A stretch of DNA of 64,000 bases from Candidatus Xenobia bacterium (GTDB lineage: Bacteria > Vulcanimicrobiota > Xenobia > Xenobiales > QWHO01): contig BTUM01000002.1 of assembly GCA_045863235.1 (NCBI GenBank), forward strand, positions 189,941 through 253,940. The letters are read 5' to 3'. This document shows positions 1 through 64,000 of the stretch, piece by piece. A program made the translations under genes and the position numbers. Numbering within the stretch: position 1 is the first letter of the stretch; every line of letters starts with the position of its first letter. The notes under the pieces are model-generated. The model saw nothing but the letters and a program-made list of their open reading frames with translations. It ran no database searches and was not told the origin of the DNA.

Positions 1-246
1 CAAGCGGCCCGTGCTGGTCTTGTGGTGGAACTCATCTTGCCAGAAGCGGTCCACCCGCATCCAGTCCATCAGACGACCCATGGCGATCTGGTCGGCCCCG
101 ATGGTTTGAATGTTGTTCTCGGCCCGGCAGGCGATCACGCAGGCTTTGCAGCCTGTGCATCGGTCGGTGTCGATCACCATGCCCCACTGGTAGGTGCCGA
201 CGGTCTGGATGCTCGTTTGCAGGGTATTTTTGGGTTCCTCGGCCAT
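1..246 (-). CDS. 4Fe-4S dicluster subunit of an alternative complex III/Qrc-type complex (ActB2/QrcC-like), partial, runs off the window
   Basis: Manual translation MAEEPKNT...[32 protein letters not shown]...WMRVDRF carries a CxxCxxCxxxC motif. There is a GAGGAG RBS, and it lies directly downstream of the ActB1-like gene. Not in the ORF track. Confidence 0.88.
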
Positions 247-255
247 CGATTCTCC

Positions 256-2394
256 TCAGTGCGGCAGAGTAGCCTTCTCGAGACCCATGATCCGGCGGTC
301 AAAGGTCGCGATGAACTGGCTCTTCTTGGTATTGGTCACGGTCACCTGAGTGGAAGCCCAGGGATTGGCGGGAGTGCCGAGCAAAGCCGACATCGGGTTC
401 ATCGGCTTCACGACGTCGTCGGTATAGCGGCCATAGGCGCCCTCGGCGTGGCCGTTGCCGGCCGGAATCGCGATAGCGTCGACATGCACAGCCTGAGTGG
501 GGAAAGCCGGACCGACCAGCTTGGCGCCCCCCTCACCGGTGATCTCGAGCAGGTCGCCTCGCTTCACCTTCAGGCTCTGGCCCAGCTCCCCGAAGGGGTT
601 GATCTCGATCCAGCTGGCCCAGGCCACCGTGGTGAGAGGGTCAGGCAACTCCTGCATCCAGGGGACGTTTGCCCGCTGGCCATCGCCGAAGTTCACGGAG
701 GAGCTGGCGATCAGCGTGGCTTTGCCCTGGGCCCGCGGATTGGGCTCGCTGAGGGCGCCCGCGGCGGCCGCCTCCAGACGACCCCAGGCGCTGACGCCAG
801 AGGGCACCTCGCCGCCCGGGCTCTTCGCCGGAGACGGAGGCATGGCCACCTCGTGGTGGTAGCGGTCAAAGCTGGTATTGGCTTTGGACCACAGCCCTCC
901 CCGGGCCACGGCGGCGTCAAAACGCGTGCCCAGAACCTGGGCCAGGACGTCACGGAAGGTCAGGGCGCGAGCGGGAATGGGTAGCTTGATTCCGGCCGCC
1001 CGAGCCGAGGTGATGAGCGCATCGCAGACCGAGCGCGTGTCCGAACGCGGCTTCACGACCGGCTGGCTGAGGTTGTAGACCTGACCGAAGGGAGCGTCCA
1101 CCAGGCAGTCGCCCCACTCCTCCATCCAGTTGCGGCTGGGAAGGGTCACGTCGCACAGCGCGGTGGTCTCGTTGGCAAAGCACGAGAAGGCGATCTTGGT
1201 CTTGACGTTCTTGAGCTTTTCGGCAAACTTCAGGCTCGCGGGCAGCATGTAGACAGGGTTGCAGTCGAACACCCAGACGCTGCTCCAGCTCCCCTGGTCG
1301 AAGCCCTCCAGAGCCTCGCGGGTGGACAACACCACGCCCGGATCGGGCTGCATCTCTCCCAGCGTGGGCAAGAGATCGGTCTCGCAGGTGGCGATGGTGC
1401 CCGAAACCAGCTTGCTCAATGAGTGCATGGCGGCCAGGCTGGCTGCATCGAAGGAGTTGTCGGGACCCGCGATGACCAGGGGCTTGCGCGCCCCGGCCAG
1501 ACGCTTGGCCAGCCGCTCGATCAGGTCCTTGGGGCAACCGCTCAGCTCACTGGCCTTCTCAGCGGTGGCATTGGCGTAAATCGATGGCCAACCGGAGCGG
1601 CTGGCCCCGATCAGATTGCCCAAGGCGGCCGCCACCCAGCCTTCGCTCCCCGGTCGCACCGGGAGCCACCGGTCGGCGTTGGAGCAGCTGAGGTTCATGC
1701 GCGAGGAGACGGAAACCATCACCCCGCGGTTGCGATTCAGCCCCTGCCGGAACTGACCGTAGAGGTGGCTGTAGTGGATGGCCAGCGGGCCCTCGACCAG
1801 GAAGTCGCGGCCAAAGTTGACCACGTAGTCGGCCTGGTCGAGCGGGTAGTAAGGCAGCTCGGCCTTACCGGTCAGCGTCTTGATGACGCCCCGCTCGGTC
1901 TCGCTGGAGGGGAATTGAAGCACCCAGACCCGGGCACCGATGGCCTTGGCCACGGCCAGAATCAGCGTGCCGCGCGAGCCCTGGAGACGATCCACGATGA
2001 ACAACCCGCCGTTGCCGCCGGTCAGAGCGGCCTTGAGCGGGTCCTGGGCCACATCCCAGGTGATCGACTTGCCGGCCTGTTGGGGCTGCAACAGGCGGTC
2101 CGGGTGATAGTGCACGGGGATCGCTGTCTGGACCTCGGCCGAGAGCTTGCCCAGGTTGACGGGATGACCCGGCAGGCCTTCCATCTTGATGGCCCGGCCC
2201 TCGACGCACTTGACCGCGATGCCGTCAGGCCCGCGCGAGGTGGCGAAGTAGACCGGCTGGCCCGGGAGCAGATACTCCGGCATCGGGTACTGCGACAGGA
2301 GGCCGTGCTCAACCGGCCGCCCGCACCCCGAGAGGGCCACGCAGGCGCCGGTTACGAAACTGTAGCGGAGAAAATCGCGTCGGGTGAAGTTCAA
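256..2394 (-). CDS. actB: Molybdopterin-oxidoreductase-like subunit ActB1/QrcB (Tat substrate, probable lipoprotein)
   Basis: TRRDFLR Tat motif followed by LSGC lipobox; EGRAIKMEGLPGHPVN and NVPWMQELPDPLTTVAWASWIEINP motifs typical of ActB; TTG start with GGAGG RBS. Confidence 0.85.
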   Translation of the reverse strand: MNFTRRDFLRYSFVTGACVALSGCGRPVEHGLLSQYPMPEYLLPGQPVYFATSRGPDGIAVKCVEGRAIKMEGLPGHPVNLGKLSAEVQTAIPVHYHPDRLLQPQQAGKSITWDVAQDPLKAALTGGNGGLFIVDRLQGSRGTLILAVAKAIGARVWVLQFPSSETERGVIKTLTGKAELPYYPLDQADYVVNFGRDFLVEGPLAIHYSHLYGQFRQGLNRNRGVMVSVSSRMNLSCSNADRWLPVRPGSEGWVAAALGNLIGASRSGWPSIYANATAEKASELSGCPKDLIERLAKRLAGARKPLVIAGPDNSFDAASLAAMHSLSKLVSGTIATCETDLLPTLGEMQPDPGVVLSTREALEGFDQGSWSSVWVFDCNPVYMLPASLKFAEKLKNVKTKIAFSCFANETTALCDVTLPSRNWMEEWGDCLVDAPFGQVYNLSQPVVKPRSDTRSVCDALITSARAAGIKLPIPARALTFRDVLAQVLGTRFDAAVARGGLWSKANTSFDRYHHEVAMPPSPAKSPGGEVPSGVSAWGRLEAAAAGALSEPNPRAQGKATLIASSSVNFGDGQRANVPWMQELPDPLTTVAWASWIEINPFGELGQSLKVKRGDLLEITGEGGAKLVGPAFPTQAVHVDAIAIPAGNGHAEGAYGRYTDDVVKPMNPMSALLGTPANPWASTQVTVTNTKKSQFIATFDRRIMGLEKATLPH

Positions 2395-2406
2395 GTCGGC
2401 CTCCAG

Positions 2407-2994
2407 TTACCGATGGCAGGTGGTGCAGTCGGTGGGAGCGTTGTTCTGGCGATGGCAGGTCACGCACCAACCCATGGTCATCTTGTATTCAAGCTGAATG
2501 GTGGCCTGGTTCTCCACGTTGCCGTGGCACTGGGCGCACTCGATCTTCTGGCCGTTGGCCAGCTTGGCGTTCATGTGAGCCTTGTGGGCAAACTTCACGT
2601 GCTCGGGCATATCGTAGTACTTGAACCACGGAATGGCCTGTTTGCCGTTGATGTACTTCTTCAGCACCTCGACTTCGCTGCGCCACCTGGCGTCCACGTC
2701 GGGCTGACCCTCCGCGGGCTTTTTGTAGGGGTTGTAGTCGGCAAAGTTCTGGTGACAGTTGGCACAGTCTTGCACCGAGGGAACACCGGCCGAATAGCCG
2801 TCCTGGGTGCCACGATGGCAGTAGACGCAAGCGATCTGGCGCTTGCCCGCGTGCAACTGGTGGTTGAAGGCGATGGGCTGAGGCTTGGAGCGCCAGTTGT
2901 ATTCGTTGACGCCAAGCATTAAAAGCGGGATCACGATTATCGCAATCAGTCCGCCGTACTGCAGGCGTTTGACGAGAAGTTCCTCAGGCGCCAT
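2407..2994 (-). CDS. actA: Membrane-anchored pentaheme cytochrome c (ActA/QrcA-like)
   Basis: One N-terminal TM helix; five CxxCH motifs (CVYCH, CANCH, CAQCH, CVTCH, CTTCH); PQPIAFNHQLHAG and MGWCVTCHR motifs. Confidence 0.88.
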   Translation of the reverse strand: MAPEELLVKRLQYGGLIAIIVIPLLMLGVNEYNWRSKPQPIAFNHQLHAGKRQIACVYCHRGTQDGYSAGVPSVQDCANCHQNFADYNPYKKPAEGQPDVDARWRSEVEVLKKYINGKQAIPWFKYYDMPEHVKFAHKAHMNAKLANGQKIECAQCHGNVENQATIQLEYKMTMGWCVTCHRQNNAPTDCTTCHR

Positions 2995-3052
2995 CTGCTC
3001 TCACCCATCTCCGGAAGGCTGCAATCCCCCGTACAGTCCCGGTTTTTCCACT

Positions 3053-3070
3053 TCGTGAAATTTTTCTCTA
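3053..3070. promoter_or_regulatory. Possible Rex-like operator upstream of the act operon
   Basis: TCGTGAA-ATTT-TTCTCTA matches TTGTGAA-N4-TTCACAA at 11 of 14 positions, in an AT-rich promoter region. Confidence 0.3.
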
Positions 3071-3247
3071 AGTCGAGCGTTTCCGAAGGTTGAAAGAAAA
3101 ATCCTGCCGATGGAATGTTAAAAGAGCGTGAATCAGGGATTTCCCCGACCCGAAAGAGACTTGCGGGGCCAGGCTCTGCTTGAGAATTCTTCTTGCTTCA
3201 GGCTCGGCTCAGGATCAGCGGCCGCGCAAAGTCTGAAGGTGGGTGCC

Positions 3248-4615
3248 TCAGAGGTTGAGAGTTCTTCCCTCGACCGCCAGCGCCGCTTCCTTCACGACCT
3301 CGGCCAGGGTGGGATGGGCGTGACAGACCCGGGCCAGGTCTTCCGAGGTAGCCCCGAACTCCATGGCGGCGGTGACCTCGGCGATCAGCTCGCCGGCCCG
3401 CGGGCCCAGGATGTGGGCCCCCAGCAGGCGATCGGTCAGGCTGTGGGCCAGCAGCTTGGCTTCTCCCTCCGTAGTACCCAGAGCGCGGGCTCTGCCATTG
3501 GCCATGAATGGGAAGCGACCGACCTTGAAGGGGACCCCCTCGGCCTCCAGCTCCTCCTGCGTCTTGCCCACCCAGGCCAGCTCGGGCTCGATGTAGACCA
3601 CCCCTGGAATGGCGTTATAGCTCACGTGTCCGTAGCCGGTGACGAGCCGCTCGACGCAGGCCACGGCCTCCTCCTCGGCTTTGTGGGCCAGCATGGGGCC
3701 GCCAATCACATCACCGACCGCGTAGATGCCGGGGGCGGTCGTCTGCCAGTTGGAATCGACCGTGATGAAGCCGCGCCGGTCGGTGGACACTCCGGCGGCC
3801 TCCAGCCCCAACCCTTCGGTGTTGGGGCGACGGCCCACGGCCAGCAAGACCCGGTCGCAGCGGATCGGCATGGTCCCCTCGGCCTCCACGACCGCTCCCT
3901 TGCCCTCGGCCCGAGCCCCCGTCACGCGCACGCCGAGGTGGAACTCGAGGCCCTGCTTCTCGAGCAGGCGCTGGGCTTTGACAGCCAGGTCGGCGTCGGC
4001 CCCCGGCAGGATGCGTTCGAGATACTCCAGCACCGTCACGCGCGAGCCCAGCCGGGCCCAAACCGAGCCAAGCTCCAGGCCGATCACGCCGGCTCCGATC
4101 ACCACCAGGTGACCGGGCGGCTCGGGATACTCCAGAGCCTCGGTGCTGGTGCCGATCGGGCCGCCCAGCTCGACGCCTTTGAGCGGCGAGGAGAGGCTGC
4201 CGGTGGCCAGCAGCACGGTGTCGGCGGCCAGCTCCTCCTCCCCCACCCGCACGCGGCCGGGACCGGCCAGGCTGCCGCGACCGAGCTTGCGCTCGATCTT
4301 GTGCTTCTTGAAGAGGGCTTCCACGCCTCCAGCCAGCGTGTCCACGATTTTGCGCTTGCGGGCCATCATCGTCTCGAGGTCGAGCTCCACCCCGGAGAGC
4401 CTGAGACCGTGCAGGGCCATCTCGCCCTGAGCCCGGGCAAAGAGCTCGCTCGACTCGAGCAAAGCCTTGCTGGGAATGCAGCCGACCCGAAGGCAGGTTC
4501 CGCCCAGCTTCTTCTCCTGCTCGACGACGGCCACCTTGAGCCCGAGCTGAGCGGCGCGGATGGCGCCGATGTATCCGCCGGGGCCCGCCCCGATAACGAC
4601 CAGGTCGTAGCTCAT
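3248..4615 (-). CDS. lpdA: Dihydrolipoyl dehydrogenase (E3)
   Basis: GAGPGGY FAD motif, [13 protein letters not shown] redox disulfide, HAHPTLAE. Confidence 0.96.
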
Positions 4616-5772
4616 ACCTCGATCAAGAGGCGCGCCGGCTCTTCCAGGCAGTCCTTGATGCGGATCAGGAACGAGACCGCTTCGCGCCCATCCACCAGCC
4701 GGTGGTCATAGGTCAGCGCCAGATACATCATGGGGCGCACCACCACCTGACCCTGGAGGGCGATGGGACGCTCCTGGATCTTGTGCATACCCAGCACGCC
4801 GCTCTGGGGCGGGTTGACGATGGGAGTGGAAAGGAGCGAGCCGTAGACCCCGCCGTTGGAAATGGTGAACGTCCCGCCCTGCAGCTCCTCGAGCTTGAGC
4901 TTGCCCTCCCTGGCGCGAACTGCAAAATCGGCGATGCTCTGCTCGACCTGAGCAAAGCTGAGTTGCTCGGCGTTGCGCAGCACCGGCACCACCAGCCCCT
5001 TGCCCCCGCCCACGGCCACGCCGATGTCGTAATAGTTGCGATAGACGATATCCGTCCCGCGGATCTCGGCGTTGATGGCCGGGAAGGCCTTGAGAGCCTC
5101 GATGCTGGCTTTGACGAAGAAGGACATGAAGCCAAGCTTGATGCCGTACTTGCGGGTAAAGGCCTCCTGGTGGCGCGAGCGCAGATCCATCACGGCGCTC
5201 ATATCCACCTCGTTGAACGTGGTCAGCAGGGCGGCCGTCTGCTGGGCCTCTACCAGTCGGGCCGCCACGGTCTTGCGCAGCGGGGTCATGGGGACGGACT
5301 CTTCCTGGCGCGGGCCAGTCGCAAGAGCCGGGGGTGCGGCCTGAGCTTTCGAAGGCGGAGGTGTTGCGGGAGTCGCCGCGGCGCGCTGGACATCTTCCTT
5401 CAAGACGCGCCCGCCCGGGCCGGTGGCCTGCACCTGCTCTGCCCTCAAGCCGCTCTCGGCCAGGGCTCGCTGGGCGGCCGGCATGACCCGAGGCTCCTCC
5501 ACCGTCTTCTCGGCCTTCTGGGCCGGCTTGTGGGCGCTCTCGTCCACCAGGCCGAGCACCTCGCCGATGCTGGCCGTGTCACCTGGCTTCTTCAACACCT
5601 GCACCACGCGCCCGGCTACCGGGGCAAAGACCTCCATGTTGGCCTTGTCGGTCTCGAGCACCACGATGGCCTCGTCGCGCTCGACCCAGGCCCCCTCGCT
5701 CTTGAGCCACTGGCCCACGACCACGTGGCTGACCGACTCGCCCACCGCCGGAACAATCAATTCGACGCTCAT
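4612..5772 (-). CDS. sucB: 2-oxoglutarate dehydrogenase E2, dihydrolipoamide succinyltransferase
   Basis: Lipoyl ETDKA motif, E3-binding domain ([12 protein letters not shown]), catalytic DHRLVDG. Confidence 0.96.
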
Positions 5773-5812
5773 GAATCGTCCTGTGCGAGGCGCGCCGCCC
5801 GGTTCCTTCCGG

Positions 5813-8578
5813 TCAGGTGAGCGCCATGGTGAAGGCCTGCTCGATCAGCCATTCCTGCTCGATGCGGTGGCTTTCGTGCGAGCCCGTGGCCGGGCTGGCC
5901 GACTCGGGCCGCGACAGGGTGTGGAACGAGTGTCCCACGACTTTGTCGGCGGCGCGCACCTTCAAGAAAGTAGCCGCGCCCATGTTCTCGGGCTCTTCCT
6001 GGACCCACAACACCGGGGCGGTGCGGGGATAGCCGGCCAGAGCCTGGCGCAGCGGGCCCTCAGGGAACGGATAGTACTGCTCGAGGCGCAGGATGGCGAC
6101 GTCATTCGCCCCCCGGGCCTTGCGAGCGTGCTCGAGCTCATAGTAGAGCTTGCCCGAGCAGAGCAAGATGCGATTAACGGTCTCCGGGTCCACTTTGCTG
6201 CGGTCGGGCATCACCCTCTGGAAGGTGCCCGAAGTCAGCTCTTCCAGGCTCGAGCTACATTCGCTATGGCGCAGCAGGCTCTTGGGTGACATGACGACCA
6301 GAGGCTTGCGCCAGGGTCGCAGCACCTGGCGGCGCAGGCAGTGGAAGTACTGAGCCGGTGTGGTCAGGTTGACGACCTGGATGTTGTCCTCGGCCGCCAG
6401 GGTCAAGAAGCGCTCGAGCCGGGCGCTGGAGTGCTCGGGCCCCTGGCCTTCGAAGCCGTGAGGAAGCAGCATGACCAGACCGTTGAGACGATGCCACTTG
6501 TCCTCGGAGCTGACCAGGAACTGGTCGATGATGACCTGGGCCACATTGCAGAAATCCCCGAACTGAGCCTCCCACAGCACGAGCGCTTCAGGATCGTCGA
6601 GGCAAACGCCGTACTCGAAGGCCAGCACCGCCGTCTCGGTGAGGGGGCTGTCCCAGACCTGAAAGCGGGCCTGATCAGGCGCCAGGTGCTGCAGGGGAAC
6701 GTAAGGCTCGCCTGTGCGGGCGTCATAGAGGATGGCGTGGCGATGACTGAAGGTGCCCCGCCCCACGTCCTGGCCGCTGAGGCGCACGGGAGCCCCTTCG
6801 GTGAGCAGGGTGGCGAAAGCCAGGGCCTCAGCCGTCCCCCAGTCCAGAGGCCTCTTGCCCTCGGCCATCTCCAGGCGGCTGTGCACCAGTAGCTTGGGGA
6901 TCTTCTCGTGGGGCGTGAAGCTCGCAGGCAGCTCCACCATCTTGCCAAGCAGCGCTTGCAGGCGCTCTCTGGGAACGGATGTGGGCACCTCGGGCACTGC
7001 CGCGTCGGGCCCGCCGCGATAGTGCGACCAGGCCCCCCGGGCCAGGTGGAACTGGTAGTCGAAGTTCGGGTCGCGCGACTTGTTGAGCTCGGCCTCCAGG
7101 TGCTCGAGCCGGCGCACCGCGATCTCGTCAGCTTCTTCGCGGGTGACCTCGCCGAGCTTGAGCAAGCTCTCGAGATAGCCCTCGCGCACCGACTTTCGCT
7201 GGCGCACGTTCTGGTAGAGCAGGGGCTGGGTGAAGGTTGGATCGTCTCCTTCGTTGTGGCCGTGTCGCCGATAACAGTACATGTCGATGACCACGTCCTT
7301 GTGGAAGCGCTCGCGGAAGTCCATGGCCAGGTGGATGGCCTGAGCCACTGCCTCGGGATGCTCGCCGTTCACGTGCAGAATCGGGATCTGCAGCATCTTG
7401 GCCACGTCGGAAGGGTAGGTCGAGCTGCGCGACTGGCCGGGCGAGGTGGTGAAGCCGATCTGGTTGTTGACGATGACGTGCAGCGTGCCCCCGACCCGGT
7501 AGCCAGGTATCTCGCTCATGTTGAGCTGCTCCTGCACCACCCCCTGGCCGGCAAAAGCGGCATCGCCGTGAATGACCAGCCCCATCACCTTGAAGCGATC
7601 CGAGCGGCGATCCTGACGAGCGCGCACGCGACCGAGCACGACCGGACCGACGAACTCGAGGTGGCTGGGGTTGAAGCACAGCTCCAGGCGGAGCTTCTTG
7701 CCCTCTGAGGTGGTCCAGGTGCTGGCGTAGCCCTGGTGATACTTGACATCGCCCCGTCCGAAGTGGATGCCCGGATCCTTGTCCACGAACTCGCGGAAGA
7801 TCTGGCCGGCGTCCTTTTGCATGATGTTGGCCAGCACGTTGATGCGACCTCGGTGGGCCATCCCGATGACCACCTCGTCGACTCCATGGTTGCCGGCGTC
7901 CTCGAGCATCAGGTCGAGCAGGGGGATGAGCGACTCGCCGCCCTCCAGGCTGAAGCGCTTGGCCCCCACGAACTTCTTTTGCAGAAAGCTTTCAAAGAGC
8001 TCTGCGTCGGTGAGGCGGGTGAGAATGCGCAGCTGCTCCTCGCGCGGGATGACCCGCCGATTCTCGCTCGACTCCATGCGCTCTTGCAGCCAGAACTTCA
8101 CGGTCGGGTCGTCGATGTGCATGAACTGCACCCCGATCGAGCGACAATAGGTGTTGTGCAGGCGCGAGAGGATCTCGTGGAGCGGGTGCAGTCCCTCGAA
8201 GCCCAGCGCCTTGCAGGCAAAACGCACGTTCAGGTCGGCCTCGGAAAGGCCGTAGTGCTCGAGCTGCAGCTCCGGGAAGGGCTCTGGCTCGCCGCCCAGA
8301 GGATCGAGCTGGGCGATGCGATGGCCGCGCACTCGGAAAGCGCGAATCAGCTGGTCCACCATCTCCTGCTTGACGCAGTCTGCAACTCCGCCGGCAGCCC
8401 CGTTGGAGGGAGGAGCGTGAAAGATGCTGGCGGGCCGGAAGCTGGGGCCCACTCGAGCTCCGTTCACGGTGCGCGCGAAGTACTCGCGCCACTCGGGCTC
8501 GACGGTACCCGGGTCGGCCAGGTAGCGCTCGAGTTGCTCTTCCACGAAGGCCAGATTGGAGGGATTCAGCTCGCTCAT
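5813..8578 (-). CDS. sucA: 2-oxoglutarate dehydrogenase E1
   Basis: [36 protein letters not shown] (TPP binding) and [15 protein letters not shown] motifs. Confidence 0.97.
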
Positions 8579-8685
8579 CCTCAGGACTTATCGGCGAAGG
8601 CCCGTTCTCCTCCGGGACAAACGTCCTGCTGCCTGGTGTCCGAGAGGGGGAGCAAGGAAGATCGCGAACAGCCTGGCCGTCCACG

Positions 8686-9378
8686 ATGCCCAGTCTGCCA
8701 GTGCCCATCCCTCGTCCAACACGCCAGTGGCCCTACGCTACGCTTCTCTTCGCTTTGTTGTTCCTGACCCTGGGAAGAGCCCTGATGCCAGCCGAGCTCG
8801 CTTACGACTCGACCCTGCGCCGGGTTGCGCTGATCGTGACCCTGGCTGCTTGCGTCTGGGCGATCAGTCCCGACCGCCGCCATCTCCTCATGGCTGGTCT
8901 GCTCTCCCTGGCCCCCATCTCGGCGCAGTTTTTCCCCAGCAACTGGAGTCAGGGACAACTCTGGATCAGCGGAGCTTTCTTTCTCTATGTCACGCTCTTG
9001 ATCTTGAGCAACGTCTTCTCGGCTTCTGAGATCAATGCCGACAAGATCTTTGGGGCAACCTGCGCCTATCTGCTGGTGGGCCTGGTCTTCGCCCACATCT
9101 ATCTGCTCATCGAGCTGACGCATCCGGGAACGTTCAAGCTCGACCCACAGATCAAAGACCCCCTCACGATTTTTGACGACCTGCTCTACTTCAGCATGGT
9201 CACCATGACCACGGTGGGTTATGGGGACATCGTCCCTTTGACCCGACCCGCCCGCTCGCTGGCCACCATGGAAGCTGTCTTCGGCCAGTTTTATATCGCC
9301 GTGCTGGTGGGTCGACTTCTGGGCCTGTACATGGAGTTCCACGGCATCACCTCCGGTCGCTCGGACCGGTCCAACTGA
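8686..9378 (+). CDS. Potassium channel family protein
   Basis: Multiple TM helices; pore loop YFSMVTMTTVGYGDIVP. Confidence 0.9.
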   Translation: MPSLPVPIPRPTRQWPYATLLFALLFLTLGRALMPAELAYDSTLRRVALIVTLAACVWAISPDRRHLLMAGLLSLAPISAQFFPSNWSQGQLWISGAFFLYVTLLILSNVFSASEINADKIFGATCAYLLVGLVFAHIYLLIELTHPGTFKLDPQIKDPLTIFDDLLYFSMVTMTTVGYGDIVPLTRPARSLATMEAVFGQFYIAVLVGRLLGLYMEFHGITSGRSDRSN

Positions 9379-9391
9379 AGGGAGCTACAAA

Positions 9392-10915
9392 GTGCGTCAC
9401 CTCCTGGTCCTCTTCGGCATTCTGGTCTGCGCTGCAGCGGCCCAGAACTTCCACGACCCGAGGGTCTATCCCGAGTGGCCCACCACGCCCCCGCCCACCA
9501 TAGCGCCGGGCGCGACGGCGCCCGACCCGGCCCGGATGGAAGGCCTGAAGAAGAGCTTCCCTTCCTACCAGGGCTGGAGCGTGGTGGTCTTCCCCTTCGC
9601 CCGGCTCAAGGCGGCCCGTGGCTATCCTCGCATGCTGCTCTCGCTCGGGCCGGCCGGGTTCACCCAGGTCGACCCGGTCAACCATCCCGAGCAGGTGGAT
9701 ACCTCTCAGGCCTACATCACCTTCTTCGACCAGGCCGGCCAGGTCTCGCTGGTGGGACAGGCCCAGGCAGGCAAGCGCATCACCGACCTGCATCCCGGTT
9801 GGAACCTGCTGGCGGTGCCCTCCAGCACACCCGTGGCGGTAGAGCACATCACCGTGACCGCTCCCGGTGGTCTCACCCGCACTCCGGGCGAGGCCGCCAG
9901 CGATTCCTGTCAGCCCGGCAACGCCTGGCTCTATGCCCTGGGGCTGGCCCGAGGAGCCGAAGGTCGGGTCAACATCGACCTTCGCCAGCCCCGCAGCCCG
10001 CTGGTGAAGCCCGGCACGGCCGCCCTCATCTACAGCTGGGGCGAGCTCGAGCTCAACTGGAACCTGGTGCCCCCCGCCACTGTGCCCAGGATCGCAGGCC
10101 TGTCCTCCAGCTCGCTGACCCCGGGACAGGTTCTCCAGGTCAAAGGAAGCGGTTTTGGCCAGCCGGGGCACGGAACGCTGACGCTGGGAGGACTGCCCGT
10201 GCCCCCCGACTCGGTGGTGGAGTGGAAGAGCGACCAGATTCGCTTCAAGGTTCCAGAGGGCGCCCGCAGCGGCAATCTGATGGTCATGGTCGATCGCTAT
10301 CCCAGCAATCGAGTCGCCGTGACGGTCGCCCCGGGAGCCGGCCAGGCCACCAGCACGCTCACCGGACGGGTGGAGAGCTCCGATCGACAGCCTCTTGGCG
10401 GCGCCCAGGTCCAGCTCGACAGCGGCTATCAGGCGACCACCTCGGCAGACGGCAGCTTTCAGGTCCAGGGCCTGCCTCCCGGCCCTCACGACGTCTTTGT
10501 CTCCAAAGTAGGCTACCGCTCCGGTAAGGGCAGCGTGCGGATGGCTCCGGGAGAGAGCCGCAACCTGCTCGTGTCGCTCTCGCCAGCCGGCGGCCAGGCG
10601 GTGCGCGCCGAGAAGAAGGCCAACTTCACGGTGCGGGGCTATCCCTACGACCTCGAGGGCGAGGGCGTGGACGGCCGCCACTACTGGGTCTACAAGATGG
10701 AGGTCTGGGAATACGGCACCAATGGCCGCAACTGGTCCCGCACCTGGGATACCGACGTGGGGAACTCTTACAACGAGCTGACCTGCGACGGGGCGCTGGT
10801 GGGCCGCTACTACTGCATGCGACTTTACTGGAAGAGCGGGCGTCGGGACCGGACCGCCCTGTGGACTCCCCAGTTGGACAATCCCGACCAGGTCTTCTAC
10901 TACTACCATCCCTGA
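9392..10915 (+). CDS. Secreted multidomain protein with IPT/TIG-like and carboxypeptidase-regulatory-like Ig domains
   Basis: Signal peptide ending AAAA-Q; PGQVLQVKGSGFG...WKSDQIRFKVP (IPT-like); LTGRV...ATTSADGSFQVQGLPPGPHDVFVSKVGY (CarboxypepD_reg-like). Confidence 0.7.
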   Translation: MRHLLVLFGILVCAAAAQNFHDPRVYPEWPTTPPPTIAPGATAPDPARMEGLKKSFPSYQGWSVVVFPFARLKAARGYPRMLLSLGPAGFTQVDPVNHPEQVDTSQAYITFFDQAGQVSLVGQAQAGKRITDLHPGWNLLAVPSSTPVAVEHITVTAPGGLTRTPGEAASDSCQPGNAWLYALGLARGAEGRVNIDLRQPRSPLVKPGTAALIYSWGELELNWNLVPPATVPRIAGLSSSSLTPGQVLQVKGSGFGQPGHGTLTLGGLPVPPDSVVEWKSDQIRFKVPEGARSGNLMVMVDRYPSNRVAVTVAPGAGQATSTLTGRVESSDRQPLGGAQVQLDSGYQATTSADGSFQVQGLPPGPHDVFVSKVGYRSGKGSVRMAPGESRNLLVSLSPAGGQAVRAEKKANFTVRGYPYDLEGEGVDGRHYWVYKMEVWEYGTNGRNWSRTWDTDVGNSYNELTCDGALVGRYYCMRLYWKSGRRDRTALWTPQLDNPDQVFYYYHP

Positions 10916-10966
10916 GGGCTCCCGGGAGGAACCCGGGCCAGGCAGGCAGTAAATCCGGCTCCAGCA

Positions 10967-12094
10967 ATGTCCCGACGCCCCCTTCTTTCGGTGATCCTGG
11001 GAACCCTGGCCCTCTTCGGATTGAGCTTTGCCTTCTGTTGGATGCAGATGGCCAGCCTTTCCGAACGCCTGGTCCAGGAGCAAGAGACCGACCAGTTGAA
11101 CATCCTGCGCTCCATTCTCGAGGAGAGCCGCTGGCGGGCCCTGGCTCAGGCCGAGTTCGTGGCCTCCATTCCGGAGGTCCAGAAGGCTGTCAGAGAACGC
11201 GATCGGGGTGCCCTGATCCGGCTGGTGGGCCCCATCATCGACACCCAGCGCCGCAAGTACGGAGTCTCGGCGGCCAGCTTCTTCACCCGCGACAACACCG
11301 CACTGCTGCGCCTGGAGGCACCCGAGACCTTCGGCGATTCGGTGGCCGGCTACGCCCGCCGGGTGGTCGAGACCAACCGTTCCGGCGAGCCTCGGGCCGG
11401 GCCAGGCATCGATCGCCAGGGAGCAGAGATCTTCGGGGATGCCCCGGTGATGTCGGATGGCAAGCTTTACGGAACGTTCGAGCTGGGGATCTCGTGCTCG
11501 GAGCTGGTCAACCGACTGCACACCAGCTACGGCCTGGAGGCCGGCGTTCTCTTCGACCGCCAGTTGCTCGAGCAGGTGGCCACCCTGGAACGCTGGGACA
11601 GCTCGGCGGAGAACCTGGCCGGTCCCTACCTGCGCGTCTCGGCCACCGACTGGCCCTTGCTCCGCGATCTGCTCTCGCAGTGGCAGGGCGACTTTCTGCG
11701 CGAGCCCCAGACCTTCTCGGCCACCAGCCAGGGTCAAGAGTGCATCGTGACCGTGCTGCCCCTGGTGGACGGGGCAGGCGTGGCCATCGGCCAGCTCGTG
11801 GGCGTCAAGAAGCTTCCGCCTTTTCGGGTCCAGACCCGCAACGCCGCCATTCTGGCCGCCTCAGCCTGTCTGCTGGCCTTTGTTCTCAACTGCCTGCTGC
11901 TTCAGGTCGTTCTTCGGGGCATGCTCCTCTGGCCGGCGCGAGTGGTCGCAGAGCGGCTCCAGAACCTGGCCGATGGGGCTGATGCGCCCCCGGCCGGGGA
12001 TCTGCGCCGCGATGCCCCGGCCCTGACCGAGCTCTACGCCGCCTATGAGAACATTCGCGAACGCTGGCCCCGGCGGGAGAAACCCGAGCCGTGA
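10967..12094 (+). CDS. Stand-alone membrane Cache-domain sensor with HAMP-like tail and no output domain
   Basis: TM, extracytoplasmic domain (LLRLEAPETFGD, GDAPVMSDGKLYGTFELG; dCache_3-like), second TM, short HAMP-like tail. Confidence 0.72.
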   Translation: MSRRPLLSVILGTLALFGLSFAFCWMQMASLSERLVQEQETDQLNILRSILEESRWRALAQAEFVASIPEVQKAVRERDRGALIRLVGPIIDTQRRKYGVSAASFFTRDNTALLRLEAPETFGDSVAGYARRVVETNRSGEPRAGPGIDRQGAEIFGDAPVMSDGKLYGTFELGISCSELVNRLHTSYGLEAGVLFDRQLLEQVATLERWDSSAENLAGPYLRVSATDWPLLRDLLSQWQGDFLREPQTFSATSQGQECIVTVLPLVDGAGVAIGQLVGVKKLPPFRVQTRNAAILAASACLLAFVLNCLLLQVVLRGMLLWPARVVAERLQNLADGADAPPAGDLRRDAPALTELYAAYENIRERWPRREKPEP

Positions 12095-13155
12095 GGGGAT
12101 GGCTGCTCCTGGCATTCTTCGCGGCAATGCTCTGCGGTAAGGTCCCAGCCGAGCAGTTGCTCGACTTCCCACCCGACGTTCCGGTCCCGATTCCGGTTTC
12201 GGTGGGCGTGCGCCTGATCAAGCTGGAGGAGATCCGCGAATCCGAAGGGACCTTCTCGGCAACCCTGGATGTGCGCCTGGCCTGGACCGACCCCCGGTTG
12301 AGTACGGGAAGGAGAGGCCCTCGGCAGCTTGGCTCGCGGGCGGCCCGCGCCTCTCTGGAGGCTATCTGGGACCCGGGCGTCCAGATGCAAAACGAGCGAA
12401 GTGAGCAGTCCGACAGCGTGGTGGACGAGGCCCTGTGGATCTCCGAGAAGGGGGAAGTGGAGTGGATCCGCCGCATTCGCGGCAGCTTCGAGGCCGATTT
12501 TGACACCCGCAACTTCCCCTTTGACCGGCAGGACCTCTCGCTGAGCTTCCTGGGAGCTGAGTATGATCGCAACCAGATCACATTGGTGGCTGATGAGGCA
12601 GCCCAACAGTTTGCTCAAGGTCGTCTTCCCGAGATCTCAGGCTGGGAAATGCGTCGTGGAGCAGTGACTTCCTCGCTCGAATCCCACTGGAACGGCAACA
12701 CCCACTCCCGAATCGCTTACGAATTCAGTGTGCGCCGCGACCCCTGGCGATACGTTGCGCCCATCTTCACACCCGTGCTGGCCACCTTGCTGGTTCCGGT
12801 CATCGCCATCTGGCTCAATCGCTGGGGCGAGAACACCCTCCAGATCGAGGCCTACGAGTTCATGAATCTGGCCGTGGGCGGGTTGTTCGCCACCATCGCC
12901 CTGACCCTGGCGGTCTATTCGTCGTATCCCTTCCTGTCCAGCGGACGCAACGTGGTGGGCTACCTCTTCACTCTCAATTACTTGCTTCTAGCGGTCGCCG
13001 GCCTGGTGATCCTGTTCCTCTTCCGGTCCCAGCGCGAGGAGATCCCCCGGTTCAGTCCGGGGGTAGCCTACGAGCTCTACCAGGGCGTGTGCTGGGCCAT
13101 TCCGACGGCGGCGGTGATTGCGGCCGGAGCCATCTTCTTCACTGCTCTCCCCTGA
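12091..13155 (+). CDS. Prokaryotic pentameric ligand-gated ion channel (GLIC/ELIC-like)
   Basis: Signal peptide; VSVGVRL, WTDPRL, IWDP and Pro-loop NFPFDRQ motifs; VRRDP followed by four TM helices. Confidence 0.88.
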   Translation: MRGWLLLAFFAAMLCGKVPAEQLLDFPPDVPVPIPVSVGVRLIKLEEIRESEGTFSATLDVRLAWTDPRLSTGRRGPRQLGSRAARASLEAIWDPGVQMQNERSEQSDSVVDEALWISEKGEVEWIRRIRGSFEADFDTRNFPFDRQDLSLSFLGAEYDRNQITLVADEAAQQFAQGRLPEISGWEMRRGAVTSSLESHWNGNTHSRIAYEFSVRRDPWRYVAPIFTPVLATLLVPVIAIWLNRWGENTLQIEAYEFMNLAVGGLFATIALTLAVYSSYPFLSSGRNVVGYLFTLNYLLLAVAGLVILFLFRSQREEIPRFSPGVAYELYQGVCWAIPTAAVIAAGAIFFTALP

Positions 13156-13163
13156 AGCGAGCC

Positions 13164-14255
13164 TCAATGCGAATGGTCGTCCTTGAACCTGCTCGCGATC
13201 TCGCGAAACTCGTCAGCGCAGGCTACGAAAGCATCCACCAGGTCCGGATCGAAGTGCTTGCCGCGCCCCTCGCAGATGATCTCCACCGCCTTCTCATGCG
13301 AAAAGGCAGGCTTGTAGCAACGCTTGGAGATCAGGGCGTCATACACGTCGGCGATGGCCATGATGCGCCCTGGGAGGGGGATCGCGTCCCCCTGCACTCC
13401 ATCCGGATACCCGGTGCCATCCCATTTCTCGTGGTGCGAATAGGCGATCTCTCGGGCCAGTTGCAGGAAAGAGCTGGTGGAGCCGAGCATCTGCTCGGCC
13501 CGCAGCAGGGCGTCGCGGCCCAGAGTGGGGTGCTTCTTCATCTCAGCGAACTCTTCGTCGGTCAGCTTGTCGGGCTTGAGCAGAATCCGGTCGGCCACTC
13601 CCACCTTGCCGATGTCATGCAGCGGAGCTGATTTGGTCATCAGGTCGACGGTGCGCTCATCAAACTGCTCGTAGCCCGGCTGGGTGCTGAGGTAGCGGGC
13701 CAGGGCCCCCACGTACATCTGAGTGCGCCGGATGTGCCCCCCGGTCTCGTTGTCCCGGGTTTCGGCCAGCGAGGCCAGGCTCTGGATCGTCACGTCCTGG
13801 GTGAGCTTGAGCTCGGCCGTCCGCTCGGCCACCAGCCGCTCCAGAATCTCGTTCTGGTTCTTCATGTAGTCGCGGGCCAGCTTCAGCTCCAGGTGGTTCT
13901 TGACCCGGGCTTTGACGATCGGCGGTGAGATCGGTTTGGTGATGTAGTCCACCGCGCCCAACTCCAGGCCCCTGGTCTCGTCTTGCACCTCGCCCATGGC
14001 GGTGACGAAAATCACCGGAATGTCGTGCGTTTTCTCGTCCGCCTTGAGACGTCGACAGACCTCGTAGCCGTCCATTCCGGGCATCATGATATCCAGCAGA
14101 ATCAAGTCCGGCGCCGGGGTGTCAGCCACCCGCTGCAGGGCCTGATCGCCGTTCTTGGCCACGGCCAATTTGAACTCGGCTTTGAAGAGCTCGACAAGAA
14201 CGTTGAGATTGAGAGGCTCGTCGTCCACGATGAGCAGCTTGGAGTTCTGGGTCAA
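13164..14255 (-). CDS. REC-HD-GYP response regulator (RpfG-like cyclic dinucleotide phosphodiesterase)
   Basis: Receiver (VDDEP, LLDIMMP, KP); LHDIGK, HHEKWDGTGYP and ADVYDAL motifs. Confidence 0.92.
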   Translation of the reverse strand: MTQNSKLLIVDDEPLNLNVLVELFKAEFKLAVAKNGDQALQRVADTPAPDLILLDIMMPGMDGYEVCRRLKADEKTHDIPVIFVTAMGEVQDETRGLELGAVDYITKPISPPIVKARVKNHLELKLARDYMKNQNEILERLVAERTAELKLTQDVTIQSLASLAETRDNETGGHIRRTQMYVGALARYLSTQPGYEQFDERTVDLMTKSAPLHDIGKVGVADRILLKPDKLTDEEFAEMKKHPTLGRDALLRAEQMLGSTSSFLQLAREIAYSHHEKWDGTGYPDGVQGDAIPLPGRIMAIADVYDALISKRCYKPAFSHEKAVEIICEGRGKHFDPDLVDAFVACADEFREIASRFKDDHSH

Positions 14256-17200
14256 GGTCCTACCTCCACACCGAGTTTCAATTTGCGGGCGATGTCTTCC
14301 AGCGTCCGGGCGGCTTCGTCAAAGTCCAAGTCGTCCACCTGCCGATGGAGCAAGGCCACCTCGGCGCCGCCGACGCCGGACAGAAAAGGCTGAAGCTCCT
14401 CCAGGCGAGGGCCGGCGCCCGGGTCGCCCTGACGCAACAGCTTGAGCAGAGCCTCAACCTTCTCGGTCGGATCTCCGGGGAGGCCGGCGGGCCGGGCCTC
14501 CGGGCCGGGCTGCAGGGCGCCCAGAGCCGGCAGAACGGCAGCCAGACCGGACTCCACCGCCTGCACGAGAGCCGACTCCACCTGAGAAGCGCGAGCCGCC
14601 TTCTCCAACTCGCGAGCGGCCTTCTCGACCCCGCCGATGCCCAGGTTCGCCGACACGCCCGCCAGCGAGTGGGCCTGCTGGGAGATCGACTCGAAGTCTT
14701 GCTTCTCCAGGCTGGCGCGTAACCTCTCTCCGGCCTGCGAGAAGCGCGAGCGATAGTCCCCGAGCAGCTTGCGATAGAGCTTGAGATTGCCGCCCAGACG
14801 GGCCAGACCGCTACTGGTGTCCACCCCGGGCAGGGGCGGTAACCCTTCCGACGCGCTGGTCAACCAGCGGGCCAGGGCCGCCCTCAGGGCCCGAGGATCG
14901 ATGGGCTTGGCCAGGTGGTCGTTCATCCCGGCCTCCAGGCAACGCTCCCGGTCGCCGACCATGGCGTGGGCGGTCATGGCGACGATGGGCAAGCCGGTCA
15001 GCGAGCTGTCCGAGCGGATGCGCCGGGTCGCCTCCCAGCCGTCCATCACCGGCATCTGAAGGTCCATCAGGACGAGGTCGAACCCCTCGCGGGCCAGAGC
15101 GTCCAGCACCTCCTGGCCGTTGGCGGCGATGCTGACCCGCATGCCCATCTGCTGCAACATTTCACCGGCCACTTGCTGGTTGATCTCGTCATCCTCAGCC
15201 AGCAAGATGTGCGCCGCTCGAAGCTTCACCGGCTCTTCGGATGCGCTCGAGGCGGCTGCTCGCGCCTCCCCCCCGATGACCCGGGCAATGGCCTCGAACA
15301 AGAGCGTGGGAGTCACCGGCTTGAGCACGAAGCCGTCCAGGTTCTCCAGGCCGGCCTTGCCGTCACGCATCTCGTCGCGGCCGTAGTTGGTGACCATCAG
15401 AATATAGGGTCGGCGTGTCCCGGAGAACCGTTTGTGGATCTCTCGCGAGGTTTCCAGGCCGCTCATGCCCGACATCCGCCAGTCCATCAAGACCACCTCG
15501 TAGCGGCTCTGCTCGAGCAAGGAGAGAGCCTCGCCTCCCGAGCCCGCGGTGGCCACCTCAAAGGCCATCGAGGCCAGCATCTCGGCCAGGATCTTGCGGG
15601 CGGTGGGTCGATCGTCCACCACCAGCACCCGGGTCCCCTTGAGATCGAGCTGCACGCTCGGGCCGCCGGTCGGCTTGCGGTCCTGAAGGCGGCAGCGGAT
15701 GGTAAAGCTGAACGTGCTTCCCTGGCCGGGCCGACTGCTCACCTCGATGTTTCCCCCCATCATCTCGACGAGCCGTTTGCAGATGATCAGGCCCAGACCC
15801 CCTCCTCGGGTGTGGGCCTCGGTAAAGGGTTGAAAGAGCTGCTCGAGCTGCTTCTGGGTCATGCCCTGGCCCGTATCCTGGACGGTGAAGCGCAAAGTGG
15901 CTGAATCCTGGTCGCGCTCGAGCAGGCTGCTGCGCACCACGATGTCTCCGTTCTGGGTAAACTTGACCGCGTTGGAGACCAGGTTGGTCAGCACTTGAGC
16001 CAGCCGCAAAGGAGCTCCGATGAGGTGCTCGGGCACGTCGGCCTCGCGCAGGAAAAACATCTCCAGGCCCTTCTCCGCGGCCTTGACCGTGAACAGACCG
16101 AGCACGTCGTCGAGCACTGTGCTCAGGTTGAAGTCCACCTGCTCGAGCTTGCGCTCGCCCGCATCCAGCTTGGAGAAATCCAGCACGTCGTTGATGGTTC
16201 CCAGGTCGCTCATGATGCCCAGCAGCGATTGAGCCGAGCCCTGGATCTTCATCAGGTAGTCGCGCTGGTTGGCGGTCAGCTCGGTCTGCAGAGCCAGGTG
16301 ACAAAGGCCGATCACGGCATTCATGGGTGTTCGAATCTCGTGGCTCATCCGGGCCAGGAACTCGGACTTGGCCAGGTTGGCGGCATCGGCTTCCAACCGG
16401 GCGCTGAGCAGCTTGTTCTCCATGGCCTTTCGCTCGGTGATCTCGGTAGCAAACGAGCTGACGGCATAGGGCTGACCCTGGGCATCGAGCAGGGGCACCT
16501 CGCTGACCAGGTAGGTCCGGGTGACGCCCTCCGGGGTCACCTGCTGCTCCTCGAACTGCAGCGGCTGGCGCGACTCGAGCACCTGGCGATCGCGCTCACG
16601 CCTCTCGGCGGCTAGCTCGGGGGAAAACAGCTCCTGATCGGTCTGGCCCACCACTTGCTCGAGCGTGCGGCCCACCCGGGTGGCGAAGGTCCTGTTGACC
16701 ATCAGGTAACGCCCTGTCGGGTCCTTGAGATAGATGGGGTCGGTGGCGTTGTCGATGATGGCCTGCAGGCGCCGCTCGCTCTCTTCGATCACCTCGCGCG
16801 CCAGCTTCTGCTCGGTAATGTCGAGCAGGATGCCATCGAGCCACTCGGGGGTGCCGTCCGGCCGACAGATCGCCTGACCGGTGTCCTCCACCCAGAGCGA
16901 GCGCCCATCGCGATGCTGAAAACGGTATTGAGTCTTCCAGGGGCGCCCGGCCAGCACGGCTTCGTCCACGGCCGCCCGGGCCTGCTCCAGGTCGGCGGGC
17001 ACGATCAAGCTGTCCAGCCGACGCCGGTCCCCTTCCAGGAACTCGCCGGCAGGATAACCGCACAGCTCCTCGATCCGGTCGCTGACGAACTCGACGCGTC
17101 GCTGCGCGTCGGCCTGGCAGCGATAGACGGCTCCAGGCAGATTCGCGACCAGCACGTTGAAGCGCTGGCTCTCCAGGTCTTGAATCTGCTCCTCGCGGTC

Positions 17201-18298
17201 GAGCAGCACCTCGCTCATGGTGTGAAAGGAGTAGAACAGGTCACCCAGCTCGTCTTCCCGGGTGGGAGGAAGCTCCTGGAGCGGCTGACCCTTGGCAAAA
17301 AGGTCCATCTGATCGCGCAGCTTGAGAACCGGTGAGGTGATCCAACCCATCACCAACCACATGGCCACGGCTGCGCCCAGCAGCGTGAGGAGCTCGGTGG
17401 CGGCCCGCCGGCCCAGCTGGCGCGTCTCGCTGGCCAGCAGCGACGACTCGGAAACCTGCCAGCCCAGGCTCCAACCAGTCCGCTGGAGGGGCACATAGAC
17501 CGCCACGGCCGGACCCTGCGTCCCCTGCACCACCACCGTACCGGGCCCCTCGTGACGGGTCAGCTTCAAGGCATAGCTCAGCTGGTCATCCTGACGACTG
17601 CGCCGGGCCTGCTCGAGCAGGTTGGCATTGCCTGCCCCCCCCACCACGAACCTGCCGGTGCTGGTGACGATCATCGGGCTCTTGCCGCCCGCTCGCAGAT
17701 CGGCCAGGCTCTTGAGCGTGGAAAGTGCGATGTCCACGGTGACCACGCCGGCGAACTGGTCTCCGCGGTAGAACGGCGCCGAGAAGGTGGTGACGAAGAC
17801 TCCCTGGCCGCCAGGAGCGGTGGAAGGCTCCGACCAGTGGGGCCTGCGATCACGGCTGGTGACACGATACCACTCATAACGCTCTTCGGTGTAATCGAGT
17901 CGGCCAGCCAGATCGGTGCGCACCATCCGGTCGCCCTGCCGCATGACGCTGGGGCAAAAAAGCTGCCGGTCCGAGCCCGGCGCGAAGGCCACCGTGGCGC
18001 CGAACAGGGCCGGATTTCCCTCCAGCGTCGACTCGAGCAGGGCATAGATGCGCTCGGGAGACTCCCTGCTCTCGCGGGCCAGGCCGCTTGCCAGCACGCC
18101 CACGGCCCGCTCGGCGCTCTCAAAGAACGCATCCAGACGGCTGGCCTCGAAGACCGCCTCGGACTCGACCTCGCGCCGCTTGAGGTCACGAACATCGTGG
18201 TGGAGGTTGAGCAGGTCGCGGGCCAGCGATACCAGCGTGATGGCCACGATGGGGATCAGCACCAGCAACGTGTATTTGACTCGGATGGAACGAAACAC
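14252..18298 (-). CDS. Hybrid sensor kinase: Cache-HAMP-2xPAS-HisKA-HATPase-2xREC-HPt
   Basis: GTG start at 18298 with [17 protein letters not shown]; two receivers; HPt AHSLAG. Confidence 0.9.
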   Translation of the reverse strand: MFRSIRVKYTLLVLIPIVAITLVSLARDLLNLHHDVRDLKRREVESEAVFEASRLDAFFESAERAVGVLASGLARESRESPERIYALLESTLEGNPALFGATVAFAPGSDRQLFCPSVMRQGDRMVRTDLAGRLDYTEERYEWYRVTSRDRRPHWSEPSTAPGGQGVFVTTFSAPFYRGDQFAGVVTVDIALSTLKSLADLRAGGKSPMIVTSTGRFVVGGAGNANLLEQARRSRQDDQLSYALKLTRHEGPGTVVVQGTQGPAVAVYVPLQRTGWSLGWQVSESSLLASETRQLGRRAATELLTLLGAAVAMWLVMGWITSPVLKLRDQMDLFAKGQPLQELPPTREDELGDLFYSFHTMSEVLLDREEQIQDLESQRFNVLVANLPGAVYRCQADAQRRVEFVSDRIEELCGYPAGEFLEGDRRRLDSLIVPADLEQARAAVDEAVLAGRPWKTQYRFQHRDGRSLWVEDTGQAICRPDGTPEWLDGILLDITEQKLAREVIEESERRLQAIIDNATDPIYLKDPTGRYLMVNRTFATRVGRTLEQVVGQTDQELFSPELAAERRERDRQVLESRQPLQFEEQQVTPEGVTRTYLVSEVPLLDAQGQPYAVSSFATEITERKAMENKLLSARLEADAANLAKSEFLARMSHEIRTPMNAVIGLCHLALQTELTANQRDYLMKIQGSAQSLLGIMSDLGTINDVLDFSKLDAGERKLEQVDFNLSTVLDDVLGLFTVKAAEKGLEMFFLREADVPEHLIGAPLRLAQVLTNLVSNAVKFTQNGDIVVRSSLLERDQDSATLRFTVQDTGQGMTQKQLEQLFQPFTEAHTRGGGLGLIICKRLVEMMGGNIEVSSRPGQGSTFSFTIRCRLQDRKPTGGPSVQLDLKGTRVLVVDDRPTARKILAEMLASMAFEVATAGSGGEALSLLEQSRYEVVLMDWRMSGMSGLETSREIHKRFSGTRRPYILMVTNYGRDEMRDGKAGLENLDGFVLKPVTPTLLFEAIARVIGGEARAAASSASEEPVKLRAAHILLAEDDEINQQVAGEMLQQMGMRVSIAANGQEVLDALAREGFDLVLMDLQMPVMDGWEATRRIRSDSSLTGLPIVAMTAHAMVGDRERCLEAGMNDHLAKPIDPRALRAALARWLTSASEGLPPLPGVDTSSGLARLGGNLKLYRKLLGDYRSRFSQAGERLRASLEKQDFESISQQAHSLAGVSANLGIGGVEKAARELEKAARASQVESALVQAVESGLAAVLPALGALQPGPEARPAGLPGDPTEKVEALLKLLRQGDPGAGPRLEELQPFLSGVGGAEVALLHRQVDDLDFDEAARTLEDIARKLKLGVEVGP

Positions 18299-18453
18299 GA
18301 GCTCTCCGTCTTGCCGGGCACGGCCCCGGCGACGAAGTGTAGTTGCACATCGGCTCGAACGTCCCTGTTTGAGACAACCCTTCACTTCTCTAACCGGACA
18401 AAAGATGCCCCGCCCACAGAAGATTCCCAACCGGGCTGGACGAAGGGACCGCC

Positions 18454-21400
18454 ATGACGATCGCCCGCCGCCTGACCCTGCAAGCAATCCTCCCCCTGTT
18501 ACTGCTCGCGGGTCTGGGGTTTCTGGTGCGCAGCAAGCTGGCCCAGATCGAGGAGAGAACAAGATTCCTGGCTCTTCAAGCGGAGAGTCTGAGGGCGGTG
18601 GCGGGAATCTCGGCGGCAAACTTCAGCATGCGCATCTCGATGCGCAACATGCTCCTGGGTCGAAACCCTGAAGAGCGGTCCGAGGCCCGAGCCGATTTTG
18701 AGGCAGCCTCGCTCCGATCCCAGCAGCTCCTGAGCGACTATGAAGCCAGGATGATCAGCAGCGAGGCCGATGGGAGGATGCTTTCGAGTTTTCGTGCCGG
18801 CCAGCAAGAGTGGGAAGTCACGGCTCGCAGCTTCCTTTCGAAGGCCGAGGCCGACCCCGAGGGAACTCTTCGTGTGCTCCCCCCCCAGCGGGTGCTCCAG
18901 CAGTCTGGGCTGGCCGTGAGCCGGTCGCTGGAGGCCTGGATCAAGCTCAATGAAGAGCTGGCCGCGGGGGCGGAGCAGGATGCTCTGCGGGCAATTCAGA
19001 GCGCACGACGAGACATCAGCCTGGCCCTGCTGCTGTCCCTGATGCTGTCTGCCTGGCTGAGCTTCTGGACCTACCGGAGGATCGTCCACCCCATCAGGAC
19101 GCTGCGCAACTCGGTTGAGACCATCGCGGCCGGAGACTATACTCAGGTCGTCCCGCTGGCCAGAGTCCCGGGCGAGATCGGCAAGCTCTCCCGGGCGATC
19201 CAGGTGCTCAAGCAGGGAGCCGCGGCGGCCGACGAGATGCGCTGGGTTGAAAGCAATGCCTCCAACCTTTCGGCCGGGTTAAAAGGGGCTGCCACTTTGC
19301 AGGAGTTCGGGCAGCGATTGCTCTCGGGCCTGGTGCCCGTGCTCGGGGGCGGGGTGGCCGGATTGTTCCATCTCGATGAGAACGATGGAATTCTGCGCCG
19401 CATAGCCGGGTACGGCCTGGCCGAGGACGAGGGGGCCGGCCTGGCGTTCCGACCGGGGGAAGGACTGGTAGGCGAGTGTGCGCGGGAACGAGCGCCTATC
19501 ACGCTGAGCGGCCTGCCGGCTGACTATCTGCGCATCTCGTCCGGGGTGGGCCAGGCTCCTCCGGCCCAGGTTTCGGTGTGGCCGGTCCTGTCCCGGGATG
19601 CGGTGCTGGGCGTGCTCGAGCTGGCCAGTCTCCGGCCCCTGACTCCGCTCCAGAAGGAGCTGCTGGACGCGTTGCTGCCCGACGTGGGCATGAGCCTGGA
19701 GATCCTGCAGCGCAACCTTCACACGCAGGAGCTGCTGGGGGAAACCCGTGAGCAGGCCCGCGAGCTGGAGGAGCGCGCCATCGAGCTGACCCGCTCGCAG
19801 CGCGAGCTGCTGACTCAGAGAGAGAAGCTGGTGGCCCAGGGTCAGGAGCTGGCCCAGGCCAAACAGGCCGCCGAAGCTGCCACAGCCATGAAATCGATGT
19901 TCCTGGCCAACATGAGCCATGAGATCAGGACCCCGATGAACGCCATCATCGGTCTGTCGCACCTGGCCCTCAAAACCCCGCTCAACCCCAAGCAGAAAGA
20001 CTACGTCAGCAAGATCCACAATGCCGGCACATCGCTCCTGGGCATCATCAACGACATCCTGGACGTGTCCAAGATCGAAGCCGGCAAGCTCGATCTCGAG
20101 ACCACCGACTTTCTCCTCGACGAAGTCATCAGCTCGGTCACCACCCTGACCGCCCAGAAAGCCCACGAGAAGGGGCTGGAGTTCTTGTTCGACGTCTCCC
20201 GCTCGATCCCCGAGGAGCTTCGAGGCGACCCGCTCCGGCTCGGTCAGGTGCTCACCAACCTGGTCAACAATGCCATCAAGTTCACCGAGAAAGGCGAGAT
20301 CCGCGTCAAAATCGAGCTGGGCGAGCGCACCGGGGACAAGGTGCAGATCAAGTGCCTGATCCGCGATACCGGGATTGGCATGTCTAAAGAGCAAGCGGCC
20401 AGGCTCTTCCAGCCCTTCACCCAGGCCGACATGTCCACCACCCGCAAGCATGGGGGCACCGGCCTGGGGCTGACCATCGCCCGCCGACTGGTGGAGATGA
20501 TGGGCGGCCAGATCTGGCTCGAGAGCGAGCCCGGGGTGGGCACCACCTTCCACTTCACCGTCTGGCTGGGAGTTGGCTCGGAGAAACGCTCCGGGAGGGT
20601 GGTGCCGGCCAGCCTGCCCAGCCTGCGGGCCCTGGTGGTGGACGACAACCCTTCGGCCCGGGAGATTCTGCAGGACCTGCTGACCTCGGTCACCGGTCAG
20701 GTCGACCTGGTGGGCTCGGGAATCGAAGCGCTGGAAGCCATTCAGCGTCACGACGCCGACCAGCCCTACGACATCGTCTTCATGGACTGGCGCATGCCCG
20801 GGATGGACGGTCTCACGGCCAGTCGCCAGATTCGCAGCCTGGAATCACTCAAGCGCCAGCCGGCCATCGTGATGGTGACCGCCTTCGGCCGTGACGAAGT
20901 GCGCGAGGAGGCCGAGCGGGTGGGCCTGGATGGCTTCCTGGTCAAGCCGGTCACCAAGTCGATGATCGTGGACACGCTGGTGAGCGTGTTTGCCGAGCCA
21001 GGCGAGGTGCAGGCCCACGAGTTGGCAGAGAGCAGGCTCCTGAACGGAGTCCGCATTCTGCTGGCGGAAGACAACGAGATCAACCAGCAGATCGCCGTCG
21101 AGCTGCTGGAAGGCTCGGGAGCCGTCGTGCGAGTGGCCAACAACGGTCAGGAGGCGGTGGACGCAGTCTTTGGCGAGCCTCAGCCTCCCCCGTTCGACGT
21201 GGTGCTGATGGACCTTCAGATGCCCGTGCTCGACGGCTACCAGGCTACCGCCAGGATCCGCTCCGATGCACGCTTTGCCGAGCTTCCCATCCTGGCCATG
21301 ACCGCTCACGCCACCATCGAGGAACGCCAGAAGTGCCTCGAGTCGGGCATGAACGACCACATCTCCAAGCCTATCGATCCGGGCAAGCTGTTCGACACGG

Positions 21401-22068
21401 TGGGGCGTTTCTGCAAGCTCCTGCCCGTCGCCGCCGAGCCCGCGCCCGCGCCGAGCCCGGCCGCAAGCGAGGTCGAGCTGCCGCGCCTGGAGGGCCTCGA
21501 GACTCGGGACGGTCTGCGCCGGGTGGGAGGAAACCGCAAGTTCTACCGTAAGCTGCTCGGCCAGTTCGCCGAGCAACAGGGCCGGGCAGCCGAATCGATC
21601 GGCGCGGCGCTGGCCAGTGGAGACGCCGCCACCGCCGAGCGACTGGCTCACACGCTCAAGGGGGTGGCCGGGAGCATCGGCGCCCCGATCATTCAGAAGC
21701 TGGCCGCAGATCTCGAGAAAGCCATCCGAAACGGCGAGAGCGACATCGAGTCGCGGCGCCAGCAGCTGAGCGAGACGCTGGAGCCATTTGCGGCTCAGCT
21801 TCGCAGCGCCCTGGGGGCGATGGCCGTGGAGGCCCCGCCGTCCTCATCCGCGGTCGACCCGGAGGCCTCGCGCGCGGCCGCCGGCAAACTGCTCGCGATG
21901 CTCGAGCAGTTTGACCCGAGCGCGGTCGGGTTCCTGGAGGAGAGCCAGGCTCTGCTGCGTCCGCTTGTGGGCCAGCATTGGCCCGAGCTCGACAAGCGAG
22001 TGCAAGACTATGCCTTCGCCGAAGCGGAGGCGCTGGTCAAAGCGGCCCTGGAGTCAGGCTCTTCTTGA
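18454..22068 (+). CDS. Hybrid sensor kinase: 4HB sensor-HAMP-GAF-coiled coil-HisKA-HATPase-2xREC-HPt
   Basis: GEGLVGECA (GAF); [17 protein letters not shown]; two receivers; AHTLKG (HPt). Confidence 0.92.
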
Positions 22069-22098
22069 ACGGGATCTGCGCTCGCCTTCGCGACGTGG

Positions 22099-22449
22099 TC
22101 AGCTCTGGGTGCCGAAGGGGACGCGCAGCAACTGGTTTCGCAGGTCGCCCGGCTCGCTGGCCCTGGCGATGAGCTCGAGATCCTCGATGACGGGACCCAC
22201 CGGGCTGTTCTGGGAGGCATACACCACGTCATAATGGCCGGTCTCGAGGGCTTCGTAGGCCAGACTCAGGAAGTCCTTGTCCTCGGTGAAGAGCACCCGC
22301 TCGAGCTCGGTGGCCCGGCGCAGAACCACCGGATCCACCAGCTGGGCTGCCTGGTCTTCCTCGGCGGTCAGGACGTCGAGGCCGCGAATCCGCAGGCCGC
22401 GTACGATCGAGCCCTTGACATTGTGATCGAGATAGAGCCGATGAGCCAC
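22099..22449 (-). CDS. DUF5615 PIN-like toxin (VapC45-like)
   Basis: LYLDHNV, DPVVLRRA and RVLFTEDKDF motifs; overlaps the stop codon of the DUF433 gene. Confidence 0.85.
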   Translation of the reverse strand: MAHRLYLDHNVKGSIVRGLRIRGLDVLTAEEDQAAQLVDPVVLRRATELERVLFTEDKDFLSLAYEALETGHYDVVYASQNSPVGPVIEDLELIARASEPGDLRNQLLRVPFGTQS

Positions 22450-22766
22450 TAACGACGGCGCTGGGCCAGCAGCTTCTGGACCAGGGGGTTGGTCCTGGCT
22501 TGCTCTTGGCGGGCCTGCTCATCCTCGGCGATGTGGCTTCGAATCTCAGCATCCATCTCGGCCTGGTGATCGTAGTAGTAACTCAGCGCTCCGTGCACCT
22601 GGGCCAGTGTCAGCGCCTGGAACTGCCAGGCGATCTCCTCAGCAGACCAACCATGAGCCTGCTGGGCCATCACGAGATCGAGCACCTTCATCCGCGTGCC
22701 CTCAATGATCGCTCGGCCCCGGTCGTCCAGGACAATATGCTTGTATTCACTCGCTCTCAGGCTCAT
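22449..22766 (-). CDS. DUF433 antitoxin
   Basis: GRAIIEGTRMKV...SAEEIA...LTLAQVHGALSYYYDH; start revised to the ATG at 22766. Confidence 0.88.
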   Translation of the reverse strand: MSLRASEYKHIVLDDRGRAIIEGTRMKVLDLVMAQQAHGWSAEEIAWQFQALTLAQVHGALSYYYDHQAEMDAEIRSHIAEDEQARQEQARTNPLVQKLLAQRRR

Positions 22767-22774
22767 CGCCCTCC

Positions 22775-22783
22775 ATTCTAGCA
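22775..22783 (-). promoter_or_regulatory. Extended -10 promoter of the toxin-antitoxin operon
   Basis: TGCTAGAAT (TGn plus TAGAAT) ends 8 nt before the DUF433 ATG. Confidence 0.5.
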
Positions 22784-22979
22784 CGCCCGCCGCCTTCCGC
22801 GCGAGGGTTAAACTGGATCCGATTTCCCGGGTACCCATCATTCGGCTAACAGTTGAACACCAGGGGGTGAACCCAGGCCTGTCCTCGGACGGGACCCAGG
22901 AGGCCGTCAGACGTCGCGCAGGGTGGACACAGCCTCTATTTCCGCTTGCCCGAGCCAGCCAGCATGCGACTTCCCTTCT

Positions 22980-23752
22980 TCAACACAGTCTCGGGCGTGG
23001 CCAGCGAGAAGTAACTTTGCAGGCCCCGCTCCCCTCCACCAACAACTGCATCTCCCCGAGCTCGGGGTGGGTGGCCACAATCGCTCCCCTGGGACCCAGG
23101 CTGAGACTGCCTTCGGGCGGCGAGGTGGCGTCGACCTGAGGATTGCGCAACCAGAGCGTCGGCAAGAGGTGCAGGGGCGCATCCTCTGCACCCCGGTTGT
23201 GGACCGTGATCTCGATCAGAATGTCGTGCGGCGAAGCTTTGGCATACTCCACGAAGACATCGAAGTAGGCATCGCGGTCAAAGACCCCGGTGTCGAGCAA
23301 CTCATACTCGAAATCGTGCCGGGTCCGCCTGGCGTTGACCTCGTAGAGCTCGCGATAGGGAAAGGCCGACTGAGGATACTTGTAGAGGAACTTCTGGTAG
23401 GAGTGAGTGGGCGTGTTGTCGAGGTAGAAGTAGTATTCATTGACGTCCTCCCCGTGGTTTCCCTGTCCGTTGCTCAGGCCGAAAAGTCGCTCCTTGAGGT
23501 AGGGGTCTTTCAGAACGCCAGCGCAAAGCAGAGTCGCTGCTTCTCGTCGCTCAGGCCGGCCAGGCCGTCCTCGCCCCAACGATAGGCGCGAAAGTGCGAC
23601 TCCTCGAAGGTGAAGTCGTTCCAGGAATTGCCGTCCTGACTGGCGTCCTCTCGCACCGTCCCCCACTGGCGCTCGCTCAGGTAAGGTCCCCAGAACTTCC
23701 AGGACTGCTCTCCTGTGCTATCCTCGAGCAGCCGACGCTCCTCAGCAGTCAT
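22980..23752 (-). pseudogene. Truncated, frameshifted GH63/MGH1-like glucosidase
   Basis: [16 protein letters not shown] and RAYRWGEDG in one frame stop near 23510. [12 protein letters not shown]...GNHGEDV...[10 protein letters not shown] continues in another frame and ends after about 250 codons, without the catalytic barrel. Confidence 0.85.
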
Positions 23753-23789
23753 CCTTGCGAGCCTCCTCAGTGATGTCTGCGAGCTTTCT

Positions 23790-25094
23790 TCAGGTGGTGG
23801 AATAAACCTCGCTGCGCGCCTGTCCGGTCATGGTCAGGACCGACTGCCACATCTCGTCCTCGAGGTCGACCTGCTTGCGGGTCTCGGTCACGACCGAGAT
23901 CGGCAGATGCACGAAGTGCTGATGCCACAGACCCACGGTCATGTCGGTCATGCCCGCCAGACCGGCGTGGGCAGCAAAGTGCCCGAGCAACAGACAGTAC
24001 TCGCTGTCGACGGTGTTGGCCGGAGCACTGCGAATGGAGTAGCTGGGATCGAGGTACTTCAGGGTGAACTCCATCCCCCGCCCGGCCAGATGAGCGCTGA
24101 TCCGCTCCTTGAGCCACAGCCCGACATCCTGCAGACGAACATTCCCGGACGCGTCCTTGGCGCCCGCGCTCTCCATCAGCTCTTGCCCGGCCCCTTCGGC
24201 CACCACGATGACGGCGTGGCCGTGACCGCGCAGGCGTTGCTCCAGGCTGGCCAGAAATCGATCCAACTGGAGCGGATGCTCGGGGATGAGGCAGAAGTTG
24301 GCCACTCCGCTGGCCACGGTGGCGTGAGCCGCGATGAAACCGGAGTGACGGCCCATCAACTTGACCAGTCCGATGCCGTTCTCGGCGCTGCGAGCCTCGG
24401 CGTGGGCGGCCAGCACCACCTTGCGGGCCTCCTCGACGGAGGTGTGAAAGCCGAAGCTCATACTCGTCCAGGCGATGTCGTTGTCGATGGTCTTGGGCAC
24501 GCCGATAATGGCGATCGGCTCACCCCGACGGGCCACCTCGGCGGCCAGGGCGGAAGCGCCTCGCAGCGTGCCGTCCCCGCCGATCACGAAGAGCACATCC
24601 ACCCCCCGGCGAACCAGAGTATCCACCATCTCGCCCACGTCCTGCGGACCGCGCGACGACCCCAGAAAGCTTCCCGCCGTGCCGGCCAATCGATCCACAT
24701 GGTCGCGGTCGAGCACCACCGGCTCGGGGCCCTGGCGAGACAGGCCCTTGTAGCCGTAGCGGAACCCCAGCACCCGCTTGACGCCATACATTTCCAGCAG
24801 GTTGAGAGCCAGCGAGCGAATGACGTCGTTGAGCCCCGGGCACAGGCCCCCGCAGGTCACGATTCCGCAAACCGTCTGGCTCGGCTCGAAAAAGAGATTG
24901 GCCCGAGGACCGGCCCGCTCCAGTGAGGGCAGAGGACGGCCGTCGGCCTGCCAGGCTTGCACCTGGGCCGAATCCGAGAGCAGCAGCACCCTGCTCGACT
25001 CGTCCACGAACCTTCCGGCGCGGGAAATCGAGGACGAGTAGGGCGCCGGCCCCAGGGTTTTGATCTGCAGCTCGGCCAGCTCTGGAACGCGCAC
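23790..25094 (-). CDS. pfkA: ATP-dependent 6-phosphofructokinase (long, group X type)
   Basis: TCGGLCPGLN, GGDGT, PKTIDND, MGRHSG and DPSYSIRS motifs. Confidence 0.92.
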   Translation of the reverse strand: MRVPELAELQIKTLGPAPYSSSISRAGRFVDESSRVLLLSDSAQVQAWQADGRPLPSLERAGPRANLFFEPSQTVCGIVTCGGLCPGLNDVIRSLALNLLEMYGVKRVLGFRYGYKGLSRQGPEPVVLDRDHVDRLAGTAGSFLGSSRGPQDVGEMVDTLVRRGVDVLFVIGGDGTLRGASALAAEVARRGEPIAIIGVPKTIDNDIAWTSMSFGFHTSVEEARKVVLAAHAEARSAENGIGLVKLMGRHSGFIAAHATVASGVANFCLIPEHPLQLDRFLASLEQRLRGHGHAVIVVAEGAGQELMESAGAKDASGNVRLQDVGLWLKERISAHLAGRGMEFTLKYLDPSYSIRSAPANTVDSEYCLLLGHFAAHAGLAGMTDMTVGLWHQHFVHLPISVVTETRKQVDLEDEMWQSVLTMTGQARSEVYSTT

Positions 25095-25153
25095 GGGTCA
25101 CCTCCTCTACCGAAATCGCTGGCCGGGTCTGAGTGACCCGGCCCGCTCATGGG

Positions 25154-26746
<1,593 letters not shown>

Positions 26747-26813
26747 AGATGAGAGACCTCTCTTTCGTAGCTTACCTTGGCGTTGCCACCCGCAGGCGGC
26801 ATGAGATAGAGAG

Positions 26814-26945
26814 TCAGGGCCACATCGGAGTGGACGGCCCGCTGGCCAGCGTCCTGGCCTCGGGCCGGGCATGCTCGGCGAACAGCACGGCTGAAACGAA
26901 GAGCAGCATCCAGTAAAGAGGCGTTCGGAGGATCTCGGAGAGCAT
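26814..26945 (-). pseudogene. 43-aa ORF, probable N-terminal remnant of a Ca2+/H+ exchanger (CAX/ChaA type)
   Basis: [33 protein letters not shown] resembles the first TM segment of bacterial calcium/proton exchangers (recognised from memory, not searched). Confidence 0.45.
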
Positions 26946-26952
26946 GATGACG

Positions 26953-26994
26953 ATTCTAGGATTTCCCGTCTTCAGCGGCTATGATCTGAATCAG
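26953..26994 (-). promoter_or_regulatory. FNR/CRP-family class II promoter
   Basis: Box ATGAT-CTGA-ATCAG at 26981-26994, 22 bp from -10 TAGAAT at 26953-26958 (minus strand). Confidence 0.65.
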
Positions 26995-27109
26995 CGTCGG
27001 GCTTCCTGGAACCAAACCGCGTCTCCTGCCTCGAAACGGAGGACCCCCTGCCCGAGCGCAGAAGCGACGGAGCGCTTTGCCAAGGTCTACTCTCCTGGAA
27101 CGGCCCGCC

Positions 27110-28296
27110 ATGACTTCCATCCTGGAAATCAGTCTTCGGGCAGGCAAGATCATGCTGGAGAACGGGGGCAACACGTCGCTGGTCGAGGAATCGATCCAGC
27201 GCCTGGGAACCGGCCTGGGAGCCGACTCGGTAGAAGTCAGCGTGAATCCCGGGAGCATCGTCGCCTCGCTGGTCTCAGGGCAAGAGCAAGAGACGCGCCT
27301 TCGACGCGTCAGCCAGAGCGGGGTGGAGCTCTCCAAACTGGCCCGGGTGCTGCACCTGGTATCCGGGGTGGAGAGCGGAAAGATGTCGGCGTCAGAGGCC
27401 GAGAGCGAGCTGCAGAGGATTGAGGGATTGTCACGCCAGTATCCCCCTGGCTGGTGGCCCTGGCAGTCGGGCTCGGATGCGGCGCGTTCGCCGTGAACCT
27501 GGGTGGAACGGCCCGAGATTTCTACGTCGTGCTGGTAACCTCTTCGCTGGCCCAGCTGCTGCGGCACCATCTCGCCCACACCCGGCTGGGAAGGCTGCTC
27601 ACCACGGTGGTGGTGGCCGCCTTTGCCAGCGCCACCGCGCTGGCTCTGGCCGGGCCAGGTGTGAGCGTAGCCGCCTCGATCCTGCTGCTGGTTCCCGGGG
27701 TTCCGCTGGTGAGCAGCACGGCCGACCTCTTCCGCGGAGACGTCACCGCGGGTCTGACCCGAGCGACCAGTGCGCTCCTGACCATCATCGCAGCAAGCGT
27801 GGGGGTCTGGGGGGTCATCCTGGCCTGGGGACGTCCGGCAGAAAGCGGTGTCCTGCCCGGCCAGGATCAGGTGCTGCTGGCCGCCTTGATGGGAGGGGTG
27901 GCAGCGGTTGGTTTCGCGGTCCTCTTCGATGTGCCCCGGCGGTATCTGCTCGGCTCGGGCCTGGTCGGCCTGGTGGCCATCCTGACGCGCGCCTCGGTCG
28001 CTGCCCACGCATGGCCAGCGGAGGTGGCCAATCTTCTGGCTGGTTTCTCCATCGGTCTCTCGTCCGAATTGCTGGCCCGTCGAGCAGGTTGCCCCTACTC
28101 GTTCATGGCCATGCCAGGCTACATTCCGCTGGTGCCTGGAGCTGTCTTCTTCAGCGGAATCCTGCACCTGGTGGCGGGAGATTACCTGCAAGGTCTTGCC
28201 TCGCTGATCCAGGCCCAGATCATTTTGCTGGCCATCGCTCTGGGGATGGGCAGCATCCCGGCCTTATTCTCGACCAGTCGCAAGGCGATCGCATGA
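27110..28296 (+). pseudogene. Threonine/serine exporter ThrE family (fused YjjP/YjjB type), split by a frameshift
   Basis: GKIMLENGGNTSLVEE in one frame; LLLVPGVPL and IPLVPG in the next. The frames join if the C5 run at 27443-27447 were C6. This could be a sequencing error. Confidence 0.75.
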
Positions 28297-30044
28297 CAGG
28301 AGGCGTTGTGGAGAATTCAAACAAGTCGGGGCTGGCGCGGTTCATGCCGGCTCTGGGTTGGCTGCCCACCTACCAGAAGACCTATCTTGTCGCCGACCTG
28401 ATCGCCGGTCTGACGCTGGCCGCCTACATGGTTCCGGCGGCCATCGGAGACGCCTCGCTGGCCAACCTGCCTCCGGAAGCCGGGCTCTACGCCTGCCTGT
28501 TCCCGGGACTGATCTTCTGGCTCTTTTGCAGCTCACGGCACACGACCATCTCGGTCACATCGGCCATTTCGCTCTTGATCGGCTCCTCGCTGGGGGCCAT
28601 GGCCGGAGGCAACAACGAACGCTTCTACGCTCTGGCCACGACCACCGCACTGCTGGTGGGGATCATCGGGGTGGTGGCCTGGGCCGTGCGGGGGGGCGCG
28701 GTCGTGCACTTCGTCTCCGAGACGGTCATGCTGGGGTTCAAGTGCGGGGTGGCCCTCTTCCTGGCCAGCACCCAGTTGCCCAAGCTGTTTGGCGTGCACG
28801 GCAGCCACGGCGACTTCTGGGAGCGCTCGGCAACCTTCCTGGGCGAGCTGGGTCACACCAACCCGGCCTCGCTGGCGGTAGGCGCGGTGGCCCTGGCCAT
28901 CCTGGTACTGGGCAAGATGTACGCGAAAGACAAGCCAGTGGCCCTCTTCGTGGTGGTGGGAGGCATCGTGGCCTCTTCAGTGGCTCGACTGGGCGAGCGC
29001 GGGGTCAAACTGCTCGGCGACGTTCCCGAGGGCCTCCCCATGCCGGGCCTGCCGATGGTTTCGTTGGCCGACCTCCAGGAGCTGATGCCGTTGGCGCTGG
29101 CCTGCTTCATGCTGGGGGCGGTGGAAACGGCCGCCATCGGGCGAATGTTCGCCGCCAAGCACCGGGGCCGCTTTGACTGCAACCAGGAGTTTCTGGCCAT
29201 CGGAGCCGTCAACCTGGCCACGGGGCTCACCCGGGGATTCCCGGTCAGCGGCGGGATGTCCCAATCGCTGGTCAACGAAAGCAGCGGAGCCCGCACTCCC
29301 CTGTCGGGCCTGTTTGCCAGCCTGATGGTACTGATCGTCACCGTCTTCCTGGCCTCCTTACTGCACAACCTGCCCCAGCCGGTGCTGGCGGCCGTGGTGC
29401 TGGTGGCCATTCTGGGGCTGATCAACGTGCCCGCCCTGAAGCGCCTCTACGCCCTGGCCCGCACCGAGTTCTTCATCGCCATGGCGGCCACGGCCGGGGT
29501 TCTGAGCTCGGGCATGCTACGCGGGGTCATGATCGGGGCGGTCATCTCGCTCTTGCTCTTGATTCGCCGGGCCTCGTCCCCCTACGTGGCGTTTCTGGGT
29601 CGCATTCCAGGCACGCAAAGATTCTCGGACATGGCCCGCCACCCCGATAACGAGCCCGTCGAGGGAATCTTGATCTTCCGGGCCGAGTCGAGCCTGCTCT
29701 ACTTCAACGCCGAGCATGTGCGAGACGTGGTCCTGGAGGAGTTCCACCGCACTCATCCCCGGCTGGTCCTCTGCGACCTGTCCAGCTCCCCATTCGTCGA
29801 CCTGCACGCCTGTGAGACCCTGGCCGAGCTGGCCAGGGAAGTGGCCGGCGAAGGAGCCCGCTTGCGCCTCGTGGAGCCTCGCTCCTCGGTGCGGGACTCT
29901 TTGCGCCTGGCGGGGCTGGAGGAGCTGGTGGGGTCCATCAACCGATTCACCACCGTCGCCGAGGCCGTGGAGGAGTTCCATCAGGCGCCAGGGGCTCAGC
30001 AGGAACCAGGATCAGAGCCAGCGGCCCAGGAGCCGGCCTCCTGA
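28293..30044 (+). CDS. sulP: SulP/SLC26 anion transporter with STAS domain
   Basis: DLIAGLT, PEAGLYA, NQEFLAIG, GARTPLSG motifs and C-terminal STAS; ATGA overlap with the ThrE stop (alternative GTG start at 28308). Confidence 0.93.
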   Translation: MTGGVVENSNKSGLARFMPALGWLPTYQKTYLVADLIAGLTLAAYMVPAAIGDASLANLPPEAGLYACLFPGLIFWLFCSSRHTTISVTSAISLLIGSSLGAMAGGNNERFYALATTTALLVGIIGVVAWAVRGGAVVHFVSETVMLGFKCGVALFLASTQLPKLFGVHGSHGDFWERSATFLGELGHTNPASLAVGAVALAILVLGKMYAKDKPVALFVVVGGIVASSVARLGERGVKLLGDVPEGLPMPGLPMVSLADLQELMPLALACFMLGAVETAAIGRMFAAKHRGRFDCNQEFLAIGAVNLATGLTRGFPVSGGMSQSLVNESSGARTPLSGLFASLMVLIVTVFLASLLHNLPQPVLAAVVLVAILGLINVPALKRLYALARTEFFIAMAATAGVLSSGMLRGVMIGAVISLLLLIRRASSPYVAFLGRIPGTQRFSDMARHPDNEPVEGILIFRAESSLLYFNAEHVRDVVLEEFHRTHPRLVLCDLSSSPFVDLHACETLAELAREVAGEGARLRLVEPRSSVRDSLRLAGLEELVGSINRFTTVAEAVEEFHQAPGAQQEPGSEPAAQEPAS

Positions 30045-30094
30045 TGGCCAACCAGCCACCAGGCTCTCGTGATGAAGAGAGCCGAGCCACCGGT

Positions 30095-30152
30095 ATATAA
30101 ATAACTAAAGTCCCGCGCGTTGCCCCTGTTCAGAGTGAAAACGCGCGGGACT
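30095..30152 (-). terminator. Rho-independent terminator of the DUF3300/DUF2950/TPR operon
   Basis: 13-bp perfect stem AGTCCCGCGCGTT/AACGCGCGGGACT (30109-30152) followed on the minus strand by a U-rich tract. A second GC hairpin lies at about 30165-30201. Confidence 0.7.
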
Positions 30153-30219
30153 GTGCCGATTCTACAGCTGCGCGCGCTGGTCAGACCAGTGCGCGCAACT
30201 GCAGGCCGTGGTCAGGGGG

Positions 30220-31173
30220 CTACTTCAGAACGTCGAGACGGTTCTTGACATAGGCATCCATCAAGAACAGGTTCTTGTTCTCTCCCAGAGCTTTGGTCAC
30301 GTAGGCTTTGCCTTTGTCCGTCTGTCCGTTCATGATGAAGTACTGACCGACGAAGAAGTCGGCCTGGTGCTGCATCATCTCGCGATAGCGCTCGTCGCTG
30401 AGGTTGACGGCGGCTTTCAGGCACTCATCGGGACCGATCTGGCCGAGGTACATCTGCACCACCGGATACGGCCAGCTCTCCTTCTCGGTGGCGCGCTGGG
30501 CGTAGCTCTGGAGGTAGGTCTTGTCCTGGGTGCCGAGGCGAGCCTTGGCCACGTAGTTGAGCAGGATCAGCATGGTGTTGTCGGGCTCGAGATTGGCGGC
30601 GGCTTCGAAATCATCCAGAGCGGCCTGGTTGCGCTCCATGCGAACGTAGGCCATCCCTCGCAGGGCGTAGACCACGGAACGCTTGGCCAGACCAAAAGAG
30701 ATGGCCTTGCTGGTATCCGACACGCACAGGTCGAGCTGGTTCAGACGGTAGTGAGCCAGACCACGATAGAAGTAGCCGGCTCCGCTCTCGGTCTGAATCT
30801 TCAAGAAGCGGTCATAGTCCTTGATGGCCTCCTTCGAGTCGCCTTTGAAGAGGTAGGCGCAGCCGCGATAATAGAGGGCCTCGGGGTTCTCGGGATCGAG
30901 CTGAAGAGCCTTATCGAGATCGCCGATGGCCTTCTGGTGCTGGTCCAGCAGAAAGTAGCTGGCGCCGCGGAAAACGAAGGCTTTGACGAAGCCCGGGTTG
31001 GCCTTGATGCACTTGTCGAAGCCCTTGATGGCTTCGGCATAATCTCCCTCTCGGAAAACCTTGTAACTCTCATCGTAGAGCTTCCGGGTATCGACCGCGT
31101 TGGCCTGGGCGAATGCTGGCGTGACCACCAGCAGCATCCAGAGCAAACAGGTAGTGAGTTGGGATCGTTTCAC
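30220..31173 (-). CDS. Secreted TPR protein, NlpI-like
   Basis: Signal peptide AFA-Q; several TPR repeats; C-terminal WPYPVVQMYLG...ADFFVGQY. Confidence 0.8.
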   Translation of the reverse strand: MKRSQLTTCLLWMLLVVTPAFAQANAVDTRKLYDESYKVFREGDYAEAIKGFDKCIKANPGFVKAFVFRGASYFLLDQHQKAIGDLDKALQLDPENPEALYYRGCAYLFKGDSKEAIKDYDRFLKIQTESGAGYFYRGLAHYRLNQLDLCVSDTSKAISFGLAKRSVVYALRGMAYVRMERNQAALDDFEAAANLEPDNTMLILLNYVAKARLGTQDKTYLQSYAQRATEKESWPYPVVQMYLGQIGPDECLKAAVNLSDERYREMMQHQADFFVGQYFIMNGQTDKGKAYVTKALGENKNLFLMDAYVKNRLDVLK

Positions 31174-31206
31174 AATGGACTCCTTCTGTATTGAGTTCGT
31201 TCGGGC

Positions 31207-32121
31207 TCAGTCCTTGGAGACCAGAACCCAGTCCTTGCCAGGATTGTAGACGGTCATCTTCTCGGCCAGCAGGGCCGTGTCGGGACCGAGGTCGGCCTGG
31301 CGAATCTGCCCGTAGTGGTTGAGCAGAAAGCTCATGATACCGCTCTTGCGATAGTCCACCGGGTAGGCCAGCACGGCGTAACCCAGGATCATGTTGCCGT
31401 TGATGATGTAGTTGAACTTGCCTCCCGGAGCGGCGGGGCCCTGGGCGGTCAGAAGCTTCAGCCGATAGCCCATCCAGGTTCGGTCGTGGGTCTTACGCTG
31501 CAGGTACTCCTTGACGGTCTCGGCGAACGACTCCATCGGACTCGGTTCGCCTTCTTTGGCATCCCAGTAGAGACCGTCGCGCTTGCCCGGCGAGCACTTC
31601 AACTTCTGGGCGAACTCGAAGACGCCATCCTCATCCCAGTCTTTGGAAGCGTACTGCATCTGGGCCTCGGCCATGGCTCGAAGCAGCTTGATGACGGCCA
31701 GCTCGTTGCGACCGACGCGTCGGCGCAACACCTCGTCGTAGCCGGCCTCGGTGTCGAACTTCCAGCCCTTCTTGGTATGAACGAGCGGGACGGGAAAAGG
31801 CCAGACTTCCTCTCCTACTACCCAGGTCAGGGTTCCGTTCTTCTCCTTCTGGAGAGCGGAGCGCTTCTCAGAGGCCCGGGCGATGCGCTCGCGCAGAATG
31901 CCGGACTCGGCCTGGTCGGCTGTCTCGAGCAACTCCCGCGCCTCGGGCCCGAAGATGGCCAGAATCTGTTGCTCGTTGTCGCTATCGAAGGCCCTGACGA
32001 CGGCTTTGACAGCCTCCTCAGGCGTGGGGAAGGTCTTTTGATCGGCCAGTCCCGTTCCCATCAGGGAAAAGGCCAGGACGGCGGTGGTGAGAATACGCTT
32101 GAACATTTTCATCCTCCTCAA
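31207..32121 (-). CDS. DUF2950 family exported protein
   Basis: FPTPEEAV, WPFPVPLV, RRVGRNEL, GKRDGLYW and AYPVDYRKSGIMSF motifs. Confidence 0.88.
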   Translation of the reverse strand: MRRMKMFKRILTTAVLAFSLMGTGLADQKTFPTPEEAVKAVVRAFDSDNEQQILAIFGPEARELLETADQAESGILRERIARASEKRSALQKEKNGTLTWVVGEEVWPFPVPLVHTKKGWKFDTEAGYDEVLRRRVGRNELAVIKLLRAMAEAQMQYASKDWDEDGVFEFAQKLKCSPGKRDGLYWDAKEGEPSPMESFAETVKEYLQRKTHDRTWMGYRLKLLTAQGPAAPGGKFNYIINGNMILGYAVLAYPVDYRKSGIMSFLLNHYGQIRQADLGPDTALLAEKMTVYNPGKDWVLVSKD

Positions 32122-33455
32122 CGTCTGCGACCTCCGCCGCCCCCGCGCCGGGCGCCACCTCCTCCGCTGTAGCCACCCGATCGTCCGCTGGAACGGTAGC
32201 CGCTGCTGCGTCCGGTCGAGCGATTGAAGCTGGCGTTACCGCGGCTGCTGCTGGCGCGGGCCGAAGAACCACGCTCCATCTGCAGGCCGCCACCCCGGCC
32301 GCCCATGTCGCGGTAACCGCCGCTCCCGCCGCTGCGGAAGCTCGGAGAGGAAACGGAGGGCCGAGTGGAGGCGGTGGGCCGAGTGCGGCCCACACTGGTG
32401 TAATCCGGCCGCATCCGGGAGGTATTGAAACTGGGACTGCTCGGCAGGGCAGGCCGGCTCCCCACGCCACCGGGTCTTCCGACTCCGCCGGGGCTCCCGA
32501 CGCCGCCAGGGCTCCCGATGCCACCGGGTCTTCCGACTCCGCCCGGGCTCCCGACTCCGCCGGGTCTCCCGACCCCGCCAGGGCTCCCGATGCGTCCCGG
32601 ACTGCCGACGTTGGGTCGGTTCCCGATGCGGTTGCCCCCCCCAACGTTGATCGAGTTGCCGATGTTGACGTTGCCGTTGTTCCAACGCACATTGTTACCG
32701 TTCCCGGCCACGGGGCGGCGGTTGAAGGCCTGATTGGCGCGATACGGGGTTGCCACCGGGCAGCCCGGGCGATACCATCCATTGGCACCGCAGGGCCAGT
32801 AACCCGAGGTCATTCCGTAGCCCCACCAGTTGCAGTGGTTGTAGTACATCAAGCTGCTGGCAGCGATGCCCGCTCCGAACCCGAGGATTCCCGAGGCCCA
32901 GTAGTCGTCGTCATTGTCGTAGCTCGACTCGACCACCACCACCTCGGGATCGTAGCTGGGTACGTAGACCACCTCGGGATTGGTGGGCTGAATGCAGATC
33001 TGCTCCTCCTCGCGGGTGACCTCCATCTGCTCGCCGCTGCGGAGATTGCCGGCTTGATAAGCCTTCTCGCGATACTGCTGAACCGCTTTCATGACATCGG
33101 GCTGCTGGTTGGCGACCGCGTAAGCCAGAGCAGCGGTCCAGTCGGAAGCCGACACCATGGTGTCCAGAATGTCCGGGTAGTCGACCAGCGAGCGCACGGC
33201 AGGCTCCCACTCCTCCGGCGATTCTTCGGAGGTCTTTCCCGCCTTGGCCAGCTCGTCGGCCTGGCGAACCTGGGCCTGCTCGGTCGAGGCGACCAGCACG
33301 TTGGACAGCACCGGGTCGGGGTAAAGAGCGATCGGCCCCACGATCTGCTCGAGCTCTTCGGGCGAGTAGAGCCCGTCAGCCGCCTCCTCCTGGGCCAGCG
33401 CCAGCGAGCCCAGCAGAACGGTCAACAAAGTGATCAGGAATATCAATCTTCGCAT
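32118..33455 (-). CDS. DUF3300 family exported protein
   Basis: ELEQIVGPIALYPDPVL and VVYVPSYDP motifs; Gly/Arg-rich tail. Confidence 0.9.
   Translation of the reverse strand: MRRLIFLITLLTVLLGSLALAQEEAADGLYSPEELEQIVGPIALYPDPVLSNVLVASTEQAQVRQADELAKAGKTSEESPEEWEPAVRSLVDYPDILDTMVSASDWTAALAYAVANQQPDVMKAVQQYREKAYQAGNLRSGEQMEVTREEEQICIQPTNPEVVYVPSYDPEVVVVESSYDNDDDYWASGILGFGAGIAASSLMYYNHCNWWGYGMTSGYWPCGANGWYRPGCPVATPYRANQAFNRRPVAGNGNNVRWNNGNVNIGNSINVGGGNRIGNRPNVGSPGRIGSPGGVGRPGGVGSPGGVGRPGGIGSPGGVGSPGGVGRPGGVGSRPALPSSPSFNTSRMRPDYTSVGRTRPTASTRPSVSSPSFRSGGSGGYRDMGGRGGGLQMERGSSARASSSRGNASFNRSTGRSSGYRSSGRSGGYSGGGGARRGGGGGRRR
32457..32610 (-). repeat. Degenerate 18-bp coding tandem repeat (GGVGSP/GGVGRP, about 8 copies)
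   Basis: Visible in both the DNA and the DUF3300 translation. Confidence 0.85.
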
Positions 33456-33463
33456 CGCGCCTC

Positions 33464-34405
33464 CTACTTGACCGGCCGCTTGAGCGGCCCGACGGGATTG
33501 CCGGCCGAGTTCACCTCGGTCCAGCCCTTGCCGGGATCGAATTTGGTGATCTCGCGGACCAGGCTCTCGGTCTCCGGTCCCAGATCTCTTTGATAGATCT
33601 TGCCGTTGTGGTTCATGATGAAGGTCGTGATACCGGAGTTCCCATAGGCCATGGGCCAGGCGATGAACGCGTAGCCACCGATCAGGTTGCCATTGATGAG
33701 GTAGTCATACTTCCCCCCGGCGGCGTTCTCGCTCTGACCGTTGAGGAGCTTGCAGTGATAGCCGAACCAGCCCGAATTGGCCATCTTCCCGGCCAGGTAG
33801 TCCTTGAACTCTTCGGCGGTCGACTGCAATGGGCTGGGAAGCTCTTCGCTGACCCAGTAGAGGCCGTCGCGCGTCCCTTCGGTGGCCCGAATGCGCTGAG
33901 CGAACTCGAGCACCTGGTCGCCGTCATAGTCCACCGCGGCATAATCTTCCTGGGCCTGGGCCAGGCGCGAGAGCATCTTCAGGGCCTGCAGCTCATCCAG
34001 GCCGATGCGCCGGGCCAGAATCTCCTCTTTGCCTGCAGCCGTATCCCAGCGCCAGTAAGTGCCGTCGTGCACCAGAGGAATGGGGAAGGGCCAGACCTCC
34101 TCGCCCACCAGCCAGATGACCTGACCGTTCTTGCCTTCTTCAAAGTTCGACCGATCGGTGGCCGCCAGAGCGATGGTCTTGAGACGCTCGCGCTCAGCCT
34201 GCGGGTCGATGTCATTAAAAAGGTCCTGAGCTTCCGGACCGAGGATCTCCAGCATCCTGGCACGATCATCGGACATGAAGGCCGCGATCATCGCCTCGGC
34301 TGCCTGCTTCGGGGACCCGAAGGTTTTCTGCTCCTGAGCCGGAGTCAGCCCCGTGAGACCGCACACCAGCGCCAGGGCAACAAAAAGAACACGCATTGTC
34401 TTCAT
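33464..34405 (-). CDS. DUF2950 family exported protein (second copy)
   Basis: FGSPKQAA, WPFPIPLV, RRIGLDEL, RDGLYW and AWPMAYGNSGITTF motifs. Confidence 0.88.
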   Translation of the reverse strand: MKTMRVLFVALALVCGLTGLTPAQEQKTFGSPKQAAEAMIAAFMSDDRARMLEILGPEAQDLFNDIDPQAERERLKTIALAATDRSNFEEGKNGQVIWLVGEEVWPFPIPLVHDGTYWRWDTAAGKEEILARRIGLDELQALKMLSRLAQAQEDYAAVDYDGDQVLEFAQRIRATEGTRDGLYWVSEELPSPLQSTAEEFKDYLAGKMANSGWFGYHCKLLNGQSENAAGGKYDYLINGNLIGGYAFIAWPMAYGNSGITTFIMNHNGKIYQRDLGPETESLVREITKFDPGKGWTEVNSAGNPVGPLKRPVK

Positions 34406-35502
34406 CTGCGACCTCCTCCGCCACGCATTCCCCCACCCCCGCGCATGCCGCCACCCGAGCGCATGCTGGGACTGGAGCTCATGCTGCTTTGTCCGCGCGC
34501 GCTGGCCTGGCGTGCGTCGACGCCTCGTGAGTAGTTCAGGCCGCTGGAATACCCCCCGGTCAGACCGGACTGGGGAGCCGGCGGCCGGGTGGCCGGGCGA
34601 TAGGCGTTGGCGGCGCCGGCCGGTCGAGGTTGGGCCGTAGCAGGGCGATAGGCATTGGCGGCGCCAGCCGGTCGAGGTTGCGCCGTTGCCGGCCGGTAGG
34701 CATTGGCAGCGCCGGCCGGACGCACGGTGTTGACCCGAGCCGCATTGTAGTTGTTGACGTTAACGCGGTTCACGTTGACATTGTTGACCCTGCCGGGGTA
34801 GGCAGCCGCACGTCCCGCGTAGGGAGCCGGCCGGGGAGCCCAGGCCGCCGCTCCGGGCGGATAGCTCCCGTATCGGTAGCCGCGATAAGCGCCAGGAGCA
34901 CCGTAATAGATGCCCTGGTGCCAGTCGCAGGCGCCGCTCCAGTAAGCGTTCCGCACCGCCACCGCGGTGCCGTACGTCAGCAGAGCGCCGGTGGCGTACA
35001 TCGCCGAGGTATCGTAGCTCGGGACGTAGACCTGATCCTCGGAAGGGGACTGGATCACGATCACGTCCCCTTCCTGGCTGACCTGCATCTGGTCGGAGGA
35101 CTGCAGGTTACCGGCCGCCTGGACCTTGCTCCGGACCTGCTGGACGGCCCGCAGCACATCGTCCTCCTGGTTGGCCACGGCGTAGCCGATGGCGTCGGTC
35201 CACTGGGTGTTGTCCACCATCATGGCCAGCACGTCGGGGAACTCCATCAAGGCCTGGACCGAGGGGGCCATGTCCGAGCCGGGTGATCCTCCGGACTGAC
35301 TCAACTCGAGCGCGGTGCGCAACTGGGTGGGCTCGGTCGAGCCTGTCAGAACGTGCGTCAAAAGGGCATCCGGGTAGAGCGCGACAGGCTCGACGAGTTG
35401 CTCGAGCTCTGCGTCGCTGTAATGGTCAGCGGTCACCTGTGCCTTCAGGGGACCGCTCAGGAACAGGGCCAGCACGATCGCTGCCCAACATCTGAGGAAC
35501 AT
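34402..35502 (-). CDS. DUF3300 family exported protein (second copy)
   Basis: ELEQLVEPVALYPDALL and VYVPSYD motifs; RGGG tail; start revised to the ATG at 35502 with GGAGG RBS. Confidence 0.88.
   Translation of the reverse strand: MFLRCWAAIVLALFLSGPLKAQVTADHYSDAELEQLVEPVALYPDALLTHVLTGSTEPTQLRTALELSQSGGSPGSDMAPSVQALMEFPDVLAMMVDNTQWTDAIGYAVANQEDDVLRAVQQVRSKVQAAGNLQSSDQMQVSQEGDVIVIQSPSEDQVYVPSYDTSAMYATGALLTYGTAVAVRNAYWSGACDWHQGIYYGAPGAYRGYRYGSYPPGAAAWAPRPAPYAGRAAAYPGRVNNVNVNRVNVNNYNAARVNTVRPAGAANAYRPATAQPRPAGAANAYRPATAQPRPAGAANAYRPATRPPAPQSGLTGGYSSGLNYSRGVDARQASARGQSSMSSSPSMRSGGGMRGGGGMRGGGGRR
34590..34722 (-). repeat. 48-bp coding tandem repeat (RPAGAANAYRPATAQP, about 3 copies)
   Basis: Identical peptide units encoded with synonymous DNA differences. 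Confidence 0.85.
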
Positions 35503-35552
35503 CCTACCTCCTGGTGCCAGGAACCCACTTCTCTGGCTGACTGAATATGCCC

Positions 35553-35594
35553 ACGGTAGCGGGCACCGCGGGGTCCGGCTATGATCTGAATCAG
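35553..35594 (-). promoter_or_regulatory. FNR/CRP-family class II promoter of the DUF3300 operon
   Basis: Box ATGAT-CTGA-ATCAG at 35581-35594, 22 bp from -10-like TACCGT at 35553-35558 (minus strand). Confidence 0.62.
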
Positions 35595-35652
35595 GGGAAC
35601 GGTCCCGTGGTTCTCCCCGCCCAGAGGAACCCCTCTCGCACACGGAGCCAGA

Positions 35653-35694
35653 ATGATCTAGATCATCGACCAGTGCCCACAATTGACGCACCAT
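35653..35694 (+). promoter_or_regulatory. FNR/CRP-family class II promoter of the Pro-rich protein gene
   Basis: Perfect palindrome ATGATCTAGATCAT at 35653-35666, 22 bp from -10-like CACCAT at 35689-35694; ATG at 35704. Confidence 0.55.
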
Positions 35695-35703
35695 GACCTT
35701 GCT

Positions 35704-36666
35704 ATGAAAAGAATGATTGCGCTTCTTCTGCTGGCTCTCTCACTGGCGACGCTGGCCCTGGTTCCAGAGCAGGGCCAGACCGTCGGCAGCCTGAGTCAAA
35801 GCCCGCGCAGCCCCTACTGGGTGGCTCGGGTGATCTCCAACAGTCTGGCTCCAGGCGATCGAGTCTCGATCCGACGCAACGGCAGAGAGCTCTGCCAGGC
35901 CCGGGTGATCGAGGTCAGCGGCGAGCAGGCCATGCTCACGACCGGCCTTTCCTCCGCCCAGCCGGCTCGGGGGGATCAGGTCGTGTGGCTCGGGCACGGG
36001 GCGGTCGTGACCGATCCCTCCCATCCTCCGCTCCCAACCGCCGTGACGCCCCCTGCCCGGCGGGCCCCGGCGGCCTCCACGATGGCCACCAAATACGGAG
36101 ACCAGGGCAAACAGGTGGGTCAGCCCCAATCCTTCAGCCCGCCCACCTTCCAGCCCCCCACCGCGCCGACCACCACATTCAACCCCCCTGGGCCCCCGTC
36201 GACCACGTTCCAGGGTCCTGCCTTCCAGCCCCCTACATCCTCCTCGACGACTTTCCAGCCACCCCAGGCCAGCAGCCAGACCTTCACTCCCCCGTCGGCT
36301 CCCGGTGTTGTACCCGGGCCGTTCGGGGTCACCAGCCTGTCCAAGCCGACCCCCCGGCGTGCCAGCACGCTGCCTCAGGACATCGGAATGCTGGATTCGC
36401 GCGGCCAGAAGGTGATCTTCCAGAAGCACAAAGCCAAGACCCGGGTCGTCATCGCCGGCAAGGGTTGGCCTCTGTCGGACACGTCCGGCCTCAAGAGCTC
36501 GGTCCGAGACGCTCAGATCGGCAAGTCCTCCACTCGCAAGCTCGGTGAGGTGACCGTAAAGTCCACCCCGAACCGGCTCCTGATGCGGGCCGGGAACGTG
36601 GAAGCGGCCTTCGAAGGAGACCAGAAACTGTCCAAGCTCGAGCGAGTGCTCTCAAACTGGCGCTGA
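35704..36666 (+). CDS. Secreted hypothetical protein with a Pro/Thr-rich FQPP-repeat linker
   Basis: Signal peptide MKRMIALLLLALSLATLA; repeated (T/S)F(Q/N/T)PP units between two small domains. Confidence 0.65.
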   Translation: MKRMIALLLLALSLATLALVPEQGQTVGSLSQSPRSPYWVARVISNSLAPGDRVSIRRNGRELCQARVIEVSGEQAMLTTGLSSAQPARGDQVVWLGHGAVVTDPSHPPLPTAVTPPARRAPAASTMATKYGDQGKQVGQPQSFSPPTFQPPTAPTTTFNPPGPPSTTFQGPAFQPPTSSSTTFQPPQASSQTFTPPSAPGVVPGPFGVTSLSKPTPRRASTLPQDIGMLDSRGQKVIFQKHKAKTRVVIAGKGWPLSDTSGLKSSVRDAQIGKSSTRKLGEVTVKSTPNRLLMRAGNVEAAFEGDQKLSKLERVLSNWR

Positions 36667-37956
36667 GCCAGTCTTCTGCTCGACCTGCAGGGCCGGGGCG
36701 GCCGAGCCGCCCAGGCCCTGCAAATCTTTCGAGCTGGCCTGCTCTCGGTCCTCATCGTCTGGAAAGCTACGAGCCACCGAACGGTCGAGCAGCTCCAGCT
36801 GCTCCCGCAGGGCCGGCTGTCGCCCCGGCGGCATCACTTTGAGAAGGTGCTCGAGCAGCGCTCGCATCCGCCTTGCGATCTGGATGTTTCCCGCGCCGAA
36901 CTGACGAATCTCGGCCAACCCGAGCCAGACGAAGTCTTCCCAGTCAGGGGTGCGAAAGACCAACCGCAACCGGCCTTGACTGTCAGAAACGCAGCCGGTA
37001 TCGAGCCGGCGAAGCCCCGTGAGGCGAAGCAACAGATGGACCTGATCCAGGGCCAGCACCCCGGTCGTCGGATCGTTGATCGCCCGCGACAGAGCCCGGC
37101 AGGCCACGTCCACGATGATGCGAAAGGCAAAGGCGGGATCTTGCTCCATGGTGCGCTCGTCCCCCAGGGCCAGGCAGCGTCTCAAGACGTCGGGGGAGAG
37201 GCGAGTCGAGCCATAAATCCGGAACAGACCGTCCCCGTGCACCACGAAATCACCAACCTGCGGCATCAGCTCGATGATTGCGTTTTCCTGGCTGGCCAGG
37301 GTGAGCAGCCCCTCCTGGTCAAAGGCCAGCAAGACGCTCGAGCGCCCGATGTGCTCCACCACCAGGGCCGTGCTCGGGTCAGGAAGAGACTGCGAGACCG
37401 CCCGTGGGCCTTCATCGAGCATCAACGGGTAGACGCTTTTGATCACTTCGGCCCCTTTGCCCGCGATCAGCGTGAGAATGGAGATGGGACGAAGAGACCT
37501 GGCCAGTCGATCCACCATGTAGAGGAAGACGATAATGGAGCCAAGGCTGCTCCAGATGCAAACCTGCAGCTCGATGAGCGGGGTCTGCGTGCCGATGCGC
37601 GAGAGCACCGCCAGGCTGAAGGTAAAGTTGAACACGAAGATGCCCAGACATGTCCGAATTCCAGGCTCTTTGAGGGCCAGGGCGATGATGCGGGGGGACA
37701 ACTGGGCGCTGGCCAGTTGCACCGCTACCAGCAGAGCAGACGACACGAACACGATGAACGTCAAGAGAGACGAGGACAGGGCTCCGATCACAGCGCGAGC
37801 AGCGTCGGGCTCCGTGGCTGCGTTCCAGCCCATGGCACGACCGACCAGGTACAGGACCCGATGGGAGGCCAGCGCCAGGATGAGCCCGAGCGTGGAGCTG
37901 ACCCACATGGAGTTGGACAAGAAATGCCGGTAGCGATAGCGCTGGAGCCAGGTCAT
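36652..37956 (-). CDS. DUF2254 family membrane protein
   Basis: VAVQLASAQLSPR, ERTMEQDPAFAFRIIVDVACRALSRAINDPTT motifs. Confidence 0.88.
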   Translation of the reverse strand: MTWLQRYRYRHFLSNSMWVSSTLGLILALASHRVLYLVGRAMGWNAATEPDAARAVIGALSSSLLTFIVFVSSALLVAVQLASAQLSPRIIALALKEPGIRTCLGIFVFNFTFSLAVLSRIGTQTPLIELQVCIWSSLGSIIVFLYMVDRLARSLRPISILTLIAGKGAEVIKSVYPLMLDEGPRAVSQSLPDPSTALVVEHIGRSSVLLAFDQEGLLTLASQENAIIELMPQVGDFVVHGDGLFRIYGSTRLSPDVLRRCLALGDERTMEQDPAFAFRIIVDVACRALSRAINDPTTGVLALDQVHLLLRLTGLRRLDTGCVSDSQGRLRLVFRTPDWEDFVWLGLAEIRQFGAGNIQIARRMRALLEHLLKVMPPGRQPALREQLELLDRSVARSFPDDEDREQASSKDLQGLGGSAAPALQVEQKTGSAPV

Positions 37957-37987
37957 GCGAGCAGCCCTGGCATTCGCAGGCCGAAGG

Positions 37988-40900
37988 TCAGGAACCTGTC
38001 GCCAGGGGCTGGATCAACTCCAGGGCCTGATCAAAATCGAACCCGGTGGTCAGGCTATCCAGCCTCTGGTAAACATCGGCTCCCAACGCCGTCTGAAGCA
38101 GCCCGGCATTGGTCCGCACCAGATCGGCCGCCGCGCCGTCGCCGCTGGCGAGCTTCTCGGCCAGCTCCTTGAGCAGCGCAGCCGCCTTCTGCAGGTCGGC
38201 CGCGTTCGAAGCGGGAGAGACAGCCTGAGCGCGCCCGCCCAGGTATTTGAAGAGCAGCCGGTACAGCTCCTCGGGCTCGACCGGCTTGGCCAGGTGGTCA
38301 TTCATGCCGGCCTCCACGCAACGATCGCGATCTTGCTGCATGGCATTGGCCGTCATGGCCACGATGGGCAGGCTCTGGCAGCGTTCGAGCTTGCGGATCT
38401 CCCGGGTGGCCGTCACTCCGTCCATGACCGGCATCTGCATGTCCATCAAGACCAGCTCGTAGGGGCGTTCCTGGACCATCTCGACAGCCCTTTGACCGTT
38501 GTCGGCCACGTCCACCAGCAGGCCACCCTCGGCCAGAAGACCCAGGGCCACCTCCTGATTGAGCTCGTTGTCCTCCACCAGCAGCACGCGCGCTCCGCGA
38601 AGCTGGCTCAACTGAGCCCCGCTTGTTTGGCCCGGGGGCTGCGGCGGGTGGCTCTCGCCAGCCCCTCCGAGCACCCGGCCCACGCTGTCAAACAAGGTCG
38701 AGGCAGTGACCGGCTTGAGCAGGAACTCCTCCAGACCAGCCTGCTCGGCTTCCTGCATGACCTCCTCCCGAGCGTAAGCGGTCACCATGATCAGGTGGGG
38801 CGGCCTCTCCTGGCCCAGAGCCCGGATGGCGTGGGCGGTCTGGATGCCGTCCATGCCCGGCATGCGCCAGTCCAGGAAGACGATCTCGTAGGGATGGCCG
38901 GTCTTTGCCGCCCGAGCCACCTCGTCCACTGCTTCGGCCCCACTGGCGACCTGATCGACCGTCAAATGCATCCCGCTGAGCAGATCGTCGAGCAGTCGGC
39001 GGGCCGCCTCGTTATCGTCCACCACCAGCACCCGCCGGCCCCGCAGCTCCGGAGCCAGCACGCGCTTGCGAGCGACCGCGGCCGATTTGCGCAGCCTGGC
39101 CGTGAACCAGAAGGTGCTGCCCTTGCCGACCTGGCTCTCCACGCCCACCTCGCCCCCCATCAGGTGGGCCAGTTGCTTGGAGATGGCCAGGCCCAGGCCG
39201 GTGCCACCGTACTTGCGGCTGGTGGAGGTGTCCGCCTGTTGGAACGACTGGAAGAGGCGGGCCATCTGCTCGGCGGTCAGACCCACCCCCGTGTCCTGAA
39301 CCGAGGCCTTGATCAGGACGTCGTGATCAGTCTGCTCCAGAGCGCGCACGTCGATCACGATCTCGCCCTTCTCGGTGAACTTGACCGCGTTGTTGGAATA
39401 ATTGATCAAGATCTGGCCGAGCCGCAGCGAGTCTCCCGTCAGCGCGCTGGGCAGGTCGGGGGCGACCCGGAAGACCAGCTCCAGTCCTTTGGCGGCAGCC
39501 TTCTCGGAGACCAGAGTGGAGACGCTGGTCAGCATGTCCTCGAGGTTGAAGTCGGCTTCCTCGATGGTCAATCGGCCCGCTTCGATCTTGGAGAAGTCCA
39601 GAATGTCGTTGATGATTCCCAGCAGGTGCTGGCCCGACTGCTGGATCTTGCTCAGATAGTCTCGCTGGCGCGCATTGAGCTCGGTCTTCAAGGCCAGGTG
39701 TGCCATGCCGATGATGGCGTTCATCGGAGTTCGGATCTCGTGGCTCATGTTGGCCAGGAAGTCCGACTTCATACGGGTCGCGTCCTCGGCCGCCTGCATG
39801 GCCTGGCGCAGCTGCGCGGCAACCTTCTCGCGCTCGCTGACGTCGCGCAGGCTGACGCAGGTGCAGGTGCCCTTGCCTCCCAGGCTGGGCAGGGTACTGA
39901 GGCTGACCTCCAGGGGGAAGACAGAGCCGTCCCTGCGCAGGCCCGAACGCTGCTCGACCACGCCGAAGCTCAGGTCCCCGGAGCTCTCCATCAGCTGGGA
40001 AAGAGAAAGGCCAACCAGCTCGCCGGGCTGGTAGCCGAAAGTCACCTCGCTGCGAGGATTCGACAAAACGATCTTGGAGTGCTCATCCAGCACCAGCATG
40101 CTTTCGGGCGCAGACTCGATGATGCGACGATACCACTCCTCGGTCTGCTTCAGCTCGGCCTGCTGAGCATCGAGCTCGACCGCCTGCTCTTCGAGCTGAG
40201 CAGCCTGGGCCTCCATGCGCCGGGCCTGGGCCTGGGTCTCGGCCAGCAGGTGCTGGGTGTCCAGGCTGCGGGCCAGGTTGCTCAGGTTGAGGGCCAGAAT
40301 GGGCAGCAGGCCTTCAAGCAGAAGCTGCTCACGAGCGGTCAGAGACCGAAAGGCCGCCAGCTCTAAAACGCCCAACGCGGTGTCGGCATGGAAGATGGGC
40401 AGGGCAGTGATCGCGGAAGGCACTGCCTGGCCGAGTCCGGAATTGATCTGCACGTAGTCGGGGGGCGGATGGGTCAGGGTGATGGGCTGACCTTCCAGCA
40501 CGCACTGGCCCACCAGGCCCTCCCCCACGGCAAAGGATTGGCTGAGATTCTTGCGCTCGCGGTAGCCGTAGCTGGCCAGCAGCCTGAGCCGCTTCTCGGC
40601 CTGGTCATAGTGATAGAAGACGGCGTGCCCGACCTCGAGCAAAGGAGCCAGGCCGGACAAGACCGTCTGCGCCATCTCCTGAAAGGTCTCGGCCTCCTGC
40701 ATCCGGGTGGAGAGCGTGCTCAGATGCGACTTGGCCCATCCCTCCCCCTGGAGAGCCCGGGCACTCTCCTGCAAGACGACCACCGAGCGAGCCAGGCTGC
40801 CGATCTCATTGTGGTAGGTTGTTCCCGGCACGACCACCTCGAGGTTGCCCTGCGACAGGTCGAGCACGCTTTTTCGAAGCTCCTCGATGGGGCGGCGCAC

Positions 40901-41557
40901 CGATGTCGCGATGAGAAAGCCTCCACTCGTGGCGACGGCAAAGGCCAGGGCCAGAATCAGCAGATCGGTCTTGCGACCGGATTCGGTCACCTGGCTGACC
41001 CGCTCGGCCGCTTCCTGAGCCGCTTCCTCCCTCAGTGTGGCGATGCGGGCCAGAAGCTCGTAGGTGTTATCGATCCGGGCTTCAAAACGGGGGTCGAAGA
41101 TCTCCTCAATCGCAGCTCGCTGATCGTCGCCAGGCTTGCCAAGTCGGGAGATCACCTCCTGAATTGCCTTCAGGTAGTCTTCAAGAACGGCTTCAAACTC
41201 GATGACGAGCAGTCCGATCTTGCTGCTGCGGTCCAGGTCGGCCGAGCCCTCCTCGAACTCCCGGCGCAGCCCCACCCGAAATTGCTCGATTCTGGCCAGG
41301 CTCGCCTGGCGGGCATCCTGAGTGGGAGCCAGAATCGCGTGCCGAAGGGACCGGCCGATGTTAACCAGGTTGATATTGGCCTGTTTGAGGTGGGAGATCC
41401 CTCTCAGCTCCTGGCGATAGATGCGCTCGGCCTCACGATGGATGATTCGTTGGGACTGCATCGCCCGAAAGCCGATCAACAAGATCAGGGCCAGCAAGAA
41501 ACCGAAGCCCACCAGCAGCTTGGTGTCCAGTTTCAGCGAATCGAGGCGTCGGGTCAT
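37988..41557 (-). CDS. Hybrid sensor kinase: 4HB_MCP-HAMP-GAF-coiled coil-PAS-HisKA-HATPase-2xREC
   Basis: Start revised to the ATG at 41557 (ATGA overlap with cheBR); [18 protein letters not shown]; two receivers. Confidence 0.9.
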   Translation of the reverse strand: MTRRLDSLKLDTKLLVGFGFLLALILLIGFRAMQSQRIIHREAERIYRQELRGISHLKQANINLVNIGRSLRHAILAPTQDARQASLARIEQFRVGLRREFEEGSADLDRSSKIGLLVIEFEAVLEDYLKAIQEVISRLGKPGDDQRAAIEEIFDPRFEARIDNTYELLARIATLREEAAQEAAERVSQVTESGRKTDLLILALAFAVATSGGFLIATSVRRPIEELRKSVLDLSQGNLEVVVPGTTYHNEIGSLARSVVVLQESARALQGEGWAKSHLSTLSTRMQEAETFQEMAQTVLSGLAPLLEVGHAVFYHYDQAEKRLRLLASYGYRERKNLSQSFAVGEGLVGQCVLEGQPITLTHPPPDYVQINSGLGQAVPSAITALPIFHADTALGVLELAAFRSLTAREQLLLEGLLPILALNLSNLARSLDTQHLLAETQAQARRMEAQAAQLEEQAVELDAQQAELKQTEEWYRRIIESAPESMLVLDEHSKIVLSNPRSEVTFGYQPGELVGLSLSQLMESSGDLSFGVVEQRSGLRRDGSVFPLEVSLSTLPSLGGKGTCTCVSLRDVSEREKVAAQLRQAMQAAEDATRMKSDFLANMSHEIRTPMNAIIGMAHLALKTELNARQRDYLSKIQQSGQHLLGIINDILDFSKIEAGRLTIEEADFNLEDMLTSVSTLVSEKAAAKGLELVFRVAPDLPSALTGDSLRLGQILINYSNNAVKFTEKGEIVIDVRALEQTDHDVLIKASVQDTGVGLTAEQMARLFQSFQQADTSTSRKYGGTGLGLAISKQLAHLMGGEVGVESQVGKGSTFWFTARLRKSAAVARKRVLAPELRGRRVLVVDDNEAARRLLDDLLSGMHLTVDQVASGAEAVDEVARAAKTGHPYEIVFLDWRMPGMDGIQTAHAIRALGQERPPHLIMVTAYAREEVMQEAEQAGLEEFLLKPVTASTLFDSVGRVLGGAGESHPPQPPGQTSGAQLSQLRGARVLLVEDNELNQEVALGLLAEGGLLVDVADNGQRAVEMVQERPYELVLMDMQMPVMDGVTATREIRKLERCQSLPIVAMTANAMQQDRDRCVEAGMNDHLAKPVEPEELYRLLFKYLGGRAQAVSPASNAADLQKAAALLKELAEKLASGDGAAADLVRTNAGLLQTALGADVYQRLDSLTTGFDFDQALELIQPLATGS

Positions 41558-43008
41558 GAAGACCTCCGTTGATAGATCTTGTGGGCAGCATCCAGGGGCC
41601 GGAAGAGCGCCCCGGCAGCAACCGTCACCGTCTCCGACAGACCCAGGAAGAGAAGGCCCTCGCGGCGCAATGCGCCGTGGAACCGGGTAAGGAGCTGTTG
41701 CTGCAGCTCGCTCTTGAGGTAGATCAGAAGATTGCGGCAACTGATCAGCTCGAGATCCTGTGGGGCCTGCTCGTGGACCACGTCGTGGCGACGAAACTGA
41801 CAAAGCGCTTTGACTGCTGGCAAGACCTGGAAGTTGCTCCCATGTCTGGTGAAGCAACTGTCCCTGAGCTCGGGCTCGGTCTCCTCCAGGGAGCTCGCCG
41901 GATAGACAGCCTCCCGGGCCTGTTCCAGCGCCTCAGCGTTGAGATCGGTGCCCAGAATCTGAAACCTCTGGCACCTGTCTCCCAGGAGTCGCCAGGCCAG
42001 AATGGCCAGCGTGTAGCACTCCTCACCGGTCGCGCATCCGGGCACCCAGACCTGGAAGGGTTGCTCGGCCGGCCGCTCGGCCAGGCGCTGACCCAGCAGC
42101 TTCTCCAGAGCTGCGAAGCAATCCCGGTCGCGAAAGAAGGAGGAACGGGAGATCAGGAACTGGCCTGCGATCACCTCCGCTTCCCTCGAGTCCCGGTCCA
42201 GACAATGAAGATAAGCCTGCAGGGAGCTCTGCTTCAGGGCTGCGAGTCGAGTGTTGAGGCGACGCAGGAGCGTCTCTTCTTTGTAGCCGGTAAAGTCCAG
42301 ACCCGTCTTCTGGCGGATGCGCTGCAGAATCCGGTCAAGCTGATCGGTTGGCTCTGGCGGGGTGTCACTCAGGGCCTTGAGGGGGCCGAAGCCAGCCAGT
42401 CGCTCGGCCATCTGCCGGGGAGAAAGAACTTCATCCACCACCCCGGCCTCCAGGGCAGCCCGGGGCATTGCCGGGAAGCGCGCAGTGCCGGGCTCCTGAG
42501 CGATGGTCAGACCGCCAGCCTCGCGAATGGCGCGGCATCCAGCCACTCCGTCCGAGCCCGTTCCTGATACGATCATGCCGATGGCTCGAGGGCCGTAAGC
42601 TCGAGCCATGGATTCGAACAGCCGGCTCACCGAAGGGCGAGAAAGGCTCTCGGGTGCAGGAGCTACCCCGTGCAGCCGTCCAGCTTGAACCACAAAGTCG
42701 CCCCCGGCGGGAAGAAGGTAAATCCGGTCAGCTTGCAGTGCATCGCCGGTGGAAGCCAGCACCACCGGCAGTCGCGCCCCGCGCTCCAACAATCGTCCGA
42801 GCAGCTCGGCCTGCTCGGGAGCGCCCATGTGCTGGGCGATCACGTAGGCCACCTGTCCCGTGGGAGGCAGATAGGCCAGGAGCTCCCTGAGGGCTTCCAG
42901 GCCTCCGGCCGAAGCGCCGATGCCGGCCACGTAGAGCGGTCGCGTGCTGGCGCAGGCGTGGCCGACAGGCTGCGCCAGATCTCCATCGGGACTTCCTTTC
43001 CTCGGCAT
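41554..43008 (-). CDS. CheB methylesterase-CheR methyltransferase fusion
   Basis: CheB triad motifs GASAGG, AQHM, GTGSDG; CheR motifs SFFRD, WVPGCATGEE, GTDLN, ISCRNLLIY. Confidence 0.9.
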   Translation of the reverse strand: MPRKGSPDGDLAQPVGHACASTRPLYVAGIGASAGGLEALRELLAYLPPTGQVAYVIAQHMGAPEQAELLGRLLERGARLPVVLASTGDALQADRIYLLPAGGDFVVQAGRLHGVAPAPESLSRPSVSRLFESMARAYGPRAIGMIVSGTGSDGVAGCRAIREAGGLTIAQEPGTARFPAMPRAALEAGVVDEVLSPRQMAERLAGFGPLKALSDTPPEPTDQLDRILQRIRQKTGLDFTGYKEETLLRRLNTRLAALKQSSLQAYLHCLDRDSREAEVIAGQFLISRSSFFRDRDCFAALEKLLGQRLAERPAEQPFQVWVPGCATGEECYTLAILAWRLLGDRCQRFQILGTDLNAEALEQAREAVYPASSLEETEPELRDSCFTRHGSNFQVLPAVKALCQFRRHDVVHEQAPQDLELISCRNLLIYLKSELQQQLLTRFHGALRREGLLFLGLSETVTVAAGALFRPLDAAHKIYQRRSS

Positions 43009-43016
43009 GCTCGACC

Positions 43017-43058
43017 AGTCTAGAAGATCGCTCCGGGAGCCTCGATGATCAAGGTCAC
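43017..43058 (-). promoter_or_regulatory. FNR/CRP-family class II promoter of the cheBR-kinase operon
   Basis: Box ATGAT-CAAG-GTCAC at 43045-43058, 22 bp from -10 TAGACT at 43017-43022 (minus strand); ATG at 43008. Confidence 0.55.
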
Positions 43059-43071
43059 CCGGGTCAGCGGG

Positions 43072-44184
43072 TCAGTGCTTGCCGGCCAGGGCGGGAGTCT
43101 TGCGCGCCTGATCGCCCAGCACCGGGTTCTTGAGCCGGCTGTAGTTTGCCACCGACCCGTAGAGGACTTGCAGCGGAAGGTGCAGCCGCGAGCCCCAGTC
43201 GGCCTCGCTGTGCGTGGCCTTCGGAAAGGCGAAGTGAATCAGATTGTGGCCCACCCTCCAACCGCGGCTGATGAGGGCCATCGCCATCCCGACCGTGGTC
43301 TCATAGTTGTCGCCGGGCCAGCCACTGTCGAGATAGAAACCAACATCCGGCGGCTCTTCGGTCAGCACGCGCTCGAGCAGGTCGTCCTTGAAGGAGAATG
43401 TGCTCGACATGCAGGCAGCCGAGCCGAAGGTCTCAGGATGCTCCCACACGGTGTAAAAGGAGACCACTCCGCCCAGCGAGGAGCCCCAGACCGAGCGGAA
43501 ACGACGATGATTGCGGACTCTGAGCTTGCTCTGGGCCACGGGCACGAGCTCTTCGACCAGCGAGCGAGCGTACTTCTTGTAGCCAGGCCTGGTGTACTCT
43601 TCCATCCGATCGCCCGAGTAGACCCCCACCAGGATGATGTCATCCACGGCTCCCATCGAGCGAAGCTGGGAATGAGTATCGTCGAAACCCCAATCCTGAC
43701 CCATGAAAGCTTCATCCGGGAAGAACAGGTTCTGGCCATCTTGCAGGAAAGCGACCGGATAATCAGCCAGAGTGTTCTCGTCGTAGCCGGGCGGCAAAAA
43801 GACGCGCAGACGGTGCTCACGCTTGAGAATCTTCGATTCGAAGGTGAGCAGCTTGGAGAATCGCCCGTACTCCGAGCCAAAGAAGAACGGGTGGCAGACA
43901 CGCCGGTCATCTTCAGTCATGATCAGCAGCTGGTTCTCCCCGACTGCCCAGTGTAGCTTCCCGGCCTTGTACAAGCACGGCTTGAAGTACAGGAATGGGT
44001 GGCGAGCCGAAACCTCGAAGGTGCTGACCTCGCCATTCGAGCTCACGGAGCTGGGCTCGATGTCCTTTTCCCAATCAAGCTCGGTGCGCAGGACGATCCT
44101 CTGGTCCGCTCCAGCCGGGTAAGCCACCTTCAGGGTTCGTTTGAGGAAATTTTTCGTGGTGTAAAGCTCTTTACCGGCTGGCAT
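43072..44184 (-). CDS. Alpha/beta hydrolase, putative esterase family
   Basis: VFLPPGY, LQDGQNLF, nucleophile WGSSLGG, HSEADWGSR. Confidence 0.85.
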   Translation of the reverse strand: MPAGKELYTTKNFLKRTLKVAYPAGADQRIVLRTELDWEKDIEPSSVSSNGEVSTFEVSARHPFLYFKPCLYKAGKLHWAVGENQLLIMTEDDRRVCHPFFFGSEYGRFSKLLTFESKILKREHRLRVFLPPGYDENTLADYPVAFLQDGQNLFFPDEAFMGQDWGFDDTHSQLRSMGAVDDIILVGVYSGDRMEEYTRPGYKKYARSLVEELVPVAQSKLRVRNHRRFRSVWGSSLGGVVSFYTVWEHPETFGSAACMSSTFSFKDDLLERVLTEEPPDVGFYLDSGWPGDNYETTVGMAMALISRGWRVGHNLIHFAFPKATHSEADWGSRLHLPLQVLYGSVANYSRLKNPVLGDQARKTPALAGKH

Positions 44185-44321
44185 GGCAGCCTCCTTTCGT
44201 GGCAGTGGGCTGGACGCAAACTGCCCTTCGTTGACGGTAGCGCGCGTCCTTCCAAAGGTCTCGCAGAACTGACAGCGAAAGGTGGGCCTTCCAGCACTCT
44301 CATGGAGGAAAATGCACGCCC

Positions 44322-45488
44322 ATGCTTACCGGATTACAGTTGATGACCCCGGCCGAACTGGTGGAAGTGGCAAAATTGACCGGGGTGAATCCGGAAGAGT
44401 CTCCCGAGACCATCCGTTCCCGCGTGGTAGCCTGGATCGCCGGGCGCATCCAGTGCTCCGACACGAACCCGGAAGGGGTCGAGCGGGCCGCCCTGGAGAA
44501 GATCGCTCGCGATTTCGGCTTGACGATCGAGTCCGGTCTCAGCACCGATGACCTGGAGCGCAACGTCCGCCTCAAGATCGCCACCGACGCGGTGGAGTAT
44601 CTCTCGCCAGCCTGGCGACTGGCCTGCGCCCTGGTAGCCATGGGACCGCCCGAGGCGGTGCCCGCCAAGCTCAAGCTGCTGCAGAAGGTCTCCAGCCTGG
44701 CCGTGCCCTCGTCCTCCACCTCCCAGCAACTGCTGCATGACTGGAATGCTCTGTGTCAGAAGCGACCGAACGAGGAGCAACTCCTGGAAGAGCTCAAGCC
44801 GGCCATCGCCGCTCTGCGCGAGGGAGCCTACCAGCACACCCCGGAGAAGGTGGAGAACGCGCTCACCCTGGCGCTGGTGATCAGCCTGGCCGACGGTCGC
44901 TTCTCGCTGGAGGAGGAGAGACTGTTCCGCAATCTCGGCGCCATGCTCGGCCGCGAGCCCCAGCACTGCGACGAGCTCCTCAAGCGGGTCAATAGCCTCT
45001 ACTGGAACCACCAGATGGAAGCCTCCCCCACGAATCCAACGGTCGCAGCCGATCTGGCCGAGGCCCAGCAGGCCGCACTGAAGGCCGCCGAGATGACGCT
45101 GGGGAGCATCGGCGCCCTGGAAGGCCTGGTGATGGTGGCCCGCGACAAGGTCATCGCCTCCCAGGGCGGGCCCACTGCCGAGCCAGCCTCTCTGCCCGCT
45201 CCCAAGTCGGGCTGGCAGAAGCTTTTCGGCTCGCTGAGCGGGATGAAGCAGTTCGTCCAAACCCGAGTGGCCACCGAGGACCAGACTCAGCTGGTGCGGC
45301 TGGTCTACCTGACCATCGTGCGCCAACACGTTCAGGCTCTGGCCGAGCGTGACGCCCGGGCCTTGGAAGCCGAGCAGATGGCGGCCCAGCAGCAAGCTGA
45401 GGCGGCCAGGAAAGCTCAGGCCCAGCCCGAGGCAGCCCCGGCCGCCGCCGCCGCAGCCCCGCGCCGAGCCATCAAGATGGATCCCTGA
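44322..45488 (+). CDS. Hypothetical protein with a TerB-like segment
   Basis: Coding-like ORF with GGAGG upstream; LADGRFSLEEERLFRNLGAMLG resembles TerB. Confidence 0.6.
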   Translation: MLTGLQLMTPAELVEVAKLTGVNPEESPETIRSRVVAWIAGRIQCSDTNPEGVERAALEKIARDFGLTIESGLSTDDLERNVRLKIATDAVEYLSPAWRLACALVAMGPPEAVPAKLKLLQKVSSLAVPSSSTSQQLLHDWNALCQKRPNEEQLLEELKPAIAALREGAYQHTPEKVENALTLALVISLADGRFSLEEERLFRNLGAMLGREPQHCDELLKRVNSLYWNHQMEASPTNPTVAADLAEAQQAALKAAEMTLGSIGALEGLVMVARDKVIASQGGPTAEPASLPAPKSGWQKLFGSLSGMKQFVQTRVATEDQTQLVRLVYLTIVRQHVQALAERDARALEAEQMAAQQQAEAARKAQAQPEAAPAAAAAAPRRAIKMDP

Positions 45489-46826
45489 TCAAACGCGCTC
45501 GCGCAACAGAACCAGCTCCTCGGCCAGGGTGGGATGAAGGGCGATGGTGGTATCGAAGTCGCGCTTGCTGGCTCCCGCCCGCAAGGCCACCCCCAGTACC
45601 TGGGCCAGCTCGGGGCCCTCGTTGGCCACGATGTGGCAGCCCACCACTCGGTCCGAAGCCCGCTCCACCACCAGCTTGAGCAGAACCTTCTCCTCGCCGC
45701 CGGCGATGGGAACCTTCATCGGCCGGAAAACGGTGCGATAGACGTCCACCTCGCCGTAACGCTCCCGAGCTTGAGCTTCGGTCAGGCCCACCGTGCCCAC
45801 GGCCGGCTGGCTGAAGACAGCCGTCGGCAAGACGTCGTACGGCACGGTGCTGGGGTTGTCGTTGAACAGCGTCTCGGCCAGCGCCCGCCCTTCGGCGATG
45901 GCCACCGGGGTCAGCTGGATGTGGCCGGTGCAGTCGCCCACGGCGTGGATGCTGGGGACGCTGGTCTGATAGAGGTGGTTGACCACGATCGAGCCATCTT
46001 CCCGCAGCTCGACCCCGGCCTCTTCCAGCCCCAGTCCCCGGGTGTAGGGCTCTCGGCCGCACGCGCACAAAACCGCATCGCATGGGACCGGCTCGGCCCC
46101 CTGGCTGTGGTAGACAAAGCCTTCGGGCGTCTTCTCCAGCCGAAGTGGCCTGGTCTCGGGCAGAATGCGGATGCCCTTACGGGTCATCTCCTGGTGCAGG
46201 TGCTCGCGCACGTCCTGATCGAAGCTCGGCAGTCCCAGCGGGCTGCGGAAGCCAAGCGTGACCTGACAGCCCAGCCCGCGGAAGATACCCGACATCTCCA
46301 TCCCGATGTAGCCGCTGCCCAGAACCATCACATGCCTGGGCAGCTTAGCCAGGTGGAAGACGTCATCCGAGACCAGAGCATGCTCGCAGCCCTCGAAGGG
46401 CACCCGCACCGGCCTCCCCCCCACGGCCACGAGAATGTGGCGAGCGCTGACCGTTTCCTCCCCTACTTTCACGGTGTTGGGCCCGGTCAGGGTGGCCCGG
46501 GTGGGATAGACGGCCACCTGGTTGTCGCTCAACAGCTTGCGATAGAACCCCTGGAGGCGAGAGAGCTCCTGGTGCAGCTTGGCGCGAAAGGTGGGCCAGT
46601 CGAACGAGCTTTCCACCCGGTATCCGTATCCCCGCGCCAGCTCGAGCTCGTAAGCCAGCTGCGAGGCATAGACCAGCAGCTTCTTGGGCACGCAGCCGCG
46701 GTTGACGCAGGTGCCCCCGAGATCCCACTCCTCGGCTACGGCCACCTTCGCGCCGTGGCTGGCCGCTCGCCGGGCCGAGGCCACCCCGCCCGAGCCGGCG
46801 CCGATTACGAAGAAGTCGTAGTCCAC
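45489..46826 (-). CDS. gorA: Glutathione-disulfide reductase
   Basis: GAGSGG, GGTCVNRGCVPKK, LTPVAIAEG and HPTLAEE motifs; start revised to the GTG at 46826. Confidence 0.92.
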   Translation of the reverse strand: MDYDFFVIGAGSGGVASARRAASHGAKVAVAEEWDLGGTCVNRGCVPKKLLVYASQLAYELELARGYGYRVESSFDWPTFRAKLHQELSRLQGFYRKLLSDNQVAVYPTRATLTGPNTVKVGEETVSARHILVAVGGRPVRVPFEGCEHALVSDDVFHLAKLPRHVMVLGSGYIGMEMSGIFRGLGCQVTLGFRSPLGLPSFDQDVREHLHQEMTRKGIRILPETRPLRLEKTPEGFVYHSQGAEPVPCDAVLCACGREPYTRGLGLEEAGVELREDGSIVVNHLYQTSVPSIHAVGDCTGHIQLTPVAIAEGRALAETLFNDNPSTVPYDVLPTAVFSQPAVGTVGLTEAQARERYGEVDVYRTVFRPMKVPIAGGEEKVLLKLVVERASDRVVGCHIVANEGPELAQVLGVALRAGASKRDFDTTIALHPTLAEELVLLRERV

Positions 46827-48712
46827 TTCCCCTCCCAGATGCGGATGGTCTTGTCGCCCGAGCCGGTGATCAGGAAGTTGCTGTCGGGCGTAAACAGGGC
46901 CACCCGGACCCAGGAGGTGTGGCCCTCGCATCGGCCAACCTCGCGGGCGCTGCCCACGTCCCAGATGCGGGCCGTCTTGTCGCCCGAGGCGGTGGCCAGA
47001 AAGCGCCCGTCGGGCGAGAAATTGACCGACCAGACGATGGCCCCGTGGCCGCGAAAACGGCGAATCTCGCGCTTTTCGAAAAAGACCCAGAGGCAGACGG
47101 TCTTGTCGTTGGAGCCGGAAGCCAGCAAGAGTCCGTTGGGCGAGAAGGCCAGCGCCGTCACCGGGCGGCGGTGGCCATCCAGCACGGTCAGTTGGCGACC
47201 CGAGGCCGAGTCCCAGATGCGGACCGTGGAATCATCCGCCCCCGTGGCCACGTAGCGCCCGTCCGGGCTGAAGGCCACGGCTCCCACCGGTCCCTGGTGA
47301 CCGACCAGCCGGGCCGCGATCTGCCACTGGGCGTTCCACAAGATCACAGTGGAATCGTTGGAGGCGGTCGCCAGCAAGCCGGTGGAGGAAAAGGCCATGG
47401 CTCGCACCGGGCTGGCGTGGCCGTCCAGGCAGCCCTGTTCGGTGCCGGTGGCAAAGTCCCAGACGCGCACCCAGCTTTCCTGGCCGGCCGAGGCCAGCAC
47501 GTCGCACTCGGGCGACATGGCCAGGGCCTGGATGCCGGTTCCGCTCTTGAGACTGCCAAAGGACTTGCGCCGGGGCAGGTCCCACAGGCGAATGAGGCTG
47601 TCGTCTCCGCCCGAGATCAGGAACTGACCGTCATTCACGAGCAACAGGCTGGTGACCGAGCGAGTATGGCCCTCCAGGCGGAATGCCTCCTTCAGGTTGA
47701 CGGCAATGGTGGGGTTCATGATCGAGAACTGGACGCCCTGCAGCGTTCCAGCCTGCTTGGCCCGGAAAGTCAGCTCTTCCACGAAGACTCGGACGCTGAC
47801 GGGCCGCTCGGCCATATCCAGGCTGAGGCCGCCCTCGATGCACTCGGCCACCTCGGGCGTAATCTCGGGCTGAAAGCTTTGAATCGGAGTCAGCACGGCC
47901 CCCTCGCGCCGACGCGGAGCATCGAAGGGGACCACGCCGGTCAAGACGTGGTACAGGGTGGCGGCCAGGCCGTAGACGTCGGTGCAAGGCTTCTCGGCCG
48001 CCCGGGGATCGTACTGCTCAGGTGCCGCGTAGCCGGGGGTGAGCGTGGTCTGGCCCACGGTCGTCTCCGGCTGCAGGTAGCGCCGGGCCGTGCCGAAATC
48101 GAGCAGGACCACCCGGCCTTCCTCGGTGACCAGGATGTTCTCGGGCTTGACGTCGCGGTGCAGCAGGCCACCGTTGTGAACCGTCTCCAGGGCCTCCCCC
48201 ACGCGCACGGCATAATAGAGCGCCTCGGGCTCGGAGAGCACGCCCCCGCGGGCGCTCATCAGGGCCAACAGCGTGTGGCCCTGAAGATACTCCATCACGA
48301 TGTAAGCCGAGTTGTTCTCCTCAAAGACCGCGTAGACTGCCACGATGCCGGGATGGTTGAAACGGCTCAGAACGTGGCCCTCATCGAGGAATCTCTCGCG
48401 CAGTTTCTCGAAGTCGGCTTCGGTCCAGGTTCCGGCCGGCACCACCTTACCGTCCTTGCGACGACAGCCGGCGGGATAGAACTCCTTGATGGCCACGGGG
48501 GCCTCCAGGTAGAGGTCGTAGCCCAGGTAGGTCAGGCTGAACCCGCCCTGGCCAAGCACCTGGGTGATGCTGTACTTGCCGCCCGCCACTACGTCGCCGT
48601 AGTTCAGAATATCGGCCTGCTGAGGAGCGCCCTGGACCTCGATACCGCAGGAAGCGCAGCGGTTGGTGGCCACGTGGGTTTCGAAGCCGCAATTGGAGCA
48701 GCGGAACTTCAT
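46805..48712 (-). CDS. Zn ribbon-Ser/Thr protein kinase-WD40 repeat protein
   Basis: CxxC...CxxC; GQGGF, VAIKE, HRDVKPEN, DFG, APE; about seven GH...WD repeats. Confidence 0.93.
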   Translation of the reverse strand: MKFRCSNCGFETHVATNRCASCGIEVQGAPQQADILNYGDVVAGGKYSITQVLGQGGFSLTYLGYDLYLEAPVAIKEFYPAGCRRKDGKVVPAGTWTEADFEKLRERFLDEGHVLSRFNHPGIVAVYAVFEENNSAYIVMEYLQGHTLLALMSARGGVLSEPEALYYAVRVGEALETVHNGGLLHRDVKPENILVTEEGRVVLLDFGTARRYLQPETTVGQTTLTPGYAAPEQYDPRAAEKPCTDVYGLAATLYHVLTGVVPFDAPRRREGAVLTPIQSFQPEITPEVAECIEGGLSLDMAERPVSVRVFVEELTFRAKQAGTLQGVQFSIMNPTIAVNLKEAFRLEGHTRSVTSLLLVNDGQFLISGGDDSLIRLWDLPRRKSFGSLKSGTGIQALAMSPECDVLASAGQESWVRVWDFATGTEQGCLDGHASPVRAMAFSSTGLLATASNDSTVILWNAQWQIAARLVGHQGPVGAVAFSPDGRYVATGADDSTVRIWDSASGRQLTVLDGHRRPVTALAFSPNGLLLASGSNDKTVCLWVFFEKREIRRFRGHGAIVWSVNFSPDGRFLATASGDKTARIWDVGSAREVGRCEGHTSWVRVALFTPDSNFLITGSGDKTIRIWEGKWTTTSS

Positions 48713-48865
48713 GCTGGCGCGCCCTGCGAGATCATGGGGCCAAATGCTTTGTCGCGGAGACCCGCCTTGCCTGCCGCCGGGATGTTAACATGTTGGAAAA
48801 TTCTTCAGCTCCCGGCCGGGCTACGCTGCTTGAATCGAAGTCATGACAGGAGAGTTGACGCAAAC

Positions 48866-49507
48866 GTGAGCGTTGTTCTGGATAAACACATCAGTCTGAT
48901 GCAAAGATTCGTGGTCCGCCCCACCGGCAAGGAAGATCTGTCCAACAGCACCCCCAAGGACAGCTATACCATGGGGGTCAACGACGGCTACGAGCCCTGG
49001 CCCAAAGACCCCAAGGACGATTTCGAGAAACAGAAGCGCATCGAGTGGCTGCGCGGCGAGATCGACCGCCTGCGCTACGTGATTTCAAACCATGAGTATA
49101 AGCGCAACGAGGCCGACCAGAAGATCTATGCGCTGGGTAACGAGCTTTACTCGCTGCGCACCGAGCTCGAGCAGGTCAACTACAACATCAGCGGCGTCAA
49201 CGGCTACGTCCGCGACCTGGAGAACAAAAAGCTCTATATCAAGCAGCAGCTCTACAACGGGCCGCCGAACGAGCGCGACTACTGGCGCAACGAGCTCGAC
49301 CGTGTCAACGAGGAGATCAGCCGGGCCCACAACAAGTTGCAGGAGCTGAACTGGCGGCGCAATGACATCAACGCCTCCATCCGGGACAAGAACTCCCAGC
49401 GCGAGGTGGCCATCCGCGAGAAGCACTACTACGAGGCCGAGATTCAGCGTGAGCGCTACAACCTCAAGGATCGCGAGGACGAGCTGCGCCGGCTGCAGGG
49501 CTGGTAG
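48866..49507 (+). CDS. Hypothetical coiled-coil protein
   Basis: 3' part of ORF 46919-49507; AGGAG upstream; strongly coding-like codon use; long heptad-like helices. Confidence 0.75.
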   Translation: MSVVLDKHISLMQRFVVRPTGKEDLSNSTPKDSYTMGVNDGYEPWPKDPKDDFEKQKRIEWLRGEIDRLRYVISNHEYKRNEADQKIYALGNELYSLRTELEQVNYNISGVNGYVRDLENKKLYIKQQLYNGPPNERDYWRNELDRVNEEISRAHNKLQELNWRRNDINASIRDKNSQREVAIREKHYYEAEIQRERYNLKDREDELRRLQGW

Positions 49508-49684
49508 GCGGCGTCGTTTCCTGTCTTCGATCCCGGTCCCGAGTCAGATAGATGGATGAACGCGCCCAGTTCTTGATCGGAACTGGGCGCTTCACTGCAG
49601 GTCCAGCCGCAGGCCGTGCAAGGAGGCGCAAAGGAGTGGGGCCCTGGCTCATTGAATCGCTGGATCAGGGTAGCCAGTAAGTCA

Positions 49685-51433
49685 ATGACCCGTCATCAAC
49701 AATGTCAACCGGACTACCGAGCGATTTTTGAGGGAGTCCCAGGACTCTACCTCATTCTGGATCCGGCCTTTCGCATCGTGGCCGCAAGCGATTCTTACCT
49801 GGCCGCAACCCTGACTCAACGAGAGGAGATCCTTGGACGGGAGATCTTTGAAGTCTTTCCCGACAACCCCGAAGACCCGACCGCAACCGGAGTCAAGAAC
49901 CTGCGAGCCTCGCTCGAACGGGCCCTGGGCGGCACCCCGGATGCCATGGCTGTGCAGAAATACGACATTCGGCAACCCGATGGAACGTTTGAGCAACGGT
50001 TCTGGAGCCCGATGAACAGCCCCATCATGCAATCGGGCACAGTAACCTACCTGGTCCACCGCGTGGAGGACGTCACCGAGTTCGTTCGGCTCAAGAAGCT
50101 GGAAAACCGCGCCGCCGAGTTCGAGTCGCGGGTCACCCAGATGGAGTCGGAGATCTTTGCCCGAGCCCAGCAGCTTCAAAGGGCCAATCAAGATCTGCGC
50201 CTCGCCAACGAAGAGCGCCGTCGCGCCGAGGAAGAGACCTGGCGCCTGACCCTCGAGCTCGAGAAACGGGTCGAGGCCCGCACCAATGAGCTGATGAGGG
50301 TCGAAGAGCAACTGCGCCAGTCCCAGAAGATGGAGGCCGTGGGCCGCCTCGCCGGGGGTATCGCGCATGACTTCAACAACCTGCTGGCAGTCATCCTTTG
50401 CTACAGCGACTTGCTCCTGGGCGAGCTACCAGACCGGGAGGAGCTCGAGGAGATCAAGCAAGCCGGTCAGCGGGCGGCCGAGCTGACAAGACAGCTCCTG
50501 GCCTACAGCCGCCAGCAGATTCTCCAGCCCAGGCTGCTCGACCTCAACTCGGCGGTGTCCGAGGTGGAGCGAATGCTCAAGCGCCTGCTGGACGCAGATG
50601 TCCGGCTGACCTGCAGGCTGTCTCCAGAGAAGGTGCCCATTCGGGCCGACCCCGGCCAGATCCATCAGGTCATCTTGAACCTGGCCATCAATGCGCGGGA
50701 CGCGCTGACGGAAGGAGGCATCCTTTCACTGGAGACCAGCTCCGTCGAGCTCGAGGAAGGCTCCCATGACCTGCAGCCGGGATTGTACTCGGTACTGACG
50801 GTGACCGATAATGGAGTGGGGATGGACCAGGACACGCTGTCCAAAATCTTCGAGCCGTTCTTCACCACCAAACCCACGGGAGTGGGCACCGGACTCGGAC
50901 TGGCAACCGTCTATGGCATCGTGCAGCAGAGCGGTGGCAGCATTCAGGTGACCAGCGAGGTGGGAGTGGGGACGACCTTCACAATCCTGTTTCCCCGGGC
51001 CATCCAGCCGGACCAGGTGGTCGACGAGCCGAGAGGATCCACCTTCCCGTCAGAGCCCGGCGGAGAGACGATCCTGGTGGTGGAGGACAACGATTCGGTT
51101 CGCCGCATTGCGACCCGGGTGCTCGAGGGCTTTGGTTACAAAGTTCTGGCCGCCCATGATCCCGATCAGGCCGAGACGATGTTCGAGCAGTTCGCCGACC
51201 AGATCGGTCTGGTGCTCACCGATCTGGTCATGCCGGGAGGGAGCGGCCCGAGCCTGGCCCGGCGCTTGACAGTGAGCAAGCCCGATCTCCGGGTGCTCTA
51301 CATGTCAGGTTATACCGACTCGTTTCGGGCCATGCGGGGCGGGCTCGAGCCCGGAATGAGGTTTCTGCAGAAGCCGTTCTTGCCGGCTGAGTTGATCGGC
51401 AAAGTACAGGAGGCATTCCGAGCTCCGCCCTGA
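49685..51433 (+). CDS. PAS-HisKA-HATPase-REC hybrid kinase (CckA-like)
   Basis: FEVFPDNP (PAS); [22 protein letters not shown]; receiver. The start is uncertain. Confidence 0.9.
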
Positions 51434-51491
51434 CGGGACATCCGTTCCAGGACGAGCAAAGTCAGGACCCGGACTGGCAACCCCCTGAGGC

Positions 51492-54400
51492 TCACTGACC
51501 CAAGGCTCGCCTGGCGGCGACTTGCAGGGCCTCGGGCAGGTAAGGCTTGAGCAAGAGACTCAGGCGAGATCCCAGCCGCTGTGCCAGCATCGGGGGCAGC
51601 TCCGCTTCTCCCGTGGCGAACACGAAGAGCTTTCCCGGGTAGAGCCGCTCCACCTCCTGGCAGAGGGCGATGCCATCCATGCGGGGCATTCTCAAGTCGG
51701 TGATGATGAGGTCCACGTTTCCGTGCTGCTGCTCGAGCACCCTCAGGGCCTCTTCCCCATCACCGGCCACCAGCACCCGGTGGCCGTCTGCTGCCAATAT
51801 ACGCTCAGCCAGGCGGGACAGGCCCACCTCGTCCTCGACGAACAGCACGCGCGAGCCTCCACCCGAGCTGCGCCCGTCCAGCACCTCGCGCAGCTTCCGC
51901 AGCAGCACGTCGATCGTGAAGGGCTTGGGCACGAAGTGCACCACCCCTGCCTCTCGGGCTCGGACGACCAGATCATTGTGCGACAAACCGCTCGAGCCGA
52001 TGACCGGCAGGTCCGGGTCCTGAGCCAGGAGACGGGCGATCATGGCCGGCCCATCCATCACCGGCATGCTCATGTCGCTCACCACCAGGGCTACCTCCCG
52101 GCGGTGCCGCTCGAAAAGCTCCAGCCCCTCGGCTCCGTTGGCGGCCTGCAGCACCCGATACCCCGAGCCCTCCAGGGCCTTACTGGCCACCCGGCGCAGG
52201 TTCTCCTCGTCGTCCACCAGCAAGATCAGCTCTCCCGTGCCCTGGGGCAGAAGGGCCGGGCTTCCGGGCGGGGGGAGCTCGTCGCCCGAGGTGTCGGCCG
52301 GCAAGTAGACGCGGAAGCAGCTTCCCCGTCCGAGCTCACTGTAAACGTGGATGAACCCCCCATGGTTCTTCACGATGCTCAGGCTGGTCGGCAGCCCCAG
52401 GCCTGTGCCCTGACCCAGGTCTTTGGTGGTGAAGAAGGGCTCGAACAGCTTCTCCAGTGTTTCGGCAGCCATTCCCGTGCCCGTATCCTCAAGACTGAAG
52501 ACGACGTAAAGACCCGGCCTTGCTTCGGGGTGGCCGGCCAGGAAGGCTTCGTCCAACTCCATGTTCTCCAGGGTGGCGGACAGGCGGCCGCCGTCCGGCA
52601 TGGCGTCCCGGGCATTGAGGTAGAGGTTCATCAGCACCTGGTGCAACTGGGTGGCGTCGGCCCGGACCGGCCACAGATCAGACACCGCTCTGTGCTCGAG
52701 CTCGATGTTTCTGGGAAAGGCATCGCGGGCGATGTGGCAGACGTCCTCGAGCACCCTTCGGAGGTCGACCAGGTCGCGATGGCCGTCCGTGCCGCGCGCG
52801 ATGCCGACGATCTGCCTCACCAGGTCGGCGCCGCGCTGAGCGCTGCTGTGGAGCGTCTCGACCAGAGCCAGGGCGTCCGCGCCCTGAGCCTGCTCTTTGA
52901 GCATGGCGATGGCCATCAGGATGGGCGAGAGAATGTTGTTCAGGTCGTGAGCGATACCGCTGGCCAGAGTGCCGATGCTCTCCAGTCGCTGGGCGCGCAA
53001 GAACTGTTGCTCGATGCGCCTTTTTTCGGTGATGTCGGCGTTGATCGCAAGAATGGAAAGGGGCTCGCCGGATGAGCTCTTAAGCACAGTCCAGCGAGCC
53101 AGCACCGTCAGCTTCGAGCCGTCTCGGGCCCGTTGCTCGAGTTCGCCGCTCCACAGGCCTTGCTCCAACAAGAGCGCCGTTGCATTCTCCAGGGGGGTCG
53201 GGTCAGAGTAGAGAAGCTCGGCTACCGGACGGCCCGTCACTTCGGCTGCCGTCCAGCCATACATCTCCTCGGCCCGCCGGTTCCAAAACAAAACACGGTT
53301 GTCTAGCGAGCGCACGATAATGGCGTCGCTGGCCTGATCGATCAAAGCCGCCTGCTCCCGCAGGCGAAGCTCGGTCTCCTTGCGCTCGCTCAGGTCGGTC
53401 ATCCCCCCGACCATGCGCACCGGCTCGCCGCGGCTCGTCCTGATGATGTGACCCCGGTCGAGAATGTAAGCATAGCTGCCGTCCTGGCGCCGGAAACGAT
53501 ACTCTCCCGACCAGGACTCGCCGCCTTCCATAGCCGCGTGGATGGAGTCGACCACCGCCTCGCGGTCCTCGGGATGGATGCGGCTGGTCCAGGACTCGAC
53601 GGTGGGCTCGACCTCCTCTCGACGGTAGCCGAAGAGGGACTCAAAGCCTTCGTTCCACCAGAGCCTCTGCGTCTCCAGGTCCCAGTCATAGATAGCGTCG
53701 TTTGTGGCCCGGGAGAGTAGTCGAAAGCGCTCCTCACTGGCCTGCAAGCTGAGCTCGAACGTCTTGCGCTCGGTGATGTCACGCACCGTGCCAACAATGC
53801 GCTCGATGCTGCCCTGCGTGTCCTGTACCGGGTAAGACGAAGCCAACACCCAGCGCACTTCACCATCGGGCCGCAGAACCCGAAACTCGAGCTCGAAAGC
53901 CCGCCCCTGAAAGGCCTGCGTCAAAGTGGCCTCGGCCAGAGGGCGGTCGGGCTCGAGCACGGCCTCCAGAAAGGAGAAGGGGTCCTCGTAAAGACTCTGA
54001 CAGGTTCTCCCCCACACCCTCTCGTAGGCCGAGCTGACAAAGGTAAATCTCTGGTCTTCCGGATTCAGCACGAAGAAGACATCGCGAATGTGCTCGGATA
54101 GCTCGCGAAAGCGACGCTCGCTCTCTTCCAGGCGTCGGTGGCCCTCGCGCTTTTCGTTGACGTCGCTGAAATAGACTGCCAGGCCATCCTCGGAGGGGTA
54201 GGCCCGAACCGAGAACCAGGTTTGCAGCGGAGGGAAGAACTCCTCGAGCTCGACCATCACTCCCTGCTGAACCGCCTTGCGGTAGGCTTGCTCGAAGGCT
54301 GAGCCCACCGCCTCCGGGAACTCGTCCCAGAGATTGCGCCCCAGCAGCTCCTGCCGCGAGCGCAGAAGCAGTCGCTCCGCTTCTCGATTGAGATACTGGA

Positions 54401-56024
54401 AACGCCAATCCCGGTCGAGGGCAAAAAAGGCGTCCGAGATGCTGTCGAGAGTGCGCGCCAACCGGTTCTCGACCTCCAGCCGCCGAAGTTCGGCCTCGCG
54501 CAGCTTGGTGATGTCCTGGAAGGCGCCCTGCACTTGCACGACCGTCCCCTGCCCGTCCCGCACCGCCTCCCCCAGAGCCCGGACGAAGATCCGTCGGCCT
54601 GTACGGGTCACCATCTCGAGTTCCAGGTCAAAGGGCCGCCCTTCCTCGATGCAGCTCCCAAACGCCTCCTCGAGGCGGGCCAGTTCGTGAGGCGGGTAGT
54701 AGCTCATGGCTTCTTCGAAGGTAGGCGCATAGCCCCGGGGTTGCTCGTGGATGTCGCACACCTCGTCCGACCATGTGAGGCGAGACTGCGGAAGATCCAC
54801 GCTCCAGGCTCCCATACGAATCATGGAGCTGGCCATACGCTGCAGAGCCTGGCTTCTTCGCAACTCCTCCTCGGCTTTCTTCTGCAAAGTAATGTCCTCA
54901 GTGACGCCGACGAGCGAAAGGGGGGCCCCTCGTGCGTCGCGCAGAGCCGAGACGCTGGCTCGCGCCCAGACCACGCGTCCATCCCTTGCGAGGTAGCGCT
55001 TCTCCGTCACATAGCTGCTTCGCTTCCCCTCGGTCAGCTCGCCAATCAAGGCCGTGGTAGCGACGCGATCATCAGGGTGGGTCAGGCTCGCGACGTCCAG
55101 GGCAAGCAGCTCTTGCTCGCTGTAGCCGAGCATGGCGCAATAGGCTGCGTTGGCCAGAATGAAGCGCCCTTCCAAGTTGACCACGTTCATCCCGATGGCA
55201 GCATCACGAAAGGCAGCATAGGCGCGGGTGTGAAGCTGTCCGGCTTGGGCCTCGACGACTTTGCGCTCGGTAATGTCCATGATGACACCCGCCCGGCGCC
55301 AGGGACGGCCGTCAAACCCTAGCTCGACCTGGCCCCGTTCGAGCATCCAGCGCACCTCACCATCGGCCCGCCGAATGCGATACTCGTGCTCGATCCGCCC
55401 GCCGGTGGCGTCAGCGATCTCCAGGTTGCGCGCCAGGCAGGGCCCGTCGTCGGGAAGGACCATCTGGCGGAAGGCCTCGTAATCGCCCGGAAAGTCCCCC
55501 GGGCGCAGGCCGAAGAGCGCACAGGTCTCGGCGGACCAGCGCAGCTCTCCGGTCTGGAGATCCATCTCCCAGCAGCCCAACCCCCCAAGCCGCTGGGCTT
55601 CGGAGAGAAGCTCGTTCTGCTCGCGGAGCTTGCGCTCTGCCTGCAACTCGGCAATAGCGTACTCGGTCACGTCCAGGTGACTGACCAGGGCCCCCCGATT
55701 TCCAACAGGCCTCACGGTCACGCGGTACCAGCGGTCCTCCTCGGGGGAATGGCAGGTGTAGCGCAGGCACAGCTCGGAGCGCTCGCCGGCCAGGATGGCC
55801 CCGATGCCGGCGGCCACCTCAAGGGCTTCCGGGCTACCCTTGCAGGCCTCGAGGTAGCTCTGTCCCAAGCAGTGCTCAGGGTCGCGCAAGCCGTTGGCGG
55901 CGCCAAAACGGCGCCAGGCCGCGTTGACCGCCACAATCACGGCCTGCGAGTCGAGCAGGGCCGCGCTGGCCGGCATGGCGTCAAGGAGCGTACCTGGCTC
56001 CAGGGGTGGCTCACGGAGTGACAT
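51492..56024 (-). CDS. Cytoplasmic multi-PAS hybrid kinase with two receiver domains
   Basis: About eight PAS/PAC units; [15 protein letters not shown]; two receivers; start revised to the ATG at 56024. Confidence 0.9.
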
Positions 56025-56096
56025 AGGCTCCCTCTCCCGATTCGCAGATCGCGAGTGGTCTTCCTTGGACACTCGCGCTGAGGCTGCCGAGCGCAC

Positions 56097-57779
56097 TTAC
56101 TCCACCCGCGCCAGAGCCCCCGGCCGGGCCCCGACCGAGATCAACGTGCGCAGGGTGCGCGACGAGGCGCTCACCACCGCCAGCTGCCTTTGCTCCGGCA
56201 GCGATACCCAGAGTTCTCCTGCACTCGCAACGAATGCCGCATCCTGCACATCGCCTGGCAGTGCAAGTTGCCCCAGCAGCCTCCCGTGCCGCCCGTCCCA
56301 CACCATCAGCCGGCCACCGGCGTGCCACGACCACAGCTGATCCGTCCCCGGTCGCGCCACCAGGCCCAGCACTGGCGGGCACTTGACCTGCTGCACCAGC
56401 TCCCGGTCCTGGTAAAACCGAAGCCCTCGCTCATCCGAAACCGCCAGGCGCGAGCCTGCCACCGCCACCGGCCCGGGCCGCTCCACCGGCAGCGGCTCCT
56501 GCACCTGCAGCGGTCGGCGCCCGAGCACGGCCACCTGACTGCTTTCAGGGCATGATACGTAGATGCGCTCGTGGTCGGCCGCCGCCCAGCGGGCTCCGCG
56601 ACCGACTACTAGCTGCACCGTCCGGCGCCCATCCAGGACGACGATCCGTCCGGACGACGGCAATCCCGCCAGCAGCACCCCTCCACCAAGCTCGCTCAAA
56701 GCATCCGGGCCTCGTCCCACAGCCTGGCGCAAAGGGCGGTGCTGACGCCCCTCTACTCCCCATAAAAGGTCGCTGGCCGGGCTCGCCCCCCAGACCGTCT
56801 GTCCGAAGACCCCCAGCGCCGTTAGAGGAACCGGAGCGCGCAGCCTCGTGAAGACCCGCTGGTTGGAAACCGTTACTCCCACCAACTCTGACCCGCAGGC
56901 CACGTAGACGCACTCTTGCGCCGGGCGGGCCAGCCGCGGCTGCCAGGGAGCCGCCCACCACAACAGGCCCAGCACGAGTGCCGCGACCGGCTGCCACAGT
57001 CTCAGCTGCAGAGGGGGGAGACGTTTGGGTCGGGGTGGCTCCGGTCGCCGCAGCTCAGCCAGTAGCTGACGAAAAGTGCGACTGCGGCTCTGGCGACAGG
57101 TTCTCAGCAGCCGTGCCAGGCGCGGGTTCAGGCGGGGCGTCAGATCGTGCTGGGTCAGCATCAGCCACAACAAGTTGGCGAAGGCCCGACGGTCGGAGGC
57201 GACTTCCTGGCGCGAGGGCGCCAGTATGTCTGTCGCGTAGCCGCTGAACAGGCGGCGAACGCCGTAGTTCACCAGCTTCAGGTTGTTGTGGCGGTCCACC
57301 ACCACGTGGTCGAGCTCCAGAGTGTCGCCCAGGAGGTAGGGCCGCGGGCGGTCGTGCAGCTGCTCCACTGCCTCGAGCAGTTGCTCGGCCCAGTGGAATG
57401 CCTCGGCCGGGATGCTGGCGGCCGGGGTCAGCACCAGCGCCTGGCGCAGCGGAACCCCCTCCAACAGCTCCTCCACCACGTAGAGCTTGCGACCCTCGCG
57501 AAAGTGCTCGTAAACCCGCGCCAGCCGGGGGTGGCGAAACTGCTCGATCAGTGTCAACACGCTCTCAGCCAGGCTGTGCCGAGCTTCCATCTCAACCGGG
57601 CTCATCCGGTCGGGCGGGATCAGCTCGCGGACGATTCGATGAGCGCTGCCGTCGGCCGTGCGCACCTGGTAGAGCCCCCCGAGCAGCCTCCATTGCAGGA
57701 CGCGGGTCACGACATAGCGCCCCCCCGCCAGCGGTGTGCCGGGATGGAGAGCCCGCTCGAGCGTGATCACTGCAGACAT
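56097..57779 (-). CDS. Degenerate Ser/Thr kinase-like domain, TM helix and YVTN-like beta-propeller
   Basis: Kinase scaffold (GRYVV, IVREL, HPRLARVYEHF, YVVEELLEG) with catalytic motifs lost; propeller motifs AVGRGPDAL, IYVSCPESSQVAVL, ISVGARPGAL. Confidence 0.7.
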   Translation of the reverse strand: MSAVITLERALHPGTPLAGGRYVVTRVLQWRLLGGLYQVRTADGSAHRIVRELIPPDRMSPVEMEARHSLAESVLTLIEQFRHPRLARVYEHFREGRKLYVVEELLEGVPLRQALVLTPAASIPAEAFHWAEQLLEAVEQLHDRPRPYLLGDTLELDHVVVDRHNNLKLVNYGVRRLFSGYATDILAPSRQEVASDRRAFANLLWLMLTQHDLTPRLNPRLARLLRTCRQSRSRTFRQLLAELRRPEPPRPKRLPPLQLRLWQPVAALVLGLLWWAAPWQPRLARPAQECVYVACGSELVGVTVSNQRVFTRLRAPVPLTALGVFGQTVWGASPASDLLWGVEGRQHRPLRQAVGRGPDALSELGGGVLLAGLPSSGRIVVLDGRRTVQLVVGRGARWAAADHERIYVSCPESSQVAVLGRRPLQVQEPLPVERPGPVAVAGSRLAVSDERGLRFYQDRELVQQVKCPPVLGLVARPGTDQLWSWHAGGRLMVWDGRHGRLLGQLALPGDVQDAAFVASAGELWVSLPEQRQLAVVSASSRTLRTLISVGARPGALARVE

Positions 57780-59419
57780 TGCCAGAGTCCTTTCCGGCTC
57801 ACGACCGGAGTAAACGGAGGGGGGGTCGTCTCCAGCAGCGGGTCGTGAGCGTAGTCACGCGTGGGAGCGCCATAGTGGGTCTTGACCACCCAGCGAACTC
57901 CGCTTCCGGAGTTGTCGAACCTTGCCATGGACGCGTTCTGAAGGTGCACCACCGTACCCCGCTTGCGCACCGTCACCGAGCCCAAGCCCTCCAGGAAGTC
58001 GTCGGAGTTCTGCCAGGCGTTCTGGCCCGAGCGATGCACCGGGTCGTAGAACGGATTCTGTATCCCCCGGTACTCCCGCCGAAAGTTGCGCTCATCCACG
58101 GTCAGGGTGCCATCCACCAGGGCAGCGTTGATTTCGAGCACGTTGCTCGGGTCGCCGTTGAAGCGGGAGGGCTCGCTTGCGGCCGGGATCAAACCGGAGG
58201 AGGAGCTCGAGTCTTTGAAGCCGCTGCTCAGGTGGTAGATGCGTCCGCCTGAGATGAGCGCGGCAGGCTGTTTGCGCGAGGTTTTGTTCGTGGCGTCGGC
58301 CGGGGTCGGGTGAATCTGGTTGAAATCGCCCTGCACGTACAGGTTCTGATTGCAGACCACCGTCAGGGGGGCGGCCAACTGGTGGGCCTTGACCAGTCGC
58401 AGGGGCACGTCGCTGTAGATGAGCCCGTTGGAGGGGTACTGCCCGGCCACGGCCAGAGCTTCCAGGCTCAGCTCCTTCACTGTCACCTGGCTGCCCTCGG
58501 CCTGGTTGGTAAATGTCTTCGTGCTCAGAAAACTGCTGTTGGGCGTGGTGCTCGAGATTCTCAGTCCGGCCCGCTGGTCGTAGTAGCCCCCCGGCGTGAG
58601 CGACTGGACCGAGGGAGGGGTGCGCACCCCGACCCCGTGGCTCGAGTCCTTCACCACCCCTCCCCACCGGCCGGGCGCATGGGCGACCCAGTCCCGGTGG
58701 TAGGCGTCAAAGGCCGTGCCCTCCCTGCCGCCCCCCATGACGACCAGGCTGCCCGAGGAGCTTCCCTGGCTGATCTCCACCGTGCCCCCGTCGTCGGGGC
58801 GGTTCCAGGCGTCCTTGTGGCGGATGATCTGGCCGGCGCAGGTCACCGCGTCCGAGCGGATGGTCAAGCGCCTGCCGGTGGGACGCATGTACAGGTTGCC
58901 GTTCGCATGGACCCGTCCGGTGACCACCTGGTCAGCGCCCCGCACGAACTCCGAAAGGTCCTGATTGTCGAACACGGCGTAGCTGAGCATCCCCTCGAGC
59001 GAGCCGTGCTGACGCTGACGCGAGACGGCCCTCCCCTCCCCGCCGGCCGCCTCGATGACCCAGCGATTGGCTGCCGGGAAACAGACGGCGAACTCCAGCC
59101 AGCGATCTCCCTCCTGCCAGCGGTAGGTGCCGCCGGCCTGGTAGCTCAGCCCCGGATAGGTCGCCTGCAGACGCTCCGGGCCGTTCACTGGCGTGAGACC
59201 GTCGGCCCGGCGCGTGGCGGCGGAGAAGTTGGAGGCCGCCAGCGCCTGGTGACCCAGGTTGAGGGCCGACTGGGCCAGGTAAAAAGCCTGCAGTTGTTGC
59301 TGGCGGTGGCGCACGTAGCCGGCCTCGCTCAGACACATGATCACCAGTGTGGCGATCAAGAGCATGGCTGCCGGAATCGCCAGCAGCACCATCGCCAGGG
59401 CAAATCCACGCTTCGTCAT
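57767..59419 (-). CDS. Large PilX-like minor pilin
   Basis: Prepilin-like KRG|FALAM lacking Glu5; QAFYLAQSAL; GRVHANGNL. Confidence 0.75.
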   Translation of the reverse strand: MTKRGFALAMVLLAIPAAMLLIATLVIMCLSEAGYVRHRQQQLQAFYLAQSALNLGHQALAASNFSAATRRADGLTPVNGPERLQATYPGLSYQAGGTYRWQEGDRWLEFAVCFPAANRWVIEAAGGEGRAVSRQRQHGSLEGMLSYAVFDNQDLSEFVRGADQVVTGRVHANGNLYMRPTGRRLTIRSDAVTCAGQIIRHKDAWNRPDDGGTVEISQGSSSGSLVVMGGGREGTAFDAYHRDWVAHAPGRWGGVVKDSSHGVGVRTPPSVQSLTPGGYYDQRAGLRISSTTPNSSFLSTKTFTNQAEGSQVTVKELSLEALAVAGQYPSNGLIYSDVPLRLVKAHQLAAPLTVVCNQNLYVQGDFNQIHPTPADATNKTSRKQPAALISGGRIYHLSSGFKDSSSSSGLIPAASEPSRFNGDPSNVLEINAALVDGTLTVDERNFRREYRGIQNPFYDPVHRSGQNAWQNSDDFLEGLGSVTVRKRGTVVHLQNASMARFDNSGSGVRWVVKTHYGAPTRDYAHDPLLETTPPPFTPVVSRKGLWQCLQ

Positions 59420-60027
59420 TGGCTATTCCTCAAGGTCAGATGGAGGCTGTTCTGTTGCAGGTGACTCAATCCGTCGATCGGGCGCTTCTCGCTCCACATC
59501 TCCAGGGTCAGACTGTCGCTCAGCAGACCCACCGTTACCGTGAAGTTGTCGGGTGGCACGGAACAGTCGTAAACCCTGAGGGTGCCCCCCGTCACCAGAG
59601 CCGGATTCGGGCTGACGGTAACCAGGCCGGCTCGCCGGTAGAGCACCACCTGGCGAGCCAGGGGGTTCTGAGGGTCAGGGTTAGGGTCGGGTCGCGTGGA
59701 CAGCCCGTAGACCGTCCAGCGAGTTGGCGGGTCGTCCTCGGGGCTGGCGAAGATCACGGAGTCGCCGCTCTGCCCGGGGGCGGGAACCTGGTAGCTCTGG
59801 CCGTCCATCGTGCCGGTGAAGCCCGAGAAGATTCGCCCGCCCGAGCGTACTTCGCGGGCCAGCTCGGCCAGAAGCTTGCGGGCTTCCTGGCGCGCCTCCA
59901 AGCGTGCCGTGCGGCCGTAGAAGCTGCCTCGCACCATCCAGGTGGCCGAGCTCACGATGCCGAGTACCAGCACCATCAGGGCGCCCGAGGCCAGCACTTC
60001 GATCAGGGTATTGCCTCGACGCTTCAT
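59416..60027 (-). CDS. PilW/GspJ-like minor pilin
   Basis: MKRRG|NTLIEVL class III signal with Glu5; LAREVRSG. Confidence 0.78.
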   Translation of the reverse strand: MKRRGNTLIEVLASGALMVLVLGIVSSATWMVRGSFYGRTARLEARQEARKLLAELAREVRSGGRIFSGFTGTMDGQSYQVPAPGQSGDSVIFASPEDDPPTRWTVYGLSTRPDPNPDPQNPLARQVVLYRRAGLVTVSPNPALVTGGTLRVYDCSVPPDNFTVTVGLLSDSLTLEMWSEKRPIDGLSHLQQNSLHLTLRNSQ

Positions 60028-60425
60028 GGTGCGGTCACCACCAACCACAGGCTGGTCAGAGGGCGGCCCTGCGCCACTGGCTCGTTGGCCTCGGGGGCGG
60101 CCGAGAAGACGCTGACTGTCACCGTCTTCTGAACCGAGCCGTGGCTCTCGACCGTGCGGCGCACCACGTAAAGGCGGTCGTCGGTAACAAACCGGTCGCC
60201 CAGGGTGTCGAGCGCCTGATAGGAGTCGCCGAGGCGGGCCAGGCGCTGCACTTCCTCCAGCTCCGAAGTGGCCAGTTCAAGCGCCCGCGAAGTCTCTTCC
60301 TCGCGACGGTCGAGCTGGCCTACGGGAATCAAAACCTGAAGGACCGCCAGGGAGAACATGAGAGCCAGGGTGCTGGCCAGCAGCACTTCGATCAGCGACG
60401 TTCCCCGACGACTCTTCATGCTCAT
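60024..60425 (-). CDS. PilV/GspI-like minor pilin
   Basis: SRRG|TSLIEVL class III signal; ALELATSELEE; KTVTVSV. Confidence 0.78.
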   Translation of the reverse strand: MSMKSRRGTSLIEVLLASTLALMFSLAVLQVLIPVGQLDRREEETSRALELATSELEEVQRLARLGDSYQALDTLGDRFVTDDRLYVVRRTVESHGSVQKTVTVSVFSAAPEANEPVAQGRPLTSLWLVVTAP

Positions 60426-60435
60426 TGCATGAGAT

Positions 60436-60462
60436 AAATCGGCAGGGCCGGGTCGGAGTTAA
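60436..60462 (-). promoter_or_regulatory. Sigma-28 (FliA/SigD)-like promoter of the pilin operon
   Basis: TTAA-N15-GCCGATTT versus consensus TAAA-N15-GCCGATAA, 10 nt before the ATG. Confidence 0.5.
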
Positions 60463-60466
60463 GGGG

Positions 60467-61090
60467 TCAGTCGCTGATCAGTTTCTGCTCGCGGGCCCGC
60501 TGCAGTGCTTCAAGGATATTTCGACTCTCAAGCTTACGCAGAATGCTCCCGCGGTGTTTCTCCACCGTCTTGGGGCTCAGGTAAAGCGCTTCGGCAATCT
60601 CGCGCACAGTGGCTCCTCGGGCCGTCCGAGCCAGAATCTCCAGCTCGCGCGCCGAGAGCGGGCAGTCGCCGACCACACCCACTGTGGTAGCCAGGGCGGC
60701 CGAGCACTCGGGGCAGAAGTAGAACTGGCCGGCGGCCACCGCTCGGATGGCTCTCGCAAACTCGTCCAGGGCGCTTCTCTTGCTCAGGAAGCCGGTGACC
60801 CCGTGGCGGAGCAAGTGCTGCATCACGACCGACTCGATCTGCTGCGACACGATGAGAATCTTGATGCTCGGGCAGGTTCCCCGCAGCTTGAGAGCCACCT
60901 CCCGGCCCGACAGAGGGCCTGGCATCATCAAATCCAGCACCACGACGTCAGGACCCGCCGCCTCCAGCTTCTCAAGCTCGTCGCCCGAGCCAAGCTCGGC
61001 CACGATCTCGAGGTCCGGCTCCTGCGCCAACAGGGAGCGAAAGGCTCCCCGCACCAGGTCGTGGTCATCCACGAGCGCAATCCGGGTCAT
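60467..61090 (-). CDS. NarL/FixJ-family response regulator (REC plus LuxR HTH)
   Basis: VDDHDLVR, VLDLMMP, LSARELEIL...IAEALYLSPKTVEKHR; start revised to 61090. Confidence 0.92.
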   Translation of the reverse strand: MTRIALVDDHDLVRGAFRSLLAQEPDLEIVAELGSGDELEKLEAAGPDVVVLDLMMPGPLSGREVALKLRGTCPSIKILIVSQQIESVVMQHLLRHGVTGFLSKRSALDEFARAIRAVAAGQFYFCPECSAALATTVGVVGDCPLSARELEILARTARGATVREIAEALYLSPKTVEKHRGSILRKLESRNILEALQRAREQKLISD

Positions 61091-61115
61091 TTCCTGCTCC
61101 GCAGGGGGAGGGATT

Positions 61116-61135
61116 TCCCTACCCCAAGGTAGGGA
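61116..61135. promoter_or_regulatory. Inverted repeat, candidate operator of the NarL-family regulator
   Basis: TCCCTACC-CCAA-GGTAGGGA in the divergent intergenic region. Confidence 0.45.
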
Positions 61136-61224
61136 CGCCCGTGTCGGCAAGGGGGGACCTGCCTGATGCGGCTGGCCGGCCGTTCGGGTAAGCTGTGCTC
61201 AGACAGAAAAGAGGAGGAACGTGT

Positions 61225-61581
61225 ATGGCCACCATCGTCAATCTCGACCGCTCCGAGCTCCAGCGTCGCCGCCGCAGCCGAGCACTGCAACAGGCCGGCT
61301 ACCGGGTCCTGGAGGCGAGTCACGAGCTCCAGGCTGTGGACTTCGTCGTTTCTGGCCCCGTCGACATGATCGTCTGCGGAGCGGAGCAGTCCTTGCCTCT
61401 GCTGGGCGAGCTCCGGTGGGCGGCCCCATCGATTCCGCTGATCTGCATCAGCTCCCCGGGGAGGGTTGAGGCCGGGCTCGAGCAGGCTGCAATCGTGCTT
61501 GAAAATCCTGTGTCGACGGAAGAGCTGGTGGCCTGGGTGGACACCGAGCTCATGCTCCACCAGGCTGTCGCAAACCTGTAA
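61225..61581 (+). CDS. Atypical single-domain receiver (pseudo-receiver)
   Basis: GAGGAGG RBS; REC-like LQQAGYRVLEA, PSIPLICIS, LENPVS; Gly at the phosphoacceptor position (VDMIVCG). Confidence 0.65.
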   Translation: MATIVNLDRSELQRRRRSRALQQAGYRVLEASHELQAVDFVVSGPVDMIVCGAEQSLPLLGELRWAAPSIPLICISSPGRVEAGLEQAAIVLENPVSTEELVAWVDTELMLHQAVANL

Positions 61582-61693
61582 AAGACCCTTGCACGCTCGT
61601 TTTACGAGCGCACCCGCGGTCCCGAGAGCCCAAAGCCGTCCCCTCACCAGACCCTCAGGGTAACCCTTCCCTGTCAACGCGTGATCAATTCCT

Positions 61694-61709
61694 TGTGAAA
61701 ACACTCGCA
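61694..61709. promoter_or_regulatory. CRP-like box upstream of the recombinase-like gene
   Basis: TGTGA-AAACAC-TCGCA, 9 of 10 match to TGTGA-N6-TCACA. Confidence 0.4.
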
Positions 61710-61749
61710 GGGGTGGCGACTTCTCCCGGCGAATCAAGGCCGCACCGCT

Positions 61750-62517
61750 ATGGAGTTTCTCGCATTTCGTGTCGGTCTTGATCCTCTGGAAGGCCAGATT
61801 CGTGCTTATTTGTCCTTCTTGAGCCCGGGCTCGCGCCGGGTGGTCGAGCCACGCTTGCGTCTGACCCTCTGCGAGCTGGGTGTGACCCGGGTGGAGCAAC
61901 TGGGCTCCGAGTGGCTCACCGCTCCACGTCTGGCGGCCTGGCGCCACGGCCTGCTCGAGCGCTATCGACCCACCACCGCCAACCGCGTGCTGGCCGGACT
62001 GCGCTCCTTGCTCGCCAGGGCCGGGCACAAAACCACCCTTCTGCCGCGTTTTGCCGCTCCCCAACCCGCCCCCGCAGCCCCTTTGCGCCGAGAGCTCAGT
62101 CAACTCTTCGAGGCCTGTGCCCGCGATGGTTCTCGGGCCGGCTGCCGCGATGCCGCCCTGCTCGCGTGCCTGGCCGGCCTGGGCCTGCGCAGCAACCAGG
62201 CTCTCGAGCTGACTCCTTTGGACCTCGAAGCCCATCACGGCCGACCCGGTGCCCGCTTCCTCCTGCGCGCCTGGATGGCCGTACGGGGAGAATTGCCGGG
62301 CCCCCTGTTCGGACCCATCACCCGTGGAGGGCGCCTCGTGACCCTCATCGGGCCCACCCGGGTGGCCCCGATGACCAGCCAGGCCCTCTTTCTGGCCGTG
62401 AGAAAGAGGTGCCGCCAGGCCGAGGTGCGCGACTTCTCCCCTCAGAGGTTGGCGCCGGCCGCCCGTACTCGGGGCCCTTTGCCGATCAAGCTGAACCCCG
62501 CTTGGCAACCTCGGTGA
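61750..62517 (+). CDS. Degenerate tyrosine recombinase-like protein, catalytically incomplete
   Basis: PTTANRVLAGLRSLL; box I GCRDAALLACLAGLGLRS; WMAVRGELPGPLF; box II eroded to FSPQRL; no catalytic Tyr. Confidence 0.7.
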   Translation: MEFLAFRVGLDPLEGQIRAYLSFLSPGSRRVVEPRLRLTLCELGVTRVEQLGSEWLTAPRLAAWRHGLLERYRPTTANRVLAGLRSLLARAGHKTTLLPRFAAPQPAPAAPLRRELSQLFEACARDGSRAGCRDAALLACLAGLGLRSNQALELTPLDLEAHHGRPGARFLLRAWMAVRGELPGPLFGPITRGGRLVTLIGPTRVAPMTSQALFLAVRKRCRQAEVRDFSPQRLAPAARTRGPLPIKLNPAWQPR

Positions 62518-64000
62518 TCCTGCGAACCAAGCTCCGTCCCACCTTCGTCAGCCCCCATCTGGTGGCCCGTACCCGCTTGCTCGAGCGACTGGGTCGGGCC
62601 CGGTCGGCCCGGCTGGTGGTCGTGCATTCCGAGGCCGGGGCCGGCAAGAGCAGCCTCCTGTTCGACTTCATCCGCCAGAGCGGCCAGCCGTGCGCTTGGT
62701 ACAGCCTGGATGAAGAGGACGCCGCCCCGGCGGTCTTCGTGCCCTACCTGGTGCACGCTCTGGCGTCGGCCTACCCCGGCGCGGTGGCCCGCACCCTCGA
62801 GCGACTCGCCCGCAACCCCCAGCCCGAGGAGGGCTGGATGGCCCTGCTGGCCTTCCTGGTGGATGAGCTGGTGGATTTTCCCGATTGCCTGCGGCTCGTG
62901 CTCGACGACTACCACCTGGTGGACGGGTCGGCCGAAGTGCGCGACGCGGTGCAGTTTCTGCTGTTGCGCGGTCCGACCAGCCTGCAGCTCTTGCTGACGA
63001 CCCGAACGGTGCCCGACCTGCCCCTGGCTCGCCTGCGGGCCAAGCGCATGTTGCACGAGATCGGCACCGACGACCTGCGCTTCAGCGAGCCCGAAGCTGT
63101 CGAGCTCTTCCGGGAGATCGCCAGCCAGAGCCTCGACGCGAGCCTGCTCGGCCCCCTGCTCGAGAAAACCGAAGGGTGGGTCACGGGGCTGCAGCTGGTG
63201 GCCCAGGCCCTGGCCGGACGCCCCCCGGAGGAAGCGCGACGCTACATCCAGAGCCTGCATGATTGCGATACCCACGTTTACGACTACCTGGCCGACGAGG
63301 TGTTCGAGAGGCAAGAGCCTGCCGTTCAGGAACTTCTGCTCGCAACCTCGGTTGGTGAGCGCTTCTGTCTCGGACTTGCTCGCGAGCTGACCGGGGATCC
63401 CGAAGTCGCTGGGCAGCTAGAAACCCTGGTTCGCTCGCGCCTCTTTCTCATCAACCTTGGCGAAGGCTGGTATCGTTACCACCACCTCTTCGGCGACTTC
63501 CTGCGTCGCCGGCTCGAACGCCGTGCCTCACCAGAGCGGGTGCGTTCACTTCACCTGGTGGTCGCCCGCGCCATGGCCGCGCGCAACGAGCCAGCTGCTG
63601 CCATCCCGCACTTCTTGAAAGCCGAGAGCTACGAGCAGGCGGCCGACCTGCTGGAGTCTCCCGAACTGCTCACTTCGGGAGCGCCATGCCGTCTGGGGGA
63701 GTGGCTCTCACGGCTGCCCGCCCACTTGCGCGCGCGGCGACCGGCGTTGGATGTGGTGCAGGCCGAGCTTCTGGATCTGGAGGGGAACTGGGCCGAAGCG
63801 GTCGAGCTCTACCGCTCGGCCATCGAAGCCTACCGTCGGACTGGGGACGGCGAGGCCACGGTAGCCGCTCTGGAGAAGCTGAGCCTCTGCTATCTCAAGT
63901 ATGGCGACACCAAGAGCCTCGTGCAAACCTGCGAGGACGGGTTGGCCCTGTGCTGGTATGATGCCTACAGGCAGCCAGCAATGGCGCCCCTGCTAGGGAA
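62514..64000 (+). CDS. MalT-like STAND ATPase transcriptional regulator, partial, runs off the window
   Basis: Manual translation MILRTKLRP...RTRLLERL...EAGAGKSSL (Walker A), WYSLDEED, LVLDDYHLV (Walker B), TEGWVTGLQL, WYRYHHLF, then TPR-like helices. Confidence 0.9.
   Translation, partial: MILRTKLRPTFVSPHLVARTRLLERLGRARSARLVVVHSEAGAGKSSLLFDFIRQSGQPCAWYSLDEEDAAPAVFVPYLVHALASAYPGAVARTLERLARNPQPEEGWMALLAFLVDELVDFPDCLRLVLDDYHLVDGSAEVRDAVQFLLLRGPTSLQLLLTTRTVPDLPLARLRAKRMLHEIGTDDLRFSEPEAVELFREIASQSLDASLLGPLLEKTEGWVTGLQLVAQALAGRPPEEARRYIQSLHDCDTHVYDYLADEVFERQEPAVQELLLATSVGERFCLGLARELTGDPEVAGQLETLVRSRLFLINLGEGWYRYHHLFGDFLRRRLERRASPERVRSLHLVVARAMAARNEPAAAIPHFLKAESYEQAADLLESPELLTSGAPCRLGEWLSRLPAHLRARRPALDVVQAELLDLEGNWAEAVELYRSAIEAYRRTGDGEATVAALEKLSLCYLKYGDTKSLVQTCEDGLALCWYDAYRQPAMAPLLG

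Follow-up and report, generated by a model that had tools for sequence, protein, structure and literature searches.

Four boxes of the CRP/FNR type in a window of 64,000 nucleotides (the whole stretch of DNA analysed) sample a genome-wide regulon of about 90 sites, far beyond four. Their probable reader is a FixK-like CRP/FNR activator that has the recognition helix ETAIR; it would turn on low-oxygen genes from a centre at −41.5 and would itself answer to a putative cascade headed by a haem oxygen-sensing kinase. The overall regulatory logic is textbook; its parts are new. For this part of the uncultured phylum Eremiobacterota it is the first outline of oxygen control that we found, our literature search having produced no description. 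The search, which covered freely accessible articles, likewise yielded no description of such regulation for DUF3300/DUF2950, of an ATGAT-N4 / N4-ATCAT box (among the matches listed), of FixL combined with HisKA_3, or, in any relevant sense, of an ETAIR helix together with Crp/Fnr.

Genome-wide set of boxes and promoter geometry

The genome scan proposed in the initial annotation places both the motif and the spacing peak in intergenic DNA, 1,156 coding matches giving only 12 at 22 bp. The palindromic TGA-N6-TCA core is enriched in intergenic DNA. There TGAT-N4-ATCA occurs 39 times, compared with 3–16 times for 12 other spacers, and sites scoring at least 16 bits number 97, compared with at most 6 for each of 12 column-permuted matrices. 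Downstream of intergenic boxes the hexamer TANNNT is found 61 times at 22 bp and 27 times at 23 bp; elsewhere the mean is 1.5 and the maximum 6 (Poisson p ~1e-74). The resulting set comprises 88 boxes, spread over 40 contigs and giving 94 promoter orientations, and its consensus is TGA(T/C)C-NN-G(A/G)TCAT at a fixed 22 bp from a TANNNT −10 box.

Gene calls are our own throughout. Past the −10 box, in-frame start codons number 21, 11, 3 and 10 at offsets 6–9 and 0–2 at other offsets; out-of-frame start codons at offsets 6–9 number five. Start codons are thus most frequent where +1 is predicted, which puts the box centre at −41.5, the class II CRP/FNR position that had been claimed, as counted from an inferred +1. 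Roughly one promoter in two has no leader or almost none. The promoter-proximal flank is T in 68 of the 94 orientations; an ATGA-type flank is thus favoured, in line with the suggested preference for ATGAT half-sites, which holds strictly only in the promoter-side half-site.

Boxes of the TTGA..TCAA type are a minor class (16/94). They favour 23 bp (12/16), whereas TCAT boxes favour 21–22 bp (58/68; p 6e-6). They precede nnrS, ric and the nirK operon and surround the C81 gene, making up 5/7 boxes on its contig as against 0/11 on C60, a contig that carries an ETAIR gene. They form a second class, probably read by a Dnr-like protein.

Sites and operons in the window

The identical 19-mer at 26976 and 35576 has no third copy in the 8.36-Mb genome. 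The positions of the palindrome at 35653 and of the fourth box at 43045 were verified as well, all four boxes are intergenic, and each 14-bp box lies exactly 22 bp from the hexamer assigned to it (TAGAAT, TACCGT, CACCAT and TAGACT, respectively). In the opposite direction a −10-like hexamer at this distance was found for none of the four, so that boxes 2 and 3 acting in reverse, and box 1 driving the plus-strand gene thrE, were rejected. All four belong to the TCAT, 22-bp class; the bit scores below are from a genome-trained matrix. The shared 19-mer was also considered as a special repeat and rejected: among 4,365 site pairs, two share 19 nt, one shares 18 and three share 17.

Box 1 (26981–26994, minus strand, 18.4 bits) is a candidate class II activator site with a TAGAAT −10 box at 26953–26958 (minus strand) and a predicted +1 at 26946. 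This +1 adjoins a 43-codon open reading frame (26814–26945, minus strand, no Pfam match), possibly the remnant of a deleted membrane-protein gene. Further on the same strand lie pckA, encoding ATP-dependent PEP carboxykinase (25154–26746; PF01293, TIGR00224 above cut-off), the gene of ATP-dependent 6-phosphofructokinase (23790–25094; PF00365, NF005301 above cut-off) and a presumed glucosidase-like gene (22980–23752; no Pfam match), so named in the initial annotation. The last gene is frameshifted and stops after ~245 of 865 codons, as seen from translation in three frames and a BLAST comparison with two paralogues of full length (C5, C111). The third member of the proposed pckA-pfkA-glucosidase unit is therefore a broken remnant. 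A fifth site at 23206 (14 bits) falls inside this broken reading frame and was left out of the count.

Box 2 (35581–35594, minus strand, 17.2 bits) is a candidate class II site with a TACCGT −10 box at 35553–35558 (minus strand) and a predicted +1 at 35546. It precedes the DUF3300/DUF2950/TPR operon (30220–35502, minus strand; Pfam and gene calls), which consists of a first DUF3300 gene (34402–35502), a first DUF2950 gene (33464–34405), a second DUF3300 gene (32118–33455), a second DUF2950 gene (31207–32106) and a TPR protein gene (30220–31137), all assigned by Pfam.

Box 3 (35653–35666, plus strand, 21.3 bits) is a perfect palindrome. Its −10 box, CACCAT (35689–35694, plus strand), is non-consensus and gives a predicted +1 at 35701, three nucleotides ahead of the start codon of a Pro-rich protein (35704–36666, plus strand). 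This protein has a hydrophobic N-terminus, is likely secreted and matches no family; its close relatives are confined to G001 and G002 among five genomes searched. CANNNT hexamers are weakly enriched genome-wide (10 at 22 bp and 9 at 23 bp, compared with 1–9 elsewhere). Though non-consensus, CACCAT is supported as a −10 box by its conservation in G002, where box 3, the 22-bp distance and the hexamer are kept despite a diverged spacer.

Box 4 (43045–43058, minus strand, 14.0 bits), the weakest of the four, lies directly past the stop codon of an esterase gene. Its −10 box is TAGACT (43017–43022, minus strand) with a predicted +1 at 43010. The operon behind it (36652–43008, minus strand; Pfam) encodes a CheB-CheR fusion (41554–43008), a hybrid histidine kinase (37988–41557) and a DUF2254 protein (36652–37956).

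Assembled contigs from eight of 17 public RNA runs were compared with the window. Contigs of runs X3 and X4 end at 35526 and 35521, short of the predicted start at 35546. Contigs of X5 and X6 (two runs of one study), in which DNA may be present, extend to 35577, 31 nt upstream of 35546. One X1 contig spans site 4 and one contig covers box 3, DNA being again a possible source. The contigs gave no confirmation of the predicted starts and in part run counter to them.

Conservation across relatives

The numbers of boxes with right and control spacing are 91/7, 83/4 and 61/4 in members of the genus and 15/2, 13/1, 15/1 and 5/2 in genera g8 and g9. The box geometry is thereby shown to be conserved across the order. 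In family f2 a CRP-type class makes the pattern counts too high: of 50 sites in G009, 28 end in TCAC.

Conservation upstream of orthologs, one of the checks proposed initially, differs between the sites. A box with TANNNT at 22 bp precedes pckA in G001, G002 and G019 too, and this link extends to one other family; upstream of nine distant pckA genes (70–73% identity) no box was found. G002 has a box with TAAGTT at 22 bp ahead of its DUF3300/DUF2950 operon. Outside the genus none of 18 DUF3300/DUF2950 loci has a box (four have scant or no upstream DNA), nor do two loci from other phyla. Box 4 is kept in the near-identical genome G001 and is absent ahead of cheBR in G002 and G019; in G003 it is present minus its −10 box, and cheBR is not downstream. 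Thus conservation reaches beyond the family for pckA and is limited to the genus for DUF3300/DUF2950 and to G001 for the cheBR site. Lateral transfer was considered for two loci labelled 'uncultured Burkholderiales' and rejected, their upstream boxes and gene order matching those of G002 and G003 from the same genus.

Target genes

We surveyed 85 first genes and 73 downstream genes. They include ccoNOQP (cbb3 oxidase), a second haem-copper oxidase, Sec-dependent nosZ, nirK, nnrS and Ric, as well as seven CBS and six USP genes, Hsp20, a hibernation factor, two PPK2, WS/DGAT and Acg. USP genes are found behind a box in 6 of 23 cases compared with 34 of 1,200 random genes (p 6e-5). No Pfam family was assigned to 33 of the 85 first genes. 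With a high-affinity oxidase, denitrification and dormancy genes among them, the targets bear out the suggested low-oxygen programme, and they are likely genes of low-oxygen survival.

Candidate regulators

Ten Crp-family genes in the genome pass the Pfam cut-off. Two of them, at C28:77851 and C60:15130, encode proteins with the recognition helix ETAIR. Both have a predicted CRP fold, lack an N-terminal Cys cluster and central Cys of the FNR type, and reach 41 and 53 bits with the curated FixK model, whose cut-off is 300. According to section 13 of PMC3590769, an ExxSR helix is typical of FNR and FixK, and PMC4505428 names Glu209, Ser212 and Arg213 of FNR as the main contacts to TTGAT boxes. 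At the position of this serine 20 members of the ETAIR clade have Ile, two have Thr and one has Val; none of the 23 has Ser. The best candidate therefore departs from the ExxSR regulator that had been expected. Genes with ExxSR do occur, on C1 and C81, and the TTGA..TCAA class suits this helix better than the window sites do. The start codon of the C81 gene abuts a TTGA..TCAA box, and from its context the protein is presumably Dnr-like.

In the relatives 89 of 102 Crp matches were examined, and clades were delimited on a quick tree. A class II box lies within about 1.5 kb of 12/23 ETAIR-clade loci, compared with 0/35 for three R-E-type clades. The clade occurs in 12/12 pattern-positive genomes examined and was not found among the retrieved Crp rows of nine pattern-negative ones. 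A second conserved clade (C64, helix ARESVSR) is distributed similarly, so presence across relatives fails to single out the ETAIR clade. In G090, where all six Crp matches were examined, the ETAIR protein is the sole one with Glu and Arg and no CRP-type Arg; 11 of the 15 boxes of this genome end in TCAT. The ETAIR helix is also common outside this lineage.

Next to the C28 ETAIR gene is a kinase gene (G000 C28:78903–80255) combining a FixL-like haem-PAS domain with a HisKA_3 module. The PAS domain matches FixL structures with E 1.7e-32, and an aligned His and Arg are kept, presumably the proximal His and distal Arg of the FixL haem domain; the score against the full-length FixL model is 143 bits (cut-off 850). 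The adjoining NarL-type regulator (C28:77061–77699) scores 185 of 250 bits with the NarL model and 70 with the FixJ model (cut-off 255). A 16-bp palindromic operator, TCC(T/G/C)CCT-WW-(C/A/G)GG(A/C)GGA, is located upstream of both ETAIR genes and has three exact matches in G000, all intergenic. In 13 of 16 loci, nine of which precede an ETAIR gene, it lies 46–48 or 69–71 bp before TANNNT. From gene position and the conserved operator we infer that the ETAIR gene may be controlled by an oxygen-sensing two-component system. The operator was found in genera g1 and g4 alone, plus two stray matches, so the kinase cascade cannot account for the regulon in g8 and g9.

Proposed mechanism and alternatives

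On a drop in oxygen the haem-PAS/HisKA_3 kinase would phosphorylate the neighbouring NarL-type regulator, which would bind the 16-bp palindrome and induce the two ETAIR genes. Their products would act as a dimer that brings sigma-70 RNA polymerase to the boxes. Expected to be induced in the window are pckA-pfkA, the DUF3300/DUF2950/TPR operon, the gene of the Pro-rich protein and, with the least confidence, cheBR-kinase-DUF2254. The ExxSR protein of C81 would read the TTGA..TCAA class at 23 bp before nitric-oxide genes, and the FNR-like protein of C1 may contribute direct oxygen sensing.

That the C1 protein is the main activator of the same class II regulon, sensing oxygen by an iron-sulphur cluster, with ETAIR proteins in a minor role, is an unlikely reading but one to be taken seriously. 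Its helix, TIESVSR, is of the ExxSR type anticipated in the initial annotation; the frame upstream of the called start adds four Cys, and members of its clade retain CxxCxxC and the central Cys. A class II box is present at 6/6 C1-clade loci, and four of the seven boxes there end in T, so the C1 protein could read the same sites. However, no protein of this type was found in the pattern-bearing genomes G009, G088 and G090, with all six Crp matches examined in each; ExxSR would be expected to favour TTGAT (PMC4505428), yet most proximal flanks are T-ended; and the box ahead of the C1 gene itself would suit a target no less than an autoregulator.

We regard as distinctly improbable that several CRP/FNR paralogues share the boxes, with nitric oxide, redox or energy stress as the main signal and no single owner of the window sites. 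The number of Crp-family genes, the nitric-oxide and general stress genes among the targets, and the near-identity of FNR, FixK and DNR sites in alphaproteobacteria (PMC2908626) would agree with sharing, but the two box classes differ in flank, spacing and location, the window boxes all fall into one of them, and the haem-PAS kinase adjoins an ETAIR gene. It is least credible, to the point of being nearly negligible, that the four sites arose by chance or as copies of a short repeat between genes and regulate nothing. The 19-mer common to two sites, the CACCAT hexamer and the poor conservation of site 4 speak for it; against it stand the peaks of spacing and of start codons, spacers that vary while box and −10 persist, and a coherent target set. 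For the whole box set chance is excluded; an individual site may be inactive, and site 4 is the likeliest candidate. Binding by the ETAIR activator is our preferred reading.

Comparison with known systems

The DosS/DosT-DosR dormancy regulon of Mycobacterium likewise has a HisKA_3 haem kinase, a NarL-type regulator and tandem operators, and its gene set includes Hsp20, USP, CBS, Acg, WS/DGAT, a hibernation factor and a P-type ATPase, much as here. The haem domain here is a FixL-type PAS and not the GAF of DosS/DosT, and since it is CRP/FNR boxes that precede the target genes, a Crp protein stands in between.

FixLJ-FixK2 of Bradyrhizobium and FixLJ-FixK of Caulobacter, as presented in PMC9104804, PMC2908626 and PMC4999443, share with the present system a haem-PAS kinase, a LuxR-type regulator and a CRP/FNR activator without the FNR Cys cluster. 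Also shared are a 14-bp box with a TGA-N6-TCA core and targets that include cbb3 oxidase, Hsp20, CBS, USP, nitroreductase and zinc alcohol-dehydrogenase neighbourhoods. Unlike FixL, the kinase here has a HisKA_3 module and not a HisKA-type one; unlike FixK, the helix is ETAIR and not ExxSR, and the box ends in TCAT and not TCAA. The 16-bp operator, too, is unlike the motifs given for FixJ and FxkR in PMC4999443.

With FNR of E. coli, ANR of Pseudomonas and FnrL/FnrN, as described in PMC4505428, the system has in common the box at −41.5, the TGAT-N4-ATCA core and targets in anaerobic respiration. Among the regulators here, the C1 protein resembles the FNR/ANR type. The candidate main activator, unlike FNR/ANR, lacks both the N-terminal Cys cluster and Ser at the FNR 212 position, and leaderless or nearly leaderless promoters are another difference. 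Nitric-oxide regulons of Dnr/NnrR resemble the TTGA..TCAA subclass before nnrS, ric and the nirK operon (PMC2908626); here this subclass is minor and includes none of the four window sites.

The following picture is speculative, and we rate it as possible though doubtful. The ETAIR clade may be an undescribed oxygen-responsive CRP/FNR subfamily in which Ser-to-Ile in the helix would shift TTGA to ATGA flanks. Its older members might sense oxygen by a CG(A/G)LC Cys motif in the ligand pocket, unlike the N-terminal cluster of FNR. The motif would have been lost in g1/g4, where a hybrid FixL-PAS/HisKA_3 kinase and a NarL-type regulator took over as an independent invention of FixLJ-FixK, and DUF3300/DUF2950 would be low-oxygen envelope proteins in the genus. 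Paired with an ATGA-flanked box, the ETAIR helix would extend the CRP/FNR recognition code in a directly testable way. The roughly 90 promoters of sharp geometry assign a low-oxygen context to about 30 genes of no known family. The presence of nirK and a Sec-dependent N2O reductase under boxes bears on nitrous-oxide turnover in treatment plants; relatives occur in sludge and bioreactor RNA runs.

Class II sites in the window and in the host genome

A genome search (8.36 Mb, 65.8% GC) yielded two copies of the 19-mer, at positions 26976 and 35576 of the window (contig C2), and no others; the perfect palindrome is located at 35653, with the fourth box found at position 43045. These boxes precede pckA-pfkA (site 1), the DUF3300-DUF2950-TPR operon (site 2), the gene of a Pro-rich protein (site 3) and cheBR-kinase-DUF2254 (site 4). 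Each 14-bp box is separated by 22 bp from a −10-like hexamer (TAGAAT, TACCGT, CACCAT and TAGACT, respectively), and the sequences, coordinates and spacing of the initial annotation match as written for all four. At none of the four boxes was a −10-like hexamer found 22 bp away in the opposite direction. With +1 defined as the seventh base past the −10 hexamer, the predicted starts are 26946, 35546, 35701 and 43010, which would center all four boxes at −41.5.

Genes were called by a simple program built in this analysis (7,246 genes, 88.5% coding). Intergenic TGAT-N4-ATCA occurs 39 times, versus 3–16 times with each of 12 other spacers. Training a palindromic matrix on intergenic sites gave the consensus TGA(T/C)C-NN-G(A/G)TCA; this matrix finds 97 intergenic sites scoring at least 16 bits, and any of 12 permuted matrices at most 6. 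The intergenic enrichment, whose absence was to speak against the regulon, is present. Of 213 intergenic sites, 61 have TANNNT at 22 bp downstream, 27 at 23 bp and 7 at 21 bp; the remaining spacings have a mean of 1.5 and a maximum of 6. With a threshold of at least 12 bits, the set comprises 88 boxes in 94 promoter orientations on 40 contigs. In-frame start codons past the −10 hexamer number 21, 11, 3 and 10 at offsets 6–9 and 0–2 elsewhere, with only 5 out-of-frame start codons at offsets 6–9. Judging by this peak, about half of the box-bearing genes appear to be leaderless. Because start codons peak at the predicted +1, the latter and the −41.5 center are fixed without being assumed, and together with the spacing peak this supports the proposed class II position. 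The feature is real and far larger than the four sites first described, and a class II low-oxygen regulon very probably exists.

Each of the four window sites is of the TCAT, 22-bp class. The shared 19-mer marks the extreme of a continuous distribution, with 19 nt common to 2 of 4,365 site pairs. The window sequence is present in RNA libraries as assembled contigs only, from which start mapping is impossible. At site 2, two contigs stop 20–25 nt short of 35546; two others, both of one study, extend 31 nt beyond it. Site 4 is bridged by one contig. These contigs are in part contrary to the predicted starts.

Target genes

Outside the window, the scan covered 85 first genes and 73 genes downstream of them; 33 of the first genes have no Pfam family. 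Respiratory targets include ccoNOQP and a second heme-copper oxidase with SCO, and those of denitrification and NO metabolism include Sec-dependent nosZ with nosD, nirK, nnrS and Ric. Redox targets comprise a di-heme peroxidase-like protein and a hydrogenase-like Fe-S operon. Stress is represented by seven CBS-domain and six USP genes, Hsp20, a ribosome hibernation factor and an Acg-family protein; other targets are two PPK2, WS/DGAT, malic enzyme, FTHFS and two Crp genes. A box precedes 6 of 23 USP genes, versus 34 of 1,200 random genes. The targets overlap with the core regulons of FixK, FNR and DNR (PMC2908626), as well as with the FixK2 target table (PMC9104804). The oxidase, denitrification and stress targets thus agree with the low-oxygen program proposed initially.

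A low-oxygen island, C60:1-32500 (L085, L086) on a 48-kb contig, contains 11 promoter orientations. It carries transhydrogenase, pyruvate:ferredoxin oxidoreductase, alcohol dehydrogenase, USP, FTHFS, the hydrogenase-like operon and a Crp-family gene of the ETAIR clade described below.

The working logic is that of the FixLJ-FixK low-oxygen regulon, but membership tests for FNR, FixK, FixL and FixJ were negative for all four. We found no description of such a regulon for this lineage in literature outside subscription papers and supplements, including PMC11484240 and PMC8510549.

Spread in relatives and classes of boxes

The pattern was counted at the right and at control spacing in 121 genomes. 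The counts (right/control) are 91/7, 83/4 and 61/4 in the host genus, 18–104 versus 4–18 in 13 genomes of family f2, and 15/2, 13/1, 15/1 and 5/2 in genera g8 and g9. Neither the small genomes belonging to family f3 nor most other classes showed a clear excess in this count. Part of the f2 counts comes from a CRP-type class, as 28 of 50 sites of one genome (G009) end in TCAC. Many of its TCAC-ending class II sites continue with TGA or CGA; we assign them to a separate CRP-type class II regulon of genus g2. In g8 and g9, 36 of 50 sites end in TCAT.

Spacing depends on the class: it is 23 bp in 12 of 16 TTGA..TCAA sites and 21–22 bp in 58 of 68 TCAT sites (p = 6e-6). TTGA..TCAA boxes occur upstream of nnrS, ric and the nirK operon. 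They account for 5 of 7 sites on contig C81 versus 0 of 11 on C60, and one of them abuts the start of the probably Dnr-like Crp gene of C81 (helix TAETLSR). Other palindromes enriched in the spacer comparison of the host genome, as intergenic/coding counts, are TTGA-N7-TCAA (55/16), TGATC-N7-GATCA (11/4) and TGTGA-N6-TCACA (10/0).

Candidate regulator

Ten Crp-family genes of the host genome score above the Pfam cut-off. In a quick tree that included 89 of 102 matches from 20 relatives, one clade with the recognition helix mostly xET(A/V)IR (ETAIR) is represented in all 12 pattern-positive genomes examined, and none of its members occurs among the retrieved matches of 9 pattern-negative genomes. 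A class II box is nearby in 12 of 23 ETAIR-clade loci versus 0 of 35 in three clades with CRP-type R-E helices. In G090, for which all six Crp matches were included, the ETAIR protein is the sole candidate having Glu and Arg and lacking the CRP-type Arg. The main contacts with the TTGAT box are those of FNR Glu209, Ser212 and Arg213 (PMC4505428), and ExSR and RExxR are the FNR-type and CRP-type motifs (PMC3590769). The ETAIR clade has Ile, Thr or Val at the Ser position, so the ExxSR helix expected in the initial annotation is not that of the best candidate. Replacement of Ser may shift the outer base of the box; this fits the G009 member of the clade, which has Thr there and whose neighboring boxes end in TCAG in 3 of 4 cases. 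Both ETAIR proteins of the host (contigs C28 and C60) have a predicted CRP fold and score far under the FixK and FnrL model cut-offs. The helix is not limited to this lineage, with Ile in 117 of the best 120 database matches, one of which is labelled Chloroflexota.

A clean assignment to ETAIR is challenged by the FNR-like protein of contig C1. It does have an ExxSR helix along with an FNR-like Cys cluster, and its clade has boxes at all 6 loci. A further challenge is the Crp protein of contig C64, the distribution of whose clade resembles that of ETAIR. We consider the ETAIR assignment, taken together with the kinase cascade described below, rather likely. The C1 gene (C1:287540-288260, L047) has no ATG, GTG or TTG ahead of the Cys-rich N-terminus; its start is likely CTG, 9 nt past AGGAG. 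The C64 protein (C64:8863-9744, L003), strongly conserved across the order, has an extra N-terminal helix-turn-helix-like region and the helix ARES(V/L)SR.

Proposed oxygen sensing and cascade

On C28, a NarL-type regulator gene lies divergent from the ETAIR gene, which also adjoins a gene for a kinase with PAS and HisKA_3 domains. The PAS domain matches FixL heme domains (E = 1.7e-32), with His and Arg retained in the alignment. Genera g1 and g4 have close relatives of the kinase, which share a contig with an ETAIR gene in G004, G013, G017 and G019. A 16-bp palindrome has three exact matches in the host genome, upstream of both ETAIR genes and a STAS gene. It was found in 10 of 40 genomes, 8 of them from g1 and g4, and in 13 of 16 loci it lies 46–48 or 69–71 bp ahead of TANNNT; nine of these 13 are upstream of an ETAIR gene and one is directly upstream of ccoN. 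The division into ETAIR members with CG(A/G)LC and kinase-linked ones is not strict: both kinds occur in G019, and the G013 gene with the Cys motif also adjoins a PAS kinase. According to PMC4999443, FixK and FixKf each lost the Fe-S cluster independently, and a two-component system was then recruited; the ETAIR/kinase system would be a further such case.

At L226 (G004:C83:1-3926), a kinase with two tandem FixL-like PAS domains is itself preceded by a class II box, which may form a positive feedback loop. A second host protein (C6:92159-94534) has a FixL-like PAS domain, 50% identical to the PAS domain of the C28 kinase, and a class II box lies beside it at C6:91858.

Conservation of the four sites

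Site 1, with 22 bp and TANNNT, is also found upstream of pckA in G001 (99%), G002 (93%) and G019 (87%, another family). The second pckA copy of G001 has a box followed by CAGGAT at 22 bp, the region is lost in G003, and no box was found upstream of 9 distant pckA genes. In the suggested pckA-pfkA-glucosidase unit, the glucosidase-like gene after pfkA is frameshifted and ends near residue 245 of 865. At 22099-23752 of the window, a DUF433/DUF5615 pair comes past the point where this gene breaks off, which suggests truncation by an insertion. At 27110-28296 of the window, thrE is split into two overlapping frames near 27454-27496, with PF06738 matches in both halves; it is either a frameshifted gene or an assembly error.

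Site 2 is retained in G002, whose second DUF3300/DUF2950 operon is also behind a box. It is degenerate in G003 and absent in G004, and the second G001 copy has no −10 hexamer at 21–23 bp. Outside the genus, the box was found at 0 of 18 loci, of which 4 offered little upstream sequence. At site 3, the box and CACCAT at 22 bp are retained in G002 (83% protein identity) with a diverged spacer. Site 4 is the weakest: it is retained only in the near-identical G001, where ATG would precede the predicted +1, and is missing before cheBR in G002 and G019. The uncharacterized families, tied to the program by the initial annotation, are therefore regulon members of a peripheral, genus-level kind. Two loci titled “uncultured Burkholderiales bacterium” (L031, L033) have the same gene order and upstream sequence as Eremiobacterota genomes of this genus; these records are probably mislabelled.
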